Assembly: GCA_963700635.1 (NCBI GenBank)
Contig: CAVOYH010000001.1
Coordinates: 64,001 to 128,000, forward strand
Direction of reading: 5' to 3'
Source: an uncultured Bacteroidota bacterium
GTDB lineage: Bacteria > Bacteroidota > Ignavibacteria > UBA10030 > UBA6906
Length of the DNA stretch: 64,000 nucleotides
Part shown: positions 1 through 64,000 of the stretch, piece after piece
How the letters are laid out: each line of letters opens with the position of its first letter
Numbering within the stretch: the stretch's first letter is position 1
Notes under the pieces: generated by a model
Database searches by the model: none
Seen by the model: only the letters and a program-made list of their open reading frames with translations
What the model was told of the DNA's origin: nothing
Made by a program: the position numbers and the translations under genes

Positions 1-2
1 TG

Positions 3-833
3 GGTGAAGTACGGATTTCGGACACGACCACGGTGGACCGCGATCACAACCGTTACAATACGGTAGCAGTTGACGCTCAGAGCAACATTTATGCGTTTTA
101 CACGCTCGGTGTGATCGCGGGAGCCGATCCGCGCCCTCGGAAACTGTTTATGCACAAAAAAGCATGGGCGGCCCCATGGACCCTGCCGGAAACGGCTGTC
201 CTGGCCTCGGATACGATCAGCTTCCTGGACATGAGTGCGGTGGCTGACAGCGACGACGTGCTTCATCTGACGTACCGGAGAGATATCCAGGCTGATACGC
301 TGGGTCTGGATGAGATTGTCTACACGTTTTCAAAAGACGGCGGAACGACATGGTCACCCCGCCTCGTGGTAAGCCGCCCGCTCCACGACGCCGGTTATGC
401 AACCATCGCAAATCGTGTCCGGAAAGCAACGGGAATCGATATCCTCCTCCGGGAATCACAGGATGAAGGTGTCGGGGACCAGAGCACCACGGCAATCATC
501 TATGCCAATGTCCCGTACAACTTTGTCACGTCAGTGAGCGACCAGAATCTGCCGGTCGGATTTGAGATTCTGGCGAACTATCCGAACCCCTTCAACCCTG
601 CTACCACGATCACCTATGATGTGGCCGCGAGAGGGCAGGTGAGGCTGGCGATTTATGATGTGCTGGGCCGTGAAGTGCGGATGCTGGTGAATGACGTGCA
701 GGATGGCGGCCGGTATGATGTCCGGTGGGATGGCCGCACCGATCTTCTCCAACCCGCAACAAGTGGAATGTATATCGCCCGGCTGAGTACCGACACCGGA
801 TCACGCACCTTGACCATGTTGCTCCTGAAGTAA
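3..833 (+). CDS. T9SS-sorted secreted protein (5'-truncated) with BNR/Asp-box motif and C-terminal FlgD-Ig/type A sorting domain
   Basis: Frame is open back to the window start. Asp-box YTFSKDGGTTWS. C-terminus NYPNPFNPATTITY...IYDVLGREVR...WDGR...SGMYIARL...MLLLK is a typical T9SS type A CTD. Confidence 0.85.
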   Translation, partial: GEVRISDTTTVDRDHNRYNTVAVDAQSNIYAFYTLGVIAGADPRPRKLFMHKKAWAAPWTLPETAVLASDTISFLDMSAVADSDDVLHLTYRRDIQADTLGLDEIVYTFSKDGGTTWSPRLVVSRPLHDAGYATIANRVRKATGIDILLRESQDEGVGDQSTTAIIYANVPYNFVTSVSDQNLPVGFEILANYPNPFNPATTITYDVAARGQVRLAIYDVLGREVRMLVNDVQDGGRYDVRWDGRTDLLQPATSGMYIARLSTDTGSRTLTMLLLK

Positions 834-841
834 CCCTCCTC

Positions 842-877
842 CCCGGCGGGACTGCGGTCCCGCCGGGCAGTTCTGTT
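842..877 (+). terminator. GC-rich hairpin (weak terminator or mRNA-stabilising stem)
   Basis: 11-bp perfect stem cccggcgggac/gtcccgccggg with 4-nt loop just after the stop at 833; only a weak U-tail (cagttctgtt). Confidence 0.5.
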
Positions 878-897
878 CACGCAAGGGCCACACGATT

Positions 898-3636
898 GTG
901 AAAACCATTCTTTCGTTCATCCTGCTCCTGTGTCTGCTGGCGTCCGGCACATTGACCGCCGGCGATACGGGTAAAATCTCCGGTACCATCCGTGACAGGG
1001 AATCCAATGAACCTCTGCCCGGAGCGAATGTTGTCCTGATCGGGACGCCTCTTGGTGCGACCGGGGACGTTAACGGCTTCTATTTCATCAACCGCGTCCC
1101 ACCCGGCACCTATCGGGTTCAGGTAAGCCTCATCGGCTACCAGACGAAGGTGTTCACGGAGGTTCACGTGATGGCTGATGTCACCACCGAGCTGAGTGCT
1201 ACACTCAGCGGAACGGCCGTGGAACTGGGGACGGTGGAAATCACCGCTCACCGCCCGGTGGTGCAGAAAGATCAAACGGCCACACGGACAATCATTGACG
1301 GAGCAACCATCGTCAAAGATCTGCGCTTCCAGGATGTCGGTGAGATCCTCCGCCTGCAGGCGGGTGTCACGCTTGGAAACGATGGAAACCTGCACGTAAG
1401 GGGTGGCCGAACCGGGGGCATGGTATACCAGATCGACGGTATTCCAGTCCAGAACCCGCTCTTCCGCTCAACCGCCGGCGAGATTGAGGTTGAGAATGTC
1501 CAGGAGTTGCAGGCTCATCTGGGTACCTTTGACGCTGAATACGGCAACGCCGCCGATGGCGTGATCACGGTCTATACAAAGGACGGAGGTGATCGTATCA
1601 CCGGCCGGATCGGTTATGAGTCCCCCCGCCTGAACGCCTCACCCTATCAAAAATCTGACTGGAATCTGGACAGGCCGGAGGTTCAGGCATTGCCCGCGGA
1701 CCAGCAGGCACAGTACAAGGACGAGGTGCGAAAACCCGACGGCACATCGGCCTACGAGTATGTGGGCGTGCTGGATGATAAGCATGCGGAAGATCTGCTC
1801 CTGATCAAGGCCCTGGGCACATGGTCGGCCAATCTCTCGGGTCCTGTCCCGGGTCTTTCGGATATAAAATTTTATGCCACCGGACGTCTCCGTCAGGAAA
1901 ACAACAGCCTCCCCTACGGGTATACACTGCTTCGTTCTGCGACTCTGAAGCTGACCTATCCCATCACCACCGAGCTCTTGTTGCGTGGGTCAGTGGACCT
2001 CTCCAAAGCATACCGTCAGACGTACGACCACGCGTATAAATACTGGCGCTGGTGGGATGCCGGAATTGACCCGCTGGGGAGAACCGGAGGATATCCGATC
2101 AACACGGATCAGAGCAACAGGGAGATGTTGTCCATGCGGCACGTCCTCTCCTCAAGCACGTTTTATGATCTTTCCCTTGCGCGTATTTACGACTACACCG
2201 AGCTGGTTGTCCCGGATCGCACCGTGACGTATGATCCGGCAACGGGCAATCTTCTCACCAGCGATTATGTACGGAGACAATGGGTGGGCGGGAACGACTC
2301 GGGATTCCGGTACGGGGACGTCCGGTACTGGACAAACTCAAAGTCGACGCAGTTTCTGTTCAAAGGAAATCTGGAAAGTCAGATTCATCCAAGCCATCAA
2401 CTGCGGACAGGATTTGAGGCAAAGGTCCACGAGATCAGCCGTCACCGGATCGGCATGCCCACGTTGCCCACGCTGGAATTCTTCACCTACCGTCCGCTGG
2501 AAGCTGCTGCGTATTTTCAGGACAAGGTCGAGTACAGTTTTATGATCTTGAAGGCAGGCGTGCGGTTGGATTATTTTGACCCCCGCGCAACGGAATATCC
2601 GGATCCGGCAAAAATTATCGAAGTGATCACCGCACCCGGGGGATCGGCCCAGTATACGTCTATCCCCAAAGTGCCGGTAAAACAACATTTCCAGATCAGC
2701 CCGCGTATCGGAATTGCCCACCCCATCTCAGATAAGACATCCATTCATTTTGCGTACGGACATTTCTTCCAGATTCCCCGTTTCTACGATTTGTACCGGA
2801 ACGACGGGCTGCAGGATGTCCTCGTGAGTGATGCGCTTATCGGAAATCCGGGGTTAAAACCCGAGCGGACCGTTTCATTCGAGGTCGGACTTCAGCAGGA
2901 GCTCTCGCCGGAGTGGGGATTAAACGTCACTGCGTACTCCAAGGACATTACAAACCTGACATCCAGTTACTACTATTTTGTAGGACGGGATTACTCGATC
3001 TTTATCAATTCCGATTTTGCGAGGGTGCAGGGGATCGATATTACGCTTGATAAACGTTTCACGAACTTTTTCTCCGGACGATTGGTCTATTCGCTGATGA
3101 ATGCGATCGGAAACCATTCCGATCCGGCCGGCGGGTACACGTATCGCGAAGAGGAGGCGCACCTCCGTCCAAACCGCAACTACCCGCTGGATTTTGACCA
3201 GAGGCACAAAATTACGGGTACGGTCAGTGTCCGCCTGCCCGAACACTTTGGGCCGGAGCTCCTGGGTGTGTATCCGCTTGAACACCTCGCGGTGGCTTCC
3301 GTGTTCACGGTGGGAAGTGGTTTGCCATACACGCCCACTTCGCGTGCGTCGGAGGAAACGGGAATTGTCCCGGAACCCAATAGTGCCCGCCGCCCCTGGA
3401 CGTACAATCTTGATGTAAAACTTTCGCGCGAGATTCGTTTCTCCGGACTCCGTCTTACGGCCTATTGTGATGTGAGCAATCTTTTTGACCAGGTGAATAC
3501 GGTCTTTATCTGGAGCCGGACCGGCGAGCCGTGGGACGAAGGGTCAACATCGGTGCGCTCCAAAGATCGTCAGGCCAATCCCGAAAACGTCGGAACGCGG
3601 CGTATCGTCCGGGTCGGCGCCATTCTTGAATTTTGA
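898..3636 (+). CDS. TonB-dependent receptor with N-terminal carboxypeptidase-regulatory-like domain
   Basis: Signal peptide; GKISGTIRDRESNEPLPGANV; plug motifs LHVRGGR and FDAEYGNA; LKPERTVSFEVG; C-terminal beta-signal ending in F. Confidence 0.93.
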   Translation: MKTILSFILLLCLLASGTLTAGDTGKISGTIRDRESNEPLPGANVVLIGTPLGATGDVNGFYFINRVPPGTYRVQVSLIGYQTKVFTEVHVMADVTTELSATLSGTAVELGTVEITAHRPVVQKDQTATRTIIDGATIVKDLRFQDVGEILRLQAGVTLGNDGNLHVRGGRTGGMVYQIDGIPVQNPLFRSTAGEIEVENVQELQAHLGTFDAEYGNAADGVITVYTKDGGDRITGRIGYESPRLNASPYQKSDWNLDRPEVQALPADQQAQYKDEVRKPDGTSAYEYVGVLDDKHAEDLLLIKALGTWSANLSGPVPGLSDIKFYATGRLRQENNSLPYGYTLLRSATLKLTYPITTELLLRGSVDLSKAYRQTYDHAYKYWRWWDAGIDPLGRTGGYPINTDQSNREMLSMRHVLSSSTFYDLSLARIYDYTELVVPDRTVTYDPATGNLLTSDYVRRQWVGGNDSGFRYGDVRYWTNSKSTQFLFKGNLESQIHPSHQLRTGFEAKVHEISRHRIGMPTLPTLEFFTYRPLEAAAYFQDKVEYSFMILKAGVRLDYFDPRATEYPDPAKIIEVITAPGGSAQYTSIPKVPVKQHFQISPRIGIAHPISDKTSIHFAYGHFFQIPRFYDLYRNDGLQDVLVSDALIGNPGLKPERTVSFEVGLQQELSPEWGLNVTAYSKDITNLTSSYYYFVGRDYSIFINSDFARVQGIDITLDKRFTNFFSGRLVYSLMNAIGNHSDPAGGYTYREEEAHLRPNRNYPLDFDQRHKITGTVSVRLPEHFGPELLGVYPLEHLAVASVFTVGSGLPYTPTSRASEETGIVPEPNSARRPWTYNLDVKLSREIRFSGLRLTAYCDVSNLFDQVNTVFIWSRTGEPWDEGSTSVRSKDRQANPENVGTRRIVRVGAILEF

Positions 3637-3653
3637 TTCGCCACAGGATACGT

Positions 3654-6524
3654 ATGAAGACACCTCCTTTGATGTTCCGTTCCATTCTGCTGGGTTGCTG
3701 TGCGGTGTGTGTGCTCGCCGGTCAGCTCCGGGCTCAAGATGATGATCCGCCCCGTTCACCCACTGTTGTTCTGCCGAAGCGTGCAAGTTTCGCCGACGAA
3801 GCGATCGGGGTACAGACAAAAGGACAGTTGCAGAATCTGATTATGAACTATGGTCAGATTACCGATACACGATTTGCGGACGTCGGCAATGCCCCAACGG
3901 ACGTGTTCTTCAATATCCGTTACCCCCGTGAAAATTTCACGGGGCTGGTGGATGATTTTGCGCTCTTCTTTGCAATAAAGGAGAACAGCAAAAATGGTGA
4001 CAAGGGGAATGTCATTGACGGATGGACGGACGAAAAAAACGAGGATTGGGTCGCAAAGGATGGTGCCTATGGCAAGACACACTACAATGCGGCGCTTGAC
4101 CCCAACCCGCATGCCGAGTTGAAATACAACGGCCAGACCCCATACCTTGCGCATAGCGACCTCCCGGAAACCTGGCCGGTGGATAACACCGGAGTGGCCT
4201 TCTGGCCCGGAATCTTTCGCCGGGATCCGATCACCGGGATGGAAGTGCCCGGCGAGTTTGTTTCCGACCGCGACATCTATATGGAGTTTGATGACAAACA
4301 TAACCAGCTGGGCGACGTGGTCGGTATCGAAGTGCATGGCATGGCATACAGTTACGGACGTGTGTATGCCGAGAAGATGCTCTTTTATGAATTCTGGGTT
4401 ATTAACAAAAGCGGCAAAACTCTTAACGGCTGTTACTTCGGATCGTATCAGGATCCCGATTGTAGTGACCACACCGAAGAGGCACTCCTCTGGAAAGATT
4501 CCCTGTTTGCAGACGGAACCCGCGTCACATCGGTTGCGCAGCGTGATTTTGACGGGGACATCGGCGGGGCGACACGACCCAACGCGCGCGGCATCACGGA
4601 AGACTATACCTTCGGGACCATCGTATTTGAAACTCCGCGTGCTCTGGGCGTCACAGATTTTCACTACTTTGTAGATCCCGGGCCGGCCGATGATGCCTAT
4701 CTCTGGCCGATTATCTCCAGTGACCCCACAAATCCGCTTATCGCCGGGACCGCCGGCAACTATTTCCACGGTTCCAACCGGCGCATCGATGATGTTTCAC
4801 TCATCACAACCAAGCAGGATCTGGCCTGGATGATGTCAACCGGGCCGTTCTCGATGGCCCCCGGTGACACGGTAAAGTATTCGTTCGCGGTCATCGTTGG
4901 TGATGATGACGCGGACTATTACGCCAACGTATGGGAGGCCAAGAAACTCTACGATGCGTTGTACAACGGTCCGACTGCTCCACCGGCTCCCCGGCTTACG
5001 GCCATTCCCGGCGACGGCCGGGTGACATTGTACTGGGACGATACACCCGAGTCGGCGATCGACCCTTCGACCGGAGAGATGGATTTTGAGGGGTACAAGA
5101 TATACCGGAGCGAAGACGGCGGCATAACGTGGGGCACCAAGATCACCGACGCGCTGGGTCGTACGTACGGGTACGTCCCAGTTGCTCAATTTGATCTCAA
5201 GAACAACATCAAGGGTGCCGATCCCAAGAACTCGCTTGCCTGGCTGGGAACTGACAGTGGTCTCAGACATAGCTGGGTCGATAGTGCGGTCGTCACAGGC
5301 ATCACGTACTCCTATACCATTGTCTCATACGACCGCGGCACGCCAACATTGTATTCGCTGGAGACGACGCGGGGTGACGGGCCGCAGGTCAAAAATTTTG
5401 TCTCGGCCACTCCTCTCCCTCCGGCCAGCGGCAAGATCCCGGCGCGATTAAAAACCATGACGAAGACGCAGGGAACGGGCAAGGGAACAGTGACCGTGGA
5501 AGTGTTGGATGATCGGGCGCTGAAGACGGATCCCTACACGATCGTCATGGAAGGGACGCCGGCCCGCTCCTTCTCGGTTATCCGCCGCGATGGGAATAAC
5601 ACCAGAATCTATACCAGCAAACCGGTGAATTCCTCGGACCTGGCGGTGGCTGACGGATTTCGCGTCAGCGTGAACACGCAGGACCGGATCGGCGGAATCA
5701 CGGGCATCACTGACCAGGACGGAAATATTGTTGTCGGATCATCCAATCTGAGCCGGGATAGCTCCTGGTATGTAACGTATGCAGAAAACGCACAGGCCGA
5801 CACGCTGGCGCGCAGCTTCGATTACGAAATCCGGTTCGCCACCACAACTTCCATTGCCTACAGCTGGGGTGTTGCGGGGTCTGTCGCGAAATACAACGTC
5901 CCCTTTTCTGTCTGGAACACGACAACGAACACTCCCGTGGCATTTGAGATCAGAGATCTGAACAACAACAATCAGTGGGAGGAAGGGGAAGCGGTGTACA
6001 TCACCCGTGTGCCGTATCCGTCTCCCGCGCCGGCGATGGGTGCGGCAAACCCGGCCACCAACATCAAGGAATTCGCCTATCAGATACTGATCACCAACGC
6101 TCCGGCCGATACCGCCCGCCGGTTGCCGGTCGCCGGCACCGTGATCCGGGTCACCAGCTACAATGCACTGACGGACAACGACCGGTATGAATTTAGTTTC
6201 AGCCCCGCATCATTCGATGCCGGCGGCGTTGACCTGAGCGAGATCAGGGTTGTCCCGAATCCGTATATCGTCACATCGAAGTATGAATCCGAACAGAACG
6301 TCCGGCAGATCCGTTTTATGTATCTTCCGCCGGAATGCACGATTACCGTGTACACGGTGGCCGGAACGCGGGTGAAGACACTCACTCAGAGCAGCACCAC
6401 CGGATCCCTGAGTTGGAACCTGGTGACGGATTGGGGACAGGCGCTGGCGTTTGGCGTGTATGTGTATGTCGTAGAAGATCCCAGGGGCAACCGCCATATC
6501 GGAAAATTTGCGTTGATCAAGTGA
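3654..6524 (+). CDS. Large secreted protein with FN3-like domain and T9SS-like C-terminal domain (TBDR-associated cargo)
   Basis: Signal peptide; APPAPRLTAIPGDGRVTLYWD...DFEGYKIYRS (FN3-like); C-terminus IRVVPNPY...IRFMYLP...WNL...GVYVYVV...GKFALIK. ATG at 3654 preferred over TTG at 3633. Confidence 0.8.
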   Translation: MKTPPLMFRSILLGCCAVCVLAGQLRAQDDDPPRSPTVVLPKRASFADEAIGVQTKGQLQNLIMNYGQITDTRFADVGNAPTDVFFNIRYPRENFTGLVDDFALFFAIKENSKNGDKGNVIDGWTDEKNEDWVAKDGAYGKTHYNAALDPNPHAELKYNGQTPYLAHSDLPETWPVDNTGVAFWPGIFRRDPITGMEVPGEFVSDRDIYMEFDDKHNQLGDVVGIEVHGMAYSYGRVYAEKMLFYEFWVINKSGKTLNGCYFGSYQDPDCSDHTEEALLWKDSLFADGTRVTSVAQRDFDGDIGGATRPNARGITEDYTFGTIVFETPRALGVTDFHYFVDPGPADDAYLWPIISSDPTNPLIAGTAGNYFHGSNRRIDDVSLITTKQDLAWMMSTGPFSMAPGDTVKYSFAVIVGDDDADYYANVWEAKKLYDALYNGPTAPPAPRLTAIPGDGRVTLYWDDTPESAIDPSTGEMDFEGYKIYRSEDGGITWGTKITDALGRTYGYVPVAQFDLKNNIKGADPKNSLAWLGTDSGLRHSWVDSAVVTGITYSYTIVSYDRGTPTLYSLETTRGDGPQVKNFVSATPLPPASGKIPARLKTMTKTQGTGKGTVTVEVLDDRALKTDPYTIVMEGTPARSFSVIRRDGNNTRIYTSKPVNSSDLAVADGFRVSVNTQDRIGGITGITDQDGNIVVGSSNLSRDSSWYVTYAENAQADTLARSFDYEIRFATTTSIAYSWGVAGSVAKYNVPFSVWNTTTNTPVAFEIRDLNNNNQWEEGEAVYITRVPYPSPAPAMGAANPATNIKEFAYQILITNAPADTARRLPVAGTVIRVTSYNALTDNDRYEFSFSPASFDAGGVDLSEIRVVPNPYIVTSKYESEQNVRQIRFMYLPPECTITVYTVAGTRVKTLTQSSTTGSLSWNLVTDWGQALAFGVYVYVVEDPRGNRHIGKFALIK

Positions 6525-6527
6525 ACT

Positions 6528-7553
6528 ATGAAAACACTCCTCTGCATACTCGTGTCCGTCGTCTGTTCGGCGGGCAGTGCCTTCGGGCAACAGGATAACA
6601 AAGCCGGCACCACAGCGGCACAATTTCTCAAGATTGGCGTCGGCGCCCGTTCCATTGGCATGGCGGAAGCTGCGGTCGGACTTGTGGAAGACCCCAGCGC
6701 TATGTACTGGAACGTGTCGGGGTTGACCGGAGTCAACTCGGTGGCGGTGACCGCAACCCACACGAACTGGTTTGCCGACCTCACCCATCAGTATTTCGGG
6801 ATCGTGTTGCCGGTGGGAGACGATCACCGATTCGGTTTAAATGCCACGGTTCTGAACCTGGGGGAAATTGAGACCACCACGGAACAACAACCCCGGGGAA
6901 CAGGCACTTTTTTTAAGGCCACTGACGTGGCTATCGGGGTCTCCTATGCGGTGAGACTGGTGGACTTCTTTTCCTTCGGAGCCACCGTCAAGTTTGTCTC
7001 CCAGAGTATTGCGAACGAATCCGGATCAGCAATCGGAGCAGATCTGGGAACCACTCTCCGCACCGGATACAAGGGCATCACAATCGGCATGGCCTTTTCC
7101 AACTTCGGGACAGGCATGAAGCTGGATGGCAGGGATTTGCACAGGACCTATGATCCTCACCCGAACAATTCCGCCAACACCGGCGTATCGAGCTATCTCG
7201 GGACCGAATCCTGGGATCTGCCTGTCATGTTCCGCGTGGGTATCGGGTGGGAGCTTGTTGGTCCGGGAGAAGCACTGATGCAGGATGACATGCATGCTCT
7301 GCGGCTCGGTGTCGATGCGCGACATTCCAACGACGCGCCGGAAAATGCCAGTGTGGGCCTGGAGTATGTCTGGGAGCGCCTCGTCGCTCTGCGCGGCGGA
7401 TACTACTTTAATGATGATGTGCGCACGTGGAGTGCCGGAGCAGGCGTCCGCTGGCAATCCGCGAGTACGTTCGCTGTCGGCGTGGACTATGCGTACGCAA
7501 GTCTGGACCCGCTCGGACCTGTGCATGTGTTTACCCTGACGATGGGATTCTGA
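6528..7553 (+). CDS. PorV/PorQ family outer-membrane beta-barrel protein
   Basis: Hallmark N-terminus KAGTTAAQFLKIGVGARSIGMAEA...SAMYWN; alternating beta-strand pattern; terminal F. Confidence 0.9.
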   Translation: MKTLLCILVSVVCSAGSAFGQQDNKAGTTAAQFLKIGVGARSIGMAEAAVGLVEDPSAMYWNVSGLTGVNSVAVTATHTNWFADLTHQYFGIVLPVGDDHRFGLNATVLNLGEIETTTEQQPRGTGTFFKATDVAIGVSYAVRLVDFFSFGATVKFVSQSIANESGSAIGADLGTTLRTGYKGITIGMAFSNFGTGMKLDGRDLHRTYDPHPNNSANTGVSSYLGTESWDLPVMFRVGIGWELVGPGEALMQDDMHALRLGVDARHSNDAPENASVGLEYVWERLVALRGGYYFNDDVRTWSAGAGVRWQSASTFAVGVDYAYASLDPLGPVHVFTLTMGF

Positions 7554-7555
7554 GT

Positions 7556-8476
7556 ATGAGGGGGAACGTGCCAGGCGGGGCGACACTGTTCGTGTTGGGA
7601 ATCCTCCTTACGCTTTCGGCAACCGGATCCGGAATATCCTCCGAACCCGGGCAGCGAACCTCCCGGTTCGGCACGAACGGATACGTCGAGTATGTTCCGG
7701 GATCCATGCCCCTCATCATCACCATTCCACATGGCGGTACCCTGGAACCCGGCGAACTGCCGGATCGTATTTCGGGGACACTCAGCAGGTACGATACCAA
7801 CACGCTGGAACTTGGGCGCGCAATTGCCGCAGCTCTTTTCAGACAGACGGGACGTTCTCCGTATCTTGTCATCACCCATGTCCACAGAAAGAAGCTCGAC
7901 ACGAATCGCGAGGTCTTTGAAGCGGCGCAGGGTGATTCTCTGGCGAGCCTTGCGTGGGAGGAATTTCACGCGTTCATCCGGGAAGCAAAAGCCGAAGTGG
8001 TCCGTCACTTCGGATCCGGTCTCCTCGCGGATCTGCACGGACACCGTCACACGCGGCCGTGGGTGGAATTGGGATATGTGCTCTCGGCCGCACAGGCGTC
8101 ACTCCCTGATGATTCGCTCAACACACCGGATGTGGTTGCGGCATCGAGTATCGCCTCACTCGCCCGGATGCCGGGTAACTCCATGGCCGGACTGCTCCGC
8201 GGCCCGATGAGTCTTGGCGCGTTACTCGAAGAAGAGGGATATGAAGCTGTACCATCTCCCCGTAATCCTTTTCCCCGCCAAGATCACTATTTTGCGGGTG
8301 GATACAATACTGAACAACACGGGTCCCATGATGCAGGACCAATTGTAGCCATTCAGGTCGAAACACCCTGGCGCACCGTGCGTGATACAGAGATCCACCG
8401 GCAGAAGTTCGCGGACGCAGCATCCATCGCCCTGGTCCGATTTCTGGACATACATTTTGGATCGTATGGCGAATAG
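7556..8476 (+). CDS. Exported N-formylglutamate amidohydrolase-like Zn hydrolase
   Basis: Hydrophobic N-terminus; motifs PLIITIPHGG, HRKKLDTNR, DLHGH, YFAGGY, AIQVE. ATG lies 2 nt after the porV stop. Confidence 0.75.
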   Translation: MRGNVPGGATLFVLGILLTLSATGSGISSEPGQRTSRFGTNGYVEYVPGSMPLIITIPHGGTLEPGELPDRISGTLSRYDTNTLELGRAIAAALFRQTGRSPYLVITHVHRKKLDTNREVFEAAQGDSLASLAWEEFHAFIREAKAEVVRHFGSGLLADLHGHRHTRPWVELGYVLSAAQASLPDDSLNTPDVVAASSIASLARMPGNSMAGLLRGPMSLGALLEEEGYEAVPSPRNPFPRQDHYFAGGYNTEQHGSHDAGPIVAIQVETPWRTVRDTEIHRQKFADAASIALVRFLDIHFGSYGE

Positions 8477-8500
8477 AGTGCCTCCAATACTCTGTGCATT

Positions 8501-9526
8501 ATGAAATCCATCTCTCTGATAACTTTCCTGGCCGGCGTTATGGCGCTCGTCTCCCCTCCCGAATCCCCGGCCCGTGACTCCGTCCGGGTCCGCATCGCCC
8601 GTCTCGCTGAGAAAGACACCCTCACCGTACTGGTGACCGATTCCGGTCTGGGCGGCATTTCGGTGTGCGCTGATATAGAATCCCGCGCGCGACAGACGGG
8701 GATGTACAGTCAATTACGGATTATCTTCGCAAACGCCCTGCCGGAATCAAGTCAGGGCTACAATAAGATGAAGAGTACTGCCGAAAAGGTCCGGGTTTTT
8801 GACGCTGCCCTGCACGGGATGGCACGCTGGTACAAGCCCGATGTGATTCTCGTGGCATGTAACACACTCTCCGTGCTGATACCACAGACGACGTTTGTCG
8901 ATACCACATCGGTTCCGGTGCTCGGCATTGTGGAAACGGGGGTGGAGATGTTGTTCGAGCGGTTATCCGCTGACCCCAACTCATCAGCTGTCATTTTTGC
9001 CACGGAAACGACGATCGGCGCCGGCACGCATAGGAAGCTCCTTATTGAAAAAGGCATTGACTCCATGCGGCTGGTCCCTCAGGCATGCCCGGATCTTGCC
9101 GGTGAAATTGAGATGGACGCGGGGAGCGATCTGGTGTCCTCCTCCATCGGCGCGTTTGTCGGGGATGCTACTTTGCGTCTACGCACCGGAACAGCCAACG
9201 TGCTGGCAGGACTTTGCTGCACACATTATGGCTATGTGGCAAAAACATTTGAAGGGGCGCTGCGGGAGTGTGGAATCGAGGGCGTCGAAATTGTGGACCC
9301 GAATTCCCGCATGGGGGATATTCTCTTTCCGCCAGGAAAGCTCCGGCGCAGCGAAAAACCGGACATTCATGTCGCGGTTGTATCCCGTGCGATTATCGTG
9401 CCCGCAGAGATTTCATCGATCAGCACGCTGGTCGAATCGTTGTCGCCCGCGACCGCTGCGGCATTACGAACATATACAGTACAACGGGATCTGTTTATGT
9501 ACGGCACGACCGGCAGGCCGGAGTAG
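8501..9526 (+). CDS. Aspartate/glutamate racemase family protein (MurI-like) with N-terminal signal peptide
   Basis: DSGLGG, ACNT and CCTHY retain both catalytic Cys; ATETT; N-terminus MKSISLITFLAGVMALVS is signal-like. Confidence 0.85.
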   Translation: MKSISLITFLAGVMALVSPPESPARDSVRVRIARLAEKDTLTVLVTDSGLGGISVCADIESRARQTGMYSQLRIIFANALPESSQGYNKMKSTAEKVRVFDAALHGMARWYKPDVILVACNTLSVLIPQTTFVDTTSVPVLGIVETGVEMLFERLSADPNSSAVIFATETTIGAGTHRKLLIEKGIDSMRLVPQACPDLAGEIEMDAGSDLVSSSIGAFVGDATLRLRTGTANVLAGLCCTHYGYVAKTFEGALRECGIEGVEIVDPNSRMGDILFPPGKLRRSEKPDIHVAVVSRAIIVPAEISSISTLVESLSPATAAALRTYTVQRDLFMYGTTGRPE

Positions 9527-9583
9527 CAGAGATCACATCGGGTGGGTCAAACCGGGAACGTGCCCGGAACAACAGGGGACAAT

Positions 9584-9853
9584 ATGGCTGAAGAAAAAAA
9601 GAAAAAGATCGCAGGCTCGGTGGTGATCTCCGTCGAACGGTGCAAGGGATGCGGGTTTTGCGTGGAATTCTGCCCACCGCGCGCACTCAAACTCTCCGAA
9701 CAATACAACGTCAAAGGCTATCATCCACCGGCCCTGATCTCGAAGGAGATGTGCAACGGATGTAACATGTGCGGTTTACTCTGCCCGGATTTTGCCATCT
9801 ACGGGTTCCTTCTGAACAAGAAGGTCGGAAAGGGAGGACACCGTGAAGGCTGA
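9584..9853 (+). CDS. korD: 2-oxoacid:ferredoxin oxidoreductase delta subunit (2x[4Fe-4S] ferredoxin)
   Basis: Two CxxCxxCxxxCP motifs (CKGCGFCVEFCP, CNGCNMCGLLCP); overlaps the alpha subunit gene. Confidence 0.88.
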   Translation: MAEEKKKKIAGSVVISVERCKGCGFCVEFCPPRALKLSEQYNVKGYHPPALISKEMCNGCNMCGLLCPDFAIYGFLLNKKVGKGGHREG

Positions 9854-11006
9854 CCCGATCGGTGTCCTGACCGGTGCGCATTTTATTGATGGCGATCATG
9901 CGTGTTGTGAGGGGGCCATTGCTGCGGGTTGCCGGTTCGTCGCAGGTTATCCCATCACACCCTCTACCGAAGTTGTGGAACGTATCGCCGAACGATTCCC
10001 GCTCGTGGGGGGCGTCTTTATTCAGATGGAAGACGAAATCGCTTCCTCGATCGCCATCCAGGGCGCGGTATGGGCCGGAAAGAAAGCGATGACGGTTTCA
10101 TCCGGACCCGGTTTTTCTCTCATGATGGAGCATATCGGCTTTGCTGCCATGACCGAGACGCCCTGCGTGTTTGTCGACGTTCAACGGGCCGGTCCTTCAA
10201 CCGGACTGCCCACCCAGCCGGCGCAGGGCGACATGATGCAGGCGCGCTGGGGATCACATGGAGACTATCGGGGGATTGCACTCTGCCCGAATTCGCCGCA
10301 GGAGTGTTTTGACCTCACCATCAAAGCCTTTAACCTCGCCGAGCAGTACCGCGTACCGGTCTTCTTTATGATGGATGAATGTGTCGGGCACATGACGGAA
10401 CGGGTCGTAATCCCTCCGGCCGACCAGATCGATCTGGTCCCGCGCCGGTGGTTCACCGGGAGTACGGAATCCTATGAACCGTTTCGCGCGGGGGAGGATC
10501 TGGTGCCCGCGATGGTGAAAGCCGGCGATGGGTACAATATTCATGTCACGGGGCTGACCCATGACGAACGGGGATATCCCAACATGTCGGTGCTGACTCA
10601 CGAAAAACTTCTCAACCGGTTGCATGATAAGATCGTCAATCAAAGCGAAACGATTGCCGACTATGTCGAGGATCAGGTGGATGGAGCGGATATCGTTGTG
10701 GTCACCTACGGAATCACTTCACGCACAGCCCTGCCCGCCATTGAGAGGGCGCGACGGGACGGACTCAACGTTGGTCATCTCCGCCTTATTGTGGTCTGGC
10801 CCTTTCCCGAACACCGTATACGTGAACTCGCATCGCACGTAGGGGCATTTGTTGTGCCGGAGCTCAATCTGGGCCAGATGGTTCTGGAAGTCGAGCGGTG
10901 TGCGGCGGGCAAGGTCCCCGTGACCCTGGTAGGGCATACCGGTGGCACGGTACATCAACCCGATGAGATATATCATGCAATTCTGAAGAGCAAAAAAGGA
11001 CGTTGA
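9843..11006 (+). CDS. korA: 2-oxoacid (probably 2-oxoglutarate):ferredoxin oxidoreductase alpha subunit
   Basis: AGYPITPS, QMEDEIAS, SGPGFSLM, QRAGPSTGLPT, QARWGSHGD; SD ggagga before the GTG start. Confidence 0.9.
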   Translation: MKADPIGVLTGAHFIDGDHACCEGAIAAGCRFVAGYPITPSTEVVERIAERFPLVGGVFIQMEDEIASSIAIQGAVWAGKKAMTVSSGPGFSLMMEHIGFAAMTETPCVFVDVQRAGPSTGLPTQPAQGDMMQARWGSHGDYRGIALCPNSPQECFDLTIKAFNLAEQYRVPVFFMMDECVGHMTERVVIPPADQIDLVPRRWFTGSTESYEPFRAGEDLVPAMVKAGDGYNIHVTGLTHDERGYPNMSVLTHEKLLNRLHDKIVNQSETIADYVEDQVDGADIVVVTYGITSRTALPAIERARRDGLNVGHLRLIVVWPFPEHRIRELASHVGAFVVPELNLGQMVLEVERCAAGKVPVTLVGHTGGTVHQPDEIYHAILKSKKGR

Positions 11007-11009
11007 CCC

Positions 11010-11894
11010 ATGGCTGAAGAGCTGTATGACCTCCACACGAGTGTGCCCGTCAATCCGGTCGAGTCGATCCTGCGTATGGACCGGATGCCGCATATCTGGT
11101 GCCCCGGCTGTGGGATCGGAACGACAGTAAATTGTTTCGCTCAGGCGGTGGAATCAAGCGGGCTTGACCTGCGTAAGACAGCGATCGTGTCCGGCATCGG
11201 ATGCACCGGCCGTGTTGCAGGATATCTGAATCTTGACTCGTTTCATACCACGCACGGTCGGGCCATTCCCTTTGCGACCGGTCTCAAACTTGCCAATCCG
11301 GAACTCAAAGTGGTGGTGTACAGCGGTGACGGAGATCTCAGTGCGATCGGCGGCAACCATTTTATCCACGCGGCACGGCGTAATGTAGATCTGACGGTGA
11401 TCCTCATCAACAACTCAACCTACGGGATGACCGGCGGACAGGTGGCGCCCACAACCCCGATGAGTGCCATCGCGTCCACGACACCATACGGGAACTTTGA
11501 ATCGGCTTTTAACCTCCCGGCGCTTGCAGAGTCCTGCGGCGCAGTGTATGTCGCGCGCTGGACGGCGTTCCATGTGCGTCACACCATCAAGGCGATCAGG
11601 GAAGCGCTTCTGAAGAAGGGGTTTTCGTTTGTCGAGATCCTTGCCCCCTGCCCGACTCTGTATAGTAGAAGGAACAAGCTGGGGGATGGACTTGCCCAGA
11701 TGCTCTACTACCAGGAGAAGAGCGAAATCCGTCATTCGGCCGATACCAAAGACGTTGCTCTGGACTTCCAGGGGAAGATCATCGTGGGAAAATTTGTTGA
11801 CAGGGTGAGGCCGACCTTTGATGAGGCGATGACGGAATACTACCGCCAACATCTTGGATCCCAATACGTCCCCGCGACAGCGGGAGGAGTGTAA
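11010..11894 (+). CDS. korB: 2-oxoacid:ferredoxin oxidoreductase beta subunit (TPP-binding)
   Basis: WCPGCG, SGIGC, HGRAIPFATG, GDGD...GGNH, NNSTYGMTGGQ, PCPT. Confidence 0.92.
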   Translation: MAEELYDLHTSVPVNPVESILRMDRMPHIWCPGCGIGTTVNCFAQAVESSGLDLRKTAIVSGIGCTGRVAGYLNLDSFHTTHGRAIPFATGLKLANPELKVVVYSGDGDLSAIGGNHFIHAARRNVDLTVILINNSTYGMTGGQVAPTTPMSAIASTTPYGNFESAFNLPALAESCGAVYVARWTAFHVRHTIKAIREALLKKGFSFVEILAPCPTLYSRRNKLGDGLAQMLYYQEKSEIRHSADTKDVALDFQGKIIVGKFVDRVRPTFDEAMTEYYRQHLGSQYVPATAGGV

Positions 11895-11896
11895 CC

Positions 11897-12433
11897 GTGG
11901 CTCGCACGGAAATCAAAATCGGGGGGTTCGGCGGTCAGGGAGTGATTCTCAGTGGATATATCCTCGGGCGTGCAGCCTCCATATACGACAATAAATACGC
12001 GACCATGATCCAGGCGTTCGGCCCTGAAGCCCGTGGAAGCGCCTGCAGCGCGCAGGTGATCGTGGCGGAGGAGCCTATCGCGTATCCGTATATCACGAGT
12101 CCGGGCCTCATGGTCCTGATGTCGCAGGAGGCCTACACACGATTCTGTCCGGAACTTGCGCCCGGGGGGCTGCTGATTACCGAGGAAGAACTCGTCAGCG
12201 TCCGCAATCTCCGATCCGACATCCGGCACCTGTCCATCCCTGCAACAAGAATAGCGGAAGAGCTGGGGAAGAAAATGGTGCTGAATATTGTGATGATGGG
12301 ATTTTTCGGAGCGGTTTCGGGTGTGACAAGCAAAGAAGCGCTTTGCAAAGCGGTCGAAGTCTCTGTGCCCAAAGGCACCGGCGAATTGAACCTGAAGGCG
12401 TTTGAAATGGGCTGGGGATTTGAGCGTAAGTAG
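11897..12433 (+). CDS. korC: 2-oxoacid:ferredoxin oxidoreductase gamma subunit
   Basis: GFGGQGVI, FGPEARGSAC, NIVMMG, NLKAFEMG. Confidence 0.9.
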   Translation: MARTEIKIGGFGGQGVILSGYILGRAASIYDNKYATMIQAFGPEARGSACSAQVIVAEEPIAYPYITSPGLMVLMSQEAYTRFCPELAPGGLLITEEELVSVRNLRSDIRHLSIPATRIAEELGKKMVLNIVMMGFFGAVSGVTSKEALCKAVEVSVPKGTGELNLKAFEMGWGFERK

Positions 12434-12520
12434 TTCCCACCGTCCCGGCGCCGATGATACAGAGCAGTTCTGTGGAGAACAGCGTGAAGGCATACTCATG
12501 AAACATCTGCGGATGGTGTA

Positions 12521-13792
12521 GTGCCGTCGGAACTCATCATACTTCTGACCATGCTCGCGGTGTTTGCCGCCGGTGTGTTCTGGTGGAAAATCCCTGCGGG
12601 GCTTTCGCTCGCCCTTTCTTCCATCGCAGGTGCGCTGGTGGGAGGATACGGTGTACCGGTGCGCCATCTTGTGGAAGGCACGTTTGGCTATCTTGACGCC
12701 GTGCTGATCATCGCCACCGCGATGATTTTTATGAAGGCGATCGAAGCCAGCGGGGCGCTCGGAACCATCAGCTATGCCATGATCCGATCGCTCTACCGCT
12801 GGCCCACGCTGCTGATGATCCTTGTGGTGCTCTTTATTATGTTTCCGGGCATGCTTACGGGTCTCTCCTCTGCATGCATACTGACAACAGGCGCTCTGGT
12901 GACACCCGCACTGTTGGCCATGGGGATGCCCCCGGTTGCGGTTGGTTCCCTCGTGGCAATGGCCGCCGTGTACGGCATGACAGCGCCCCCGATAAACATT
13001 CCCGTCATGATCATCGGGGGAGGGGTGGATATGCCGTATATCGGTTTTGAGATTCCGCTTCTTCTCGCGACCATGCCCCTTGCCCTGGTAACTGCTGTGT
13101 ATTTTCGGGTTCGGTACGTTCGCACCATTGACCCCGTTGCGGTTCTGGCAAAACTCCCGGCGTCGGTGTACGGGCGTCATGGGATGAAGCTGTTTCTCCC
13201 GCTGGTTGTGGTGGTGGGACTGATGATCGCCGTGCGGGTGGTGCCGGCCTGGATGCCGGATATAGGGGTGCCGCTGATCTTTCTCCTCGGCGCGCTGGCG
13301 GCGTGGGGGACGGGGGAGAAGATCAACCTTCTCAAGGTTTCCCGGATCGCTTTCCGGGAAGCACTCCCCATTATGACCATCCTCGTCGGCGTGGGGATGT
13401 TTGTCCAGATAATGACCCTGACCGGCGTACGGGGCTTTATTGCTGTCAGTGCGCTGCAATTGCCTGCCGCTCTCCTGTATCTCGGGATTGCAGCGATTAT
13501 GCCGGCTTTTGGCTCCGCCTACGCGGCATCTTCGGTGCTCGGCGTGCCCCTGGTGTACGTTTTCCTCGGACGGAACGAGATCATGGTATCGTCAGCACTT
13601 TCCCTTATCGCGGGATTGGGGGACCTGATGCCGCCCCCCTCGTTGCTGTGCGTCTTTGCCGCACAATTAGTCGGGGAGAAGAATCACTTCCGTATTCTCA
13701 AGGAAAGCCTCCCCCTTATCGTGCTCTCGCTTGTCGTGGGGATAACAATGATCATCTATGCGGCCCAGCTCGGGTCACTTTTCCGCTACTAA
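12521..13792 (+). CDS. TRAP-type (DctM-like, ion transporter superfamily) large permease subunit
   Basis: About 12 hydrophobic segments; GMTAPPINIP and GDLMPP motifs; context with AstE-like and DUF6305 genes. Confidence 0.75.
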   Translation: MPSELIILLTMLAVFAAGVFWWKIPAGLSLALSSIAGALVGGYGVPVRHLVEGTFGYLDAVLIIATAMIFMKAIEASGALGTISYAMIRSLYRWPTLLMILVVLFIMFPGMLTGLSSACILTTGALVTPALLAMGMPPVAVGSLVAMAAVYGMTAPPINIPVMIIGGGVDMPYIGFEIPLLLATMPLALVTAVYFRVRYVRTIDPVAVLAKLPASVYGRHGMKLFLPLVVVVGLMIAVRVVPAWMPDIGVPLIFLLGALAAWGTGEKINLLKVSRIAFREALPIMTILVGVGMFVQIMTLTGVRGFIAVSALQLPAALLYLGIAAIMPAFGSAYAASSVLGVPLVYVFLGRNEIMVSSALSLIAGLGDLMPPPSLLCVFAAQLVGEKNHFRILKESLPLIVLSLVVGITMIIYAAQLGSLFRY

Positions 13793-13806
13793 GAACAGGA
13801 GTGTGT

Positions 13807-13953
13807 GTGCTGCACTGGGTCTACATCGGTCTGGCTCTTTATTGCGCGGGTGTGCTGGTTGTCGAGTTGTTCAGCGAGAAACGCTGGCGGGAACAACTTG
13901 CGTTAGCGCTTATTCTTATTCCGTTTGTCCTACGAATCCTGCATATCAAGTGA
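13807..13953 (+). CDS. Small two-helix membrane protein (48 aa)
   Basis: SD aggag then GTG at 13807; MLHWVYIGLALYCAGVLVVELFSEKRWREQLALALILIPFVLRILHIK; fills the gap exactly, and its stop overlaps the next GTG (GTGA). Confidence 0.7.
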   Translation: MLHWVYIGLALYCAGVLVVELFSEKRWREQLALALILIPFVLRILHIK

Positions 13954-15083
13954 CGCGGCCCATTACATCGTTTCACCACGTGAGGGCTCTGGCCCTGCTG
14001 ATCCTGGCCGGAGTGGTCTGCGTCGTGGCGGGTTCGGAATTTATGGCCATGTGGTCCCCCGACACGCTGTATCCTTCACGCGCACTCAGCAGAGTGGACT
14101 CACTGAGCACATACTGTCCGTCCCTACGGGGCACGCGGGCAGAAACGCGTGTGTATGTGTTCGAGAGTGATCTCCCCGGGCCGACGTTCCTGGTGCTTGG
14201 CGGCACGCATCCCAATGAACCTGCCGGATTTATTGCGGCCACAGTACTGCTGGAGAACCTCGTGCTTCAAGCCGGACGATGTATCATCATTCCACAGGCA
14301 TGTGAAAGCGGATTCACATGCACGGATCCGCTGGAAGGCTCGCCCCAGACGTTTTCCCTGGTCACGGCAAGCGGCAGGCGCACGTTCAGGTTCGGGGGAA
14401 GGGCCGCAAATGTAGTGGATCAATGGCCGGATCCCCTTGTCTACCTTCATTATCCGTCAGGACAGCAACTCTCCGGCAATGAAACCAGAAATCTGAACCG
14501 GGCGTATCCCGGCCGGCCGGACGGCTCGCTCACCGAGCGGACGGCGTATGCGATTGTAACCCTGATCGAGCGGGAGCATGTGGATTTTGCCGTGGACCTC
14601 CATGAGGCCGCACCGGAGATCCCGATCATCAACGCGATCATTACGCACGAAAAGGGACGGGATCTGGCGGCCAGCGCGGTGCTGAATCTGGAGTTCGAAG
14701 ACCTTCAGTATGCGCTTGAGCTCTCTCCGGAAAATTTTCGGGGCTTGAGTCATCGCGAATGGGGAGACGGGACCCCGGTCATTCCATTTCTTATGGAGAC
14801 GAGCAATCCGATTCAGGGACGACTGCGCGGCCGCACCTCGGAGCAGCTCATTGTGAACGGGGTTGACCCGTGGTACAAGATCGCCGAACAATTGGGAACC
14901 ATGCGGATCACCTACGATCCGGCAGGCGAACCGCTGGCGCGGAGGGTCGGACGCCATCTGCAGGGACTCCGCGCGCTGATCGACGCGTACAATACCGAAC
15001 ATCCCGAGACACCGCTTCTGCTCGGAGAATTACCCGGTTACACACAACTCATGGAACACGGAGTGGAACGGTACCTCCGGTAA
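13950..15083 (+). CDS. Succinylglutamate desuccinylase/aspartoacylase (M14-like Zn hydrolase), membrane-anchored or exported
   Basis: GGTHPNE (HxxE), RNLNRAYPG, VDLHEA; N-terminal hydrophobic helix. Confidence 0.85.
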   Translation: MTRPITSFHHVRALALLILAGVVCVVAGSEFMAMWSPDTLYPSRALSRVDSLSTYCPSLRGTRAETRVYVFESDLPGPTFLVLGGTHPNEPAGFIAATVLLENLVLQAGRCIIIPQACESGFTCTDPLEGSPQTFSLVTASGRRTFRFGGRAANVVDQWPDPLVYLHYPSGQQLSGNETRNLNRAYPGRPDGSLTERTAYAIVTLIEREHVDFAVDLHEAAPEIPIINAIITHEKGRDLAASAVLNLEFEDLQYALELSPENFRGLSHREWGDGTPVIPFLMETSNPIQGRLRGRTSEQLIVNGVDPWYKIAEQLGTMRITYDPAGEPLARRVGRHLQGLRALIDAYNTEHPETPLLLGELPGYTQLMEHGVERYLR

Positions 15084-15130
15084 TGACACTATTGACCAAT
15101 CACGCACACACGATACAGTATATGGAGATC

Positions 15131-15688
15131 ATGATGAACCGACTGACCTTTTTCCGGCTTGTTCTTTTCCTGGTGGTGGCTGCAACAGTACAGGGTGTCT
15201 CACAGGACAAACCGGCCTTCAAGGCACCCATCCTCATTACTTCCGCCGGCCAGAGCGCCGATGTAAGTCTTGCCGGCAATCTCTGTAAGAGAGCGGGACT
15301 GGAAGCCAGGGTGGTGCCAACGGCCTCCGCAGCGGACCTAAAAGGGTTCAAGACAGTTATGATTGTTGCCGGATTCAGTTCCAAGGGACTCGGGGCAGCC
15401 GGCACAAGCCGCGAGCAGGAGCTGGACCGGGTGAAGAACCTGGTCATCGCAGCACAAAAAGCCGGGCTGCCGATCTTGACGCTGCATATCGGCGGCAAAG
15501 CGCGACGGGGGAGCCAGTCGGACGACTTTAACAAGCTCGCGGCAGATGCCGCCCTGCATCTCATCGTGGTCACCCAGGGTGACGAAGATGGCTTCTTTAC
15601 AAAGATAGCACGAGAGCGTAAAGTGAAGCTGGAATTGGTCGATAAGATTGTCGGAGTAGTGGCTCCCCTTTCTGCGGCATTCAAATAG
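15131..15688 (+). CDS. DUF6305 family exported protein
   Basis: Signal peptide; PILITSAGQSAD, GFSSKGLGAAG, HIGGKARRG, GDEDGFF resemble DUF6305; SD ggag before the ATG. Confidence 0.72.
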   Translation: MMNRLTFFRLVLFLVVAATVQGVSQDKPAFKAPILITSAGQSADVSLAGNLCKRAGLEARVVPTASAADLKGFKTVMIVAGFSSKGLGAAGTSREQELDRVKNLVIAAQKAGLPILTLHIGGKARRGSQSDDFNKLAADAALHLIVVTQGDEDGFFTKIARERKVKLELVDKIVGVVAPLSAAFK

Positions 15689-15726
15689 AGTCAGGCAGGA
15701 GTGGTTTTTTTAACGGAGAAAGACGT

Positions 15727-17550
15727 ATGCGGAGAGAGCGTATGATGAACGGGAGACCGATCTTTTGGTGCCTATTGACATTTCTCTGTCTGTCGCTGAC
15801 CGTGTCGTCGCAGACTGTACCCGGCGGCGCACATACCGTTGTCGCAACCGGAACAAAAGGGATGGCCGCCACGGCCCACCCCCTGGCTTCTGAAGCTGCA
15901 ATCATCATGCTGCAGCGCGGAGGAAATGCGGTTGATGCTGCGGTTGCGGCGACTTTTGCAATCGGTGTTGTCGAGCCGGATGGTTCTGGACTCGGTGGAG
16001 GGGGAGGAGCGCTGATCTACCTCGCAAAGGAAAAGAAGGCCGTCTATATAAACTTCTACCCGTGTGCCTCATCGGACGTGACCAGTCTGTCGCCGTATTC
16101 CCGCAGTGATGCTCAGACCGGAAAGGCCATCCTTGTTCCAGGGACTGTTGCAGGGCTTACGCTCGCACTCGAACGATACGGGACCCTGCCGCTCGCAACG
16201 GTTCTCGGGCCGGCTATCCGGCTTGCACGGGACGGCTTTCCGATTGACGAGACGCTGGGGAGGATTATCCTGGACAACGTCCCGCTGGTGCAACGGGATT
16301 CCGCCACCGCAGCGATCTACCTGCGCGATGGGTTTCCGTTGATGGAAGGTGATACGCTCCGCCAGCCCGAGCTCGCGAAAACCCTCACCGCCATCGCCAT
16401 AGAAGGGCGTGCAGGCTTCTATGAGGGTCCCATTGCACGGACGATCGTGAATGATGTACGCCGTGCGGGAGGAGCGATGACCCTGGAGGATCTCCGTCGT
16501 ACAACAGCACAGGTGCTGGAGCCCCTGCATGGCACCTACCGCGGCTACAGTGTCCTCACCACCCCGCCTCCGCAGTCCGGTCCGCTTGTGCTGGAAGCGT
16601 TAAACATTCTGGAGAACGAGCAGCTTGCTGCGCTCGGGCGCTTCGACTCCTCCGGTCAAGCAATGCACCTTATTGCTGAAACCTTCCGGCGCGTGTATGC
16701 CGATCGTACGTCATTTCTTGCCGATCCACGTTTTGAGCACGTGCCGGTCCGTGGTCTGATCGACAAAGCGTATGCGCGCAGCCGTATGGATGATATCAAC
16801 CGGTTCAAGGCAGATCCCCCGGAGTACAGAAAGACACGTTCAGGGAATCCGGCTGCGTATCAGACCGGAGAGCCGAACCGGGACACGTCTCGAGTGTCCA
16901 GGCCCGCCGGAGTCGGGAAAAGTCAGGAGAGCAGGGACGACGATAACGGATCATCCTCCGGGATGAAGCATGGTATCGACGCCGGAACAGAAAGGGATGG
17001 ACATACGACACATCTGGGCGTTATGGACAGAGAGGGGAATGTTGTTTCGCTTACCCAGACACTGGGAACGTTTTTCGGATCGGGGGTGACGACAGCCGGC
17101 GTGCTCATGAACAATGCTATGTCCAATTTTGCCACCACCGTGTCGCGCAATGCGATGGAGCCAGGCAAACAACCACGAAGCTCCATAGCGCCAACCATTC
17201 TTCTAAAAAATGGTGAACCCTTCATGTCTGTTGGTTCACCCGGCGCAACCCGCATCATTGCAACGGTTGTTCAGCTTATCGTGAACATTGTGGACTACGG
17301 GATGACGGCAGAGGATGCAAATGCCGCCCCCAGATTCTTCTGCCAGAAAGCGGATGATTACCTGCATTGTGAGGGACGGATTAGCGAGCAGGTACAGGAA
17401 GACCTCAAGAAAAGAGGGCACGCGCTCCGTGTGTACGGCGATTATGATCTTTTTTTTGGCGGAGCCCAGATTATTCTCCGCGATCCCTCAACCGGACTGC
17501 TCTCGGGTTCTGCTGATCCCCGGCGGGGTGGAGTCGCTTTAGGATACTGA
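15727..17550 (+). CDS. ggt: Gamma-glutamyltransferase (GGT/CapD-like), exported
   Basis: GGNAVDAAVA, EPDGSGLGGGG, VPGTVAG, autocleavage HTTH (Thr at 17005), PRSSIAP, GSPG, DPRRGG; signal peptide. Confidence 0.93.
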   Translation: MRRERMMNGRPIFWCLLTFLCLSLTVSSQTVPGGAHTVVATGTKGMAATAHPLASEAAIIMLQRGGNAVDAAVAATFAIGVVEPDGSGLGGGGGALIYLAKEKKAVYINFYPCASSDVTSLSPYSRSDAQTGKAILVPGTVAGLTLALERYGTLPLATVLGPAIRLARDGFPIDETLGRIILDNVPLVQRDSATAAIYLRDGFPLMEGDTLRQPELAKTLTAIAIEGRAGFYEGPIARTIVNDVRRAGGAMTLEDLRRTTAQVLEPLHGTYRGYSVLTTPPPQSGPLVLEALNILENEQLAALGRFDSSGQAMHLIAETFRRVYADRTSFLADPRFEHVPVRGLIDKAYARSRMDDINRFKADPPEYRKTRSGNPAAYQTGEPNRDTSRVSRPAGVGKSQESRDDDNGSSSGMKHGIDAGTERDGHTTHLGVMDREGNVVSLTQTLGTFFGSGVTTAGVLMNNAMSNFATTVSRNAMEPGKQPRSSIAPTILLKNGEPFMSVGSPGATRIIATVVQLIVNIVDYGMTAEDANAAPRFFCQKADDYLHCEGRISEQVQEDLKKRGHALRVYGDYDLFFGGAQIILRDPSTGLLSGSADPRRGGVALGY

Positions 17551-17559
17551 GATTTTTTT

Positions 17560-18705
17560 ATGGTCACCGTTGCCGTTCTTCTGGGTCTGGTTTGTGCGGC
17601 ACTTGGTGTCGAGAGATACGTGGTGCACAAACGTGTCTCTGCGCTCCGTGTACGCATCCATGTGGGCGGAACGCGGGGGAAATCCAGCGTCGTCAGGTAT
17701 ATTACCGCGGCATTACGAGATCAGGGTTACCGGGTTCTCGGCAAAGTGACAGGCGAGACGCCGATGGTTCTCCTGCCTGATGGGCGAAGAGAACTCCTTC
17801 GCAGGCGCGGCCCCGCACGTGTTCAGGAGCAGGTGCGCATGCTGCGCCTGACGAAGAAACACTCCTGCGACGCACTGGTCCTGGAATGTATGTCCCTGAA
17901 CCCCCTCCTGCAGTCTCTCGAATCACGTATCCTGCGACCGACTCTCTCTGTTTTGACCAACATTCTGGACGACCACCGGGAAGAATTCGGATCTACACCG
18001 GATACGCAGGCAGAGGCGCTGTGTTCATTCTTCCCTTCCCGTTCCGTACTCGTCTCCAACGAACTCCTCTATGCAGACCTTGTGGCATCACATGCCGCGC
18101 GGAAACGTACCCGGGTGGTTCGCGCCGAAGGTGCTACGATGGACCTTCCGGCTGTCCTTCCTCCCGGGGTATTTCGCGGAAACATAGCGCTGGCACTGAA
18201 CGTGTGTGATGAGCTGGGGCTCGACCGCGCCGGAGCGATGACGGCGATTCTCGAAGAGATCCGGACTACAATCGGACCACTTTCCACCCTTACCCCATCG
18301 GCCGCCAGCATATCCTTCCTGAATGGTTTTGCCGTGAATGATGTCCCGTCTGCCCGGAAATTTCTTGCAGAGTGGAGGGTTCATGCCAAGAACTCCCGGT
18401 CCATGGTTTTCATCCTGAATACCCGGGCAGATCGGCCACTCCGCTCGCTTCAATTTGCCAGGTGGTGCGGCACACTGACGGATCTTGATCACGTGGTGGT
18501 AACGGGAACCCACCGTGCCAGAACCCGGAGAGCGTTACGGGCGAGCGGGATACAAAACCACCGCATCACGGCATGGTCACGGCGTGATGTGCATGATCCC
18601 CTGAACGCCCTGGGCCGTCTGCAGTTACCGGAGGGTTGTCTGGTGGTAGGTCTCGGGAATATCGCCGGCGACGGATTCAGCATTCTCAAAGGAATCCAAC
18701 GATGA
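17560..18705 (+). CDS. pgsB: Poly-gamma-glutamate synthase PgsB/CapB
   Basis: N-terminal TM; RIHVGGTRGKSSV P-loop; LECM; TNILDDH; NGFAVND; NTRADRPLRS; GLGNIAG. Confidence 0.9.
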   Translation: MVTVAVLLGLVCAALGVERYVVHKRVSALRVRIHVGGTRGKSSVVRYITAALRDQGYRVLGKVTGETPMVLLPDGRRELLRRRGPARVQEQVRMLRLTKKHSCDALVLECMSLNPLLQSLESRILRPTLSVLTNILDDHREEFGSTPDTQAEALCSFFPSRSVLVSNELLYADLVASHAARKRTRVVRAEGATMDLPAVLPPGVFRGNIALALNVCDELGLDRAGAMTAILEEIRTTIGPLSTLTPSAASISFLNGFAVNDVPSARKFLAEWRVHAKNSRSMVFILNTRADRPLRSLQFARWCGTLTDLDHVVVTGTHRARTRRALRASGIQNHRITAWSRRDVHDPLNALGRLQLPEGCLVVGLGNIAGDGFSILKGIQR

Positions 18706-19127
18706 TCATAGAGGCGCTCTTTATCGGACTGGTGGTGGGTTTCCTTTTCTATGAATGGATCGGCTACTCCCCTGGCGGGGTGGTGGCGCCGGGGTACCTT
18801 GCGCTGTTCGTCACAGAACCCCAGCGTATACTTGTGACCGTTCTGCTTGCATGTATTGTCTGGGGCATACTGCAGATTCTGTCCGGATCCCTGATTCTGT
18901 ATGGCAGACGCCGGTTACTCCTCGCGCTGCTCCTGGGATTTGGGGCGACCCTGGCCGTTGAGCTGTGGGTACAACCCGTCGGCGGCATTGCCATCGATGT
19001 GCAGTCCATCGGTTATATCATCCCCGGCCTTGTCGCCCATGAAATGGTGAGGCAGAAGGTGGTCCCCACTCTCGCCAGTCTCGGGATTGTCACCGTGGTT
19101 GTTGCATTGATTCTGATGTTATGGTGA
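18702..19127 (+). CDS. pgsC: Poly-gamma-glutamate biosynthesis membrane protein PgsC/CapC
   Basis: GYSPGGVVAPGYLAL, LYGRRR, IGYIIPGLVA; ATGA overlap with the pgsB stop. Confidence 0.92.
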   Translation: MIIEALFIGLVVGFLFYEWIGYSPGGVVAPGYLALFVTEPQRILVTVLLACIVWGILQILSGSLILYGRRRLLLALLLGFGATLAVELWVQPVGGIAIDVQSIGYIIPGLVAHEMVRQKVVPTLASLGIVTVVVALILMLW

Positions 19128-20197
19128 GGGCCGGGGTGACCACTGCGCGGTTGAACGTCCGCCTGCTTGTTCTGCTGGGCATCGCCGTCCTTTTCCTGTT
19201 GTTCGCGCGAAACATGCTCGTGCACCGCGTTGAACGTCCTGACAGGATGGAGATGCGTCAGGCGGAGATCCTTGCGGGCCGGTGGTTCGAGATCATTGAG
19301 GCACGGAAAGAAAAGGCGGGAATTGTCGGAGACGCAGGATCATCAATTCCTCATGCAGGCATGCTGGGTGCGGAGTGGTCTGAAGGCACGACGACACTTG
19401 GCTCGCTTGAAGCCAAACGCACTGCTGCCAACCCGCGCTTTGCGGCATTGATGGTTCGGCTCCTGCATGATGCCGGAGTGGATTCATCCTCCACGGTGGG
19501 TGTTCTTCTTTCTGGATCGTTTCCCACTCTGGCGATAGTTTCCCTTGCCGCCGTGCAGACCATCGGAGCCCGGGCTCTGGTTTTGAGTTCTCTGGGGGCC
19601 TCGTCTTACGGAGCGAATCAGCCCGGCGCGACGTGGCTGGATATGGAGAAATGGCTTGTGGAGGAAGGCGGACTCCGACGCAGTTCCGCGCTTCTGACGA
19701 TGGGTGCCGAGGGCGACAGCGGCGGCGGTTTGTCCGAAGAGGGAATCCGCATGTTTCACGCAGCCGCCGTCCGGAACGGTGTACCCCTGAGCGGTTTTTC
19801 GTCATTCGAAGAAGCCTTGCAGAAGAAGGAGGAGATGCTCCTCTCCGCCCGCATTCACGCACTGGTAAACGTCGGTGGAAACCAGACAAGTCTCGGAACA
19901 TGCCAGCATGCACCCACGCTGCCCACAGGCCTCTGCCTGCGTCGCTTGCACTGCACGGATCCCGGTCGGGGGTTGATCGAACGGTTTTCAGGACGTGGTG
20001 TTCCGTTTATTCATCTTCTCCATATCAGGAACATCGCATCCCGGTATGGTCTGCCCTTGTTGCCGGGAGCGCATGTACCCGGGTCTGAAAACGATGATAT
20101 GTCTGTGCGTTCGACGGTTCGCCGTGTTCCGGTAATGCTCTTGATCATCACGTTTATTGTGCTGCTTGTTGTGTCCCGCCCGTCTTCCCCCCGCTAA
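19121..20197 (+). CDS. pgsW: Poly-gamma-glutamate system protein (PgsW type)
   Basis: TTTLGSLEAKRTAANP, SGSFP, SSLGASSYGAN, NVGGN, PFIHLLHIRNIASRYGLP; N- and C-terminal TM helices; follows pgsC. Confidence 0.85.
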   Translation: MVRAGVTTARLNVRLLVLLGIAVLFLLFARNMLVHRVERPDRMEMRQAEILAGRWFEIIEARKEKAGIVGDAGSSIPHAGMLGAEWSEGTTTLGSLEAKRTAANPRFAALMVRLLHDAGVDSSSTVGVLLSGSFPTLAIVSLAAVQTIGARALVLSSLGASSYGANQPGATWLDMEKWLVEEGGLRRSSALLTMGAEGDSGGGLSEEGIRMFHAAAVRNGVPLSGFSSFEEALQKKEEMLLSARIHALVNVGGNQTSLGTCQHAPTLPTGLCLRRLHCTDPGRGLIERFSGRGVPFIHLLHIRNIASRYGLPLLPGAHVPGSENDDMSVRSTVRRVPVMLLIITFIVLLVVSRPSSPR

Positions 20198-20275
20198 CCG
20201 AATCCGATCCTTGCTTTTCGTGACGTGCGCACGTATATTCTTGCGCTCCGGGCGAGCTCAAATCAGCCGGGACTC

Positions 20276-21025
20276 ATGGACTTCAGGTACGCCATGCGAT
20301 GGAAATACTGTATTCCTGCGACCGCAGCAGATTCTGAAGAACGTACTGCCCTCGAAGACCTCTACCTGATACCCGAGGATGGGAGCAGCGGCGGCCAATC
20401 CTACTGGATAACGCTGGAAGGTCTGAATTCCTTCACGGGTGGCACGCGGGAGGAAAAGCTGATGCGTCTGGGCGACCATGAGTATGTTATCTCCGATACG
20501 CTGGACATGCTGGTCCGGAAAGATGATTTTAGCAGGGAAGAGCTGCTCGAGTGGACGAAGGTATTCATTGGCGTGCGGTTCGGAGACCAGCAACCGCTTC
20601 TCGTCGAGGCCGCCGGTGATGAAGTATCCCGCTGCCCATCCGTCATCAACGAAACTGAGCAACGCGCCCGGCGAACAGAGATGATCCGTCTTCTCTTTGT
20701 CCATCACAAGGCAGGCCCATCAACACCGGCCCCGGAAGACCTGCTGGCATCTGAACCCCGACTGAGTATCCGTACAGTGTGGCTTGAGGAACTCACCCTC
20801 AACGAGGTTCAGCCTGAGGTGTTTCATGAGGCCGATCTTGTGCTGGTGATGGAAAAGCGTATGCGCCAGATTATTCATAAAAGGCTCAAAGCTCTCGGGA
20901 TTTCGAAACGCGTGATCTGTCTCTATCTTCCCGAGCACCATGACCGGCAGGATCCCGACTTTGAAGCGTTGTTCAAGGAGCGTGTATTCGTTTATCTGGA
21001 AAAGCTAGGATGGAAAACCGGTTAG
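20276..21025 (+). CDS. Hypothetical protein with degenerate C-terminal low-molecular-weight phosphatase-like domain
   Basis: ADLVLVMEKR...KRVICLYLPEHHDRQDPDF resembles LMW-PTP-like proteins, but the P-loop reads LFVHHKAGPS with no C(X5)R. Confidence 0.55.
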   Translation: MDFRYAMRWKYCIPATAADSEERTALEDLYLIPEDGSSGGQSYWITLEGLNSFTGGTREEKLMRLGDHEYVISDTLDMLVRKDDFSREELLEWTKVFIGVRFGDQQPLLVEAAGDEVSRCPSVINETEQRARRTEMIRLLFVHHKAGPSTPAPEDLLASEPRLSIRTVWLEELTLNEVQPEVFHEADLVLVMEKRMRQIIHKRLKALGISKRVICLYLPEHHDRQDPDFEALFKERVFVYLEKLGWKTG

Positions 21026-21065
21026 TCTCTGATGTGCTGTTTCTCCGGCGAGATTCCTTCAGGAT

Positions 21066-21971
21066 GTGTTTGTGAACGAGTTTCCGTTGTTCGGGGAAGT
21101 TGCGGCGCTGCTGACCGCAGTGTGCTGGTCCGGAAGTGCGCTTGTTTTTTCGTCCGCGACGGCGCGTGTCGGGTCTGTGCTCGTCAACATCTCCCGCCTG
21201 ATTCTGGCTCTGGCCTACCTTGTTATTATCCTCATTGTGTTTGGCATCCCGGTTGACCTCTCCACCTCCCAGTGCCTTAATCTGGGCATAAGCGGGATCG
21301 TGGGTCTCGCAATCGGTGATTCCTTCCTGTTCCGTGCCTATATTCATATCGGTGCCCGCGTCAGCATGCTGGTGATGTCTATCGCCCCCGCGATCGCAGC
21401 CGTTTTCGCCTATGTCTTTCTGGATGAACGGCTCTCGGTGCTCGGTGTGAGCGGGATCAGCATCACAGTTCTCGGTGTTCTGCTTGTTGCGTATGAACGG
21501 ACTCCGGGCGGTGTTGCACACGGAAAAGAACTTCTGACCGGCCTCCTGTTTGCCGGGGTGGCTGCGGTAGGGCAGGGGGTCGGACTTATCTTCGCCAAAC
21601 TTGCCTTCAACGAGGGGCCAATACACGGATTTGTTGCGGCAACGGTGCGGATTGGACTTTCCCTGGTTGTGCTGCTCCCGCTGATGCTTGCTCTCGGCCG
21701 GTTTGCTCATCCTGTCCGGACGTTCCTCAGGGACCGCCGTGCATTCTGGTTCACCGCGGTGGGGTCTGTGCTCGGACCATTTCTGGGGATATCGCTGAGT
21801 CTTCTCGCCGTGGCGCATACCAAGGTGGGCATCGCCGCCACCTTGATGGCAACCGTTCCGATTATCATGCTCCCGCTCGTTTATTTCCTCTACAAGGAAC
21901 ATCTCTCGTGGAGAGCAATGGCCGGGGCAGGAATCGCCGTTGCCGGGGTAGCTATCCTGTTTCTTCACTAA
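21066..21971 (+). CDS. DMT (EamA) family transporter
   Basis: About 10 TM helices in two EamA-like halves; SGIVGLAIGD, FLDERLS, YKEHLSWRA. Confidence 0.88.
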   Translation: MFVNEFPLFGEVAALLTAVCWSGSALVFSSATARVGSVLVNISRLILALAYLVIILIVFGIPVDLSTSQCLNLGISGIVGLAIGDSFLFRAYIHIGARVSMLVMSIAPAIAAVFAYVFLDERLSVLGVSGISITVLGVLLVAYERTPGGVAHGKELLTGLLFAGVAAVGQGVGLIFAKLAFNEGPIHGFVAATVRIGLSLVVLLPLMLALGRFAHPVRTFLRDRRAFWFTAVGSVLGPFLGISLSLLAVAHTKVGIAATLMATVPIIMLPLVYFLYKEHLSWRAMAGAGIAVAGVAILFLH

Positions 21972-21991
21972 GAGAGAAACCGGAGTATTGT

Positions 21992-23128
21992 ATGCTGAGC
22001 GGAGCGAAACTTATTTGCAGGGCAACGGGTGAATCATACGATACTGATGACCCACGGTGGCGCTCTGACTCTGGCGGAGTGCTTTCGCTTGATTTCTCGC
22101 CGGTCATCGACACCGGATTATTTGCCGGGCGTCCATTCACTCCCTGGCGCTATCGTGAGGCCATCCCGCTTCCGGCGTCCGCAGCCCCGGTGAGTCTCGG
22201 AGAAAGCGTCTCACCGCTCGTGCGTGTTGATGTTGGTGGAAGGTCGATATTGATCAAACAGGACCACATCAATCCGACGGGATCCTATAAAGACCGCGGC
22301 GCTGCAGTGATGGTTAGCAAGATCCACCAGCTGGGCATCCGGCATGTTGTGGAAGACTCATCAGGCAATGCGGGATGTTCGGTTGCTGCCTACTGTGCGC
22401 GGTCAGGTATTCAATGTGACATTTTCGTGCCCGAGACCACCTCCACGTCAAAACTTCTGCAGCTGGAGTATTTTGGAGCACACGTTCACCGGATATCAGG
22501 GACACGGGAAGACACTGCCCGCGCCGCCCGGTCGGCCGCAGAGTCGTCCTACTATGCGAGTCATGTCTGGAACCCGTTTTTCTTTCACGGGACAAAACTT
22601 TTTGCCTATGAAGTTGCAGAGCAGCTTGGCTGGCACGCCCCCGACGTTGTAATCCTTCCGGTCGGCAACGGCACCCTGTTACTCGGGGCGTTCCTGGGGT
22701 TCAACGAACTACTCCAGGGTGGTGCTATCGCGAGCATGCCACGGATCGTTGGTGTGCAAGCCGCAGCATGTTCTCCGCTGGCCGGCATGTTTCGTGGTGG
22801 TAGCCAGGAATTTGTACCGGTGCGGGTTGGTCAGACAATAGCCGAGGGGATCGCAATTGCCAATCCTGTCCGGTGGGAGGAAATCCTCGCGGCGGTGCGC
22901 GACACACAGGGGGAGATTTTCAGTGTGTCGGATGAGTCAATCCGGTCTGCGCTTCTTGACATGGGGAGGAAGGGTTTCTATATAGAGCCCACTGCAGCCG
23001 CGGCTATTGCCGGTGTGTCACAGTATGTCGGGAGGGCGGGTGCAGAGGAGACGGTGGTCAGCGTTTTTTCCGGTAGCGGTCTTAAGGCAAGCCACGCAAT
23101 GGACATGATTCTCCACCCCGGGGGCTAG
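21992..23128 (+). CDS. thrC: Threonine synthase-like PLP fold-type II enzyme
   Basis: NPTGSYKDRG (PLP Lys), DSSGNAG, PVGNG, IEPTAA, SGSGLK. Confidence 0.75.
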   Translation: MLSGAKLICRATGESYDTDDPRWRSDSGGVLSLDFSPVIDTGLFAGRPFTPWRYREAIPLPASAAPVSLGESVSPLVRVDVGGRSILIKQDHINPTGSYKDRGAAVMVSKIHQLGIRHVVEDSSGNAGCSVAAYCARSGIQCDIFVPETTSTSKLLQLEYFGAHVHRISGTREDTARAARSAAESSYYASHVWNPFFFHGTKLFAYEVAEQLGWHAPDVVILPVGNGTLLLGAFLGFNELLQGGAIASMPRIVGVQAAACSPLAGMFRGGSQEFVPVRVGQTIAEGIAIANPVRWEEILAAVRDTQGEIFSVSDESIRSALLDMGRKGFYIEPTAAAAIAGVSQYVGRAGAEETVVSVFSGSGLKASHAMDMILHPGG

Positions 23129-23260
23129 AGAACACTTCCGCTCCACATTCCAATCAGGGGTTTGTGTCCCAGGACACAGACTCTTCAGCCAGGGGATGTA
23201 TATTACTGATTGGTATCAAATTTTGCATCCTACCCTCGTTTTTGCGTAATTATCACGTTC

Positions 23261-23289
23261 TTGACACGCAGGGGTAATCTTTGTATCTT
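23261..23289 (+). promoter_or_regulatory. Sigma70-type promoter for the giant surface protein
   Basis: TTGACA (23261-66), 17-nt spacer, TATCTT (23284-89) in AT-rich intergenic DNA about 210 nt before the ATG. Confidence 0.65.
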
Positions 23290-23501
23290 GACTTGAAATT
23301 TCCTCGATTTTCCTCGATTTTTCTATTGGCGCGATTCGCCATGGGACCGGGGGCATCTGTTTCTTCGATGCAAAGCCGCTGCTCGGGCATCATCCCGACC
23401 TCTGGTCCCCCTGCCTTTCCTCGTTACAGCGGAGGCATGAAACAACAGAGTTTTGGTTGGCGCACTGAACTGCGGGGTTTTGTTTCATCAGAGAGTCTGA
23501 T

Positions 23502-26500
23502 ATGAGAATGCAACTACATGCCGCTGCAACGCTCGCCATCATGTTCATCTTTGGCGCTACGGACGCGTACGCGCAGGCGACCAAATTCGTGATAACAGGT
23601 TCCGGGACGCAGATTGCCGGAGTGCCCCAGAACCTTACCATCAGGGCAGATAGTTCAGGACAACCCGCCACATCATATACAGGTGCCAGGAAGCTGATTT
23701 TCAGCGGAGCCACGGCCTCTCAGAATCCCGTTACGCAGCCAACTGTCAACGATTCGGGGGGGACTACAAGGAATTTCGGCGATACAACCGTCATCAGGTT
23801 CACAAACGGCCTCGCCACAGTCTCCGCCTCAAAGAACGGCGTGTTGAGGCTCTATAAGGCTGAGACGGCGACAGTCTCGGTCACAGACGGAACGATCTCT
23901 TCCCCCGTACCCGACCGGCTGACCGTCGTGGTTTCGGCGGCAGGGGTCGGGAAATTTGTCTGGTCCCTGACTTCGCCACAACTCAGCGGCGCTGCGTTTA
24001 CAGGCATCAATACGCTCACTGCCCAGGACAGTTGGGGGAATACCGTAACGGACTTCAGCGCGAATGCCAATAACGTCACCATCACAAATTCTCTCGGGGG
24101 CACGGTTACCGGACTCGGTACCGGCAACAACAATGTCCTGAACAAGACCCCGGATTTTTCAAGTGGTGTTGCCAACCTCACAAGTCTCGGGATGATCTAT
24201 TCAGGTTCCCCCGGATCTGTTACGTTCACGGCGACATCTGCAGGACCGGTTGCCACCGGGATCTCCTCTCCGGTGACCATCTCTTCCGGAACTCCCCAAA
24301 AACTTGTTATCACCGGGCAGGGGACGCAGGTCGCCGGGAAAGCACAGAATCTCACGATTACTGCGAGGGACGGCAGTAACAATGTTGCGTCATCATATGC
24401 GGGCGTTAAGTCTATCACATTTTCCGGAGCGCAGGCTTCCCCGGACGGGGATCAGCCTTCGGTCACTAGCAACACCGGTACACCGGTTAACTTCGGAACA
24501 GCTACAAATATTTCGTTTGTTGCTGGTATTGCACAGGTCTCCGGCAGCAACAACGGGGCGATGAGACTCTACACAGCCGAGACCGCCACCATTGCGGCAA
24601 CGGATGGCACGATCTCTTCATCGGGGGCGGACCGGCTGACTGTTGCCGTTTCTCCGGACTCGCTGGGAAAATTTGTGTTCATTGTTTCTCCATCCCAGAC
24701 TAATAATGTTCCCTTTGTCGGGGCCGACACACTTATCGCACAGGATGAGTGGGGGAACATCGTTCCGAGTTTTGATGCGTCGCAGAATCCCGTGATCATC
24801 AGCCCCATCGGTCTTATCGGCCGGATATCGGTGGGCGTCGGCAGAGATAGTATACTCAACCAGGTAGGGGACTTTTCTTCGGGTAAAGCCATCCTTTCCG
24901 GCAAATTGAAGTACACCGGGCTCATCGGGACGGGTCAGTTTAAGGCAACCTCTCAGCCATCGGGGCAAGCGGGAACTTCTGGCACTGTCACTATCGTGGC
25001 AGGAGAAGCCAGGCGGCTGGTGCTCGGCGGAACCGGTTCCGTGGGAGCCGGCGTGGCGAATGCTCTCACGATCACCGCAAGGGATACTTCAGGCAACGTC
25101 GCGACAGGCTACACGGGCACAAAAACACTCGGTTTTAGCGGGGCAAACCTCTCGCCGGACGGTGATGCCCCGTCGGTGACTGATTATCAGGGAACCGAGA
25201 AAGTTTTTTCCTGGACACCGAGGAACACAGACATTACATTCTCAAGCGGTGTCGCCACGGTTATCACAGGCGGCAAGAATGGAGTGATGCGTCTGCGCAA
25301 AGTGGAAGTCGCATCAATTGCCGTGAGTGATGGTAGTATTGGTACGCTGCCTGGCAGCGAGCTCAGCGTTTCCGTGTCGCCGGCCGGACTCAGGCGATTC
25401 TCGGTCATCCTGACTTCCCCGCAGACAAACGGCGTTACGTTCACCGGTGTGAACACTGTCACAGCCATCGACAGCTTTGGTAATATTGCGACCGGTTTTA
25501 ATCCCATCTCGAACAATGTCACCATGACGGCCCCCGGATTGGGAGGCACACTTTCGGGGCTTGGCTCCGGCGGCACCAATGTGCTGAACCAGGCTTCAGA
25601 TTTTGTCAGCGGTATCGCGAGCGTAAGTGGAAAACTTAAGTACACCGGGATCACCGGCAGCAGCGTGTTCACGGCCACATCTCAGTCGGGCAGAACCGGA
25701 TCAACAGCCGGCAGCATCGTTATCAATGTTGGTGAGGCCAAGCGTCTTGTTGTTACCGGAAGTGCGACGCAGCCCGCAGGTTCCGGCCGGAACCTCACCA
25801 TCACGGCAAAGGACAGCTCCGGAAACACTATCACCACCTACGCCGGAGATAAGTCTCTGGTCTTCAGTGGATCAGGGCCTTCAGCAAATCCCCCCACAAG
25901 CCCGACCGTGACGAACGCGGCCGGCGCCCAGGTGCCTTTCGGATTGTCAACGACCATCACATTTTCCGCGGGTATAGCGCAGGTCAGCGGGAGCGCCAAC
26001 GGTCTGATGCGCCTGTATCGGTCGGGAACTGACACCATCGCGGTGTCGGACGGTCTTATCGGCTCCGGTGCGGGAGACCGTCTCATCGTGACCGTTTCTG
26101 CCGATGCACTCGCAAAATTTGTAGTCAGCTTCACCTCCCCTCAACAAAGCGGGATTGCATTCACGGGGGACAATACGATTGTTGCGCAGGACAGTTTTGG
26201 CAACACCAAGACAGACTTTGACGCGTCATCAGACAACGTCACCGTCAGTGCCAACGCGCTCGGCGGTGTCGTCAGTGGCCTGGGTTCCGCAGCGAACAAT
26301 GTGCTGAATCAGTTCTCTGATTTTGTAGCAGGGACGGCAAATCTGACGGGCAAGCTGAAGTACACGAGTCAGGTGGGGACGACGACGTTCACAGCCGTTA
26401 ATTCCACAAGCAAAGCCGGAACCTCGGGTAACGTCCAGATTGTGGCGGGGGGTGCGACCCGTCTTGTTATCGCCGGCACGCCGACCATGACCGCAGGCGG

Positions 26501-29500
26501 GGTGCAGAGTCTTACGATTACGGCACGCGACGGTTCAGGAAACACCGTGACCTCGTATGCCGGGAACAAATCTCTCATTTTTTCGGGTGCGGACTCATCC
26601 ATCACGCCGGCTCTCCCGCCCACTGTTACCAATAGCTCCGGCGCGGCAACTGCCTTCGGCGCCGCGACGGCGATCACCTTTACCGCTGGAATCGCCACGG
26701 TATCAGGCAGCACTAACGGGGTGATGCGGCTGTTGCGCGCGCAAACTGCCATCATCTCCGTTTCGGACGGTACCATCAGTTCCAGCGGAAGTGACAGGCT
26801 CACCGTGGCCGTTTCACCGGCCGCTCTCGGCATGTTTGCCTGGACCATCACTTCTCCGCAGACCAACGGCGTGGCGTTTACAGGAACAAACACGCTTACT
26901 GCACAGGACGATTGGGGCAACACGCGAACGACATTTGATGCCTCCACCACGAACGTGACCATCACGACCACCCTGTCGGGCACGATCAGCGGTCTTGGTA
27001 GCGGTGGAATCAACGTACTCAACCGGAGCAATGACTTTGTTGCGGGGGTCGCAAACCTTACATCCCTCGGCATAAAATACACCGGCGCCATCGGAAGCGG
27101 CACCCTCACCGCCAACGGGGGAGGAAAAAGCGGAATCTCCGGCACACTGCAGATCGTTGCGGGTGGGGCGACGCGACTCGTCGTGCGAACGGTATCCAAT
27201 GACTCCATGACGACTCTCCTTGCCGGGGAAATACGGAATCTGTCGATTACAGCCAGGGACGGTTCAGGAAACATTGTGGTTTCGTACTCCGGGATGAAGC
27301 AGTTGACGTTTTCTGGAGCGGATTCCTCATCGAACCCCGCAACTGCCCCCACCGTCACCAACAGCAGCGGCACGGCCATCGGATTTGGCACACTCACGTC
27401 TCTGACGTTTACAAACGGGGTTGCCCAGGTGAGCGGGAACAGCAACGGAGTCCTGAGTCTGTACCGCGCACAGACGGCAACCATAGCCGTGACCGACGGG
27501 GCAATCAGCTCATCCGGTACGGACCGGCTTACCGCGACTGTTTCCCCGGGCCCACTTGCCAAGTTTAGCTGGGTGCTCTCGACGCCCCAGGTGAACGGTG
27601 TAGCGTTCACCGGAATCAACACATTAACCGCACAGGATGCGTGGGGGAACGCGGTATCGTCATTTGACGCCTCTGTGAGTAATGTGACTCTGAGTTCGTC
27701 ACTTGGCGGCACGATCACCGGACTTGGCACGGGAAATAGTGCAGTGATGAATCGGGCCACCGACTTTGCGGGCGGTATCGCGAACCTGACCGCGCTCGGA
27801 ATGAAGTACACAGGTCCGTTTGGCAATGGAACGTTCACCGCCACAGCGTCCGGGAAGGCAGGCACATCATCAACTGTGGCAATTGTTGCCGGGACGGCGT
27901 CACGTCTTGTGATTACCGGCTCTGCAACCCAGACCGCGGGGGCGGGACAGAATCTGACCATTACGGCCCGGGATACATCGGACAACCCGGTGGCAACATA
28001 CACAGGCACGAAGACCCTGACTTTTTCCGGAGCAAATCCCTCCACGAATCCGCTTACACAACCCTCCGTGACGAATTCCTCGGGGGTCGCCGTTTCTTTC
28101 GGTGCCTCAACCATGATAACATTCACCAATGGTGTTGCCACTGTAAGCGCAGGGCAAAATGGGCAGATGCGGCTGTACAAGGTGGAGAGTGCACTCATCA
28201 GCGTGACCGATGGAACGATCAGTTCCACGGGGACTGACCGGTTAAGCGTCACCGTGTCTCCGGGACTACTCGGGCAGTTTGCCTGGACATTAACCTCTCC
28301 TCAGGTGAATGGCGTGAACTTCACCGGGACGAATACTCTTGTTGCGCAGGACAACTGGGGGAACGCCGTTCCGACGTTCGATGCGTCAACGAACAACGTT
28401 TCCATCACGACTGTCCTTCCCGGTTCACCGGGTGCGATTACCGGCCTGGGAACCCTCGGCAATAATGTCCTGAACAGGGCAACCGACTTTGTGTCCGGTC
28501 TGGCAAACCTTACAGCGCTGGGATTACGCTACACCGGATCGGCGGGAACAGGAACCTTTACCGCAACGTCTGCGACTGGCTCGAAGACAGGCGTTTCTCC
28601 AGCCATCACGATCGACAACCCCGCTCCAACAATTGCCACAGTCACGCCGGGCGAGGCAAATCGCTCGCAGACTATCATGGTGGCGATCACCGGCACAAAT
28701 TTCAGATCCGGAGTAACCACCGTAAGCTTCGGATCAAATGTGACGATCGATACAATTGTTGTGTTGTCCCCGACGCAGATGTCCGTCACTGTCTCGATAG
28801 GGGCTGCTGCCGCACTGGGCCAGCGGAGTGTGAGTGTCACCAATCCCACCCCCGGTGGAGGAACAGCAACACTTCCACTCGCATTCCGGGTGAAAAATAT
28901 TCCCACACTCATCAGTCTGTCTCCCTCAATCGGCATCCGAGGCCAGACGTACGGGGTGTTGATCACCGGGACAAATTTTGCTGAAGGGGTAAGTTCGGTC
29001 GGCATACTTGGATCAAATATCACGCTCAACTCCGATACGGTGCTCAATCCGTCCACCATTCTGGCGAACATCACCATCGGCGGTACGGCGGTGGACGGGG
29101 TCCGCCAGTTCACCGTGACAAACGGTGGGCCGGAGGGGGGGACCTCGAACGGCGTGGGGTTCACGGTCGGTAACAATCCTGTCCCTACACTCACAAGCAT
29201 AACCCCTGACACGGCAACGCGCCTCCAATCGCTCGAGTTAACGATCAAGGGCACCAATTTTTACCAGGGGATCTCATCGGTTAGTCTGGGCAGCGGCATC
29301 ACCGTCCTCAATACCGTCATTGACAGTGCCAAGCAGATCCGTCTGAATGTGACAGTGACTGACACTGCAGCGACCGGGCCGAGTGCGGTCAGCGTGATTA
29401 ACGCCGGACCGGGAGGCGGGACTGCGACTCTGACGAACGGGTTCAACGTGACCAACCCTGTCCCAACGCTTTCGGGGATTTCGGTACAAAACGGTTCACG

Positions 29501-32500
29501 ATTGCAGACGCTTGCCATGACCCTGACGGGAACCCGGTTCATAAACGGGGTGACGACGGTATCGCTCGGAACGGGCATTGCCGTGAATTCAACTCTTGTA
29601 CAGAGCCAGACAGAAGTGCTTATCGGTTTTGTGATCGATTCGAGTGCCGTGCTCGGCCCGCGCTCCGTTACGGTGTCCAACCCGGCTCCGGGTGGAGGAT
29701 CTGCTCAGCTGCTGGATGCGTTTACCGTAAACAATCCGCTTCCAACCATTACAACCCTGGCTCCCGAGAGCACCCTTGTCGGCGGCGCAGGTACGTCACT
29801 GCAGGTGAATGGAACAAATTTTGTACCCGGATCGGTGGTCCGGCTGGGCGCGTTGTCCCTGTCAACCGCTCTGGTAAATCGGACACAGCTGACGGCAACG
29901 ATTCCCGCAAGCGAAATCGACACCGCACGGTCCTTGTCCGTGTCCGTGTTCAACTCGACGCCGGGAGGAGGAGTTTCCAATACGCGGACGTTTACTGTCC
30001 GTAATCCCGCGCCGTCCCTTGTCAGCATTACACCCTCCACCGGAAGTCGTTTGCAGACGCTGAATGTGGTGTTCGACGGTACAAACTTTGTCCCCGGAGT
30101 ATCCACCGTCAGCTTTGGTGGGGAGGACATCCAGGTCAACAGCATCACCGTGACTACGGCCGAACGTTTGACCGCCAACATTAGCATTCTTTCGACAGCT
30201 GTTATCGGACCGCGTGATGTCTCGGTCATCAATCCATCTCCCGGTGGAGGAATCTCAGCCAAACGTACATTCACGGTAGCCGACAATCCGGTGCCAACGC
30301 TGACGACGGTAAATCCCGCGAGTGGGCCCCGGCTTGGGCGTGTTGATGTCATCGTGTCAGGCTCAAACTTTATTAACGGCGTTACGTCGGTGGATTTTGG
30401 CCCGGGTATCATCGTCAACCAGACCACCATCAATAGCGCGGTCCAACTGACCGCCACCATCACGATCGGTATCGCTGCGGCCACCGGTCCACGGTCTGTC
30501 ACGGTTATTAATGCGGCACCGGGTGGCGGGAGCGCGACAAAACCGAGCGGGTTTGCCGTGTTGAATCCCGGGCCCACACTCTCGTTCCTTCTCCCCACCA
30601 ATGCGCAACAACTCCAGCGGTTGAACATCGTGTTTGATGGAACCGGCTTCATCGACGGCGTGAGCACGGTGAATATGGGAACAGGGATCACCATCAACGC
30701 GCAGACGGTTGTCAGCGATACGCAGATTACGGCAGACATCACGGTAACAGAAAATGCCGCTACGGGTCCCCGTGACGTCTGGGTGATAAACCTGTCACCG
30801 GGGGGAGGCTCAGCTGTCCTGACCAACGGGTTCGTTGTGGGGAACAACCCCGGACCGCGGATTCTAAGCGTGACGCCCGCAACCGGGAAGCGTCTGGAGA
30901 CAATTGATCTGGTGATCCGGGGGGAGAACTATGTCAGCGGAGTAACATCCGTTGATCTTGGCACGGAGGTGATGGTCAACTCCGTCACGGTGGACAGCTC
31001 GACGCGTCTAACGGCAAACATCACCGTCAGGGCCGCAGCTTCCACCGGTGCACGCACCGTCTACGTGACGAACGCGCCTCCCGGCGGAGGCAGGGACAGT
31101 ATTCTCTCAGGGTTCACCGTGACCAATCCTCTTCCGACCCTGACCTCGGCGACACCATCGGGAGCGACACGGTCACAGACGTTAAATGTGGTTCTCCGGG
31201 GAACAAACTTTATCGGTCAGGCAACATCTGCCAATTTTGGGGCAGGCATCGCCGTGAACTCCGTTACCGTTGACAGCGCGACGCGGATCACGGCCAATAT
31301 TTCCGTTGATGCCGCTGCGACTCTCGGGGCCCGAAATCTCGTCCTCTTTAATCCACTTCCGGGAGGAGGCAATTCAACCCCGATCGCGTTCACTGTTAGC
31401 CTTGCACCGCCGCCCACACCAACCCTGCGGCATCCGGGAAACACCCAGCCGAATCTTCCGACCACGTTTACTGTCCGGTGGGATTCTTCTGCGGGGGCGA
31501 CGAACTATCATCTACAGGTGTCTGTGAGTTCGCTGTTTCTCAGCACGGCCGTTGATGATTCTACAATTACAACAACATCGCACAAAATCGGCCCGCTGTT
31601 GAACAATACAACGTACTACTGGCGTGTCCGGGCAAGAAACAGCGGCGGCACAAGCGCCTTTTCTTCAACGTGGAGTTTTACACCGTCATATCCTGCCGTG
31701 CTGATCCTGAGCTCCTCGGTGCCCTTCCCGAACCTGAATGCTGCGTCCGACTACCTCCCTGCAGATTACCGGTTGATCGGGCTGCCCGGAACCGGTTCAT
31801 CGCTGGTCAGCAATTTCCTGAGCGGCGTGCAGGGAACCGATTGGCAGGTGTATTGGGACAACGGCAACCCTTCAAACTACGCTGTCAAATTCGACGGCGG
31901 TCAGGGGTTTACCTTTTCAACCGGCAGGGCATACTGGTTGATCAGAAAGAACACCTGGACAATCAACGCGTCAGTCGATGCTGCGGTGCTTGACACCGGC
32001 GGCAATGCCGTGGTTCCGTTGCATCGTGGTTGGAATCTTATCACCAATCCGTTCGCGCTTGATGTACCCTGGACGGCAGTGCAGTCGGTGAACGGACAGG
32101 CTGCGCGCGAACCGCTCTGGAACTTCCTGGGGACGCAGGGATTCCAGATATCAACCATTCTGAAGACGTATGCCGGCTACTATTTCTATAATGTGGACAG
32201 TGTTGCCACTCTGTTAATTCCTTACGCCGGCACGTCAGGAGTCCTGAAACAGGTGGACACCGCCTCCTCCGGCTCGTGGGCAGTGGGGATCAGGGTCTCG
32301 ACGGATGCCTACACAGAATCTTCCGCCCGGCTGGGGATCATGTCCGAGGCTGAGGATGGATTGGACCGGTTCGACTACCACAAGCCGCGGACGATGGGCG
32401 CCCTTCCGGGGGTGGTATTTAATCGCCCCGATCTGGACCCCGCCACACCAGCCTTTGTTACAGACATACGCAGGCAGGTGGGGAAAATCGCACGGTGGCC

Positions 32501-33011
32501 GTTTGAGCTCCAGGCCTCCAGGGGAAAAGAGGTACGGTTGGAGTTTGCCGGTGTCGGCTCAGTGCCGACGGAACTGGAAATCTATCTTGTTGATGGAGCC
32601 CGTGCGCGGTATGTCAATTTGAGAGAAGAGCAGACGTATGGTGTCATCCCGATCACCGATCGCTCGATGTTTACCGTCCTGATCGGCGGGCATGAGGCGG
32701 TGACGGCAGAACTTGATGCCGTCATCCCGCACACGTTCGCTCTTGAACAAAATTTCCCCAATCCGTTCAATCCCACCACCACAATTCCTCTGTCAGTTCC
32801 GGTGATGGGAGATGTGACTGTGAAAGTGTACAGCATCCTGGGTGAAGAAGTTCGGACCCTCCACAGCGGGGTGTTGGAGAGAGGACGTCACTGGTTAACG
32901 TGGGACGGGCGGAATGATGCCGGCCGCATGGTGGCAACGGGTATGTATCTGACCCGCCTGACCACGCCTGTCGGCGGAAGCTTTATCATCAAAATGCTTC
33001 TGATGAAATAA
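23502..33011 (+). CDS. Giant (3169 aa) T9SS-sorted repetitive surface protein / putative adhesin
   Basis: Signal peptide (AYA-Q); 7 tandem ~240-aa units; 10 IPT/TIG-like repeats; FN3; GWNLITNPF region; CTD QNFPNPFNP...WDGRN...KMLLMK. Confidence 0.9.
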   Translation: MRMQLHAAATLAIMFIFGATDAYAQATKFVITGSGTQIAGVPQNLTIRADSSGQPATSYTGARKLIFSGATASQNPVTQPTVNDSGGTTRNFGDTTVIRFTNGLATVSASKNGVLRLYKAETATVSVTDGTISSPVPDRLTVVVSAAGVGKFVWSLTSPQLSGAAFTGINTLTAQDSWGNTVTDFSANANNVTITNSLGGTVTGLGTGNNNVLNKTPDFSSGVANLTSLGMIYSGSPGSVTFTATSAGPVATGISSPVTISSGTPQKLVITGQGTQVAGKAQNLTITARDGSNNVASSYAGVKSITFSGAQASPDGDQPSVTSNTGTPVNFGTATNISFVAGIAQVSGSNNGAMRLYTAETATIAATDGTISSSGADRLTVAVSPDSLGKFVFIVSPSQTNNVPFVGADTLIAQDEWGNIVPSFDASQNPVIISPIGLIGRISVGVGRDSILNQVGDFSSGKAILSGKLKYTGLIGTGQFKATSQPSGQAGTSGTVTIVAGEARRLVLGGTGSVGAGVANALTITARDTSGNVATGYTGTKTLGFSGANLSPDGDAPSVTDYQGTEKVFSWTPRNTDITFSSGVATVITGGKNGVMRLRKVEVASIAVSDGSIGTLPGSELSVSVSPAGLRRFSVILTSPQTNGVTFTGVNTVTAIDSFGNIATGFNPISNNVTMTAPGLGGTLSGLGSGGTNVLNQASDFVSGIASVSGKLKYTGITGSSVFTATSQSGRTGSTAGSIVINVGEAKRLVVTGSATQPAGSGRNLTITAKDSSGNTITTYAGDKSLVFSGSGPSANPPTSPTVTNAAGAQVPFGLSTTITFSAGIAQVSGSANGLMRLYRSGTDTIAVSDGLIGSGAGDRLIVTVSADALAKFVVSFTSPQQSGIAFTGDNTIVAQDSFGNTKTDFDASSDNVTVSANALGGVVSGLGSAANNVLNQFSDFVAGTANLTGKLKYTSQVGTTTFTAVNSTSKAGTSGNVQIVAGGATRLVIAGTPTMTAGGVQSLTITARDGSGNTVTSYAGNKSLIFSGADSSITPALPPTVTNSSGAATAFGAATAITFTAGIATVSGSTNGVMRLLRAQTAIISVSDGTISSSGSDRLTVAVSPAALGMFAWTITSPQTNGVAFTGTNTLTAQDDWGNTRTTFDASTTNVTITTTLSGTISGLGSGGINVLNRSNDFVAGVANLTSLGIKYTGAIGSGTLTANGGGKSGISGTLQIVAGGATRLVVRTVSNDSMTTLLAGEIRNLSITARDGSGNIVVSYSGMKQLTFSGADSSSNPATAPTVTNSSGTAIGFGTLTSLTFTNGVAQVSGNSNGVLSLYRAQTATIAVTDGAISSSGTDRLTATVSPGPLAKFSWVLSTPQVNGVAFTGINTLTAQDAWGNAVSSFDASVSNVTLSSSLGGTITGLGTGNSAVMNRATDFAGGIANLTALGMKYTGPFGNGTFTATASGKAGTSSTVAIVAGTASRLVITGSATQTAGAGQNLTITARDTSDNPVATYTGTKTLTFSGANPSTNPLTQPSVTNSSGVAVSFGASTMITFTNGVATVSAGQNGQMRLYKVESALISVTDGTISSTGTDRLSVTVSPGLLGQFAWTLTSPQVNGVNFTGTNTLVAQDNWGNAVPTFDASTNNVSITTVLPGSPGAITGLGTLGNNVLNRATDFVSGLANLTALGLRYTGSAGTGTFTATSATGSKTGVSPAITIDNPAPTIATVTPGEANRSQTIMVAITGTNFRSGVTTVSFGSNVTIDTIVVLSPTQMSVTVSIGAAAALGQRSVSVTNPTPGGGTATLPLAFRVKNIPTLISLSPSIGIRGQTYGVLITGTNFAEGVSSVGILGSNITLNSDTVLNPSTILANITIGGTAVDGVRQFTVTNGGPEGGTSNGVGFTVGNNPVPTLTSITPDTATRLQSLELTIKGTNFYQGISSVSLGSGITVLNTVIDSAKQIRLNVTVTDTAATGPSAVSVINAGPGGGTATLTNGFNVTNPVPTLSGISVQNGSRLQTLAMTLTGTRFINGVTTVSLGTGIAVNSTLVQSQTEVLIGFVIDSSAVLGPRSVTVSNPAPGGGSAQLLDAFTVNNPLPTITTLAPESTLVGGAGTSLQVNGTNFVPGSVVRLGALSLSTALVNRTQLTATIPASEIDTARSLSVSVFNSTPGGGVSNTRTFTVRNPAPSLVSITPSTGSRLQTLNVVFDGTNFVPGVSTVSFGGEDIQVNSITVTTAERLTANISILSTAVIGPRDVSVINPSPGGGISAKRTFTVADNPVPTLTTVNPASGPRLGRVDVIVSGSNFINGVTSVDFGPGIIVNQTTINSAVQLTATITIGIAAATGPRSVTVINAAPGGGSATKPSGFAVLNPGPTLSFLLPTNAQQLQRLNIVFDGTGFIDGVSTVNMGTGITINAQTVVSDTQITADITVTENAATGPRDVWVINLSPGGGSAVLTNGFVVGNNPGPRILSVTPATGKRLETIDLVIRGENYVSGVTSVDLGTEVMVNSVTVDSSTRLTANITVRAAASTGARTVYVTNAPPGGGRDSILSGFTVTNPLPTLTSATPSGATRSQTLNVVLRGTNFIGQATSANFGAGIAVNSVTVDSATRITANISVDAAATLGARNLVLFNPLPGGGNSTPIAFTVSLAPPPTPTLRHPGNTQPNLPTTFTVRWDSSAGATNYHLQVSVSSLFLSTAVDDSTITTTSHKIGPLLNNTTYYWRVRARNSGGTSAFSSTWSFTPSYPAVLILSSSVPFPNLNAASDYLPADYRLIGLPGTGSSLVSNFLSGVQGTDWQVYWDNGNPSNYAVKFDGGQGFTFSTGRAYWLIRKNTWTINASVDAAVLDTGGNAVVPLHRGWNLITNPFALDVPWTAVQSVNGQAAREPLWNFLGTQGFQISTILKTYAGYYFYNVDSVATLLIPYAGTSGVLKQVDTASSGSWAVGIRVSTDAYTESSARLGIMSEAEDGLDRFDYHKPRTMGALPGVVFNRPDLDPATPAFVTDIRRQVGKIARWPFELQASRGKEVRLEFAGVGSVPTELEIYLVDGARARYVNLREEQTYGVIPITDRSMFTVLIGGHEAVTAELDAVIPHTFALEQNFPNPFNPTTTIPLSVPVMGDVTVKVYSILGEEVRTLHSGVLERGRHWLTWDGRNDAGRMVATGMYLTRLTTPVGGSFIIKMLLMK
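23577..28616 (+). repeat. Seven tandem ~720-nt (240-aa) two-domain Ig-like repeats
   Basis: Units start near 23577, 24295, 25008, 25737, 26454, 27168 and 27897. Recurring RLV.TG...NLTITARD.SGN, NG.MRLY, DRLTV.VS, SPQ.NG..FTG.NT..AQD.WGN, NVLN...DF. Confidence 0.85.
28617..31400 (+). repeat. Ten tandem IPT/TIG-like repeats (~92 aa)
   Basis: Recurring NP.PT...V.P...R.Q...V...GTNF..GV..V..G.GI.VN...GPR.V.V.N..PGGG. Confidence 0.85.
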
Positions 33012-33025
33012 GGTTCGGAGGTTTT

Positions 33026-33550
33026 ATGGGTGTGGTGAATTGTCGAAGAAGATTCCTGAGTTGTTTCCTTGCCGTGTTGCTGCTCGTGCAGGGTTTTCCG
33101 ATCTCCCTCCAGGCCGACGATACAACGATTGAGAATGTCCGGTTTGAGATACGGGGCGAACTCGTTAATGTGTTTTATGATCTTAACGCCCCCATTGACA
33201 AGGTCCATGAGGTACGATTGTATCTCAGGAGAGAAAGTGATATGTCATTTCTCTATCGTCCGATGAACACGACGGGCGATGTGGGAACCATCGTCATCCC
33301 CGGTATAGGTCGGCGGATTGTGTGGGATATTACGAAGGAGTTCCCGGCAGGTCCGGTCGGTGACGATTACTATTTTGTTCTGGAGGCAGAGGTTGCCGAA
33401 GTCGAGGGGACGAACCAATGGCTCTGGATCGGCGGAGGCGCGGCCCTGGTCGGCGGAGTTGTGGGCTTGCTCCTGATCAGCGGCGGATCCAAAGATACTC
33501 CCCCTCCGCCGGGAACGTCCGGCTTCCCGGATCCCCCGGGCAGACCGTAG
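33026..33550 (+). CDS. Exported hypothetical protein with C-terminal Gly-rich TM helix and Pro-rich tail
   Basis: Signal peptide; beta-rich domain (VFYDL...TGDVG...PG...RIVWD); WLWIGGGAALVGGVVGLLLI then PPPPGTSGFPDPPGRP; SD ggagg. Confidence 0.75.
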   Translation: MGVVNCRRRFLSCFLAVLLLVQGFPISLQADDTTIENVRFEIRGELVNVFYDLNAPIDKVHEVRLYLRRESDMSFLYRPMNTTGDVGTIVIPGIGRRIVWDITKEFPAGPVGDDYYFVLEAEVAEVEGTNQWLWIGGGAALVGGVVGLLLISGGSKDTPPPPGTSGFPDPPGRP

Positions 33551-33558
33551 GGAGCATA

Positions 33559-34077
33559 ATGATCATCGTACGAATGACGAGCGTCTGTATGAAGAAAGTA
33601 TGTCTGGTGGGATGTTTGCTCCTGGCGGGTCTGGATCTCGGACTCGGACAGGTAGTCACCGGCCGCAGTGAAGCGGGAAAATTGTCCGTTACGGCGCTGG
33701 ATAGCGCAGACCTTCAGTCCGTGCTCAAGGTACGGATGGCAACGTATGATTATGAATTCACGGAGCCATCAGGTGATAATTTTCTCGAACCACGGGAGAC
33801 AGGACGGCTGCGTGTCGTGATCACGAACACGGGAAAGGTCGTGCTTCGCAATATCGTCGCACGTATTATCCCCCTTGCACCACCGACGGATATCAGCTTT
33901 AACGATTCCATCGATGTCGGAGAAATCCCTGTGAATGCAACGCGGTATGCAATATTCCATTTTACCGCAGCCGAAAACGTAAGTTCACAGATTCTGACGT
34001 TTCAGATTGACGTACGCGATCCCCAGGGGAGTATAGCAGATTCGCGGCTCTTTACTTTCCTCACACGAACACGATAA
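33559..34077 (+). CDS. Exported hypothetical protein, CARDB/Ig-like domain
   Basis: MKKVCLVGCLLLAG signal (alternative start 33589); EPSGDNFLEPRETGRLRVVITNTG resembles CARDB-like Ig domains. Confidence 0.65.
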   Translation: MIIVRMTSVCMKKVCLVGCLLLAGLDLGLGQVVTGRSEAGKLSVTALDSADLQSVLKVRMATYDYEFTEPSGDNFLEPRETGRLRVVITNTGKVVLRNIVARIIPLAPPTDISFNDSIDVGEIPVNATRYAIFHFTAAENVSSQILTFQIDVRDPQGSIADSRLFTFLTRTR

Positions 34078-34611
34078 AGGGTTGTGGGCTTGAGATGCTG
34101 AAGCAGAAGTGCTTATGCTGAGGGGGGGAGGGTGCGGTCGCCAGCGGGATGGGGTTATGCGTGGGTGGTTTCTTCGATCCATTTGGCCGTAGCAGATCGC
34201 ATAGTCACATCACGTTCGTTTGCGAAACGAAGGAATAAGACCACAAGTCCGCACATCGAAACGTAACCAACTACCACCAGAGCGATTTCCACGATACCTC
34301 CTGCTTGGCCTACGTAAACACAATGTACACATATCCTGATTCAGATGGAACGAAAAAAATCTCTGCCTCTTGTGCCCGTCCTCCGGGTCGTTCCATGTTG
34401 TCATGACCATGTGTTACAACAAGTGTGCCGGTGGGTTGCCTGAGAGAAAAGTGAGGATTCCGACTCGTCTTCAGTGTTGGCAACCGGGCGACGGTCTCTC
34501 AGTGGATAGAGTGGGCAGTACGTTTCTACAAATTTGACATTCATTCAATTTCTTTGCAATATGATTTGAAATATGCACATTTTTGACATTGGATCAGGGA
34601 TGAGGTGAACG

Positions 34612-36942
34612 ATGAAGACACATGAATCACGCCGGAGCTCAGGGGGGGTGACGCAGGAACGGACGTTTCAGGAGTACCTCGCCGTCATGCTTCGAGGAAA
34701 GTGGATCATCGTCATTACGTTTTTCGTGGTGCTCCTGGCCACACTCTTGTTCACAAAACTTATGGACCCGGTGTACCAGGCGACGGCAAAGGTCCTCCTG
34801 AATCCTACCGAGCTCAGGGGCTCGTTGTTTCTGGATGCCGGACGTGCTGACGGGGTCAAGAACATCGTCCAGAATGAACTGGCGATCCTGGGCTCGCGGG
34901 CGTTGGCGGATTCTGTTGCTGAACGGCTCCGCCGCAAACGGTATCTTGCCGAGGGCAGCCCGGAGATGATTCCATCCGTAATACCCCCAGGCAACATGTC
35001 CACACCCGATAGTCTTGCCCCCCGCGAATTGGTGGCGGGGCGGGTGATCGGGGCCATCGAGTTTGATCCAGTCCGGGATTCGGATATTATTACCATAACG
35101 GCCCGGAGCAAGAACGCCCGGGAAGCGCAGATCCTCGCAAATATTTTTGCAGAGGGCTACCGGGACCGGAACATTTACATGAGCAGGGCGAAAACTCGGT
35201 CATTCCGTGAGTTTCTCGAGGCCCAGGCCAGGGAAAAACGCAAATCTCTGGAGGAAGTGGAGAATTCCCTGCAGGGATACATGGAGAACCAGGGGATTGT
35301 CTCTCTGGATGATGAGTCCAAACGGATGATCGATCAACTGGCTCAACTGGAAGCTCAACGGGACGCGACGGACATCAACCTGAAGGAATTGCAGAACATT
35401 CTGGCTTCCTATTTACAGCAGTTGCCGCAGCAGGAGACGAACGTGGCCCGTGTCGTGGGTGAAGCCAGTGACACCTACATCAAGCAGATGCAGGACCAAT
35501 TGGCCAAGCTGGAAGTGAATCGGGACATGACCGTTGTCCAGAATCCTTCCGCCACCGGACGCGAAATGCTCAACGAGCGGGTAAAAGAAATTGACCAGCA
35601 AATAGCGGCGTTGCGTCTCAAGCTTCAGCGGAGAACAGATGACTATCTTCGCACCCTGACGCCCGCACAGGGGGATGCCGCCGGCTACCTGAAGAATGTC
35701 AAGCAGAAAATAGTTGAAGCAGAGATCACCGTTCAGTCGCTGCAGGCAAAAAAGAACGCCCTCAATGAGGCAATCGCCGAGTACGAGAGAAAGTTCGACC
35801 GTATCCCCGCCAAAAGTGTGCAACTGGCGCGATTGCAGCGGTCCCGGCTGAGTAATGAAAAGCTCTACCTGATGGTTGAGGAAAAGTTTAATGAAGCCAA
35901 TATCACCGAGCAGTCAAATACCGGATATATTGAAATCATCGAGCGGGCGGCAGTCCCGTTCTCTCCTTCGAGTCCGAAGACGCTGGTAAACCTGATGCTT
36001 GGCTCTGTGATTGGACTGTTCCTCGGCGTGCTTCTGGCGTTTGTCAAGGAATACCTGGATGTGCGGGTACAGACGCCGGAAGAACTAAAACGGCGCGGGT
36101 TTGTTCCTTTTGCCCCAATCATGAACATGGACCCGGAAATTGAACGCCTGGGCAGGGGGGACAAGCTTACGGCAAAAGACAAAGCTGTCGACCCGCATCT
36201 GATCACACTGTCATTTCCTTTCTCTTCGATCGCGGAATCCTACCGGCAAATGCGGACGAATCTGCAATTTGCGAGAGTGGGAGAACCCCTGCGCACGTTA
36301 CTGGTGACAAGTCCTGCGCCCGGAGAGGGAAAATCGACCACGGCATGTAATCTGGCCATCGCGTTTGCACAAACAGGGAAGAGAGTCCTGCTTGTGGATG
36401 CCGATCTGCGCCGTCCGACGCTGGATGCGAAGTTCATGCTCAAGAAGGAACCGGGACTGACGGAGTTTGTGACGGGCAAACAGCCGTTGACTGCCGTCAT
36501 CCAGCATACGAAGGTCGAGAATCTCCATGCGATGTGCAGCGGTGAAATCCCTCCGAATCCCGCGGAACTCCTGGGATCAGAGGCGATGCGTGATATCATA
36601 GAGAAGATTTCCCGGCAGTATGATATCGTGGTCTTTGACTCATCCCCGATACTGGCGGTGACGGATGCCGCGGTTGTGTCGACCATGGTCGACGGGACGC
36701 TTGTGGTTGTTTCTGCCGGCAAGACACGCCTTCAGGATCTTGACCAGGCGACCGAACTGTTGGAAGGTGTCGGCGGGAAAGTGACAGGAGTTGTCTTGAA
36801 CAACTTCGATCCCCACCACGCATACGGCGTCTACCGTCAGGGCGGGCGGTACCGGTATTCGTACGGGCAAACATACGAGAACAAAGATCAGAACGGCGAA
36901 CAGGCCCCTGAGGCGAAACCACACGAGTCGGCGGCGGGGTGA
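34612..36942 (+). CDS. wzc: Polysaccharide co-polymerase / BY-kinase (Wzc)
   Basis: Two TMs flanking a coiled coil; ESYRQMRTN; Walker A APGEGKST; VDADLRRP; FDSSP; Tyr-rich tail AYGVYRQGGRYRYSYGQTY. Confidence 0.93.
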   Translation: MKTHESRRSSGGVTQERTFQEYLAVMLRGKWIIVITFFVVLLATLLFTKLMDPVYQATAKVLLNPTELRGSLFLDAGRADGVKNIVQNELAILGSRALADSVAERLRRKRYLAEGSPEMIPSVIPPGNMSTPDSLAPRELVAGRVIGAIEFDPVRDSDIITITARSKNAREAQILANIFAEGYRDRNIYMSRAKTRSFREFLEAQAREKRKSLEEVENSLQGYMENQGIVSLDDESKRMIDQLAQLEAQRDATDINLKELQNILASYLQQLPQQETNVARVVGEASDTYIKQMQDQLAKLEVNRDMTVVQNPSATGREMLNERVKEIDQQIAALRLKLQRRTDDYLRTLTPAQGDAAGYLKNVKQKIVEAEITVQSLQAKKNALNEAIAEYERKFDRIPAKSVQLARLQRSRLSNEKLYLMVEEKFNEANITEQSNTGYIEIIERAAVPFSPSSPKTLVNLMLGSVIGLFLGVLLAFVKEYLDVRVQTPEELKRRGFVPFAPIMNMDPEIERLGRGDKLTAKDKAVDPHLITLSFPFSSIAESYRQMRTNLQFARVGEPLRTLLVTSPAPGEGKSTTACNLAIAFAQTGKRVLLVDADLRRPTLDAKFMLKKEPGLTEFVTGKQPLTAVIQHTKVENLHAMCSGEIPPNPAELLGSEAMRDIIEKISRQYDIVVFDSSPILAVTDAAVVSTMVDGTLVVVSAGKTRLQDLDQATELLEGVGGKVTGVVLNNFDPHHAYGVYRQGGRYRYSYGQTYENKDQNGEQAPEAKPHESAAG

Positions 36943-37484
36943 TGCATATTCGGAACCTACAAAGGAACATTCTCATGTCGTTGCAAAAGGTTCTTCTCAC
37001 CCTTGGTGTCTTCACATGCGTTATGAGCGGCGTCGCTGTGGCGCAGATGGAGACCAATTTGGGTGCGTCACACTCGGGCGCTTCGTCGGCCGCATACTAT
37101 TATATTTCGAAGCCCGGAGAGATCACCATGTCGATCAATCTCTGGGGATATGTCCGGAATCCGGGCCGTTATGAAGTCCCGATTTCTACGGATTTGATCC
37201 AGCTCCTTTCGTACGCGGGCGGGCCGTTGGCTGACGCAGACCTTGGGTCCGTCAAAATCGCGCGTGCCGTCAGGAGGGATGATGCCATTCGAACGGTGGA
37301 ATACACCGTAAATCTACGGCACCTTGACAAACTGGATGAGAAGGCACGCGACATTGAACCGGGTGATACGATTTTTATAGAAGCTCCGTCGTTCACCATG
37401 CGCGACCTGTTCACTGTGTTGACCACGGCGGCAATCATTACGGCTGCGCTGGCAAACGCAGTCATCGCTGCCCGGGGGTTATAG
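36942..37484 (+). CDS. SLBB-domain polysaccharide export protein (short Wza-like)
   Basis: INLWGYVRNPGRY, LLSYAGGP, IEPGDTIFI; C-terminal amphipathic helix. Confidence 0.75.
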   Translation: MHIRNLQRNILMSLQKVLLTLGVFTCVMSGVAVAQMETNLGASHSGASSAAYYYISKPGEITMSINLWGYVRNPGRYEVPISTDLIQLLSYAGGPLADADLGSVKIARAVRRDDAIRTVEYTVNLRHLDKLDEKARDIEPGDTIFIEAPSFTMRDLFTVLTTAAIITAALANAVIAARGL

Positions 37485-37795
37485 CATGTGGTGTGCATTA
37501 CCTTTCTTTTTCGGGGCACTGAGGGGTCGGATTCGGTGACATACCGGCCCCATGCCACGACCCCGCTCCCACTCTCTCACCCAACGCCACGGTCGCTCTA
37601 CACCAGGTCAGCCCGGAGGCCACGCGCACTGCCTCTGCTCTGCGGCTCGCCTCATTGCAGCTCTCCGTGCCCCATAACGCTGGATCCTTCCATGCGTCTC
37701 GTGTACGCGCAGGCTCATCCAGATTGTTCTGATATGCCCCGGGGAGACACGCATGGTGTTCCGGTACCCTTCGCACAACTGAGAGTCAGTGTACC

Positions 37796-39079
37796 ATGAA
37801 GACAAAACTCTCACTGTTCATGATGATCCAGATCTTTAACTCGGTTGCTGGAGCGCTCGCGACGATGGTGATACCGAGCGCCGAGCGCCTGATCCGGTTG
37901 GGCGTTTTCGGCGGCGACATGCTTATGGTGCTCCTTGCCTTGTCCGCGTTCTGGACCAGAAAGGATTTTTACGGCGTGCGCTATATGGCGCTGTTCATGC
38001 TCGTCTCCACGCTGACGTTTATTTATACCGCTGATCGCTTTGGATTTCCCGAACACCTGAACGGCCTTCGGGAAACGCTTTTTTTCTTCTCCTCGATCGT
38101 CGTCGCGCATGATCTGTATGAATCATACTTGCGTCCGCTCTTTGTGAAAGGGTTTACGATTTATCTTATTCTCTTCGCGATTCTCCAGACTCCCGTAGCA
38201 ATCGTGCAGTTTCTGAAATTCGGAGCCGGCGACCCGGTGGGGGGGACATACGGTACTGCGGGCGGGAGCGGCTATCTGTCCCAGTTGTTGTTTCTGATTT
38301 GCTTCTATCTGGTGGTCCGGTACGCTTCCCTGTCCGACGGCTCGAACTTCCGCATCATGCGTACCATGCTCGTGCTCCCCATTCTTATCCCCTGCGCACT
38401 GAATGAAACGAAGATCTCCTTCGTGCTTCTGGCCGGTTTTCTCGTCCTCCTGGTCACTTCACCCAGGAGGGTGTATCGCGCCATCCCCCTGATCCTGCTC
38501 GGGATTGGATTGATGTACACGCTCAACTATTTCTATACGGAAACGGTCACCGATACCACGACAACAGTATTCGATAAGGATTATATAGAAAAATATCTTC
38601 TTACGAATCCCACCGGAACCGGGGGCGATCTGCCCCGATTACAGCGGGTCGAAATCATGTTCCACATCATGAGGGATGACGTCGGATCATTCCTCCTGGG
38701 AATGGGATACGGCGTGCTCGGGGGTGGGAACATCATGAGCGTCTCCCGCCTCGGACGTTCCCTCTACTATCTTGTGACCGGTTCGCGTATTCTTTTCTTC
38801 CGGACCTGGATCCAGGGGGGGCTGCTCGCTACGCTTCTTGTTGCGGGGGTAATGTTTGCCTATCTGCGTTCCCGGGTAGAGAAATACTTCACCCTGCGGC
38901 AGTTCTCCTGGTTCCTCCTCTTCAGTCTGATCGTGGTTTGGGTATATGACGAGGCGGTGTTCGATCGCGTCTTCGCTCCAATCACGGCGTTTTTTATGAT
39001 GTGGATCCGTGCGGGAGGTCAGATGACCGAAGTTGATCCGACCCTGCTCCCCCTTGAGGAAGACGATGCCCATGCGTGA
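37796..39079 (+). CDS. Wzy/O-antigen ligase-like polytopic membrane protein
   Basis: About 11 TMs; GDPVGGTYG, NETKISF, LLGMGYG; located inside the glycan locus. Confidence 0.7.
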   Translation: MKTKLSLFMMIQIFNSVAGALATMVIPSAERLIRLGVFGGDMLMVLLALSAFWTRKDFYGVRYMALFMLVSTLTFIYTADRFGFPEHLNGLRETLFFFSSIVVAHDLYESYLRPLFVKGFTIYLILFAILQTPVAIVQFLKFGAGDPVGGTYGTAGGSGYLSQLLFLICFYLVVRYASLSDGSNFRIMRTMLVLPILIPCALNETKISFVLLAGFLVLLVTSPRRVYRAIPLILLGIGLMYTLNYFYTETVTDTTTTVFDKDYIEKYLLTNPTGTGGDLPRLQRVEIMFHIMRDDVGSFLLGMGYGVLGGGNIMSVSRLGRSLYYLVTGSRILFFRTWIQGGLLATLLVAGVMFAYLRSRVEKYFTLRQFSWFLLFSLIVVWVYDEAVFDRVFAPITAFFMMWIRAGGQMTEVDPTLLPLEEDDAHA

Positions 39080-40166
39080 GACGGACCACGCACACCTTCT
39101 GATTGTCAGCCAGGACCAATTCGGCTACCTCACGGACACCTTCCAATACAGCAAGCATCTCCGGGAGCACTTCCAGGTCACCTATGTGGGCTGGCAGTAC
39201 GACCTTCCAGAGATCACGCTTGACCGCGTTGAGTGTATCCACATCTCCCGCGAAGGTGGAAAAATTCGGAGATATCTTGTTTTTCTCATCCGCGCGATGC
39301 GCATCGTGCGCGAGCGGCCAATGGACGTCCTCATGGTGGAATATTTCCCGCTTTGTGCATTGCTGCCGCTCTTCGGCGGAAAACGTGCACATATGGTCCT
39401 GGACATCAGAACGGGCTATGTCCGAAACAGTAATACGATACGCGTGTTGGCAAATGCGCTGATGACGTTCGAGAGCCTCTTCTTCAAGCACGTGACGGTG
39501 ATTTCCGACAGTCTGCGCCGTTTTCTCTGGATCAGCAAAAAAAAAGCCCGCATTGTGCCGCTGGGCGCCGACGAATGTGAATTTCCAGTCAAGGAATTCG
39601 ACTCCCTCCGGCTTTTTTATGTGGGATCGCTGGATTATCGCCACATCGATGAGACGGTGAAGGGCCTGGACATGTTTCTCCGCCGTCATCCGGACGCCCC
39701 CATCGAATCCTATGATATTGTAGGATTTGGCTCGCAGCAGGAAGAAAAGAGGTTGAAGGAGGCAATCCGGGGAGCATCATTGTCACCACGGATCGTTTTT
39801 CACGGGCGTATACCGAACAGGGATTTGACGCCCTTTCTGGAACGGTGTAATGTCGGAGTTGCATTTATTCCAGCGAAAGCGCATTATCAATGTCAGCCTG
39901 CAACGAAGGTTTTCGAGTATCTCCTCGCAGGAATGGTGGTTATAGCTACGCACACGTATGAAAATGCACGGGTCATCACTGCCAAAAACGGAGTGTTGAG
40001 CGACGACTCGGCCGAAGGATTCTGTCAGGGGCTTGAGAAGTTACTTGAACGCCTCCGGACATACGATAGCTCCCGCATCCGTTCCGACATCGGCGGATAT
40101 GCCTGGCATCGGATTGTGGCAGAGAACTTGCTGCCTTTTTTGACCGTATTACTACGACAACCATGA
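39072..40166 (+). CDS. Glycosyltransferase, GT4-like
   Basis: FYVGSL, FHGRIP, PATKVFEYLLAG, GT-B C-terminus. Confidence 0.85.
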   Translation: MRETDHAHLLIVSQDQFGYLTDTFQYSKHLREHFQVTYVGWQYDLPEITLDRVECIHISREGGKIRRYLVFLIRAMRIVRERPMDVLMVEYFPLCALLPLFGGKRAHMVLDIRTGYVRNSNTIRVLANALMTFESLFFKHVTVISDSLRRFLWISKKKARIVPLGADECEFPVKEFDSLRLFYVGSLDYRHIDETVKGLDMFLRRHPDAPIESYDIVGFGSQQEEKRLKEAIRGASLSPRIVFHGRIPNRDLTPFLERCNVGVAFIPAKAHYQCQPATKVFEYLLAGMVVIATHTYENARVITAKNGVLSDDSAEGFCQGLEKLLERLRTYDSSRIRSDIGGYAWHRIVAENLLPFLTVLLRQP

Positions 40167-40176
40167 AGGAACCGGA

Positions 40177-41298
40177 ATGAGAATCCCCCCTGCTCGTATC
40201 CACTTTTCCGAGACAGATCGTGCAACCATCACCAAGGCAATTGATGAAGTCCTGTCGACAGGTCAGTTGACCCTCGGGAAATACGGCAAACAGCTTGAAG
40301 AAGAATTTGCCCGTTTTATCGGAACAAAACACGCTGTTGTGGTCAACAGCGGAACAAGTTCGATTCAGATTCCCATGCACGTCTATGACATTCGGGACAA
40401 AGAGGTCCTGATTCCGACCAACACGTTTTTTGCCACAGCACTCGGTGTTTTGCATGCCGGGGGCATTGTGAGATTTGTAGATTGTGATCCAGAGACGTTT
40501 TCGGTGGATATGGACAGCCTGCGGTCTCAGATCACAGAACGAACGGCTGGTGTGGTGGTAGTGCATATCGGCGGCATTGTCACACCCCACATGGCCGAAA
40601 TTCAGGAATTATGCACGAAACACAACCTTTTCCTCTTTGAGGATGCAGCACATGCCCACGGGAGCTCCTATGGGGGCCGCAATGCCGGAACGTTCGGTGA
40701 CTCCGCGTCATTTTCCTTCTATCCGACCAAAATCATTACCAGCGGTGAAGGGGGGATCATCGTCACAGACTCTGACAGGATGGATGAGGAATCGAGGCTT
40801 TACCGCGACCAGGGAAAGGCAACGTTTACTGCGAATATTCACAACAAGCTGGGGTACAACTGGCGCATGAGTGAGCCTCACGCCATCATCGGACTTCAGC
40901 ATTTCCGGCATCTTCCGGAGTTTATTGCGGAACGTAACCGTCTGGCCAGAGTTTATGACCGCGCGCTTCATGGGGTTCAGGGTGTGCAGGCACTCCGGCT
41001 CGCCAAGGGCAGCGTGTCGAACTACTATAAATACATCGCCATGCTGGATGAGCACATCGACCGGGCAAAACTCAAGAAAGTCCTTCGCGAAAAATTTGAT
41101 GTGGGTCTCAGCGGGGAGGTGTATGAACTTCCGGTGCACCTTCAGCCATACTTTGAAGGAAAATACAAACGGGGGGATCTCCCGAAGTCGGAATACCTCT
41201 GTGCACACCATATCTGTCTGCCGCTGTACGCGACGATGACGGATGCCGATGCGGAGTATGTCGTCGCAAGTCTGCGCGATGCTGTTGCTTTAGTCTGA
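40177..41298 (+). CDS. DegT/DnrJ/EryC1/StrS sugar aminotransferase
   Basis: VNSGT, EDAAHAHG, SFYPTKIITSGEGG, GYNWRM. Confidence 0.92.
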   Translation: MRIPPARIHFSETDRATITKAIDEVLSTGQLTLGKYGKQLEEEFARFIGTKHAVVVNSGTSSIQIPMHVYDIRDKEVLIPTNTFFATALGVLHAGGIVRFVDCDPETFSVDMDSLRSQITERTAGVVVVHIGGIVTPHMAEIQELCTKHNLFLFEDAAHAHGSSYGGRNAGTFGDSASFSFYPTKIITSGEGGIIVTDSDRMDEESRLYRDQGKATFTANIHNKLGYNWRMSEPHAIIGLQHFRHLPEFIAERNRLARVYDRALHGVQGVQALRLAKGSVSNYYKYIAMLDEHIDRAKLKKVLREKFDVGLSGEVYELPVHLQPYFEGKYKRGDLPKSEYLCAHHICLPLYATMTDADAEYVVASLRDAVALV

Positions 41299-41323
41299 CG
41301 TCGAAATTGAGGATAGGAATACT

Positions 41324-42244
41324 ATGAAGGTCATCATCACGGGTGGGTCGGGCTTTATAGGGTCGCATGTTGTTGATGAAGTGCTCGCTCTCGGGCACGA
41401 CGTCACCATTTATGATCTTGAAGCGCCCCATTACGGTCAGCCATGCTCCTATGTCAGGGGTGATACACGGGATATTGACCGGCTGGCCGCGACCGCGCGC
41501 GGGGCAGAGATTATCTACAATATTGCCGCCGAGGCAAACGTCAACAGATTCTTCGAAAGCCCTCTATATTCGAATGATATTACGGCTCAGGCAACGTTGT
41601 GCGTCCTCGAGGCGGCCCGGCGTGCGGGGAACGCGCGCGTGATCCTGGCCTCCACCGAGTGGATCTACGGATCGCTGGCAGCTGCAGGGGATGAACAGAT
41701 CACGGAAGATACTCCCTACGCACAGAATCCGGATCATCTCTACACCTCCTCCAAGATAGCGGCCGAGCTCTTCTGCAAGAACTACCATCGCCTGTACGCG
41801 GTGCCGTACACGATCATGCGTTTCGGCATTCCGTTCGGGGAGCGTGCGCGCCCTGAAACGGTGACGCCGATCTTCATACGGAAACTGTTACAGAACGAAA
41901 CGATCACGATTCATGGTGATGGGAGTCAGACGCGGCAATTTATCTATGTCCGGGATCTTGCCCGCGGAAACGCAGCCTGCATTCAACCGGCGGCGACCAA
42001 CGAGATTTTCAACATCAACGGGCGGGAACAGATCAGCGTAGTGCAAATTGTCCGGACGCTGGAAAGTATTCTCGGCAAAAAAGGACAGATTACGTTTGTG
42101 GACGACCGGATGGGGAATTTTAAGGGCCGGTTTATCTCATCGGAAAAAGCAAAACGCCTGCTCGGCTGGGAAACCCGGCTCGGGTATCGGGAAGCAATGG
42201 AACACTATGTCGAGTGGTACCTGAAGAATATGGTAAAGGGATAA
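41324..42244 (+). CDS. NAD-dependent epimerase/dehydratase
   Basis: TGGSGFIG, YTSSK (YxxxK), GDGSQTRQFIYV. Confidence 0.92.
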   Translation: MKVIITGGSGFIGSHVVDEVLALGHDVTIYDLEAPHYGQPCSYVRGDTRDIDRLAATARGAEIIYNIAAEANVNRFFESPLYSNDITAQATLCVLEAARRAGNARVILASTEWIYGSLAAAGDEQITEDTPYAQNPDHLYTSSKIAAELFCKNYHRLYAVPYTIMRFGIPFGERARPETVTPIFIRKLLQNETITIHGDGSQTRQFIYVRDLARGNAACIQPAATNEIFNINGREQISVVQIVRTLESILGKKGQITFVDDRMGNFKGRFISSEKAKRLLGWETRLGYREAMEHYVEWYLKNMVKG

Positions 42245-42247
42245 AGT

Positions 42248-43624
42248 ATGACGCACGCATTGCCGCTTGTTGAACGCCACATGTCGATCAGGGAGGCTAT
42301 TCAGAAGATCGAACACACTCCATTTACGGTCGGATTCCTCATTAATGAACAGGACGTCTATCTGGGCGGTATATTCCTGAGTGATTTACGCCGGCTGCTC
42401 ATAAGCGGTGTAAACGCAGAAGCAGAGGTGGGAGCATATCCGGTAAAGTACACGTACCGGCTGGAAGAGTCTGCGAAGAACGACCGCACGCGGATCGATG
42501 CCTTGCTTGCGGACCTCCGTCTGCATGGGGTAACGTATGTCCCCGTCGTGTCATCTATCGGAGAAATTCAGGAGATCCTTTCCGCGGAGGATCTGACGTC
42601 CGCCCGGCCGTCGGCTCCACCGAAGTCACAGGGTGACAGCGATAAGCGTGTTCTGGTCGTTGGGGGCGCCGGATACCTGGGGAGCATCCTGAGCAGAAAA
42701 CTCCTGGCACGTGGCTACCGCGTTCGCGTGCTGGATAGTTTTATCTATGGCCGGAAATCGGTAGAAGAGCTGATCGGAAACGACCGGTGTGATATTGTGG
42801 AAGGTGATCTCCGCAACATTCACACGTGTGTAAGTGCGCTGGAAGGCGTCAACGCCGTGATCCTGCTGGCGGCAATCGTCGGCGACCCTGCCTCCAAAGT
42901 AAGGCCGACGGAAACAATTGAAACGAATGTGCTCGCCGCACAGGCCCTTGCATCCGCGGCGAAGCTCCAGCATATCAGCCGCTTCGTGTATGCGTCCACC
43001 TGCAGCGTGTACGGCGTCGGCACCGATCTGCTCGATGAGCAGGCATCCCTCAATCCGGTTTCACTTTATGCACGGACGAAGATTGCCTCGGAGGAGATCA
43101 TCCTGAAGATGGGGGATACGTATTTTGCGCCCACCATTCTCCGGATGGGTACGCTGTACGGGTATTCACCCCGGATGCGGTTTGACCTGGTCGTGAATAC
43201 GATGTCCATGAAGTCTTTTACGGACGGGAAAATCCTGGTCTACGGCGGAAAACAGTTTCGGCCATTATTGCATGTCAAAGATGCCGCCGATGTGTACGTG
43301 CGATGCGTTGAAACTGATCTCAAGAACGTCGGAAATCAGATCTTCAACGTCGGATCGAACGAACAAAACTACCAGATCGACGAAATTGCAGAACGGATCT
43401 CGGGGACGCTGGGGGGGATACCGATCCAGCGGGATAATACCAGCCTCGACGCCCGGGATTACCGCGTCTCTTTCGCGAAGGTCCGTGACACGCTGGGGTT
43501 TTCTCCGCAGGCGACTGTGGAAGAGGCCGCGCAGACCATTTTCGGCAGCCTTAAGGACGGGACGATCCGGAATCCCGCCCAGCGAATCTACTACAACCAC
43601 TATTTTGACGCGACGGAGGATTAG
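42248..43624 (+). CDS. NAD-dependent epimerase/dehydratase with N-terminal CBS-like pair
   Basis: N-terminal SIREAIQKI...LGGIFLSDLRRLL...VPVV (CBS-like); VGGAGYLG; YARTK; RMRFDLVVN; RPLLHVKD. Confidence 0.85.
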   Translation: MTHALPLVERHMSIREAIQKIEHTPFTVGFLINEQDVYLGGIFLSDLRRLLISGVNAEAEVGAYPVKYTYRLEESAKNDRTRIDALLADLRLHGVTYVPVVSSIGEIQEILSAEDLTSARPSAPPKSQGDSDKRVLVVGGAGYLGSILSRKLLARGYRVRVLDSFIYGRKSVEELIGNDRCDIVEGDLRNIHTCVSALEGVNAVILLAAIVGDPASKVRPTETIETNVLAAQALASAAKLQHISRFVYASTCSVYGVGTDLLDEQASLNPVSLYARTKIASEEIILKMGDTYFAPTILRMGTLYGYSPRMRFDLVVNTMSMKSFTDGKILVYGGKQFRPLLHVKDAADVYVRCVETDLKNVGNQIFNVGSNEQNYQIDEIAERISGTLGGIPIQRDNTSLDARDYRVSFAKVRDTLGFSPQATVEEAAQTIFGSLKDGTIRNPAQRIYYNHYFDATED

Positions 43625-43656
43625 CTGGGCCACCATCCACGACAACGGAATACACC

Positions 43657-44325
43657 ATGGCTCCCCTGATTCCCGCAGGCGTGCGTAATACCGCTCGTGA
43701 CGTCCGGCGCGTGCTCCGGCTGAGTCCGATGTATGCGGTTCTCAGGGAAATGCGCCGCCGCGGGGTGATGATTGACAGCTGTGATGTGCTGGAATGTTTT
43801 GCCTTCACGGGCGGGATGCACACCCTTGACTATGCGCGCAGCGTGCGGGGCCTTGAGCTCTGGGAAATCAACCCGGTGCATGAACCAATCCTCCGGAAAC
43901 GTTTCCCGGGCGCAGAGGTCCGGATTGTGGACACGTATGAAGAGGTGGCGCGCCGTGATCGCCGGTTTGATATGATTGTGATTGACAATTCGCCGGTACA
44001 TGGATCACACGTCGAACATTTTGATTTGTTTCCGGCTATGTTCCGTCTGATGCAGGATTCGTGTGTTGTGGTGCTGGACGTTATGCCGAACCTTCACGCC
44101 GGCGTGCGCCGGAGATACCCGGAATTCTTCTCTGAGAGTGTCCTGCGTACCCGTGCAGAATTCTATGGCGTGACTGACCCATACACGATCCCGGAGGCGG
44201 CACTCGTTGCCCCCTATGAAGCATGTGCCAGGCGCCAGGGATATGACGTCACCTGGTATTTTCTCCAGAAACGAAATCCAATTATCACCTATCTCGTGTT
44301 GTATGTTCAGCGGGGGCGCCGATGA
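43657..44325 (+). CDS. Putative class I SAM-dependent methyltransferase-like protein
   Basis: DVLECFAFTGG, LWEINP and RFDMIVIDN resemble motifs I, II and IV; divergent. Confidence 0.55.
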   Translation: MAPLIPAGVRNTARDVRRVLRLSPMYAVLREMRRRGVMIDSCDVLECFAFTGGMHTLDYARSVRGLELWEINPVHEPILRKRFPGAEVRIVDTYEEVARRDRRFDMIVIDNSPVHGSHVEHFDLFPAMFRLMQDSCVVVLDVMPNLHAGVRRRYPEFFSESVLRTRAEFYGVTDPYTIPEAALVAPYEACARRQGYDVTWYFLQKRNPIITYLVLYVQRGRR

Positions 44326-44381
44326 TGGGTATTCCGAGGTCACCGTTGCCTGACGATGTCAGGAACACTCCAGAGTAAGGC

Positions 44382-45515
44382 ATGCGAATACTGTTCCTGG
44401 TATCGTGCGTTACCGATCATGATGAGAAATTTGTGCGCAGCCTTTCGGCTGGCGGGCATGAGACCCGCATTTTTTCGTTTCATGCCCGTCGCGTGGCTGA
44501 CCATCTGGCATCTCTGCCCCATATTTCCGTGGAGGCCGTGCCCCTGCGCGTGGTGCCGCGGTTGCAGCGCTTACTTCCGCTTCACCTGCTTCCACGGTTA
44601 CGGTCGTGCATCAGAGAATTTCGCCCCGATGTGATCCATGCGGGCAATACATGGAATGAATCTTTCCTGGGCGCGCTCTCGGGATTTCATCCGCTTCTTG
44701 TGATGCCGTATGGTTCCGACGTTCTTCTGGATACGCAGCGGCATCCCTGGTTTGCCTTCGCGAACCGGAAAGTGTTCCGGTCGGCAGATTGGGTCACCTG
44801 CGACGCCGAACACGTGAAAAGAAAATTGATACACGACTTCGCCTATCCCGCCGATCGGATTACGGTTATACCCTGGGGTATCGATGTCGATGCGATCGCA
44901 CTCCGGAAAGGCGGCACCCGTGATGGGGTACGCGCAGGACTCGGGTGGCAGAAAGAGTTCGTCGTGATTATGACCCGCAACCACGAACCGGTGTACGGGA
45001 TTGATATGTTCATCCGGGCGATGGCGCAGGTCGTTTCTCAGCATCCGGGAGTACGGGTGATGATGATCGGCGGCGGGTCGCTGACGGAATCACTTCAGGC
45101 GCAGGCGCGGGCCGCCGGCATTTCCGGAGCGTTCCGGTGGACCGGAAAAATCCAGCGGGAGAAACTTCTCGAGTATCTCCACGCTGCGGACCTCTATGTT
45201 TCCACCTCACTAAGTGATGGCACCTCTGTATCACTTCTGGAGGCCATGGCAAGCGGACTCTCGACAGTCCTGACCGATGTCCCGTCAAACCTCGAGTGGA
45301 TCACGAGTGGCGAGAACGGAGAGATCGTTCCACGCGGTGATCATGATGCCCTGGCGCGGGCCATTCTCACGCTGGCCTCTTCGCCGGAGAAGAACACCGC
45401 CTACGGCAGGCGTAACCTGGCCATCGTGCGTGAACGGGGAGATTGGGCGGGGAATTTTCGCGATATCGAAACAATCTATTCAACTCTCAGCAGCCAGACG
45501 AGGCAACCCTCGTGA
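44382..45515 (+). CDS. Glycosyltransferase family 4
   Basis: RPDVIHA, YGSDV, PWGID, SLSDGTSVSLLEAMASG. Confidence 0.9.
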   Translation: MRILFLVSCVTDHDEKFVRSLSAGGHETRIFSFHARRVADHLASLPHISVEAVPLRVVPRLQRLLPLHLLPRLRSCIREFRPDVIHAGNTWNESFLGALSGFHPLLVMPYGSDVLLDTQRHPWFAFANRKVFRSADWVTCDAEHVKRKLIHDFAYPADRITVIPWGIDVDAIALRKGGTRDGVRAGLGWQKEFVVIMTRNHEPVYGIDMFIRAMAQVVSQHPGVRVMMIGGGSLTESLQAQARAAGISGAFRWTGKIQREKLLEYLHAADLYVSTSLSDGTSVSLLEAMASGLSTVLTDVPSNLEWITSGENGEIVPRGDHDALARAILTLASSPEKNTAYGRRNLAIVRERGDWAGNFRDIETIYSTLSSQTRQPS

Positions 45516-46693
45516 CGTATGTGCAGACACCGTACTGGAGTTCCCTTCAACGCCTGGATGCATGGCTTGTGCGAAATGACTACAAGGGGTACGACCCTTT
45601 TGACGGGCTATCATCATACCTGCGGCCGTTAACACTCTACAAAAAATTTCCCCAGCAGGTTCTTCAACAAGCCGTCCGCAGGAATCCCTGGAATCTTCGC
45701 CCTTTGCTGGGCATCAAACCCCACGTCAGCACGAAGGGGATGGGCTTCCTCGTGGGAGGGTACCTGCAGTTGTATCTCCTTACCCGCGAAGAACGGTTTC
45801 TTGAAAGGACCAGATGGGCGCTGGACTGGTTGATGAAGAACAATTCCAGGGGGTATTCAGGGTACTGCTGGGGAAACGCGTTTGACTATATCTCGCGTGG
45901 CTCCAATATCCCGAAATTCGCCCCGACCGTCGTGTGGAGCGGACTGATCGGGCATGAGTTTATCGAGGCCTATCGGGCCCTTAAGGACGAGCGTTATCTT
46001 GACGTCGCGCGAAGCATCGGCGAACACATTCTGAAAGATCTTCCCCGGTTCGCCGTCCCGAACGGGACATGTATCAGTTATGTCACGGATGACAAACTGG
46101 CCGTCCACAATGCCAACCTGATCGGCGCTCGTATGCTTGCAGAACTTTTTAAGGAGACCGGGGATTCCGCGCTGCGCGATGTCGCTACGGAGGCTGTGCG
46201 CTACAGCGCCCGTGCCCAGCTCGAGAACGGGGCCTGGTATTATGGCGAAGATCCGATGTATCACTGGATTGACAACTGGCACACGGCCTACAATCTTGAT
46301 GCGATTCTCGGCTACCAGCTTAACACGGGAAACACAGAATTCCAACCGGTGCTTGACAAAGGACTCCAGTTCTATGTGACGCACTTCTTCACCGATGAGG
46401 GAGGACCGAAATACTACTGGAACCGTGTGTACAAATATGATATCCAGAGCGCATCACAGAGTATTGATACGCTGACGCTGTTCAGCCGGGAATGGGGGAG
46501 GCCCGACTTGCTAGCCCTCGCCGAACGGGTGGCCACATGGACGATTCAGAACATGCAGGACCCGGAGGGATATTTCTACCTGTGGAAAAATCGCTGGATC
46601 ACCAATACCACGCCGACATTCCACTGGGGAGCAGCAACCATGTTCCACGCACTTGCACACCTACTACGAGAGAGGACATCCCGTGAACATTAG
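45512..46693 (+). CDS. Conserved hypothetical protein, probable (alpha/alpha) toroid fold, typical of glycan loci
   Basis: GYDPFDGL, CWGNAFD, VHNANL, QLENGAWYYG, WIDNWHTAY, MQDPEGYFY; GTGA overlap with the upstream GT. Confidence 0.7.
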   Translation: MTYVQTPYWSSLQRLDAWLVRNDYKGYDPFDGLSSYLRPLTLYKKFPQQVLQQAVRRNPWNLRPLLGIKPHVSTKGMGFLVGGYLQLYLLTREERFLERTRWALDWLMKNNSRGYSGYCWGNAFDYISRGSNIPKFAPTVVWSGLIGHEFIEAYRALKDERYLDVARSIGEHILKDLPRFAVPNGTCISYVTDDKLAVHNANLIGARMLAELFKETGDSALRDVATEAVRYSARAQLENGAWYYGEDPMYHWIDNWHTAYNLDAILGYQLNTGNTEFQPVLDKGLQFYVTHFFTDEGGPKYYWNRVYKYDIQSASQSIDTLTLFSREWGRPDLLALAERVATWTIQNMQDPEGYFYLWKNRWITNTTPTFHWGAATMFHALAHLLRERTSREH

Positions 46694-47997
46694 CATTTTT
46701 GGTCTGGGTTATGTCGGGACGGTGTCCGCTGTCTGCCTCGCAAAACAGGGACACAAAGTGATCGGTGTTGACGCAAATCCGGTCAAAGTCGAACTGATCA
46801 ACCAGGGAACAACGCCCATTGTAGAACCCGGCGTTGATAGTCTCCTGCAGCAGGCGTTACACGAGCGGCGCCTCTCCGCGACAACCAACCTCACCGAAGC
46901 CGTCCAGCAGACGGATATCAGCTTAATTTGTGTCGGCACACCGAGCAGCGCGAACGGCAGCCTGAGCCTCGACCAGGTCATGCGTGTCGCCGAGCAGACG
47001 GGACAGGCCATTCGCCTGAAATCATCCTATCATGGAATCGTCATCCGGAGTACGGTACTTGCCTGGCACTGTGGACAAAGTTGCAGCACTCGTTGCCCGC
47101 GAATCAGGCAAACAAATGGGGAAAGACTTCGGAGTGGCGGATAATCCCGAGTTTCTTCGCGAAGGAACCTCTGTCTTTGATTTTGAAAATCCGCCGTACA
47201 CGGTGGTCGGTGGATCGGATGACACAATCGTCGGCATGCTCCGGGAGATGTATGCAGGTGTCAAGGCGCCGTTCCACTCTGTCCGGATCCGGGAAGCGGA
47301 AATCCTCAAGTATGCCTGCAATGCCTTTCATGCGGTCAAGGTCACGTTTGCCAATGAAATCGGGACCATCAGCAAGAAGCTGGGTATCGACAGCCATGTT
47401 GTCATGGACATGTTTGTGCAGGACACAAAACTGAATATCTCCCCCTATTACCTCAAGCCGGGCTTTGCGTTTGGAGGATCGTGTCTGCCGAAGGATGTTC
47501 GTGCGATCACCTATGAATCGCGCCGGCTGGACATCGCCACCCCACTGTTGAACTCTCTGATGCCGAGCAATCAGGCGCAGGTGCAACGCGTTATTGATTG
47601 GGTCGTGGCGACAAAACGGAAACGTATAGGCGTCCTTGGGCTGAGCTTCAAGCAGGATACGGACGATTTGCGGGAAAGCCCCATCGTGGACGTTGTGGAG
47701 GCCCTGATCGGCAAAGGCTTTGACCTTTCGATTTTTGACGCGAATGTCAATCTTGCCCGGCTGATAGGAGCCAACAAGAGCTATATTGAACAGGAAATTC
47801 CGCACGTTTCCTCGCTCATGAAGCAGAGCATGCAGGAAGTGCTGGACCATGCCGAAGTCATCCTCGTGGCAAATAAAGGCGCGGAGTTCAAAGATGTCGT
47901 ACGCATGGCAAAACCCGGACAGATGATCTATGATCTGGTCCGTATCACTGATGACGGAAAGACGATGCATGGACATTACGAAGGAATTTGCTGGTAA
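46683..47997 (+). pseudogene. algD: GDP-mannose/UDP-glucose 6-dehydrogenase (AlgD-like), interrupted by a +1 frameshift near 47061
   Basis: NISIFGLGYVG...ICVGTP...IRSTVL continues in another frame as PGTV...NPEFLREG...GFAFGGSCLPKD; sequence gta ctt g cct ggc. May be a sequencing error. Confidence 0.85.
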
Positions 47998-49186
47998 GCA
48001 CTGTGTGCTGGTAATCGAAAACGAAGCCGTTCCGTTCGACCGGCGTATGTGGAACATCGCCCATGCCCTGAAGGAATCAGGTGCCGTCGTAAGCGTTATC
48101 TGTCCGATTTTTGGGAAGGACAATGAACGCTTCACGGTGCTTGATGGCATTCGCATCCATAGGTACACGAACACCTTCGCCGACGGGTCGGTCGTGGGAT
48201 ATTTCCGCGAATATGGAGTCGCATTTGTAAAGACGGTATTCCTGCTGCACACACTGATGCTCCGGGGCCGCATTCATGTGGTCCATGTGGCCAATCCGCC
48301 GGACATCTTCTGGCCGCTTGCGATCTATCTCAAGCTGTTCGGTATCCGGTTCATTTTTGACGAGCACGATCTTTCTCCCGAAGCGTACCTGAGCCGGTTT
48401 GACAAGGACGAGAGCTCTGCGGGAATACTGTACACGCTGCAGCGCTGGTTTCAGCGTCTGTCGTACCGATTTGCCGATGGTATCATTTCAACCAACGAGA
48501 CGTATCGTGAGCGGGCAATTCAGACCAATCCGCGCAATGCCGCGAAGACATTTGTCGTACGGAATGGCCCCGATACCAGAACGTTTCGTCGCTGCCCTCC
48601 CAATGCAGAACTAAAAAAAGGACGGGCCTTCCTTGCTGCGTATATCGGCGTCATGGCTATCCAGGATGGAGTGGAATACGTCATCCGTGCGGTGGACGAG
48701 CTGGTGAACAAGCGCAACGTCAGGGATATCATGTTCTATCTCATCGGCAAAGGTGATGACTGGCCGCGGTTGAAGGAGATAGCAGAGGAGCGCGGAGTTG
48801 GAAAGGATATCGTATTCACCGGGAGAATTCCGGATGCCGAAGCGCTGGAGATCCTCTCCACGGCGGACGTCTGTCTCTCGCCCGATCCGTATAGTCCCCT
48901 GAATGAACTGTCAACGATGACCAAGATTATGGAATACATGTCGCTCGGAAAACCGATTGTGTCGTTTCATCTGAAGGAGAACAAATATTCTGCGGGGCCA
49001 TCGGCGTTGTATGTGGACAACAACAATCACGAGGCTTTTGCCGAAGGGATTCTGACCCTGCTCCATGATCCCGAACGGTCGCAGCGAATGGGCGAAGCGG
49101 GTGTCCGGCGTGTGACAGAAGAATTGTCATGGCAAAAGCAGGCACAACGCCTGCGCGCGGCGTACACATTCGTGCTATCGCGCTGA
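47969..49186 (+). CDS. Glycosyltransferase family 4 (WbuB-like)
   Basis: VPFDRRMW, NPPD, DEHDLSPE, VRNGP, TMTKIMEYMSLGKP. Confidence 0.9.
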   Translation: MDITKEFAGKHCVLVIENEAVPFDRRMWNIAHALKESGAVVSVICPIFGKDNERFTVLDGIRIHRYTNTFADGSVVGYFREYGVAFVKTVFLLHTLMLRGRIHVVHVANPPDIFWPLAIYLKLFGIRFIFDEHDLSPEAYLSRFDKDESSAGILYTLQRWFQRLSYRFADGIISTNETYRERAIQTNPRNAAKTFVVRNGPDTRTFRRCPPNAELKKGRAFLAAYIGVMAIQDGVEYVIRAVDELVNKRNVRDIMFYLIGKGDDWPRLKEIAEERGVGKDIVFTGRIPDAEALEILSTADVCLSPDPYSPLNELSTMTKIMEYMSLGKPIVSFHLKENKYSAGPSALYVDNNNHEAFAEGILTLLHDPERSQRMGEAGVRRVTEELSWQKQAQRLRAAYTFVLSR

Positions 49187-50220
49187 TGCATACCATTCCC
49201 ATAGACCCTGTTGCCGATCAACGATGGTCTTCGTTCCTGGCATCAAACGATGAGGCGACGGTGTTTCACCATCCGGCGTGGATTAAGACGCTCATGCATT
49301 CGTACGGGTATGGCTCCGCCTCGCTCGCATGCGTCGGAGATGAGCAGATCCTCGGCGTGCTGCCCCTGCTTGAAATTCGAAGCCGGCTTACGGGAAAACG
49401 GGCCGTTGCGTTGCCATTTTCCGATTATGGGGGCGCGCTTGCTCAATCAGAGGCCGTGCATGACAAACTCCTCGACGCCGCCCTCGTCCTGCAGCGGGAG
49501 CGCGGCTGGAACTTTGTGGAACTTCGAAAACCACTCGTTCACCCCCTCGCAGATATCAGCGCCGCGTACAAGCGCCACGCCCTGCGCCTGGATGCTGACC
49601 CGGATCGGATGTACCGCTCCTTCGATAAGAGTCAAACGCAACGCTCTGTGACAAAATTTCTGAAGAGTGGGGCAATCGTGGAGCGCAGGACCGATCGTGA
49701 TGCGCTCCGGGCGTTTATGCGGCTGAACTACCAGACCCGCAGGAAGCACGGATTGCCTCCCCAGCCTGACCGGTTTTTTGAACAGGTTCAGAAGAATCTT
49801 CTCGATCCGAAGATGGGATTTGTGAGCCTCGCGCGCCGCGAGGGAACGGTGCTTGCGGGGTGCGTCTTCCTCGTGTCAAAGAATACCGTGTACTACAAGT
49901 TCGGGGCTTCTGACGAAGCGCACCTTTCACACCGCCCAAACCACGGCATTATGTGGGATGTCATTCAGTGGGCGGCTGCGGAAGGGTATGCCACACTGGA
50001 TTTCGGCCGGTCCGATCTCGATGGAGAGGGGTTGATCAAGTTTAAAAGGGGTTGGGGAACGGTCGAAACAGACCTGACCTATTCCCGCCTCGGGGGCCAG
50101 GGAAACAAGGGCGACAGAGCTGGCGGGGGCCTTCTGGAACGGACTAAACCACTGCTCCAGCATATGCCCATTCCGCTTCTGAAAATGATCGGAAACGTCA
50201 TGTATGAACATGTCGGATAA
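49186..50220 (+). CDS. GNAT-family (FemAB/CelD-like) acyltransferase
   Basis: ATVFHHPAW, ALPFSDYGG, YYKFGAS, LDFGRSD...GLIKFKRGWG; TGATG coupling to the upstream GT. Confidence 0.85.
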   Translation: MHTIPIDPVADQRWSSFLASNDEATVFHHPAWIKTLMHSYGYGSASLACVGDEQILGVLPLLEIRSRLTGKRAVALPFSDYGGALAQSEAVHDKLLDAALVLQRERGWNFVELRKPLVHPLADISAAYKRHALRLDADPDRMYRSFDKSQTQRSVTKFLKSGAIVERRTDRDALRAFMRLNYQTRRKHGLPPQPDRFFEQVQKNLLDPKMGFVSLARREGTVLAGCVFLVSKNTVYYKFGASDEAHLSHRPNHGIMWDVIQWAAAEGYATLDFGRSDLDGEGLIKFKRGWGTVETDLTYSRLGGQGNKGDRAGGGLLERTKPLLQHMPIPLLKMIGNVMYEHVG

Positions 50221-51385
50221 ATCACGACCATCAGCAACCGGACGATCTCCTCTTCGGGATCTCCTCAAGATCGCTGAGGGTGTGCGCGAACCTGATGGTG
50301 TCACGACGGATCTCGGAGAATGGGTCTATGAACGATACGTCCGGGATGATCAGAGCTGGAAGCGCCGTTTGTACTATGCGCTGAAGCCTGTTATTCCACG
50401 GCCCATCCAGATCGCTCTGCGCCAACGGTATGTCGCCGTGCAGGCGTCCGCCACATTTCCTGCCTGGCCTATCGAACCGCTGCTGACCGTAAAAGTGGAA
50501 GAGTATCTCCGGGCAATCCTCTCGAACCATGGATGAAGTGCGGCACATCGCGTTCTGGCCTGACGCGTTGCGTTGCTGCGTTTGTGATCACACACGATGT
50601 TGAGTGGGATGCAGGATTACGCCGGGCTCCCGCGATTGCTGCGTTGGAACGGGAGCTGGGATTCACCTCATGCTGGAATCTTGTTCCTGAGCGATATCCC
50701 ATCGACTGGAGTATTGTGGATGAGCTCAGACAGGAGGGATTTGAGATCGGTCTGCACGGACTCAAACACGACGGGCGTTTGTTCCAGTCACACAAGGTCT
50801 TTGCCGAGCGCGTACACTCAATACATGCGTACGCACGGGAATGGGGCGTCGAGGGATTCCGGTCACCGTCAACCCTGCGCAATGCAGAGTGGATGACAGA
50901 GATGCAGATCGCGTACGACAGTTCCTTTCCCGATACTGATCCATACGAACCGCAACCCGGTGGGTGCTGCTCGATCTGGCCGTATTTCCTGGGTTCCATG
51001 GTGGAGCTGCCGCTGAGTCTCCCCCAGGATCACACGCTGTTTGAGATTCTCAAGCACGGTGACATCGCGGCATGGCAGAGGAAGGCGGAGTGGATTGGTG
51101 TTCACGGCGGCATAGCCATGCTGAATGTGCACCCGGACTACATGATGACCGATGAGCGTCTCTCGCTGTACAGGGACTTCCTCCAATACATGAAGGCACA
51201 GACCCGCATGTGGCATGTACAGCCGCGTGAAGCCGCCCGCTGGTGGCGCGATCGGCATGCATCAACTCTTCGTGCGGACGGGGGTAAGTACTCGCGTGGA
51301 AGGACCTGCTGCAGATCGGGCGGTGATGGTGCGCAGTTTTCTGAACGATGGATCTCTTGTCACCCAACCGGAACGTGCAGGGTGA
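50204..51385 (+). pseudogene. Polysaccharide deacetylase family protein, interrupted by apparent +1 frameshifts (~50531, ~50574, ~51295)
   Basis: Pieces in successive frames: FPAWPIEP.../DEVRHIAFWPD/AAFVITHDVE...EIGLHGLKHDG...GFRSP...YDSS...HPDY/VEGPAADRA...stop at 51385. Confidence 0.75.
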
Positions 51386-51472
51386 TGGTGCGCCTGCCTA
51401 CCGGATATGGACTGAAATGATATATGTACTTCGATACTCAACACCTGTACTCACGAACAAGTAGGATGACCT

Positions 51473-52579
51473 ATGATGCGCATACCGTTTCTTGACCTGA
51501 AAGCACAATATGCCACAATCAAGGAAGAAGTTCTTCCCGCGATCCACAATGTCCTCGACAATACTGCATACGTCCTGGGAAAGCCGGTTACGGAGTTTGA
51601 AGCTGCATTCGGACGGGAACACGGAGTGCAGTTTTGTTACGGGGTGAGCACCGGAACAGCCGGGAACCATATGGTCCTCTGGGCTCTTGGCGTCAAACCC
51701 GGCGACGAGGTTATAGTCCCCGCCAACACGTTCATTGCCACTGCCTGGGGCGCGACGTTGTGCGGTGCTACGCCGGTCTTTGTGGATTGTGAGGCGGAAA
51801 GTTACAACATCGATCCTGCAAAAGTCGAGGCCAGGATAACGGCCCGGACAAAGGCCATCGTTGCTGTCCACCTGTATGGTCAGCCGGCGGACATGGATTC
51901 GCTGAATGAGATCGCCAGGAAGCACAAGATCGCACTGGTGGAAGATTGTGCGCAATCACATTTTGCAGAGTATAAGGGCAAACGTACGGGGGGGCTTTCC
52001 GTCGCATCCTCCTATAGCTTCTACCCCGGCAAGAACCTTGGTGCGTACGGAGAGGGTGGCGCCGTTGCGACCAACGATCCCGCGCTTGCCAGGATTTTCA
52101 AGATGATCCGTGACCATGGTGCAGAAAAGAAGTACTATCACGAAATGCACGGTCACAACTACCGGATGGAGGGGATTCAGGGGGCTGTGCTGGGTGTCAA
52201 GCTGCGTCATCTGGGCTCATGGACAGAAGCGCGGAGAAAAAACGCGGCTCTGTACAACACCGCGCTGAAGGGCATCCCCGGAGTTGTTACGCCAAAGGAA
52301 ATGCCGTATGCAAAACATGTGTATCATCTGTATGTCATACGCGCGCCGCGTCGCGACGACCTGCAGAAGCATCTCGAGGCGAAAGGCGTCGCCACCGGTT
52401 TGCACTATCCCGTGCCGTTGCACGTACAAAACGCCTTCAAACATCTGGGCTACAAAGAAGGAGATTTTCCGGTCACCGAACAGGCGGCCGGAGAAATTCT
52501 TTCTCTCCCGATGTATCCGGAGCTGACGGAAGAACAGATACGGTATGTGGCCGGTGCAGTTCGGGAGTTTTATTCCTGA
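51473..52579 (+). CDS. DegT/DnrJ/EryC1/StrS aminotransferase (WbpE/FdtB-like)
   Basis: IPFLDLKAQY, VHLYGQ, EDCAQS, SFYPGKNLGAYGEGG, LSLPMYPEL. Confidence 0.93.
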   Translation: MMRIPFLDLKAQYATIKEEVLPAIHNVLDNTAYVLGKPVTEFEAAFGREHGVQFCYGVSTGTAGNHMVLWALGVKPGDEVIVPANTFIATAWGATLCGATPVFVDCEAESYNIDPAKVEARITARTKAIVAVHLYGQPADMDSLNEIARKHKIALVEDCAQSHFAEYKGKRTGGLSVASSYSFYPGKNLGAYGEGGAVATNDPALARIFKMIRDHGAEKKYYHEMHGHNYRMEGIQGAVLGVKLRHLGSWTEARRKNAALYNTALKGIPGVVTPKEMPYAKHVYHLYVIRAPRRDDLQKHLEAKGVATGLHYPVPLHVQNAFKHLGYKEGDFPVTEQAAGEILSLPMYPELTEEQIRYVAGAVREFYS

Positions 52580-52612
52580 TCCTGCTTCCGTTGGAAGATA
52601 AAGGTTCTGACC

Positions 52613-52647
52613 ACCGCCTCCGGGTTTCTGACGGAGGCGGTTTTGTT
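52613..52647 (+). terminator. Rho-independent terminator
   Basis: 10-bp perfect stem accgcctccg/cggaggcggt followed by tttgtt, 33 nt after the stop. Confidence 0.8.
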
Positions 52648-52919
52648 AAATCCTTGATGGACAAGAGTTTGTCCAGCCGGTTCTCTCCGGAGGGGATGAT
52701 GTGCGGTCAGAATCTACGCCGTTTTGTGCCAGGCTGGGTTTTGGGGTGCACATGAGCCTTCGTGATGCAGGACACGGCGGTAGGCTCTGGAGTTTTCTAC
52801 ATTATGCACACACGTTGAACAGTACACGCTACACCGTCCCAGTTGCATTTGGACACTCTTTTTTTTAACCTTTATCTGGTCGCAAAAGGCCGGATTCTCC
52901 TCTCTAAGGGTACGAGACT

Positions 52920-54383
52920 ATGGTATCGTTTCGAAAGCGTGCAGCATACGCATACATACTTCCCGTCCTTGACTGGTTGACGATCGTCGCTGCTCTTTTT
53001 CTGGCCATTGTCCTGCGCGGTCGCGGGTTCGCCGGCGAATTTACCTTCATCGGCGCGCCGCTGGAGGGCGAGATCATTTTCCTCGTCGTGTTCAGTGCGG
53101 CGGCAACCCTTGTGTTCCGCTACCAGAGCCTCTACAAGGTCAACGTTTTTATCAGCGTCTCCGACCAGACGGTGCGCATAATCAAATCGTTGATCTACAC
53201 CATTGTCGGTCTCGCGCTGCTGGCGTTCTTTATCCGGGCTTCGTGGATCCTGGACAGCCGTCTGGCGATGATCTATTTTACGGTCATCTCTGCGCTCATG
53301 TTGACCATGGGTCGCGTTATTGTCTTCCGGAATATCTATCTCTGGCTCTCACGACGGAAAGTGTTCCATCGTAACGCGCTGATTGTCGGTTCAGGAGAGA
53401 ATGGCAAGAATCTGGCCATCAATCTTTTCTTGAATGATCACCTTGGTTTGAACCTCGTCGGGTTTCTGGATGACGATCTCCCGCTGGGGAAAGTGGTCTT
53501 CAACCGGGCCAAAGTGGTCGGCCGGGTTTCGGAACTGAAAGATATCGTCAAGGTCTTCGAAGTCCAGGAAGTGATCGTGAGCCTTGAAAACGTTGACCAC
53601 GGCAGGCTCATCAATGTGCTGGAAATTGCAACGATGACGGATGCGGTGGTGAAGATTTCTTCGCCGCTGTATGATGTTGTCCCGGCACGCCTCTTCATCG
53701 AGAAGTATGGCAATCTTCCGGTTGTGGGGATCTCCCAGTTTAACCCGAGTCCGTTCCTGGAAGGATACAAGCGGGTGTTTGACTCCATGCTCGCTGCGTT
53801 GGGTCTCCTGCTGCTCCTGCCCATGTTTGGAACCATCGCTCTGCTGATCAGACTGAATTCCCGCGGACCGATCTTTTTCGCACAGACCCGTATCGGGAAG
53901 AACGGGAAACCGTTCAAGTTCTACAAATTCCGGTCCATGACCGTGGGGAGTGATAAGGACAGGGACCGCGAAAAGATTGTTGTTGAATTCATGCAGACCA
54001 AAACGAAGGTCAAACCGGCGGCAAAGACCTCAACGAAGATCGTCAACGAATCGCGTGTGACACCGATCGGCCGTTTTCTCCGCAAGACGAGTCTTGACGA
54101 GTTGCCCCAGTTGTTTAATGTGCTAAAGGGCGACATGAGTCTCGTCGGGCCGCGACCCTGCCTCCCGTTCGAATGGGATCACTATGAAGAGTGGCACAAG
54201 CGCCGCCTGAGCGTGATGCCCGGTTGTACGGGCATGTGGCAGGTCGCCGGACGGAGCGTGGTGGGATTTGAAGACATGGTGGTTCTGGATCTGTACTACA
54301 TCCAGAATGCGTCCGTGCTGCTCGATTTTGGTCTCCTGCTCAAAACACTACCCGTGATGCTCTTCGGCTCCGGGGCCAAATAA
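52920..54383 (+). CDS. Polyprenyl-phosphate priming sugar transferase (WcaJ/WbaP family)
   Basis: N-terminal TMs; CoA-binding-like domain; KRVFD; YKFRSM; [28 protein letters not shown]; PGCTGMWQV. Confidence 0.93.
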
Positions 54384-54396
54384 GGAAACTTTCCTG

Positions 54397-55401
54397 ATGA
54401 AAATCGGTGTCGTAGGTTTTGGATACTGGGGACCGAATCTGGTCCGTAATTTCCAGGCAACCCCCTCAGTAGAGGGACTGGTCTGCTATGATGCTTCTGA
54501 AAAGCGGCTCGCCATTGCCAAACAGAAATTCCCTTCTCTGGAAGTGGCGAAAACATACGATGACCTCCTTGCGCGCAAGGATGTTACCGCAATTGCGATT
54601 GCAACACCGGTCTCCACGCATCATGCGCTCGGCATGAAAGCTCTCAACGCGGGAAAGCACCTCCTCCTGGAAAAGCCGATGGCGGAGAGCGTTGAGCAGT
54701 GTAAACAGTTGGTTGATCTTGCGGAAAAAAAGAAGCTGGTGCTCATGGTAGACCACACCTTCGTCTATACGGGCGCCGTCCGGAAAATCAAGGAACTTGT
54801 GGAGAACGGGCGTCTCGGCGAGATCATGTACTTCGATTCTGTGCGTGTGAATCTGGGGCTCTTCCAGCATGACACAAATGTTCTCTGGGATCTGGCGCCA
54901 CACGATCTGTCCATCATGGACTACATCATCGGGCTTGAACCGACCGGTGTCTCGGCCATCGGGGCTAAACATTTCAGCGACAAAGAGGATATTGCGTATA
55001 TCAGCGTGCTGTATGGAAACCAGCTGCTTGCGCATTTCCACGTCAACTGGATGTCCCCCGTTAAAGTCCGGAAGATCTTGATCGGCGGGAGCAAGCTGAT
55101 GGTGGTCTATGACGACATGGAGCCGAGCGAAAAAATCCGTGTCTATGATAAAGGAGTGGACATCAAAGAACGTGAGTCAATCTATAAAGTGCTTGTGCAG
55201 TACCGGACCGGCGACATGTGGGCTCCAAAGATCGACACGAATGAGGCGTTGAGCCTGATGGTGGGAGATTTTTTGGATGCCATCACATCGGGTAATCGCC
55301 CCACCACCGATGGGCGGTCCGGCATGAAGGTGGTCAAGATCCTGGAGGCAGCGCAGGCTTCGTTGGCGGCCCATGGTGCGATGATCTCCCTGTCGTCCTG
55401 A
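54397..55401 (+). CDS. Gfo/Idh/MocA oxidoreductase (WbpB-like)
   Basis: VGFGYWG, LEKP, DHTF, WDLAPHD. Confidence 0.9.
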
Positions 55402-55429
55402 ATCCCGTGATGCCCTGTCCCCACTACCG

Positions 55430-55915
55430 ATGGAGAAGAAACAGATGTCCTTTCAGAAGATAGCGCCCGACGTAAAGCTTGGAAAAGATGTGAAGGTGTA
55501 TGACTTCGTCAACATGTATGGATGCGAAATCGGCGACCGGACCAAAATCGGAACCTTTGTGGAGATTCAGAAGGGTGTGAAGATCGGTGCGGACTGCAAG
55601 GTTTCTTCACATACGTTTATCTGTGAAGGTGTCACCGTCGAGGATGGAGTGTTTGTCGGCCACAATGTTTCCTTCATTAACGACAAATACCCGCGCTCTA
55701 CAAATCCTGATGGCGCCATGCAGACAGAAGCGGATTGGGCCGTCGTGAAGACGCTCGTAAAAAAAGGTGCGTCGATTGGAACGAGCACGACGGTACTGTG
55801 TGGAGTGACTATCGGGGAAAACGCCATCGTTGGTGCCGGCAGCGTCATCACCAAGGATGTCCCGCCCAACTCGGTTGTTGCGGGTGTGCCGGCCCGTGTT
55901 ATCAGAAAAGTATAA
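55430..55915 (+). CDS. Hexapeptide-repeat N-acyltransferase (WbpD/FdtC-like)
   Basis: IG...[35 protein letters not shown]...AGVPAR. Confidence 0.9.
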
Positions 55916-55947
55916 TCCATTCTCACACTCATCCGGGGAATCACCGC

Positions 55948-56724
55948 ATGAAGGTAGCAATCCTTGCCGGCGGCGTGGGGACGCGTTTGGTCGAAGAGAC
56001 CGAAGTAAAACCAAAACCCATGGTGGAAATCGGGGGGCGTCCGATCCTCTGGCATATCATGAAACATTATGCACACCATGATTTTAAGGAGTTTGTAATC
56101 GCCCTTGGCTATAAGGGCGAATATATCAAAAAATATATGGTGGACTACGCGAACTTGAATAGCAGCGCGTTGACGGTACAGATGAAGTCCGGGACTGTTG
56201 AAATCGACGGGAGCTCGCGGCCTGACTGGACGGTACAATTGGTGGACACCGGGATTTCCACGCTGACCGGCGGCCGGATTAAGAGGCTTCAACCGTATCT
56301 CGGCAACGAGACATTTATGCTCACCTGGGGAGACGGCGTTTCGGATATCAACCTCCATGAATTGTTGAAGTTCCATAAGGCACACGGGAAACTTGCCACG
56401 CTTACCGCCGTGCGCCCGCCGGCCCGGTTCGGCCATATGGTGTTTGATGGGGACAAGATCGTGGAGTTCCTGGAGAAGCCTCAGACCGGTGAAGGGTGGA
56501 TTAACGGGGCGTTTTTTGTCCTTGAACCGGGTATTTTTAAGTACATCCACGGCGATGAAACACAATGGGAACATGACCCGCTTGAACGCCTCGCGGCCGA
56601 CGGCCAGTTGATGGCGTACCGCCATTCGTCGTTCTGGCAGTGTATGGATACGTTACGCGACAAGAAACTGCTCGAAGACCTCTGGCAGCACGGCGGCGCA
56701 CCCTGGAAAGCCTGGAAGGATTGA
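55948..56724 (+). CDS. rfbF: Glucose-1-phosphate cytidylyltransferase
   Basis: ILAGGVGTRL.EET..KPKPMVEIG, LTGGRIKR, WINGAFF, FWQCMDTLRDK. Confidence 0.92.
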   Translation: MKVAILAGGVGTRLVEETEVKPKPMVEIGGRPILWHIMKHYAHHDFKEFVIALGYKGEYIKKYMVDYANLNSSALTVQMKSGTVEIDGSSRPDWTVQLVDTGISTLTGGRIKRLQPYLGNETFMLTWGDGVSDINLHELLKFHKAHGKLATLTAVRPPARFGHMVFDGDKIVEFLEKPQTGEGWINGAFFVLEPGIFKYIHGDETQWEHDPLERLAADGQLMAYRHSSFWQCMDTLRDKKLLEDLWQHGGAPWKAWKD

Positions 56725-56725
56725 T

Positions 56726-57757
56726 ATGCGCGTACTCGTTACCGGTCACCTTGGCTACATCGGAACCGTTATGGTTCCCATGCTTCTTGACGAGGGATTT
56801 GAGGTTGTCGGACTCGACAGCGATCTCTTTGAACGATCGACCTTCGGGGAAGGAATTGTTCCCGTCCCGCATATCAAAAAAGACGTGCGTGATGTGGAGA
56901 CGTCAGACCTCCGGGATTTTGACGCGGTCATCCACCTTGCCGGTCTCTCCAACGATCCTCTGGGCGATCTCAATCCGGACCTGACATTCGACATCAACCA
57001 TCTGGCCTCTGTCCGCCTGGCGGAACTTTCAAAACAGGCCGGGATCCGCCGCTTCGTGTTCTCTTCGTCGTGCAGCAACTATGGCGCCGGAGGGGAAGCG
57101 CTCCTCAATGAGCACTCCGCGTTTAACCCCGTTACACCCTACGGCATCTCCAAAGTCCGGGTGGAACAGGATGTCTCCAAGATGGCAGACAACTCCTTCA
57201 GTCCGACATTTCTTCGTAATGCAACCGCCTTTGGCGTGTCCCCGCGGTTGCGGTTTGACCTGGTGTTGAATAACCTTGCTGCGTGGGCGTTCACAACAGG
57301 CAAAGTGTTTATCAAGAGCGATGGTACACCCTGGCGGCCCATCGTCCATATTGCAGACATTTCCCGCGCCTTTATAGCCGTCCTGAAATCTCCCATCGAT
57401 CTTGTCCATAACCAGGCGTTCAACGTCGCGCGGAATGAAGACAACTACCGCATCCACGAACTGGCCGACATCGTGAAGGAGACGGTTCCCAACACGGTTA
57501 TCGAATACGCTAAAGACGCCGGACCGGATAAACGTTGCTACCGGGTGGACAGTTCCAAGATTATGAACACGCTGTCCTCCTTTAAGCCTGTCTGGGATGC
57601 CCGCAAGGGTGCCCGGGAACTGCTTGGGGCGTACAAAAAAGTCGGGCTCAAGCTGGATGATTTTGAAGGGCCCAAGTACAAACGGATCGACCATATCAAA
57701 ATGCTTATCAACTCCGGCCGCCTCGGTCCGGATCTACGCTGGACGACGTCATCCTGA
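56726..57757 (+). CDS. NAD-dependent epimerase/dehydratase
   Basis: TGHLGYIG, LSNDPLG, YGISK, RLRFDLVLN, SDGTPWRP. Confidence 0.9.
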   Translation: MRVLVTGHLGYIGTVMVPMLLDEGFEVVGLDSDLFERSTFGEGIVPVPHIKKDVRDVETSDLRDFDAVIHLAGLSNDPLGDLNPDLTFDINHLASVRLAELSKQAGIRRFVFSSSCSNYGAGGEALLNEHSAFNPVTPYGISKVRVEQDVSKMADNSFSPTFLRNATAFGVSPRLRFDLVLNNLAAWAFTTGKVFIKSDGTPWRPIVHIADISRAFIAVLKSPIDLVHNQAFNVARNEDNYRIHELADIVKETVPNTVIEYAKDAGPDKRCYRVDSSKIMNTLSSFKPVWDARKGARELLGAYKKVGLKLDDFEGPKYKRIDHIKMLINSGRLGPDLRWTTSS

Positions 57758-57773
57758 ACAGGACTCTCCCATC

Positions 57774-59005
57774 ATGAAGACGAAGTATCCACCCTGCCGT
57801 TCCTGTGGCAAGAAAGATCTGCAGCTCATCATCTCGTTTGGCCGTACAGCCCTCGCAGATCGCCTGGTAACCCATGCCCAATTAGGGCTTCCGGAAATCA
57901 CCGCTCCGCTGGATCTGGTGTTCTGTCCTGCATGTTCGCTCGTGCAAATCACCGAATCCGTCTCGCCGGAGATCCTCTTCGGACCGGAATACCCGTACTT
58001 TTCGTCCGTATCGCCTTCGCTGCTACAGCACTTCCGCCAGAGCGCGGAGCACATTATCGAAAAAGGGGACTCAACAGCACGCACCTTGTCGTTGAAGCCG
58101 CCAGCAATGACGGCTACATGCTGAAAATTTTCCAGGAAAAGGGCATTCAGGTGCAGGGAATCGACCCGGCCCAGGCCCCTGCCCGCAAAGCTCAGGAAGA
58201 TGGAGTCCCCACGCTCATCACCTTCTTTGGAAAAGAGCTGGCGATGCGATTGCGCAGGGAGGAAGGAAAAGCGGCGGATGTGTTCCTTGCCAATAACGTG
58301 CTTGCGCACGTTCCGGATTTAAACGGCTTCGTTGAGGGGATAAAGATCATTCTCAAAGACGATGGTGTGGCCGTCATCGAATGCCCTTACCTGGTGGACC
58401 TTGTTGATCATTGCGAATTCGACACCATCTATCATCAACATCTTTGCTATTTTTCGGTCACCGCACTGAACAAACTTTTCCGCCGGCATGGGTTGTTTCT
58501 CAATGAGATCAAGCGAGTCCCGGTTCATGGCGGGACGATCAGGCTGTTCGTGGAACCCGTTGAGAGAGTCGGCAGGAGCGTCCAGTCTCTTCTGGCGATG
58601 GAGAAGAAGCGGAAAGTTGACAGGATGAGTTATTACCGCGACTTTGCTGCCCGCGTTGAAGCTATCAAGACGTCGGTTCTGGACATTCTTGAAGGGCTGA
58701 AACGTAAGGGCAAAACAGTTGCCTCCTACGGCGCGGCGGCAAAGGCAACAACAATGCTGGCCTACGTGGGACTGGACAAGCGACTCGTGGATTACGTTGT
58801 GGACCTGAATCCTTTCAAGCATGGAAAATACATGGGGGTGAATCATCTCCCCATCTACCCCCCGTCAAAACTGGCAGAGGATATGCCTGACTATGTGCTC
58901 ATCCTGGCGTGGAATTTTTCGGAAGAGATTATGCGCCAGCAGGATGTATATCGTAGCAAGGGGGGAAGGTTTATTGTTCCGATCCCCAAACCGAAGATAG
59001 TCTAA
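57774..59005 (+). pseudogene. NDP-sugar C-methyltransferase (Zn-binding N-terminus), frameshifted at the A5G4 run 58060-58068
   Basis: CRSC...[14 protein letters not shown]...YPYFSS continues in another frame as VVEAASNDG...ANNVLAH...FDTIYHQH...HGG...YGAAAK...LAWNF...RFIVPIP. One missing A restores the frame. Confidence 0.85.
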
Positions 59006-59170
59006 TATTCCACGTTTGGCGAAATATAGCCATCCGGCTGGTATGAGATAAATTCCGGGGGTTGATTTCGCGCCATCTGGAGCATGTTCTGTTCTTTGCC
59101 ATGGGTACGACAATTGCTTATGCTTTTTGGTTAAGGGTATCTCCCGGGCTGTGTGACAGCCGTCACGTGT

Positions 59171-59199
59171 TTGACATTCGGCGTGTGGTATCTTATCTT
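59171..59199 (+). promoter_or_regulatory. Sigma70-type promoter
   Basis: TTGACA (59171-76), 17 nt, TATCTT (59194-99), plus an overlapping extended -10 TGGTATCTT; 55 nt before the ATG. Confidence 0.65.
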
Positions 59200-59254
59200 T
59201 ATTAACGAAAACACGCCGGAAATAACATTTTTTCTCAAGAGAAAGGCATAAGTC

Positions 59255-62200
59255 ATGGAAAGACTGTTCCAGCGGTTTCACGTACCCCTGGTCCTGGTGC
59301 TGGTATATGCAATGGCACTCACAAGCACGGCCTTTTCTGGTCCAACCACGTTCACCTCTGACGCATTCAACTCCCGTAATTTGCTCCGGCCACTCTGGTC
59401 ATTCACGGATCCCATCGGTGATGGTTCGCTCCGTATGCTGGGATACAAGACCGAGAGCGCACGGGTGCAGATTTCGGTCCCGGGTGGTTCAGAACATGAC
59501 CTCTGGACCCCGGCGTACAATGTCCCCAGAATCACGCAGGCATGTACGAACACCGATTTTACGGTCGAGGCGAAGTTCTTCTCCGGCCTGCAGGGCATTT
59601 CCTTCCAATCATATCAGGCACAGGGAATTGTCGTCGAACAGGATTCACTAAATTTGATTCGTTTTGACTTTACAACAGGTCACGACGTGGACAGCGTGAA
59701 AGCTTTCTCCGCTGTCTTTCTTAACGGGTTCAGCTCACCGTCAGTCAAAATCAACAACAAGCACTTCACGGGATATGGTGTTGCGCCGTTATGGTTGAGG
59801 GTGACACGTACGGGCAACATGTGGAAGATGTACTATTCGTTAAACGGTACGACGTTCACGCTGGCCGATAGTTTTGCACAGGCCCTCACGGTTACGAAGA
59901 TCGGGGCGTTTGCCGGTAATGCCGGTCCAAACCCTCTCCCGTTTACAGCGGATATCGACTATTTCTTCAACAATGACTCGCCCATTCTTCCTGAGGACGG
60001 TACCCCGGTCGCCGACAACCTCGGACCAATGATCTACAATGTCAACGCGGTGGTCAAACCGAATGCCATGGTGATCCGGTGGAAGACCGACGAACCCACG
60101 GACGGCGTTATCGAATGGGGATCGACTGCATCCTACGGAAATGTCCCTGTCTCTCATGGTGGCACCTATTTCGATCACCGTCTGATTGTGGCGGGTCTGA
60201 ACAGCATGAGTGAGTATCACTTCCGTGTTAAAGGAACCGATGACAGTCTCCGCACCAATGCATCCGGGGATTATGTGGTCAATTCTGGAAATTACGTCGA
60301 TGACGTACTGATGGTCTCGGATGATTTTGGAGGAACGACCGTCGATGCCGGGCTGTGGACTGCGGTAAACCCGCGCGGGGACGCATCGTTTACCGTGGCG
60401 GGCAAGAAACTCTCAATTGGAGTCGCCGGAGGGATTTCCCATGACGTGTGGACGGACGGATATTATGCGCCGCGGCTGATGCAGCAGGTGAAGAATAACG
60501 CGGATGTCTATGAGTTTACGGCGAAGTTCACCACGCCGCTCGTGGGTTCCGCCACGAATGTGATGATCCAGGGAATTGTTGTGGAGCAGGACACGAACAA
60601 TCTCCTGCGGGCGAACTTCAGTTATGACGGCAGCAACGTACGGATTTTCGTCGCCGGGTTCTACGATGGGCTTGCCTCGCCGGATGTGCTCGCCAATGAC
60701 GTCCTCACCGGTGCCACGTCAAACCTCTGGCTGCGCATGACCCAGGGAGGTGGAACGTTCAGGGTTTACTATTCGCTGAACGGCACCGTCTGGTCGTTCA
60801 TCCCGAGTTTTCCGCGCCCCTTGAATACGAAAAAGATCGGTGTGTTTGCCGGGAACGGTGGTTCGAGTCCGCAGGCATTCACCTGTTCTGTAGAGTACGT
60901 GGCTACCACGTTGCCGGCGAGACCCTACCTCGCACTCCCGCTGAACAATGCGGTGGATATCCCTACACCGCCAACAATGGTATGGGACACCACGGCATCC
61001 GCATCTCTGTATCGTCTTCAGCTTTCCACTGATGCCGGATTCGGGACTCTTGCCTACAACGATTCCACGATTGCCACCACCTCCAAACAGGTTGCGGGGC
61101 TCCTGAACACGACCCGGTACTACTGGCGCGTGCAGGGGAAGAACGCGGTGGGTGTCGGGCCTGTGTCCGCTGCGTTTACCTTTGTTACGGCCATCCCTGC
61201 GCCTGCGGTCCCGTTGGCGCTGGCGCCGGCTGACAATGCAACGGACGTGGATGTCGCTCCGACAATCCGCTGGACAAAACCTGCGGGTGCCACGAGTTAT
61301 CGGCTTCAAGTGGCCACGGACTCGCTTTTTGTCACGGGGATTGTTCTTAATGATTCGACTCTGACCGATACGGCACGCGTTGTCGCCGGCCTTACAAATC
61401 TGACAAAATATTACTGGCGCGTTAATGCAAAGAATGCGGGGGGAACCAGCGCATACACTGCAAAACGTGCTTTTACGACTATTTCTGCGATTCCAGCTGC
61501 TCCTGTACTTCTGACCCCGCCGAACAACGCGGTCAATCAGCAGGCCAACGTTCTGCTGCGCTGGAACCGCTCCAATGGCGCGCTCACATATCGGCTGCAG
61601 GTGGCGACCGATTCCACCTTTGGCTCGGGAGTGGTCTTTAACGATTCCACGCTTGCCGATACCGCACGTGCAATGTCAGCTCTTACCAACAGCACCCGGT
61701 ATTTCTGGCGCGTGAATGCAAAAAATGCCGCGGGTACAAGTTCGTACTCCACGGTGTGGGCGTTCACAACAATCGTCGCCAATCCGGGTATCCCTGTGCT
61801 GCTCTCCCCTGCTGACGGGGCGACGAATCAGGATCTCAGCCTTAAGTATCTATGGCGGAAGGTTTCGGGCGCGACGACGTATCGCTTGCAGGTTGCGTCG
61901 GATTCCACATTTGCAACGGGGATCGTGGTGAACGACTCAACGATCACGGATTCCACACGGACCGTGGGCGGGCTTGCGTTCAACATGAAATATTTCTGGC
62001 GTGTGAATTCCAAAAATATCGGAGGCACAAGTCCCTATTCTTCGGTATGGAACTTCCGGACCTTTGATGCCGATCCTGCCATCCCCAGACAGATTGCTCC
62101 GGCACAGGCGGCAACGGATCTGACCATTCCGGTATCGATCGTATGGACACGGCCGGCGGGCGCAACGTCATTTCAGCTCCAGGTGGCCACCGACTCCACA

Positions 62201-62941
62201 TTTGCGGGCGGATTTGTGGTGAATGACGCCGCCGTGGCTGACACCATGAAGATCGTATCAGGCCTGAACTACCTTACCACGTATTTCTGGCGCGTGAATG
62301 CAGACGCGGTGAGCGGAACATCGCCGTACTCGCCGACCAGGCGCTTCACAACAGGTATTCCGGCAGCCTCCGCGCCCGTACTGATTTATCCCTCTGACAT
62401 GGCACGTCAATCTACGGATAGCATGATCTTCATCTGGCGGAAGAGTCAGCCACTTGTTGACAAGTACTGGATTGATCTGGCGGTAGATTCGCTCTTCACG
62501 TTCGTTGTGAACGATCAAAATGTCACTGACACAACCAAGGTATTCAAGAATCTGCTCCCGAACCAGGGATACTTCTGGCGGGTGCGGGCACATAATCCGG
62601 GCGGGTGGGGGCCGTATAGCGTGGTGCGCAAGTTCACGCGTGATATCACGGACGTTGTCACAAGGCCCGAAACACCGACAGAATACCAGCTTTCTCAGAA
62701 CTATCCCAACCCATTCAATCCGGCAACGCAGATAGAATTTGCTGTGCCAAAAGAATCACGCGTCACACTTGAAGTGTATAACCTGCTCGGTCAGCGGGTC
62801 GTCACGCTCGTTGATGAGGTAATGGGCGCGGGATATCACGCGGTGAAATTCGAGGCGTCAGCTCTGCCGAGCGGGCTCTACCTCTATCGTATGGCCGCCG
62901 GCCAAACCAGCTTCATCCGGAAGATGATGTTGGTGAAATAG
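59255..62941 (+). CDS. T9SS-sorted protein with two ConA-like (DUF1349-like) domains, FN3 repeats and type A CTD
   Basis: Signal peptide; duplicated HD.W....PR..Q...QGIVVEQD..N..R...YYSLNG...KIG.FAGN; six FN3 repeats; QNYPNPFNP...KMMLVK. Confidence 0.88.
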   Translation: MERLFQRFHVPLVLVLVYAMALTSTAFSGPTTFTSDAFNSRNLLRPLWSFTDPIGDGSLRMLGYKTESARVQISVPGGSEHDLWTPAYNVPRITQACTNTDFTVEAKFFSGLQGISFQSYQAQGIVVEQDSLNLIRFDFTTGHDVDSVKAFSAVFLNGFSSPSVKINNKHFTGYGVAPLWLRVTRTGNMWKMYYSLNGTTFTLADSFAQALTVTKIGAFAGNAGPNPLPFTADIDYFFNNDSPILPEDGTPVADNLGPMIYNVNAVVKPNAMVIRWKTDEPTDGVIEWGSTASYGNVPVSHGGTYFDHRLIVAGLNSMSEYHFRVKGTDDSLRTNASGDYVVNSGNYVDDVLMVSDDFGGTTVDAGLWTAVNPRGDASFTVAGKKLSIGVAGGISHDVWTDGYYAPRLMQQVKNNADVYEFTAKFTTPLVGSATNVMIQGIVVEQDTNNLLRANFSYDGSNVRIFVAGFYDGLASPDVLANDVLTGATSNLWLRMTQGGGTFRVYYSLNGTVWSFIPSFPRPLNTKKIGVFAGNGGSSPQAFTCSVEYVATTLPARPYLALPLNNAVDIPTPPTMVWDTTASASLYRLQLSTDAGFGTLAYNDSTIATTSKQVAGLLNTTRYYWRVQGKNAVGVGPVSAAFTFVTAIPAPAVPLALAPADNATDVDVAPTIRWTKPAGATSYRLQVATDSLFVTGIVLNDSTLTDTARVVAGLTNLTKYYWRVNAKNAGGTSAYTAKRAFTTISAIPAAPVLLTPPNNAVNQQANVLLRWNRSNGALTYRLQVATDSTFGSGVVFNDSTLADTARAMSALTNSTRYFWRVNAKNAAGTSSYSTVWAFTTIVANPGIPVLLSPADGATNQDLSLKYLWRKVSGATTYRLQVASDSTFATGIVVNDSTITDSTRTVGGLAFNMKYFWRVNSKNIGGTSPYSSVWNFRTFDADPAIPRQIAPAQAATDLTIPVSIVWTRPAGATSFQLQVATDSTFAGGFVVNDAAVADTMKIVSGLNYLTTYFWRVNADAVSGTSPYSPTRRFTTGIPAASAPVLIYPSDMARQSTDSMIFIWRKSQPLVDKYWIDLAVDSLFTFVVNDQNVTDTTKVFKNLLPNQGYFWRVRAHNPGGWGPYSVVRKFTRDITDVVTRPETPTEYQLSQNYPNPFNPATQIEFAVPKESRVTLEVYNLLGQRVVTLVDEVMGAGYHAVKFEASALPSGLYLYRMAAGQTSFIRKMMLVK
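60911..62645 (+). repeat. Six tandem FN3-like repeats (~97 aa)
   Basis: Recurring P.L..P...A......W....GA..YRLQVATDS.F......D....DT......L.....Y.WRVNAKN..GTS.YS....F.T. Confidence 0.85.
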
Positions 62942-62955
62942 TCTCCGCCGACCGT

Positions 62956-63053
62956 GGGGGATACACCGTATCCCCCCGCGCCGGATAATGCGCAGATGAC
63001 GGCGTAGACACCCCCCCGATGAGGGGGAGGGATCTGCGCCTTCGTCGCATCTG
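62956..63053 (+). other. Intergenic tandem stem-loops
   Basis: gggggatac-acc-gtatccccc (62956-76), then a long imperfect hairpin cagatg..ggcgtaga..ccccc / ggggg..tctgcgcc..catctg (62993-63053). Confidence 0.5.
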
Positions 63054-63096
63054 GGTTTATGGAACTCTGCACACACATTATGGAGCCCGAAACGGT

Positions 63097-64000
63097 ATGA
63101 AATCTGCCATGTTATCCGGCAACTGGCGCATGGTCATTGTCATCGCGCTGACCACATTGACCACAATGTCGGTATTGGGGCAATCACAATTTAAGGGTCC
63201 CGGACCGGGAGATGTGTACCGTGAGTACTCCCGAATCATGAAACCTACGGACGGTGAAGCATGGAGGGTGACCGATCCCAACATCAATCTGTCCGTCTAC
63301 CCTCAAGCGGCGGGATTCCTGCCCAACCCGACGATCACCATTCCGGTGAGCGATCTTCAGGGCGCAACCCGGGCTGAAGCAGTGATCACAATGTGGGGGG
63401 GGCATATCTCCACATACGGAAGGAAAGTCCGATTTAACGGAAACTCCTGGATCACTATTCCTGATATTGATGTCTCAAACGGCATTCCAGCAGGCCATCT
63501 GGGGATCAACTACATTCACCAGGTCATGGTCACCGTTCCGATTCCGCTGGCGCATCTCGGTGAGGGCACCAACACCTTCGAGGGGACGAATACCGGTCAA
63601 CTGGGAGGGCCGGATGGTTATGGGTTTGACTGGGGGCAGCATGGATGGTACGCCATGCTTGTCCGCGTGTACTACGCCGCGGGGAAGACCTACACAACGG
63701 GAAACATCGCTTCACCCGCAGCCGGCGCTACGTTTACAGACAATCCAACCGTTTCGGTCACCGTCAACGGTTCGGCAGACAGAGTGGACGTCCTTGCCTA
63801 TTATGATGGGTATGACACGGATGGCGACGGGATCTACCAGGAATACCACAGCGACTATCATATCCAGCTCACCGATACGCAGATGGAGATGCGCAACCAT
63901 GTGGGGACTGCCACCGGCGCCCCCTTTTCGGTTCCCTGGGATACGAAGTGGGTGCCGGATCAGGCTGCGGGAAGTATCAAACTTCTAGCACGCATCCGCA
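63097..64000 (+). CDS. Exported hypothetical protein (3'-truncated; absent from the ORF track)
   Basis: Open frame from ATG 63097 to the window end: MKSAMLSGNWRMVIVIALTTLTTMSVLGQ...PGDVYREY...WRVTDP...WGGH...YDGYDTDGDG...WDTKWVPDQ; signal-like N-terminus. Confidence 0.8.
   Translation, partial: MKSAMLSGNWRMVIVIALTTLTTMSVLGQSQFKGPGPGDVYREYSRIMKPTDGEAWRVTDPNINLSVYPQAAGFLPNPTITIPVSDLQGATRAEAVITMWGGHISTYGRKVRFNGNSWITIPDIDVSNGIPAGHLGINYIHQVMVTVPIPLAHLGEGTNTFEGTNTGQLGGPDGYGFDWGQHGWYAMLVRVYYAAGKTYTTGNIASPAAGATFTDNPTVSVTVNGSADRVDVLAYYDGYDTDGDGIYQEYHSDYHIQLTDTQMEMRNHVGTATGAPFSVPWDTKWVPDQAAGSIKLLARIR

Follow-up and report, generated by a model that had tools for sequence, protein, structure and literature searches.

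The 64,000-nucleotide stretch of DNA analysed here (the window) carries near its start three consecutive forward-strand genes, encoding a TonB-dependent receptor, a secreted protein of about 960 amino acids and an outer-membrane barrel of the PorV/PorQ family (Table 1). All three reading frames lie where an earlier note on this sequence had placed them, and the gap between the second and the third is 3 nt, as that note had it (last base of the stop codon at 6524, following ATG from 6528). The longest reading frame of the second gene, whose product we call the cargo, opens with a TTG at 3633 and gives 963 amino acids; the ATG at 3654, 17 nt past the receptor stop, gives 957 and is the likely start. 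Upstream, a likely terminator sits directly past the stop codon of a gene with a type A C-terminal domain (CTD), and the module is thus likely set apart as a transcription unit of its own.

Table 1. Features of the three-gene module (positions in the window; cargo residues are all counted from TTG 3633)
Feature	Position	Strand	Basis
Likely terminator, G+C-rich hairpin (11 pairs, 10 of them G-C)	842..867	+	Pattern scan, consensus match only
TonB-dependent receptor, 912 aa	898..3636	+	Pfam and NCBIfam profile search
Receptor CarboxypepD_reg-like N-domain, aa 27-103	976..1206	+	Pfam
Receptor Plug, aa 123-221	1264..1560	+	PF07715, 29.5 bits (cut-off 23.9)
Receptor beta-barrel, TonB_dep_Rec_b-barrel, aa 375-816	2020..3345	+	Profile search
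T9SS cargo, probable surface partner	3654..6524	+	Longest ORF 3633-6524
Conserved, poorly modelled segment, cargo aa 31-107	3723..3953	+	Alignment and structure model
Galactose-mutarotase-like beta-supersandwich, cargo aa ~60-447	3810..4973	+	VIA-align of structure model
FN3-like beta-sandwich, cargo aa 448-596	4974..5420	+	Structure comparison
Further beta-sandwich domains, cargo aa 600-859	5430..6209	+	Secondary structure, high pLDDT
Variant CTD, cargo aa 860-963	6210..6521	+	PorZ/PorU-like by HMM and structure
Dedicated PorV/PorQ-family outer-membrane barrel, 341 aa	6528..7553	+	NF033709 profile

TonB-dependent receptors are recognised by a Plug and a 22-strand barrel, and the first gene product matches the families of both (PF07715, see Table 1; PF00593, 85.7 bits, cut-off 27); it carries a signal peptide and ends in ...ILEF. 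It was rejected as a member of the SusC/RagA family, as TIGR04056 gives 61.7 bits against a cut-off of 368 and matches residues 26-288 only. In glycan-uptake research SusC/SusD is regarded as the hallmark of FCB nutrient capture, and SusC-SusD, RagA-RagB and BtuB-BtuG all combine a TonB-dependent transporter with a surface lipoprotein partner. The present module shares with SusC-SusD and RagA-RagB the order of receptor gene and surface-partner gene, the many paralogous loci and the company of regulators and glycosidases, and with SusC-SusD also the CarboxypepD_reg N-domain of the receptor. Apart from the failure of the receptor to reach the SusC/RagA model, it differs in that the partner is neither a lipoprotein nor SusD-like, and would reach and hold the surface through the T9SS and a third protein, the barrel. 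The earlier description of the module as SusD-less extends to the whole genome (97% complete), in which PF07980 and PF14322 have no match; the same search detected Bacteroides thetaiotaomicron as a positive control. With no SusD, no receptor of SusC grade and, by Pfam and NCBIfam profile search, no adjoining glycosidase, this copy is not a canonical polysaccharide utilisation locus. In paralogous clusters there are genes for a LacI regulator, an MGH1-like glycosidase, PIG-L-domain proteins and a GH38 enzyme whose CTD is of type A. The conserved neighbours of the present copy, an FGase-like and a racemase-like gene, do not indicate a plain glycan.

The cargo matched no Pfam family in the profile search, and its full-length relatives (41-85% identity) are every one labelled hypothetical. 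In the structure model, the supersandwich aligns best with 9ju0 (VIA-align, Z 15.4, rmsd 3.6, 244 residues aligned), 1lf6 and 7w2t (both Z 14.5), and residues 448-596 with 5z06_B (Z 9.9, rmsd 1.9, 90 residues aligned) and several FN3 entries (Z 9.3-9.5). Structure comparison gave no specific match for residues 600-859. The segment at residues 31-107 is strongly conserved, with 18 invariant alignment columns from K49 to D108, but its model has a pLDDT below 50; it is a candidate partner-dependent segment. Rather than as a binding protein or a lid, the cargo might act enzymatically at the surface, as a depolymerase or a modifying enzyme that makes the receptor's substrate, and possibly be anchored in the same way. 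Such a role would fit the numerous Asp, His, Trp and Tyr residues that are invariant (e.g., D274-P-D-C-x-D279, H344 and H379), and also the matches of the supersandwich to GH174 endo-fucanases (Z 10.0 and 9.6), polysaccharide lyases and aldose epimerases. However, the matches with the highest Z (12-15) are to N-domains of glycosidases and phosphorylases that have no catalytic role, this being the fold of such domains in GH15, GH65, GH94 and GH116 enzymes, and what follows is not a catalytic (alpha/alpha)6 or TIM domain but only FN3/Ig-like domains. Nor is any Pfam or NCBIfam enzyme family matched, and we regard an enzymatic cargo as rather unlikely.

The barrel has a signal peptide, ends in ...TMGF and belongs to the PorV/PorQ family (NF033709, 204.5 bits, cut-off 90, residues 28-341 on profile positions 1-326). 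It is neither PorV proper (NF033710, 79.5 bits, cut-off 250) nor PorQ proper (NF033711, 81.6 bits, cut-off 220); the only models that it matched are of the PorV/PorQ kind, with none for PorP/SprF listed. Its structure model (pLDDT 85) has PorV as best Foldseek match (8gl6_F, E 7.6e-17, TMq 0.69), 6h3i_F is also among the best, FadL and TodX come next, and the sole relative by sequence in the PDB is again PorV (6h3i_F, 7.4e-16). The predicted structure is a FadL-like outer-membrane fold closest to solved PorV. Such a gene might have been the single housekeeping porV of the genome, placed beside a receptor and a cargo by chance. This is refuted by a true PorV (256.5 bits, cut-off 250) that adjoins PorU (972 bits) on another contig (C2:139462-144793), by PorQ at C1:348920-350059 (231.3 bits, cut-off 220) and by PorZ elsewhere (330.5 bits, cut-off 260), and also by the presence of 18 PorV-family genes above cut-off, 14 of which lie in receptor operons; we leave that reading practically no chance. 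With SprA (802 bits) likewise encoded elsewhere in the genome, the barrel is a dedicated paralogue, as the earlier note had proposed.

The CTD of the cargo (VVPNPY ... AFGVYVYVV ... GKFALIK) does differ from the others in the window, running IRVVPNPY...GKFALIK where the type A domains end in MLLLK, KMLLMK, KMMLVK or KMMFVK. The type A model TIGR04183, which has 122 matches in the genome, gives it 18.5 bits (cut-off 23), and PF18962 (cut-off 27 bits) does not match it at E <= 1. The type A cut-off is reached by only 4 of the 14 cluster CTDs; for the type B model TIGR04131, none of the 14 is listed at E <= 1, and PF13585 (CHU_C) has sub-threshold matches only, in 9 of them, not including the present one. 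By curated cut-offs, the variant CTD falls into neither of these types. Type B CTDs with their PorP/SprF partners, cited in the earlier note, are not the class at hand: TIGR04131 does not match, CHU_C stays below threshold and the barrel is not of the PorP/SprF kind. The C-terminal end of the PorZ model is matched by 13 of the 14 cluster CTDs and that of the PorU model by 11 (E 4.9e-4 and 2.2e-6, respectively, for the CTD studied here), and in the cargo model the domain superimposes on PorZ (5m11_A, Z 11.1, rmsd 2.2, 88 residues aligned, 23% identity). It most resembles the retained CTDs of PorZ and PorU, weakly at the sequence level. The HMM likeness of the cluster CTDs to the two proteins ranges from E 1e-11 to 4e-3, and some type A CTDs also match the PorZ and PorU models.

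We built two CTD HMMs, type A and variant, from sequences of the same genome. That the variant HMM finds its 12 seeds is a matter of construction. On the type A HMM these seeds get 0-17.7 bits; true PorZ gets 0 there and 21.8 on the variant HMM. Intact proteins with the variant CTD immediately precede a PorV-like gene in 12 of 12 cases, against only 1 of the 123 ORFs that prefer the type A HMM, that one being PorU. The HMM comparison thus sets this CTD apart as a distinct class tied to PorV-like genes. The same counts bear on the possibility that barrel and CTD are unconnected, the barrel being a FadL-type channel for a small hydrophobic molecule or a BamG-like helper in receptor assembly. FadL and TodX are indeed the next-best structural matches, BamG chains also appear, weak BamG HMM matches (about 28 bits against a cut-off of 250) occur in 3 paralogues, and a barrel directly after the receptor, without a cargo gene, is seen in one cluster of this genome and among the receptor-linked barrels of the comparison genomes (5 of 28). 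Against this stand the order of variant-CTD gene and barrel gene, a cluster with a CTD-cargo and a barrel but no receptor (C5:195123-198587), PorV as the top match in the sequence as well as the structure comparison, and a confidently predicted CTD-barrel interface. An unrelated barrel is in our opinion very improbable.

That interface comes from complex prediction with the CTD (residues 860-963) and the barrel, which scored 0.91 in 3 of 3 runs, the best of 3 controls reaching 0.01; in calibration, 116 of 157 solved complexes but only 2 of 215 mismatched pairs reached such a score. Contacts agree between runs to at least 92% and partner pLDDT is at least 81. The model joins VVPNPY, AFGVYV and GKFALIK of the CTD to barrel residues 23-36, conserved motifs of both proteins. 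Among orthologues the barrel's modelled interface is more conserved than its other residues (0.82 versus 0.63); among paralogues it is not (0.50 versus 0.47). The prediction agrees with the earlier suggestion that the cargo CTD sits on the PorV-like barrel, and supports this as a binding mode only, not as retention of the CTD; the score may reflect likeness to the solved PorV-CTD complex 8gl6 rather than binding by this particular copy.

The arrangement recurs far beyond chance, 13 times in this genome and in 19 of 28 related loci elsewhere. Of the 18 PorV-family genes, 13 stand in triplets of receptor, CTD protein and PorV-like barrel, and a fourteenth directly follows a receptor; the clusters hold 12 of the 25 Plug matches of the genome. 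Roughly half of the genome's TonB-dependent receptors are accompanied by a T9SS cargo and a PorV/PorQ-type barrel of their own. Among the 13 triplets, paralogue distances are correlated between CTD and barrel (Mantel test, r = 0.79, p = 2e-4), receptor and barrel (r = 0.93, p = 2e-4) and receptor and CTD (r = 0.78, p = 2e-4). The genome-wide count and the co-diversification of the three genes, both called for by the earlier note, were thus obtained, with correlations that are equally expected from duplication of the whole operon without physical interaction. The related loci that keep the order are labelled Ignavibacteriota, Melioribacteraceae, Fidelibacterota/Marinimicrobia and Zixiibacteriota; 3 more of the 28 are cut by contig ends, and 6, with Cytophagales, Chitinophagales, Flavobacteriales or Balneolaceae labels, have a partial homologue and no PorV-like gene after it. 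In five comparison genomes, drawn from five further families within the GTDB phylum of this genome, 28 of the 60 PorV-family matches are preceded, on the same strand, by a Plug domain at a distance of 2.4-6.8 kb.

Our data suggest that the three genes probably form an outer-membrane uptake module, in which a T9SS-delivered surface partner, held on a barrel of its own, serves the receptor. The PorZ/PorU-like CTD would be recognised by the barrel encoded 3 nt downstream, which would take the cargo over from the translocon and, by way of its uncleaved CTD, keep it at the cell surface, much as PorQ keeps PorZ and PorV keeps PorU. The galactose-mutarotase-like and Ig/FN3-like domains may then capture or process a substrate for import through the TonB-dependent receptor, the cargo doing the job of SusD and other surface lipoproteins in Bacteroidia. 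We infer that the CTD is retained, anchoring the cargo rather than only shuttling it, and likewise that cargo and receptor cooperate on a substrate. That the cargo forms a lid on the receptor in place of SusD, as first imagined, seems to us doubtful; a surface enzyme or a binding protein that does not cap would fit equally well.

The barrel might instead act as a shuttle only, collecting the cargo from the SprA translocon as the PorP/SprF-like shuttles do for type B cargo and serving as no permanent anchor, with PorU then removing the CTD and the protein being released or linked to LPS. PorU and about 120 type A cargoes show that the sortase pathway is active in this genome, 4 of the 14 cluster CTDs score above the cut-off for type A, and specialised shuttles set the final destination of their cargo according to PMC12618676. 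Yet the cluster CTDs are more like those of PorZ and PorU, the two known to be retained, than like type A, and the one-to-one ratio of barrel and cargo genes points to stoichiometric use, though not decisively; shuttling alone is, in our estimation, unlikely. Anchoring has precedents in Porphyromonas gingivalis, where the CTD of PorU is kept on PorV and that of PorZ on PorQ, and a review proposes that cognate PorV-like barrels shield CTDs from cleavage (passages of PMC10202324). The likeness lies in a PorV/PorQ-family barrel, of the same HMM family and fold, that holds a T9SS-exported protein by its kept CTD. The P. gingivalis pairs are single housekeeping pairs that process other cargo, whereas here 13-14 pairs per genome lie in TonB-receptor operons, each passenger is different and uncharacterised, and the barrels score below the equivalog cut-offs for PorV and PorQ. 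Type B pairs, such as SprB-SprF of Flavobacterium johnsoniae, follow the same logic of a variant CTD, an adjoining dedicated barrel, several specific pairs per genome and a partner, PorP/SprF-like in their case, that sets secretion and final location (PMC9143113, PMC12618676). They differ in both components, since the CTD here lacks a TIGR04131 match and the barrel is PorV/PorQ rather than PorP/SprF, and in setting: the type B pairs described so far serve adhesins and gliding and are not known to stand in TonB-receptor operons, whereas the present ones lie inside such operons.

Two classes of signal and two types of barrel partner are known in T9SS research, nearly all of them from Bacteroidia. 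One might speculate, tentatively, that utilisomes of FCB bacteria outside Bacteroidia (Ignavibacteria, Rhodothermia-like lineages, Fidelibacterota/Marinimicrobia, Zixibacteria, Calditrichota and KSB1) consist of a transporter, a T9SS-delivered binding cap and a PorV/PorQ paralogue as a permanent stoichiometric subunit that holds the uncleaved CTD. This would possibly be a third class of CTD-barrel pairing, after type A with PorV and type B with PorP/SprF, and the functional counterpart of SusCD in SusD-lacking bacteria. The module, which joins the T9SS and glycan-uptake fields, looks like an undescribed build of the nutrient-capture machine, and the same order occurs in several environmentally abundant, mostly uncultured phyla with no or few SusD genes. 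If true, it would explain how these bacteria display substrate-specific surface proteins, offer a simple genomic marker for uptake loci, and provide many natural CTD-barrel pairs for studying CTD-shuttle specificity, an open question of the T9SS. An apparent cultivable test case is the alginate utilisation locus of Rhodothermus marinus, a characterised polysaccharide locus, where a figure legend (PMC9530828, Fig. 2) gives tonB, hypA (T9SS sorting-domain) and hypB (PorV/PorQ family). By annotation, the only level compared, this triplet has the same order, with sizes of 2805, 2181 and 1056 nt, and the key of the legend reads 'Gray arrows: hypothetical genes' (PMC9530828).

The TonB-dependent receptor, the T9SS surface protein (hereafter the cargo) and the PorV/PorQ-family barrel lie on the forward strand in the order and at exactly the positions that the earlier note had read from the sequence, down to the short gap before the barrel. 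Since the pattern scan that found a strong hairpin ahead of them detected no comparable one between the three genes, they are likely to form one transcription unit. Scanning for sigma-70 promoters yielded 8 sites where 5.1 were expected, an uninformative excess for a promoter type that may not apply to this lineage. Among sequencing runs, a look-up listed no RNA run, and the one DNA run contained 9% of the sequence words. The SusC/RagA model covers only the N-terminal 260 residues of the receptor (61.7 bits, cut-off 368). In a Pfam scan the cargo matches no family, and its sole NCBIfam match, a weak one, aligns residues 863-947 with the C-terminal end of PorU. The barrel is a clear member of its family and falls far under the equivalog cut-offs (PorV, 79.5 of 250 bits; PorQ, 81.6 of 220; PorV2, 75.2 of 325).

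Features of the module and its neighbours; cargo residues (aa) are counted from TTG 3633 (963 aa), and L063, L064 and L065 are fetched loci with their own coordinates
Feature	Position	Strand	Observation	Basis
Strong hairpin 3' of the upstream gene	842-867			pattern scan
Receptor, TonB-dependent, 912 aa	898-3636	+	CarboxypepD_reg-like N-domain, Plug, barrel	Pfam
Cargo	3633-6524 (longest ORF)	+	likely start ATG 3654, 17 nt past receptor stop	ORF calls
Cargo, signal peptide	aa 1-30			structure model
Cargo, very conserved, low-confidence segment	aa 31-107 (3723-3953)		18 invariant columns	alignment and model
Cargo, galactose-mutarotase-like beta-supersandwich	aa ~60-447		top matches: non-catalytic N-domains of GH15, GH65, GH94, GH116 (Z 15.4, 14.5, 14.5)	
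Cargo, FN3-like domain	aa 448-596			per-domain structure comparison
Cargo, further beta-sandwiches	aa 600-859			structure model
Cargo, CTD	aa 860-963			HMM scan and per-domain structure comparison
Barrel, 341 aa	6528-7553	+	start 3 nt after cargo stop; 204.5 bits (cut-off 90)	PorV/PorQ family model
Kept downstream genes	window 7427-9526; L063 8946-9884; L065 8915-12704; L064 10421-11545		AstE/AspA-like gene instead at one locus	

The genome (4.2 Mb in 6 contigs, 97% complete) encodes PorU (972 bits), followed directly by a PorV above its equivalog cut-off (256.5 bits), a PorQ (231.3 bits, cut-off 220) and a PorZ (330.5 bits, cut-off 260) elsewhere, and SprA (802 bits). As the type A CTD model has 122 matches besides, the genome contains a complete T9SS with abundant ordinary cargo. 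That the barrel in the window might be the single housekeeping porV was ruled out, as the true PorV adjoining PorU and the PorQ both lie elsewhere; its description in the earlier note as a dedicated PorV paralogue thus withstood the check that could have overturned it.

The family model identifies 18 PorV/PorQ-family genes above the cut-off in this genome. The genome-wide count of triplets that had been proposed was made by searching all ORFs with the three proteins of the module (phmmer) and listing the neighbourhoods of the matches, and gave 13 clusters in which a receptor precedes a protein with a related C-terminal ~100 aa and then a PorV-like gene. These clusters hold 12 of the genome's 25 Plug-domain matches. 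A 14th barrel (C3:404626-405708, on contig C3) stands directly behind a receptor, with a variant-CTD protein three genes upstream of that receptor. All 14 receptor-linked barrels score below both the PorV and the PorQ cut-off. Of the other four family members, three are the true PorV, the true PorQ and a PorV2-like gene. The fourth belongs to a tandem pair that lies behind a BNR/sortilin-type CTD protein on contig C5, and its twin is under the cut-off. At that locus (L062, C5:195123-198587) the CTD protein, of 518 aa, ends in a CTD like those of PorU and PorZ and weakly matches F510_1955 glycosylhydrolase, the two PorV-like genes follow it, and a receptor is absent nearby; the pairing of cargo and barrel therefore exists without a TonB receptor too.

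Some copies deviate in structure. Two of the 13 clusters (C3:1795705-1802344 and C3:1651474-1658642) have 2-3 ORFs in place of a single middle gene, and there the CTD sits on an ORF of its own of 123 or 157 aa (L055, C3:1798795-1801291; L056, C3:1654095-1657558), through frameshifts, assembly errors or a true division into separate genes. Cluster C4:60512-67536 (L058) appears decayed, with its receptor in two overlapping frames, its barrel truncated (257 aa) and its cargo losing similarity halfway and ending in a disrupted CTD; it is most closely related to the intact module C3:1885670-1892973, with which its receptor and barrel share 81-82% identity. Around the 14th barrel (L049, C3:400753-414926) the receptor and PorV-like gene are succeeded by genes for an NHL-repeat protein and for a fusion of patatin, POTRA and Omp85; upstream lie the variant-CTD protein, a 606-aa unknown protein and a type A cargo with weak, sub-threshold CBM56 and DUF5689 matches.

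The CTD of the cargo had been noted as a variant, unlike the others in the window, and compared with type B CTDs. We scanned the last 123-157 residues of the 14 cluster cargoes. The C-terminal end of PorZ (profile positions ~661-757 of 757) is matched by 13 of them and is the top match for 11, and that of PorU is matched by 11 and is the top match for two, the window's included. The type A model (TIGR04183) reaches its 23-bit cut-off in four of the 14, the window's CTD scoring 18.5, and Pfam CHU_C gives sub-threshold matches in nine, with none for the window's CTD. The type B model (TIGR04131) matches none at E <= 1, so that the CTD is not of type B; its nearest relatives are PorZ and PorU.

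Two HMMs built from this genome alone, on 25 type A tails and on 12 intact variant tails, separate the groups further. The type A HMM outscores the variant HMM on 123 ORFs, only one of which (PorU) directly precedes a PorV-like gene. The 12 variant tails obtain 0-17.7 bits from the type A HMM, and every one of them precedes such a gene; their high scores on the variant HMM, of which they are the seeds, are circular. Independent of these seeds, the true PorZ of this genome obtains 21.8 from the variant HMM versus 0 from the type A HMM. PorZ likeness in the triplet cargoes appears enriched, not exclusive: the PorZ model has 18 matches on its CTD part genome-wide, 10 of them triplet cargoes and one the upstream cargo of the 14th cluster, and the remainder includes ordinary type A cargoes. 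The CTD in the AlphaFold cargo model superposes on that of PorZ (5m11_A; Z 11.1, rmsd 2.2, 88 residues at 23% identity). By these comparisons the variant CTD, already set apart from the window's other CTDs in the earlier note, forms a class of its own, with PorZ and PorU nearest. A passage in PMC10202324 gives these as the two T9SS proteins known to retain their CTDs, on PorQ and PorV respectively.

The co-phylogeny of the triplet was examined on the pairwise distances of 13 triplets, which correlate for CTD and barrel (Mantel r 0.79), receptor and barrel (0.93) and receptor and CTD (0.78; p 2e-4 in each case), and the nearest-neighbour relations of the three genes largely agree. The triplet thus duplicates and diverges as a block; the Mantel correlations do not by themselves amount to proof of contact co-evolution. 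In a barrel tree, the window's copy clusters with those of four related loci; other paralogues group with loci labelled Fidelibacterota or Zixiibacteriota, so the paralogues are old. In the same tree PorV and PorQ sit on long branches and the backbone is unresolved, which leaves PorV and PorQ ancestry of the receptor-linked barrels undistinguished.

The cargo has full-length relatives of ~950-990 aa at 41-85% identity, all named 'hypothetical protein', in records whose labels include Ignavibacteria, Melioribacteraceae, Calditrichia and KSB1. Among 28 related loci from species-representative genomes, 19 have receptor, cargo and PorV-like gene in order, and three are cut by a contig end with two adjacent members visible in each. 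The remaining six, labelled Cytophagales, Chitinophagales, Flavobacteriales or Balneolaceae, encode a homologue of the C-terminal half of the cargo only, without an adjacent PorV-like gene. At two of these six, labelled Cytophagales and Balneolaceae (L081, 3960-11092; L082, 3702-10817), this homologue has ~710 aa, with a PorZ-like CTD in L082, and is followed by a type A cargo, a family-less protein of 488-516 aa and the first part of a receptor whose N-terminus is SusC-like; such loci may be related to the module but wired in another way.

Across 81 sampled genomes from the GTDB phylum, this one included, PorV-family genes number 4-20 in each of the 18 others that share the window's class and 1-5 in many of the rest, with none in one family (17 genomes). 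In five genomes of five other families, at least 28 of 60 PorV-family matches have a same-strand Plug 2.4-6.8 kb upstream, a lower bound because 150 of 168 Plug matches were covered. A search among proteins of 598-2000 aa found no widespread fusion of cargo and barrel, a blank that is weak evidence in such a search. Its sole, weak barrel relative (E 2.6e-6) is a metagenome protein of 638 aa (P0243) in which a PorV-like region, 25% identical to the barrel over 99% of the query, is joined to FlgD_ig (CTD-like) and OmpA domains.

The modelled barrel (pLDDT 85) is most similar to the Flavobacterium PorV as solved with a substrate CTD bound (8gl6_F; E 7.6e-17, TMq 0.69), followed by FadL and TodX. 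The proposed complex prediction of cargo CTD (residues 860-963) with barrel (35-row alignment) scored 0.91 in three of three runs, against 0.01 for the best of three controls, with at least 92% of contacts in agreement and a partner pLDDT of at least 81. Among solved complexes 116 of 157 attain this mark, and among mismatched pairs 2 of 215 do, counts that are rough because we supplied our own alignments. As a PorV-CTD complex has already been solved, the score may reflect memory of it; on the models, the pair resembles PorV with a CTD, from which neither binding nor partner exclusivity follows. On the barrel side the predicted interface is made up of a conserved motif near the N-terminus (residues 23-36) together with residues that face inward, and on the CTD side of the motifs VVPNPY, AFGVYVYVV and GKFALIK. 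The conservation of interface versus other barrel residues (0.82 vs 0.63 in orthologues, 0.50 vs 0.47 in paralogues) is a modest hint of specificity between CTD and barrel.

The cargo model has a mean pLDDT of 77.5, and a full-length Foldseek search with it (963 aa) returned only low-TM multi-domain Ig/FN3 matches. All clusters returned by an ESM Atlas search with residues 36-450 are unnamed ('hypothetical protein'). The segment immediately after the signal peptide is the most conserved stretch across 35 orthologues and is modelled almost without secondary structure (pLDDT <50); it could fold only against a partner, e.g. the receptor. As family scans and structure comparison recognise no catalytic domain in the cargo, a role in binding would be the simpler reading; some enzymes share the supersandwich fold, so the cargo may also act as a catalyst.

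The genomic pattern of the triplet is strong. In the mechanism that we propose, the cargo would be exported by Sec and translocated by the T9SS; its private PorV/PorQ-type barrel would then capture it and anchor it lastingly through the PorZ-like CTD, and it would serve the co-encoded receptor as a surface binding (or processing) partner. We regard this outline, taken as a whole, as fairly probable; a SusD-like capping of the receptor by the cargo, which is a stricter claim, strikes us as rather unlikely. The module resembles PorZ-PorQ in the mode of anchoring, type B CTD-SprF in its many private pairs and SusCD in the logic of the locus, although by curated thresholds it lies outside the PorV, PorQ, type A, type B, SusC and SusD families. 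A search of full-text literature, exclusive of subscription journals and supplements, found no description or interpretation of the triplet, and among the matches listed none mentions PorV together with Ignavibacteria, Marinimicrobia, Calditrichaeota, Zixibacteria or Rhodothermus. In Rhodothermus marinus, a figure legend mentions tonB-hypA-hypB (receptor, T9SS sorting-domain protein and PorV/PorQ family protein) within the alginate utilisation locus (PMC9530828). A table of the xylan locus of the same species lists a TonB receptor and then three hypothetical proteins, two with Por sorting domains (PMC6987092); judged by these annotations, they may be the same triplet. By a term search, the Caldithrix abyssi genome paper mentions TonB receptors for B12 and thiamine only (PMC5317091).

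The SusD models PF07980 and PF14322 have no match in the whole genome (a Bacteroides control was positive), and the module is indeed SusD-less, as first described. Genes beside paralogous clusters encode a LacI-type regulator, a GH38 enzyme that carries a type A CTD, an MGH1-like glycosidase, PIG-L-domain proteins and more type A cargoes. The window's orthologous group keeps a BNR-repeat protein with a type A CTD upstream, and FGase-like (N-formylglutamate amidohydrolase-like) and Asp/Glu-racemase-like genes downstream. Because the latter two neighbours are conserved, we speculate that the substrate of this group might contain amino acids rather than being a plain glycan. Elsewhere in the window, a 3169-aa ORF (23502-33011) ends in a type A CTD (...IIKMLLMK), and two adjacent ORFs of 1228 and 1058 aa (59255-62941 and 63019-64000, the second continuing past the window) carry type A CTDs with very similar tails (...RKMMLVK and ...RKMMFVK) and are probably tandem paralogues.

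Follow-up and report, generated by a model that had tools for sequence, protein, structure and literature searches.

The conserved unit at this locus is a core of eight genes rather than a run of 17: an exported gamma-glutamyltranspeptidase (GGT), DUF6305, a DctM-like permease, a 48-aa membrane protein, a membrane-anchored M14 peptidase, and pgsB, pgsC and pgsW. From the sequences and structural models we favour, with modest confidence, a reading in which this core would make poly-gamma-glutamate (gamma-PGA) outside the inner membrane and recover its glutamate via a peptidase seated on its own transporter. Our literature search found no description of such a system.

Extent of the locus and its tie to the pgs genes

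All 17 open reading frames of the first-pass annotation were recovered in the order it gave, co-oriented on the forward strand (as are all features below) between 898 and 20197 of the window, the 64-kb stretch of DNA analysed here. Intergenic gaps range from -11 to +87 nt, and Pfam or curated models upheld the gene labels, including TBDR, PorV, GGT, DUF6305 and PgsBCW. The proposed bounds were too narrow at both ends. The gene run begins upstream of the window with a 520-aa BNR/beta-propeller protein carrying a T9SS tail, which starts at C1:63271, 729 nt before the window, and whose 3' half occupies 33-833. This is likely the first gene of the locus; a sigma-54-like site lies 140 nt upstream (C1:63131), and a propeller orthologue adjoins the TonB-dependent receptor (TBDR) in 11/80 loci, counted over the 80 best of 524 confirmed relatives. 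In the gap that separates the propeller gene from the TBDR sits a strong GC-rich hairpin with a weak U-tail (842-867, z -2.98), possibly an attenuator or an RNA-stabilising stem. Scans of 500-20400 returned 13 sigma-70 promoter hits (10.4+/-3.6 in shuffles) and 25 terminator hits (15.9+/-4.5 in shuffles); none of the internal gaps holds a strong hairpin with a U-tail. Downstream, the same-strand run extends beyond pgsW by three genes and ends at 23128, followed by the next strong hairpin. These genes (20225-23128), encoding an uncharacterised 266-aa protein, an EamA transporter and a threonine-synthase-like enzyme, are limited to close relatives (3/80 loci, best 80 of 524) and are probably outside the system.

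Among 524 confirmed relatives, the best 80 show the core again, across about eleven phyla and including monoderms. Record titles among its carriers include Clostridium tetanomorphum, Halanaerobiales and Varibaculum, and two Fusobacterium sp. loci (L111, L126) carry the same core. Conserved synteny, the main test set by the first-pass annotation, was thus found well beyond FCB bacteria; gene order varies between loci while linkage stays. The best 80 of 524 loci hold permease (77), GGT (74), DUF6305 (72) and pgsB (45) within 10 kb, counts drawn from genomes that share kinship and are not independent; the 32 of these loci that span at least 19 kb hold permease in 32, GGT in 31, DUF6305 in 30 and pgsB in 23.

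The tie to the synthase extends to whole genomes. Either pgsB or pgsW is held by 74 of the 77 genomes behind the best 80 loci, and where pgsB is absent from the locus (34 genomes) it lies elsewhere in 29, with pgsW in 2 more. Five of nine distant pgsB regions examined have a further module copy or part alongside. A sample of 301 genomes across the phylum yielded five strong DUF6305 matches, all within its eight pgsW genomes, and among 61 relatives the permease occurs in seven, every one with pgsB (7/7). A pure scavenging module would be expected to be common in non-producers too, which this one is not: pgs genes were missing from just 3 of the 77 draft genomes. Not every synthase requires the module, since pgsBCW also occurs alone (3/8 cases in the phylum sample and 5/12 among relatives).

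These observations bear on whether the 17 genes are simply independent units brought side by side by chance, with the pgs operon and a peptide-uptake unit next to a KOR operon and a TBDR-cargo-PorV cassette of generic kind; we regard this as very improbable. TBDR/cargo/PorV paralogues do number at least a dozen in the genome, which also has two further oxidoreductase sets, but linkage of the core in about eleven phyla despite reshuffled order already refutes this account for the core, and the cassette genes are reciprocal orthologues, variably placed, with an upstream motif common to the loci. KOR and the genes beyond pgsW, both restricted to close relatives, are the only parts for which it holds.

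The synthase genes pgsB (amide ligase, 17560-18705), pgsC (18702-19127) and pgsW (19121-20197) are adjacent and overlapping, and all score above curated cut-offs (TIGR04012, 243.9 vs 222.7; TIGR04011, 103.4 vs 96.45; TIGR04332, 268.9 vs 100). PgsB has an intact P-loop and family motifs. The same three adjacent genes define the PgsBCW-type synthase; here they are joined by five more conserved genes and by exchangeable outer-membrane, racemase and regulator genes. In their accessible portions, two gamma-PGA reviews (PMC3815933, PMC4497714) report that Fusobacterium nucleatum makes PGA and make no mention of these additional genes. The GGT (15727-17550; TIGR00066, 444 vs cut-off 358) is a GGT-family Ntn hydrolase with a catalytic Thr, small-subunit matches from residue 427 and a hydrophobic N-terminus by hydropathy. 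Bacillus cap/pgs operons (capBCADE, pgsBCAE-pgdS) likewise combine a synthase with a tiny membrane protein and with a gene for a hydrolase or GGT-family enzyme, whereas here PgsW replaces PgsA, a dedicated permease and M14 peptidase are present, and the GGT scores nearer to ordinary GGT than to CapD.

The module could instead be a processing or housekeeping arm of a PgsBCW capsule, serving synthesis and not recovery, a possibility we rate as unlikely. GGT would then be the polymer anchor, like CapD, while the 48-aa protein would be a CapE-like assembly factor (CapE matches it in size), the peptidase would trim chains or clear the periplasm, the permease would supply or return glutamate, and the racemase would set D/L content. 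The near absence of the module without pgs genes fits such an arm, as does a PgsW-peptidase fusion (P0202; a peptidase-DUF6305 fusion, P0238, is likewise known from one sequence), while stand-alone pgsBCW lacking the entire module does not; both fusions also speak for our preferred reading. Anchoring by CapD and stimulation of synthesis by PgsE/CapE are described in the accessible parts of PMC4497714 and PMC3815933; however, the GGT here scores 345 bits to Bacillus GGT and 167 to the CapD large chain.

Permease, 48-aa protein and peptidase

The DctM-like permease (IT superfamily, 12521-13792) belongs to a family in which 67/68 members match PF06808 at E<=0.01 (best 6e-16), the window copy falling just below the cut-off (23.4 vs 23.8) and weakly matching the DctMQ structure 9pym (E 0.26). 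Between it and the peptidase gene lies the mini gene (13807-13953), whose 48-aa product has two helices by inspection; it is found there in 75/77 loci, confirming it as a real gene. The anchored M14/AstE Zn peptidase (13950-15083, PF24827) has H87, E90, H218, R184 and E283 invariant in 53 sequences, fitting H-x-x-E...H, N-x-x-R and a catalytic Glu, with roles assigned by analogy. By profile, the solved structures nearest to it are those of an acetyl-diaminobutyrate deacetylase and of AstE proteins as yet uncharacterised, followed by H. pylori 4wcm/4q6m, which we take to be the peptidoglycan peptidase Csd4; other N-acyl substrates are therefore possible.

Structure prediction for peptidase, permease and mini protein together scored 0.87 vs 0.56 for the best of three controls, against a mark that is only roughly applicable here and is passed by 116/157 solved and 2/215 mismatched pairs. 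At least 85% of contacts were common between runs, and partner pLDDT was at least 87. The N-terminal helix of the peptidase is predicted to pack on the 48-aa protein and permease, with loops around its active site docking on the permease. The 48-aa protein would thus clamp the peptidase anchor, and on the outer face the docked enzyme is predicted to stand where a TRAP system has its binding protein. TRAP transporters (DctPQM) similarly pair a DctM-like large subunit with a small membrane partner, but here an anchored peptidase is predicted on the outer face and the locus has no DctP or DctQ match: no DctQ appeared among the window proteins scanned (the 48-aa protein lay outside that scan), and no DctP/TAXI binding-protein family matched in the locus or recurs among the 80 neighbourhoods. 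The mini gene always goes with permease and peptidase rather than with pgsBC, and this, together with the predicted binding of its product to the peptidase anchor, argues against a CapE-like role.

In its fullest form, which we advance tentatively from these models, our account of recovery from the cell's own polymer would describe a TRAP-type carrier whose binding protein has been replaced by a peptidase held by the 48-aa clamp, cutting gamma-PGA glutamate straight into the carrier and forming with PgsBCW an inducible extracytoplasmic glutamate store in anaerobes from about eleven phyla, among them Fusobacterium and Treponema of mouth and gut.

The core protein DUF6305 (15122-15688) is an exported Rossmann-like domain with invariant K/R/H/S/G residues, and is possibly anion-binding; its model returned generic Rossmann matches only (Z<=10.1).

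The M14 family includes gamma-D-Glu-DAP peptidases. A different external glutamyl compound might accordingly be the substrate (gamma-D-Glu stem peptides of peptidoglycan, glutathione or N-acyl-glutamates), with the module harvesting its glutamate and PgsBCW storing the surplus, although we think this rather improbable. Read by eye, the gene clusters present in at least three of the 80 neighbourhoods include no amidase, no Ala-Glu epimerase and no amino-sugar gene, and a shared substrate is the simpler account of the near-obligate pgsBCW linkage. On the other side, the outer-membrane cassette and a secreted A5-family hydrolase both occur without pgs genes; the latter is in 24/301 genomes, just 3 of them with pgsW.

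A precedent for the gene combination of our preferred reading comes from cyanophycin. According to the accessible portion of PMC9974463, the M14/AstE-annotated CphZ of cyanophycin synthase clusters hydrolyses an isopeptide dipeptide, and the cphA-cphB-cphZ clusters and the aot operon place synthase, depolymerase and M14/AstE isopeptide hydrolase together, with the hydrolase beside a transporter. The polymer differs, all hydrolases here have export or anchor leaders by hydropathy, and CphZ is common in non-producers (same portion of PMC9974463), whereas our module is not.

Exchangeable accessory genes

Three findings go beyond the first-pass annotation: the predicted complex, the sigma-54 system and the upstream part of the locus. 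The TBDR (898-3636, PF00593) has a reciprocal best match in 13/16 loci. As a SusC it was rejected (TIGR04056, 61.7 vs 368), and no SusD match was found. A 956-aa secreted protein with a T9SS-like tail (3654-6524; no Pfam match, Atlas clusters unnamed or T9SS-labelled, reciprocal in 15/16 loci) is likely the surface partner of the TBDR, and the PorV/PorQ-family barrel (6528-7553; NF033709, 204 bits vs cut-off 90; reciprocal in 15/15 loci) likely a dedicated shuttle or anchor for this cargo. The three are orthologous as a set and accompany the locus, whether upstream, downstream or inverted. In diderms the entry parts are exchangeable: either this set or, almost exclusively instead, an uncharacterised porin plus a lipoprotein. 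A cassette orthologue of 50-60% identity lies in genome G050 on a contig ending at PorV, with no permease or pgsB found.

An N-formylglutamate-amidohydrolase (FGase)-like Zn hydrolase with a signal (7556-8476; PF05013 just below cut-off) occurs in 18/80 loci (best 80 of 524), with T9SS-tailed copies too in relatives. The families of all three hydrolase types act on N-acyl- or gamma-glutamyl bonds. Kinship with phage-type PghP, as first proposed, stood in fold and failed in family: the model (pLDDT 95) shares the Zn-hydrolase fold with PghP (Z 12.3, rmsd 2.9, 164 aligned) and YndL (Z 11.8), but FGases score higher (Z 19.1, 18.1), which suits an external substrate, and the genome has no PF05908 match at E<=10. 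HHalign to PghP gave 35-41% probability for the FGase-like protein and <1% for M14 and A5.

The MurI-like racemase (8501-9526; PF01177 below cut-off) bears a signal and both catalytic cysteine motifs (alignment to 1b73; CNT in 15/15). It scores under the MurI equivalog cut-off (44.5 vs 146.65) and occurs in 15/80 loci (best 80 of 524), with a hydrophobic leader in 15/15. A separate cytoplasmic MurI lies at G000:C3:424879, which makes this a second, signal-bearing copy. Also borne out were five signal or anchor N-termini (FGase-like, racemase, M14, DUF6305, GGT), with best 12-residue mean hydropathy of 2.4-3.2 vs 0.7-1.4 for KOR subunits. One relative, G001, has an inserted DUF1611 gene, presumably the D-glutamate N-acetyltransferase DgcN; together with the exported racemase it points to D-Glu of any source, again in keeping with an external substrate.

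The 2-oxoacid:ferredoxin oxidoreductase KOR (9584-12433; delta 9584-9853, alpha 9843-11006, beta 11010-11894, gamma 11897-12433) is a genus-level insertion and not, as first claimed, part of the system: it lies beside the core in 1/80 loci (best 80 of 524), and only in G000, G001 and G004 of one genus. Its four subunits were identified correctly, while specificity for 2-oxoglutarate is putative; alpha passes the generic NF006412 and falls below the 2-oxoglutarate model NF007206 (369 vs 579), and for beta and delta 2-oxoglutarate models score best, yet under cut-off.

A sigma-54 two-component system accompanies 18-19/80 loci (best 80 of 524), and a sigma-54-like site precedes the first gene in 14/19 loci vs 38/1238 background windows, by a relaxed pattern chosen after alignment. 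TBDRs, secreted hydrolases and this system fit induced uptake better than a capsule-processing arm.

Proposed recycling and its meaning

In the recycling we propose, the sigma-54 system would turn the operon on, T9SS-secreted FGase-like hydrolases would cut polymer at the cell surface, and oligomers would be imported through either outer-membrane entry, the TBDR cassette or the porin. Their trimming would fall to GGT and the FGase-like enzyme, the exported racemase would convert D-Glu to L-Glu, and the docked peptidase would free terminal glutamate into the carrier. In this genus, glutamate would gain a link to central metabolism through the inserted oxidoreductase. Because PgsBCW would remake polymer when glutamate is in surplus, the polymer would serve as a cell-held N/C store or recyclable coat.

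The first-pass annotation had cast the locus as a diderm polysaccharide-utilisation-locus (PUL)-like system. PULs likewise gather a TBDR, surface proteins, periplasmic hydrolases, an inner-membrane carrier and a sensor in one locus, but here there is no SusC/SusD pair, the polymer synthase is included and the core is found in monoderms also. The locus would work like a PUL yet is not one.

The system gives a testable role to DUF6305, to the unannotated 48-aa gene and to the large 'succinylglutamate desuccinylase' family, and it is testable now because cultured carriers exist (records titled Clostridium tetanomorphum and Treponema vincentii). Further targets are the signal-bearing MurI-like racemase and the two interchangeable outer-membrane entries, one of an uncharacterised porin family. 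If true, docking of a peptidase on a TRAP-like carrier would couple hydrolysis to uptake in a new way. The system bears on D-glutamate cycling in anoxic habitats. It also suggests that many bacteria outside Bacillus may keep gamma-PGA as a turned-over reserve and not merely as a shield.

Extent and gene content of the locus

All 17 genes that the first-pass annotation had placed between the start of the TBDR gene at 898 and the end of pgsW at 20197 are present on the forward strand, spaced by -11 to +87 nt, and their labels stand by Pfam and NCBIfam matches, with PgsB, PgsC and PgsW each above its own NCBIfam cut-off. The boundaries drawn around them were too narrow, since the locus extends to an upstream propeller gene and further genes in this 4.2 Mb assembly (56% GC). 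The beta-propeller gene (520 aa, T9SS tail) starts 729 nt upstream of the window and is preceded, at 140 nt, by a sigma-54-type site; the genome, which encodes RpoN, has 14 such strict matches in all. Further upstream, at 52.7-62.9 kb of the same contig (G000:C1), a sigma-54 response regulator and a histidine kinase are encoded, together with an aspartase-like lyase bearing a cNMP domain, a C45-like Ntn hydrolase, a large M14 peptidase and an A5-family protein secreted by the T9SS. The lyase, at 5793-7658 of extracted locus L134, is of the aspartase/fumarase type fused to an N-terminal cNMP-binding domain and sits between the kinase and the C45-like hydrolase; a second such lyase occurs in L037.

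Downstream of pgsW, positions 20225-21025 of the window encode a 266-aa protein without a family match, found there in close relatives only and followed in two of them (G001 and G033) by an extra gene that is kynureninase-like by eye. Further on (23502-33011) lies a secreted protein of 3169 aa that has ten choice-of-anchor-Z repeats and ends in a FlgD/T9SS-like tail. A search for RNA data sets covering window positions 8500-18400 found none.

Conservation and dependence on the synthase

The proposed single unit is partly supported by conserved synteny in close relatives, where the TBDR-to-pgsW run is kept in G001 and G033, up to pgsB in G008, and also in G280, a member of another family. Scanning species-representative genomes with a peptidase alignment gave at least 524 confirmed relatives, from which the best 80 loci (77 genomes) were analysed. 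By submitters' labels these span about 11 phyla, with Calditrichota, Zixibacteria, Marinimicrobia, Spirochaetes, Fusobacteria, Bacillota and Varibaculum among them. Within 10 kb of the peptidase, in neighbourhoods many of which stop at a contig edge, we found the permease in 77 of the 80 loci, GGT in 74, DUF6305 in 72 and pgsB in 45, together with FGase-like (18), racemase (15), A5 (22), kinase (18) and regulator (19) genes. In 75 of 77 loci the permease and peptidase genes flank the 48-aa gene. Clostridium, Fusobacterium and Treponema share the order GGT-DUF6305-permease-mini-protein-peptidase-pgsBCW; elsewhere the order varies, with pgsBCW inverted in some loci, and the permease-mini-protein-peptidase trio is nevertheless contiguous nearly always in the best 80. 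Core-gene distance matrices correlate at 0.64-0.86 (37 loci), which, without a housekeeping control, we do not count as co-evolution.

The four-subunit KOR, originally read as linking the system to 2-oxoglutarate, was rejected as a core part: it is in the locus of a single genus only (G000, G001 and G004) and in 1 of the best 80 loci. Chance juxtaposition is a very improbable explanation of the locus as a whole; it fits KOR and the downstream tail alone.

An additional M14 peptidase, more divergent than the first, is encoded in several loci (L094, L110, L116, L118, L123, L125, L148 and L149), some of which also have a second GGT. Two paralogous modules occur in several genomes, and G001 has two near-identical copies (C16 and C22). 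In its locus L032 (9054-10160) a DUF1611 gene, which we take to encode a D-glutamate acetyltransferase, is inserted between KOR and permease.

Where pgsB is absent from the locus (34 genomes), it is encoded elsewhere in 29 and pgsW in 2 more, so that 74 of 77 genomes have pgsB or pgsW; among nine distant pgsB regions fetched, another module copy or part adjoins pgsB in five. An even sample of 301 phylum genomes gave strong DUF6305 matches in 5, all within the 8 genomes with pgsW, leaving out two weak matches (G346 and G234) taken as noise. Among 61 relatives the permease occurs in 7, all with pgsB, and pgsBCW alone in 5 more. The module requires the synthase; the synthase does not require the module. 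Because genomes share kinship, these figures are counts rather than statistics. One library protein is a PgsW-peptidase fusion and another a peptidase-DUF6305 fusion, which as single sequences are supporting only. When tested for membership, the window system fell among PgsBCW synthase systems. Stand-alone pgsBCW sets (L042-L046, L155 and L156) occur in other genomes of the same class; they share about 30% identity with the window's set and often follow a T9SS-tailed gene, and in a quick PgsB tree, which shows nothing further, they form one separate group.

Enzymes and a predicted transporter complex

The peptidase (13950-15083) keeps M14 zinc ligands, an N-x-x-R motif and the catalytic-type glutamate in 53 of 53 aligned sequences. 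For the FGase-like protein the model (pLDDT 95) is most similar to N-formylglutamate amidohydrolases (Z 19.1, rmsd 2.7, 210 aligned), with PghP (Z 12.3) and YndL (11.8) lower; T9SS-tailed copies also occur in relatives. Neither of these two hydrolases belongs to the PghP family, and a scan of viral contigs with a PghP homologue gave no match. The racemase has both cysteine motifs and, in 15 of 15 homologues, a hydrophobic leader, and G000 encodes a separate leaderless MurI. The GGT scores closer to ordinary Bacillus GGT than to CapD. The DUF6305 model is a small domain of Rossmann-like fold that carries invariant residues, basic and polar, and it has no specific structural match. Looked at as a candidate periplasmic binding protein, it gave only generic Rossmann folds among the top 50 fold matches; an Atlas search returned DUF6305 clusters and no other family.

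The permease (from 12521) is DctM-like, and a search for DctP or DctQ at the locus gave no match. Against a best control of 0.56, co-folding with mini-protein and peptidase scored 0.87. Of 157 solved complexes 116 came up to that mark, as did 2 of 215 mismatched pairs; these counts carry over only roughly to a three-chain job with its own alignments. At least 85% of contacts were common to the runs, with partner pLDDT of at least 87. That best control still contained the mini-protein, which fits a mini-protein-peptidase contact. In the predicted complex, peptidase residues 9-32 pack on mini-protein and permease, and stretches 123-133, 154-178, 223-225, 291-296 and 308-319, several of which are conserved motifs beside active-site residues, contact conserved permease motifs. 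The permease's only match among PDB sequences is a weak one to DctMQ, so the prediction is unlikely to reproduce a complex already solved. These models support binding of the peptidase to the permease-mini-protein pair, and the docked peptidase would feed glutamate to the carrier. The system works like a TRAP carrier, yet is not a member of that class; a new transporter architecture is a tentative possibility.

Outer-membrane partners, regulation and proposed role

Among the best 80 loci, 22 carry the propeller-TBDR-cargo-PorV cassette and 14 a porin with a lipoprotein, with both in 1 only; the two are likely alternative solutions to the same job. The latter pair, a 427-aa barrel-like protein and a lipoprotein of about 620 aa, lies directly 5' of the permease (L086:6515-7795, L077:1688-3550 and 12 other loci), and the putative porin has no Pfam or NCBIfam match and none in the PDB at E<=10. 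Cassette homologues map back to the window's copies rather than to its dozen paralogues (TBDR 13/16, cargo 15/16, PorV 15/15), the single cargo miss being a boundary artefact. G000 has at least a dozen sets of TBDR, large T9SS-like cargo and PorV paralogue (C1, C3 and C5; window copy 898-7553), with 18 PorV and 18 cargo segments by tblastn. Such sets are possibly this lineage's counterpart of SusC/SusD, with one private PorV per cargo. The window system works like a PUL, yet is not one.

A relaxed sigma-54 motif was seen ahead of the first gene in 14 of 19 loci, compared with 38 of 1238 background windows, a post hoc pattern counted without L065 and L073 (no start) and with approximate starts in the five misses; by strict score the figure is 4 of 39 loci, against 1.8% in shuffles.

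The A5 gene (L134:11545-12948, or G000:C1:61545-62948) encodes a T9SS-secreted domain without annotation, with motifs PHP, QxHG and HxEQ and no match in Pfam or PDB. Its motifs align it with the FGase-like family (probability 44-56%), to which it is distantly similar; identity as PghP was rejected, the HHalign score of 17.9 lying inside the 10.3-24.7 spread of 30 column shuffles. Besides 22 of the best 80 loci it is found in 24 of 301 phylum genomes, only 3 of which have pgsW. This distribution, and a cassette in G050 where neither permease nor pgsB was detected, count against strict coupling. Of the alternative readings of the module, a processing arm of capsule synthesis seems unlikely, and the harvest of other glutamyl compounds is improbable.

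PgsBC distribution and F. nucleatum PGA have been published (PMC4497714, PMC3815933), and the covered text of these reviews does not mention the module. In the literature outside subscription journals we found no description of it, nor any paper on pgsW with poly-gamma-glutamate, TIGR04332, DUF6305 or TRAP/peptidase pairing; related queries led to reviews, CphZ, dgcN surveys or unrelated papers, and the Fusobacterium neighbourhood may figure in Candela 2009. Cyanophycin clusters are alike in keeping synthase and hydrolase together, and there CphZ, an enzyme annotated as M14/AstE, turned out to be the isopeptide hydrolase (PMC9974463). On balance we lean towards an inducible system, whose substrate, direction, localisation and expression we infer, that would produce gamma-PGA and recover its glutamate outside the inner membrane.

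Follow-up and report, generated by a model that had tools for sequence, protein, structure and literature searches.

A predicted exported two-cysteine racemase of the MurI fold tied to gamma-glutamyltransferase and PGA genes in uncultured bacteria

In a stretch of 64,000 nucleotides from an uncultured Bacteroidota bacterium of the Ignavibacteria (hereafter the window), we found a gene for a racemase that keeps the two-cysteine machinery of the glutamate racemase MurI behind a predicted export signal. We take it for a genuine, very probably exported form of two-cysteine racemase, uncharacterised so far and linked to genes for gamma-glutamyltransferase (GGT) and for poly-gamma-glutamate (PGA). 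The open reading frame runs from ATG to TAG and encodes 341 residues (P0001), and stops interrupt the reverse frame of the same interval. The gene and its parts are:

8501–9526, + strand: predicted exported MurI-fold two-cysteine racemase (AlphaFold pLDDT 93.3; glutamate racemases at the top of Foldseek and VIA comparisons)
8501–8572, + strand: predicted Sec signal peptide, residues 1–24 (from sequence; cleavage after S-P-A presumed from homologues)
8639–8656, + strand: DSGLGG motif, residues 47–52 (D47 in 119/120 proteins, S48 in 118/120; both invariant in 89/89 rows)
8732–8770, + strand: subfamily-specific loop NALPESSQGYNKM, residues 78–90, in place of GDTARVPYG (G86 and Y87 in 120/120 proteins, N88 in 119/120)
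8855–8866, + strand: ACNT, residues 119–122, with the predicted catalytic Cys120 (120/120 proteins)
9215–9229, + strand: CCTHY, residues 239–243, with the predicted catalytic Cys240 (C240, T241 and H242 in 120/120 proteins; C239 variable)

The protein reached 44.5 bits on TIGR00067 (MurI) against an equivalog cut-off of 146.65 and 19.6 on TIGR00035 (aspartate racemase) against 93.1. Its sole Pfam match, PF01177, gave 28.8 bits (E 1.3e-6) with a gathering threshold of 31, and a precomputed PF01177 match is present in most of the listed homologues; the same Pfam search returned neither the alanine racemase family nor PF09587 (PGA_cap). All 11 sequence matches in the PDB were glutamate racemases, identity to MurI being about 20%. 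Foldseek placed MurI best for the model (E 5e-12), and VIA superposed it on three MurI chains with Z 22.2–23.5 and rmsd 3.1–3.2 over 249–255 aligned residues, compared with Z values of at most 17.1 for aspartate racemases; the top 11 VIA rows all fall within the Asp/Glu/hydantoin racemase superfamily (PF01177). The model has the two-domain racemase fold with facing cysteine motifs, and the ESM Atlas gave automatic racemase names only.

An earlier note on this DNA had described the two cysteine motifs and DSGLGG behind a signal-like segment and an exchange of the MurI PYG loop for NALPESSQGYNKM. ACNT, CCTHY and DSGLGG were all found in place, the last preceded by a 46-residue N-terminal extension, and the loop exchange was evident in a profile alignment to PDB MurI, where the loop begins with N78 and has a 3-residue insertion before Y87-N88, with Y87 aligned to the tyrosine and N88 to the glycine of PYG (PYG to GYN). 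Among 120 close proteins G86, Y87, C120, N121, T122, T168, T170, T171, H177, C196, C240, T241 and H242 are invariant; in 89 more diverse rows D47, S48, Y87, C120–S124 and T171 are invariant, N88 is present in 88, and T168, C240, T241 and H242 are nearly so. After MurI structures, we take D47, S48, N121, T122 and T241 as likely ligands of the alpha-amino and alpha-carboxyl groups, with the backbone of Y87-N88 contacting the side-chain carboxylate; in MurI, the counterparts of Y87 and S48 contact this carboxylate. As predicted from the alignment, the residues binding the alpha-amino acid are all retained and the change is confined to the side-chain loop; an invariant Gly-to-Asn exchange together with an insertion at the MurI site for the glutamate side chain means that the substrate may differ. 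In Bacillus subtilis MurI, C74 and C185 act as base and acid of a two-cysteine mechanism, as described in PMC5038272, and by analogy Cys120 and Cys240 would play these parts here.

The N-terminus has a Lys at position 2, an uncharged hydrophobic run from 4 to 17 and a polar, Pro-rich run up to S-P-A. Relatives were judged by a rule that takes an in-frame start 25–80 codons ahead of the motif Asp and then an uncharged hydrophobic run, applied to 86 loci (6 of 92 candidates escaped the motif pattern). A leader was called in 71 of the 86 subfamily loci, 51 of Sec type and 20 of lipobox type, with 15 left without a call, compared with a single one of 21 canonical MurI proteins from subfamily-carrying genomes. 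Lipobox-cysteine leaders, 20 by this first rule, rose to 29 candidates under a looser recount, and the occurrence of both Sec and lipoprotein signals on one conserved core argues against chance. The export proposed in the earlier note is supported by these counts, and its caution that homologues might lack signal peptides applies to 15 of the 86 loci and fails for the other 71. In two of the 15 (L011 and L065) traces of a leader are visible and the gene seems frameshifted. Judged by predicted leaders, export is the majority state of the subfamily and not a universal one, and the window racemase itself is very probably exported, by way of a signal peptide whose cleavage we infer. A structural C196–C239 disulfide was considered as a mark of export and rejected, C239 being present in 12 of 19 leaderless rows and in only 2 of 20 lipoprotein rows. 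Frameshift or read-through of the racemase gene was seen at L011, L035, L065 and L120 (leader lost, frame split or fusion to a ligase), probably through assembly errors.

The earlier note had also raised a true start downstream of the hydrophobic segment. If translation began at Met14, the product would be a cytoplasmic second glutamate racemase that feeds or recycles D-Glu for PGA. The DNA itself is compatible with this start: no Shine-Dalgarno-like stretch accompanies either ATG, a Met occupies the Met14 column in 51 of 120 close homologues, and leaderless members exist. However, 51 of the 69 leader-bearing loci lack a Met in this zone, lipobox leaders occur in many lineages and the MurI controls are without such leaders, so we consider a Met14 start very improbable.

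The window racemase is also not its genome's only enzyme of this kind, which the earlier note had named as a point to check. A PF01177 profile search of the window's genome gave two matches, the window racemase and a gene on contig C3 that is murI, with the canonical PYG loop and 255.9 bits on TIGR00067. Of 60 carrier genomes, 43 have a MurI match (44 of 61 with the non-carrier G153), as do 13 of 13 high-quality genomes, and the carriers without one belong to lineages often MurI-less anyway. A function as stand-in for an absent murI was rejected on the 43 of 60 carriers with MurI and on one phylum in which 41 of 61 genomes are MurI-less and only 3 of 61 are carriers. In this phylum (G320 and G351–G410) canonical murI went unmatched in the 41 genomes, and in G320 the predicted exported racemase is the only PF01177 match.

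Homologues are numerous: 1625 matching proteins were obtained among 8000 candidates scored, and a profile search gave 394 clusters (50% identity) at E up to 1e-30. Within a collection of species genomes 441 stretches encode relatives, the best 80 of which were fetched (77 genomes by title). Record titles place the subfamily in Ignavibacteria/Bacteroidota, KSB1, Calditrichota, Zixibacteria, Marinimicrobia, Acidobacteriota, Aminicenantes, Verrucomicrobia, Deltaproteobacteria and others. Some of these labels seem doubtful, such as that of L057, given as Eubacteriales and nested inside the Aminicenantes group. By its sequence, the window racemase is a member of a conserved, uncharacterised subfamily distinct from MurI. 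In a quick tree, whose root is unsure and in which two leaderless rows look like frameshift artefacts, leader-bearing and leaderless states are intermixed; a single origin of the leaderless state was rejected, this tree requiring 7 changes, at least 5 of them forced by starred branches. The earlier note had not foreseen leaderless members in other contexts. In L080 (6641–12030), L081 (821–5341), L113, L114, L119 and L120, the neighbours of such members include a CapA domain and an ATP-grasp enzyme resembling D-Ala-D-Ala ligase; L080 also has an alanine racemase, a class IV aminotransferase and an alanine dehydrogenase nearby.

In the window, the racemase gene is one of 20 successive genes on the same strand with gaps of at most 87 bp. 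The order begins with a T9SS-tailed protein, a TonB-dependent receptor, a large T9SS-type protein, a PorV-family barrel, an N-formylglutamate-amidohydrolase-like (FGase-like) hydrolase and the racemase, continues with four 2-oxoacid:ferredoxin oxidoreductase genes, a DctM-like permease, an AstE-like hydrolase, a DUF6305 protein and GGT, and ends with pgsB, pgsC, the TIGR04332 gene and three more. The neighbours are as follows, counts referring to the best 80 of the 441 loci:

898–7553, + strand: TonB-dependent receptor, large T9SS-type protein and PorV/PorQ-family barrel (receptor in 11/80 loci, the other two in 10/80)
7556–8476, + strand: N-formylglutamate-amidohydrolase-like hydrolase that has a hydrophobic leader and is separated from the racemase by 24 bp (PF05013 E 2.8e-6, just below the cut-off)
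9584–12433, + strand: 2-oxoacid:ferredoxin oxidoreductase (ferredoxin, alpha, beta, gamma), directly downstream of the racemase
12521–15688, + strand: DctM-like permease, AstE/AspA-like zinc hydrolase and DUF6305 protein (21, 24 and 21 of 80 loci)
15727–17550, + strand: GGT with a leader and without the E. coli lid-loop insertion (TIGR00066 444 bits, above the cut-off)
17560–20197, + strand: pgsB, pgsC and TIGR04332 gene, a PGA synthase cluster (TIGR04012, TIGR04011 and TIGR04332 above their cut-offs)

Hydrophobic N-terminal segments are present on both zinc hydrolases, the DUF6305 protein, GGT and the TIGR04332 protein. In alignments, the GGT of the window matches the lid-less Bacillus enzyme gap-free and shows a gap against E. 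coli GGT. Both zinc-hydrolase families act on N-acyl-glutamates, of which gamma-Glu-Glu is one; joined with the carboxypeptidase-A-like nature of the phage PGA hydrolase PghP described in PMC4497714, this makes the two hydrolases plausible PGA-cutting enzymes. The receptor, a 963-residue protein without a Pfam match and the PorV-family barrel form a recurrent trio in 10 of the best 80 of 441 loci, and the 963-residue protein could be a surface protein that binds or cuts PGA. Genes of the oxidoreductase lie near the racemase in 4 of these 80 loci, and its alpha subunit has two more paralogues elsewhere in the window's genome. The TIGR04332 protein (PgsW, 19121–20197) has a confident predicted fold (pLDDT 84.1) between two membrane-like helices; when its model was examined for a hidden epimerase, Foldseek matched nothing at E 0.001 and the best VIA Z was 8.0, from which nothing follows. 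At 20225–21025 lies a 266-residue protein, unmatched in Pfam and NCBIfam, that is seen in 5 of the best 80 of 441 loci, mostly with an EamA gene, and that directly follows the racemase in L009, where the pgs genes are gone. A promoter scan of 6400–13000 gave 3 sites against 3.1 expected.

The same partners recur around relatives. Among the best 80 of 441 loci, counted with 10 kb flanks where the contig permitted, GGT is present in 33, AstE-like genes in 24, DctM-like genes and DUF6305 in 21 each and FGase-like genes in 16; pgsB was seen in 15, pgsW in 13, pgsC in 12 and pgsBCW counted in 16. Within 700 bp of the racemase, the genes found in these best 80 of 441 are GGT (18), DctM (10), FGase (6), pgsB (4) and pgsW (2). 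GGT without pgs occurs in 19 of them, both in 14, pgs only in 2 and neither in 45. In several genomes pgsBCW lies elsewhere with GGT still beside the racemase. Among 61 unselected genomes of another phylum, two new carriers (G381 and G406) have a racemase match starting at most 45 bp after the GGT match, with pgsW on a different contig. The DctM-like, AstE-like, DUF6305, GGT and pgsB-pgsC-TIGR04332 genes (12521–20197 in the window) amount to a capA-less PGA cluster found in many phyla, also without an adjoining racemase. Further neighbours were an unannotated pair of about 425 residues (no Pfam match) and about 611 residues (lipoprotein-like), upstream of the DctM-like gene or beside the racemase in L085 (5426–8549), L087 (15718–18884), L126, L128 and L129, and an aromatic amino-acid lyase family gene near the racemase in five loci (L074 12867–14597, L052, L058, L063 and L065).

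Across genomes, pgsB accompanies the leader-bearing form. A sample of 301 genomes from the window's phylum contains 13 with the subfamily and 8 with pgsB; of the 288 without the subfamily, 4 have pgsB, and 8 of the 9 carriers without pgsB are leaderless. Two types of pgsB were seen in this sample, a lower-scoring one (242–254 bits; 5 genomes, DUF6305 in 5/5 and racemase in 4/5) and a higher-scoring one (401–447 bits; 3 genomes, racemase and DUF6305 in none). In L096, L097, L098 and L121 the genes downstream of the higher-scoring type differ from those of the lower-scoring one. Among 50 sampled locus genomes of the 77, pgsB is present in 33, and in 0 of the 5 truly leaderless ones. When pooled and deduplicated, 36 of 48 leader-bearing genomes have pgsB compared with 0 of 13 in which only a leaderless copy was found (L011, L065 and L074 counted as leader-bearing by eye), for which the Fisher p of 8e-7 is overstated because kin genomes are not independent. 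The link of the racemase to PGA genes suggested in the earlier note is supported by this comparison. An exported copy and a leaderless paralogue occur together in four pgsB genomes. In 12 of the 48 leader-bearing genomes pgsB went unmatched, the 100% complete G053 among them. G153 is complete and has the lower-scoring pgsB, and no racemase was matched in it, its locus stopping at a contig end.

To this evidence we fit, at about an even chance, a periplasmic racemase that turns D-Glu from PGA or other gamma-glutamyl compounds into L-Glu. Gamma-glutamyl oligomers would enter via the TonB-dependent receptor and be cut by the zinc hydrolases and the lid-less GGT; the secreted GGT of B. subtilis trims single units off the PGA N-terminus according to PMC4497714. 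The racemase would then equilibrate the freed D- and L-Glu in the periplasm, net D-to-L flow being pulled by uptake of L-Glu via the DctM-like permease, and in the window's clade 2-oxoglutarate would be oxidised by the adjacent 2-oxoacid oxidoreductase. Beyond the presence of the genes we infer these steps, glutamate as the substrate included. Conversion of D-Glu from PGA to L-Glu appears the best-supported direction, drawn from gene context only, and since racemases are reversible, gene context alone cannot fix it. Several points weigh against salvage. Some leader-bearing genomes lack a pgsB match, G153 lacks the racemase, and the side-chain loop is changed; the active-site cysteines would have to be kept reduced in the periplasm; and the cytoplasmic MurI could convert D-Glu after import, which leaves the benefit of export unexplained. 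The earlier note had proposed a periplasmic cofactor-independent racemase for D-Glu released from PGA; the predicted export, the two-cysteine chemistry and the PGA link are supported, with the direction left to gene context.

A racemase of other or broader range, acting on Asp, Gln or peptidoglycan D-residues, or one that supplies D-Glu to the cell's surroundings, much as the PLP-dependent BsrV does with other D-amino acids, would suit the low identity to MurI and the altered side-chain loop. The reversibility of the reaction leaves room for it, and leaderless members sit beside alanine racemase, class IV aminotransferase, CapA and a Ddl-like ligase, a setting in which their products would be D-amino acids. 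Against it, the fold is closer to MurI than to aspartate racemases, the TIGR00035 score is far under its cut-off and the recurrent neighbours of exported copies are glutamyl-related, which makes such a range distinctly unlikely.

The earlier note's other proposal, an epimerase acting on Glu residues within oligomers, is weakened, the residues that meet the free alpha groups in MurI all being invariant; such holders fit free Glu or at most an N-terminal gamma-glutamyl residue. An exported epimerase for that N-terminal residue, in PGA oligomers or other gamma-glutamyl amides, would find both a free alpha-amino and a free alpha-carboxyl group on it, and flipping it would let a stereoselective GGT digest mixed D/L chains. 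The only invariant active-site changes lie in the side-chain loop (N78, the 3-residue insertion and N88 for Gly), and GGT, the tightest gene partner, acts on exactly this residue. Yet Y87 and S48, presumed contacts of the side-chain carboxylate, are retained, and we know of no precedent for a MurI-fold peptide epimerase. Such a step would moreover be needless if, as reported in PMC8909396, Bacillus GGT releases D- or L-glutamate residues. On balance we think an N-terminal epimerase unlikely.

The absence of capA bears on where D-Glu would come from. No capA/pgsA gene is present in the window cluster, the CapA matches of the window's genome being on other contigs. CapA domains occur somewhere in 35 of 40 pgsB genomes. 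None of the 37 genomes with the lower-scoring pgsB has a CapA match at a distance of 20 kb or less from it, compared with 2 of 3 for the higher-scoring type; many contigs are short, and the extra high-scoring copies of G340 lie on contigs without CapA. In G097 and G145 the CapA domain near the higher-scoring pgsB is part of a protein of about 1000 residues. PgsA has reportedly been demonstrated directly as an epimerase in a later study. CapA has been proposed as the polymer epimerase in PMC8179263, PGA systems without CapA are recognised in PMC5542703, and B. subtilis PgsBC without PgsA made an L-rich polymer (D/L 5/95 compared with 75/25) in the account of PMC6029982. Because of this last result, a capA-less synthase may yield little D-Glu, and with an L-rich polymer of the cell's own, D-Glu would have to derive from foreign PGA or peptidoglycan. 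Either the synthase takes D-Glu directly, or foreign PGA or peptidoglycan supplies it, or the racemase edits the polymer.

In the last case, the racemase would be a non-homologous stand-in for CapA/PgsA that places D-Glu in the PGA of capA-less PgsBCW. The CapA proximity counts, the lack of a racemase in the three genomes of the higher-scoring type, the tracking of pgsB by leader presence and the epimerase role proposed for CapA (PMC8179263) all agree with this. The acylated alpha-amino group of internal residues, however, should not fit the intact amino pocket of MurI, the racemase gene stays with GGT when separated from pgsBCW, and pgsBCW without either CapA or racemase exists (G089 and G153); CapA is also present elsewhere in most pgsB genomes, many contigs are short and the higher-scoring type comprises only three genomes. 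A CapA stand-in is therefore very unlikely in our estimate. A retained alpha-amino pocket speaks against internal residues and permits the N-terminal one, which leaves peptide readings together a minor but appreciable share of our expectation: an extracytoplasmic isopeptide epimerase with the MurI fold and two cysteines, one that adjusts the D/L composition of PGA in capA-less PgsBCW systems of many phyla, ahead of GGT or in place of CapA, is doubtful.

Among the papers listed in a literature search of openly accessible texts, none described an exported or periplasmic Asp/Glu-family (glutamate) racemase and none was relevant to DUF6305, TIGR04332 or pgsW. To our knowledge, the known periplasmic amino-acid racemases use PLP and two-cysteine Asp/Glu racemases are treated as cytoplasmic. 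The subfamily would place cofactor-free racemase chemistry outside the cytoplasm in many uncultured phyla, tied to a cluster for making and recycling PGA. Through it, the handling of D-glutamate by capA-less PGA systems and the scavenging of D-glutamate from the environment could be tested directly, and a soluble secreted glutamate racemase or gamma-glutamyl epimerase, if this is what it encodes, would be useful for tuning or degrading PGA.

Among known systems, MurI/RacE (TIGR00067; PDB 5w16, 3uhf, 2jfn, 1b73 and 1zuw) share with the window racemase the fold, DSGxGG, ACNT, CTH, the two cysteines, both Thr of a T-x-x-T motif and a Glu near position 204. The window racemase differs in its sub-threshold TIGR00067 score, its Sec or lipoprotein leader, GYN with the insertion, a coexisting true murI and the PGA/GGT context; by score, loop and predicted leader it is outside MurI. 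RacX, YgeA and CuyB (TIGR00035) are likewise cofactor-free members of the superfamily and are set apart by the TIGR00035 score and the lower VIA Z values; the available text of PMC12838360 describes no leader for them, and that of PMC5169069 reports no signal peptide for the transferred eukaryotic racemases examined.

MurI/RacE enzymes are cytoplasmic, and the Bsr enzymes depend on PLP and fold like alanine racemase. BsrV-type racemases are bacterial amino-acid racemases found in the periplasm (PMC3037491), where the leader rule would also place the window racemase, which differs from them in its cofactor-free two-cysteine MurI fold, without an alanine racemase Pfam match. The CapA/PgsA and MslH peptide epimerases (PF09587) are similarly tied to PGA D-Glu, CapA being missing at racemase loci, and belong to an unrelated family; MslH acts on peptides, whereas the racemase keeps free-amino-acid contacts. 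In the reuse of PGA by B. subtilis, a glutamate racemase handles D-Glu and a lid-less secreted GGT trims the PGA N-terminus, much as proposed for the window cluster; Bacillus RacE is cytoplasmic and unlinked, whereas the window has a dedicated, predicted exported paralogue clustered with GGT, two zinc hydrolases and a permease.
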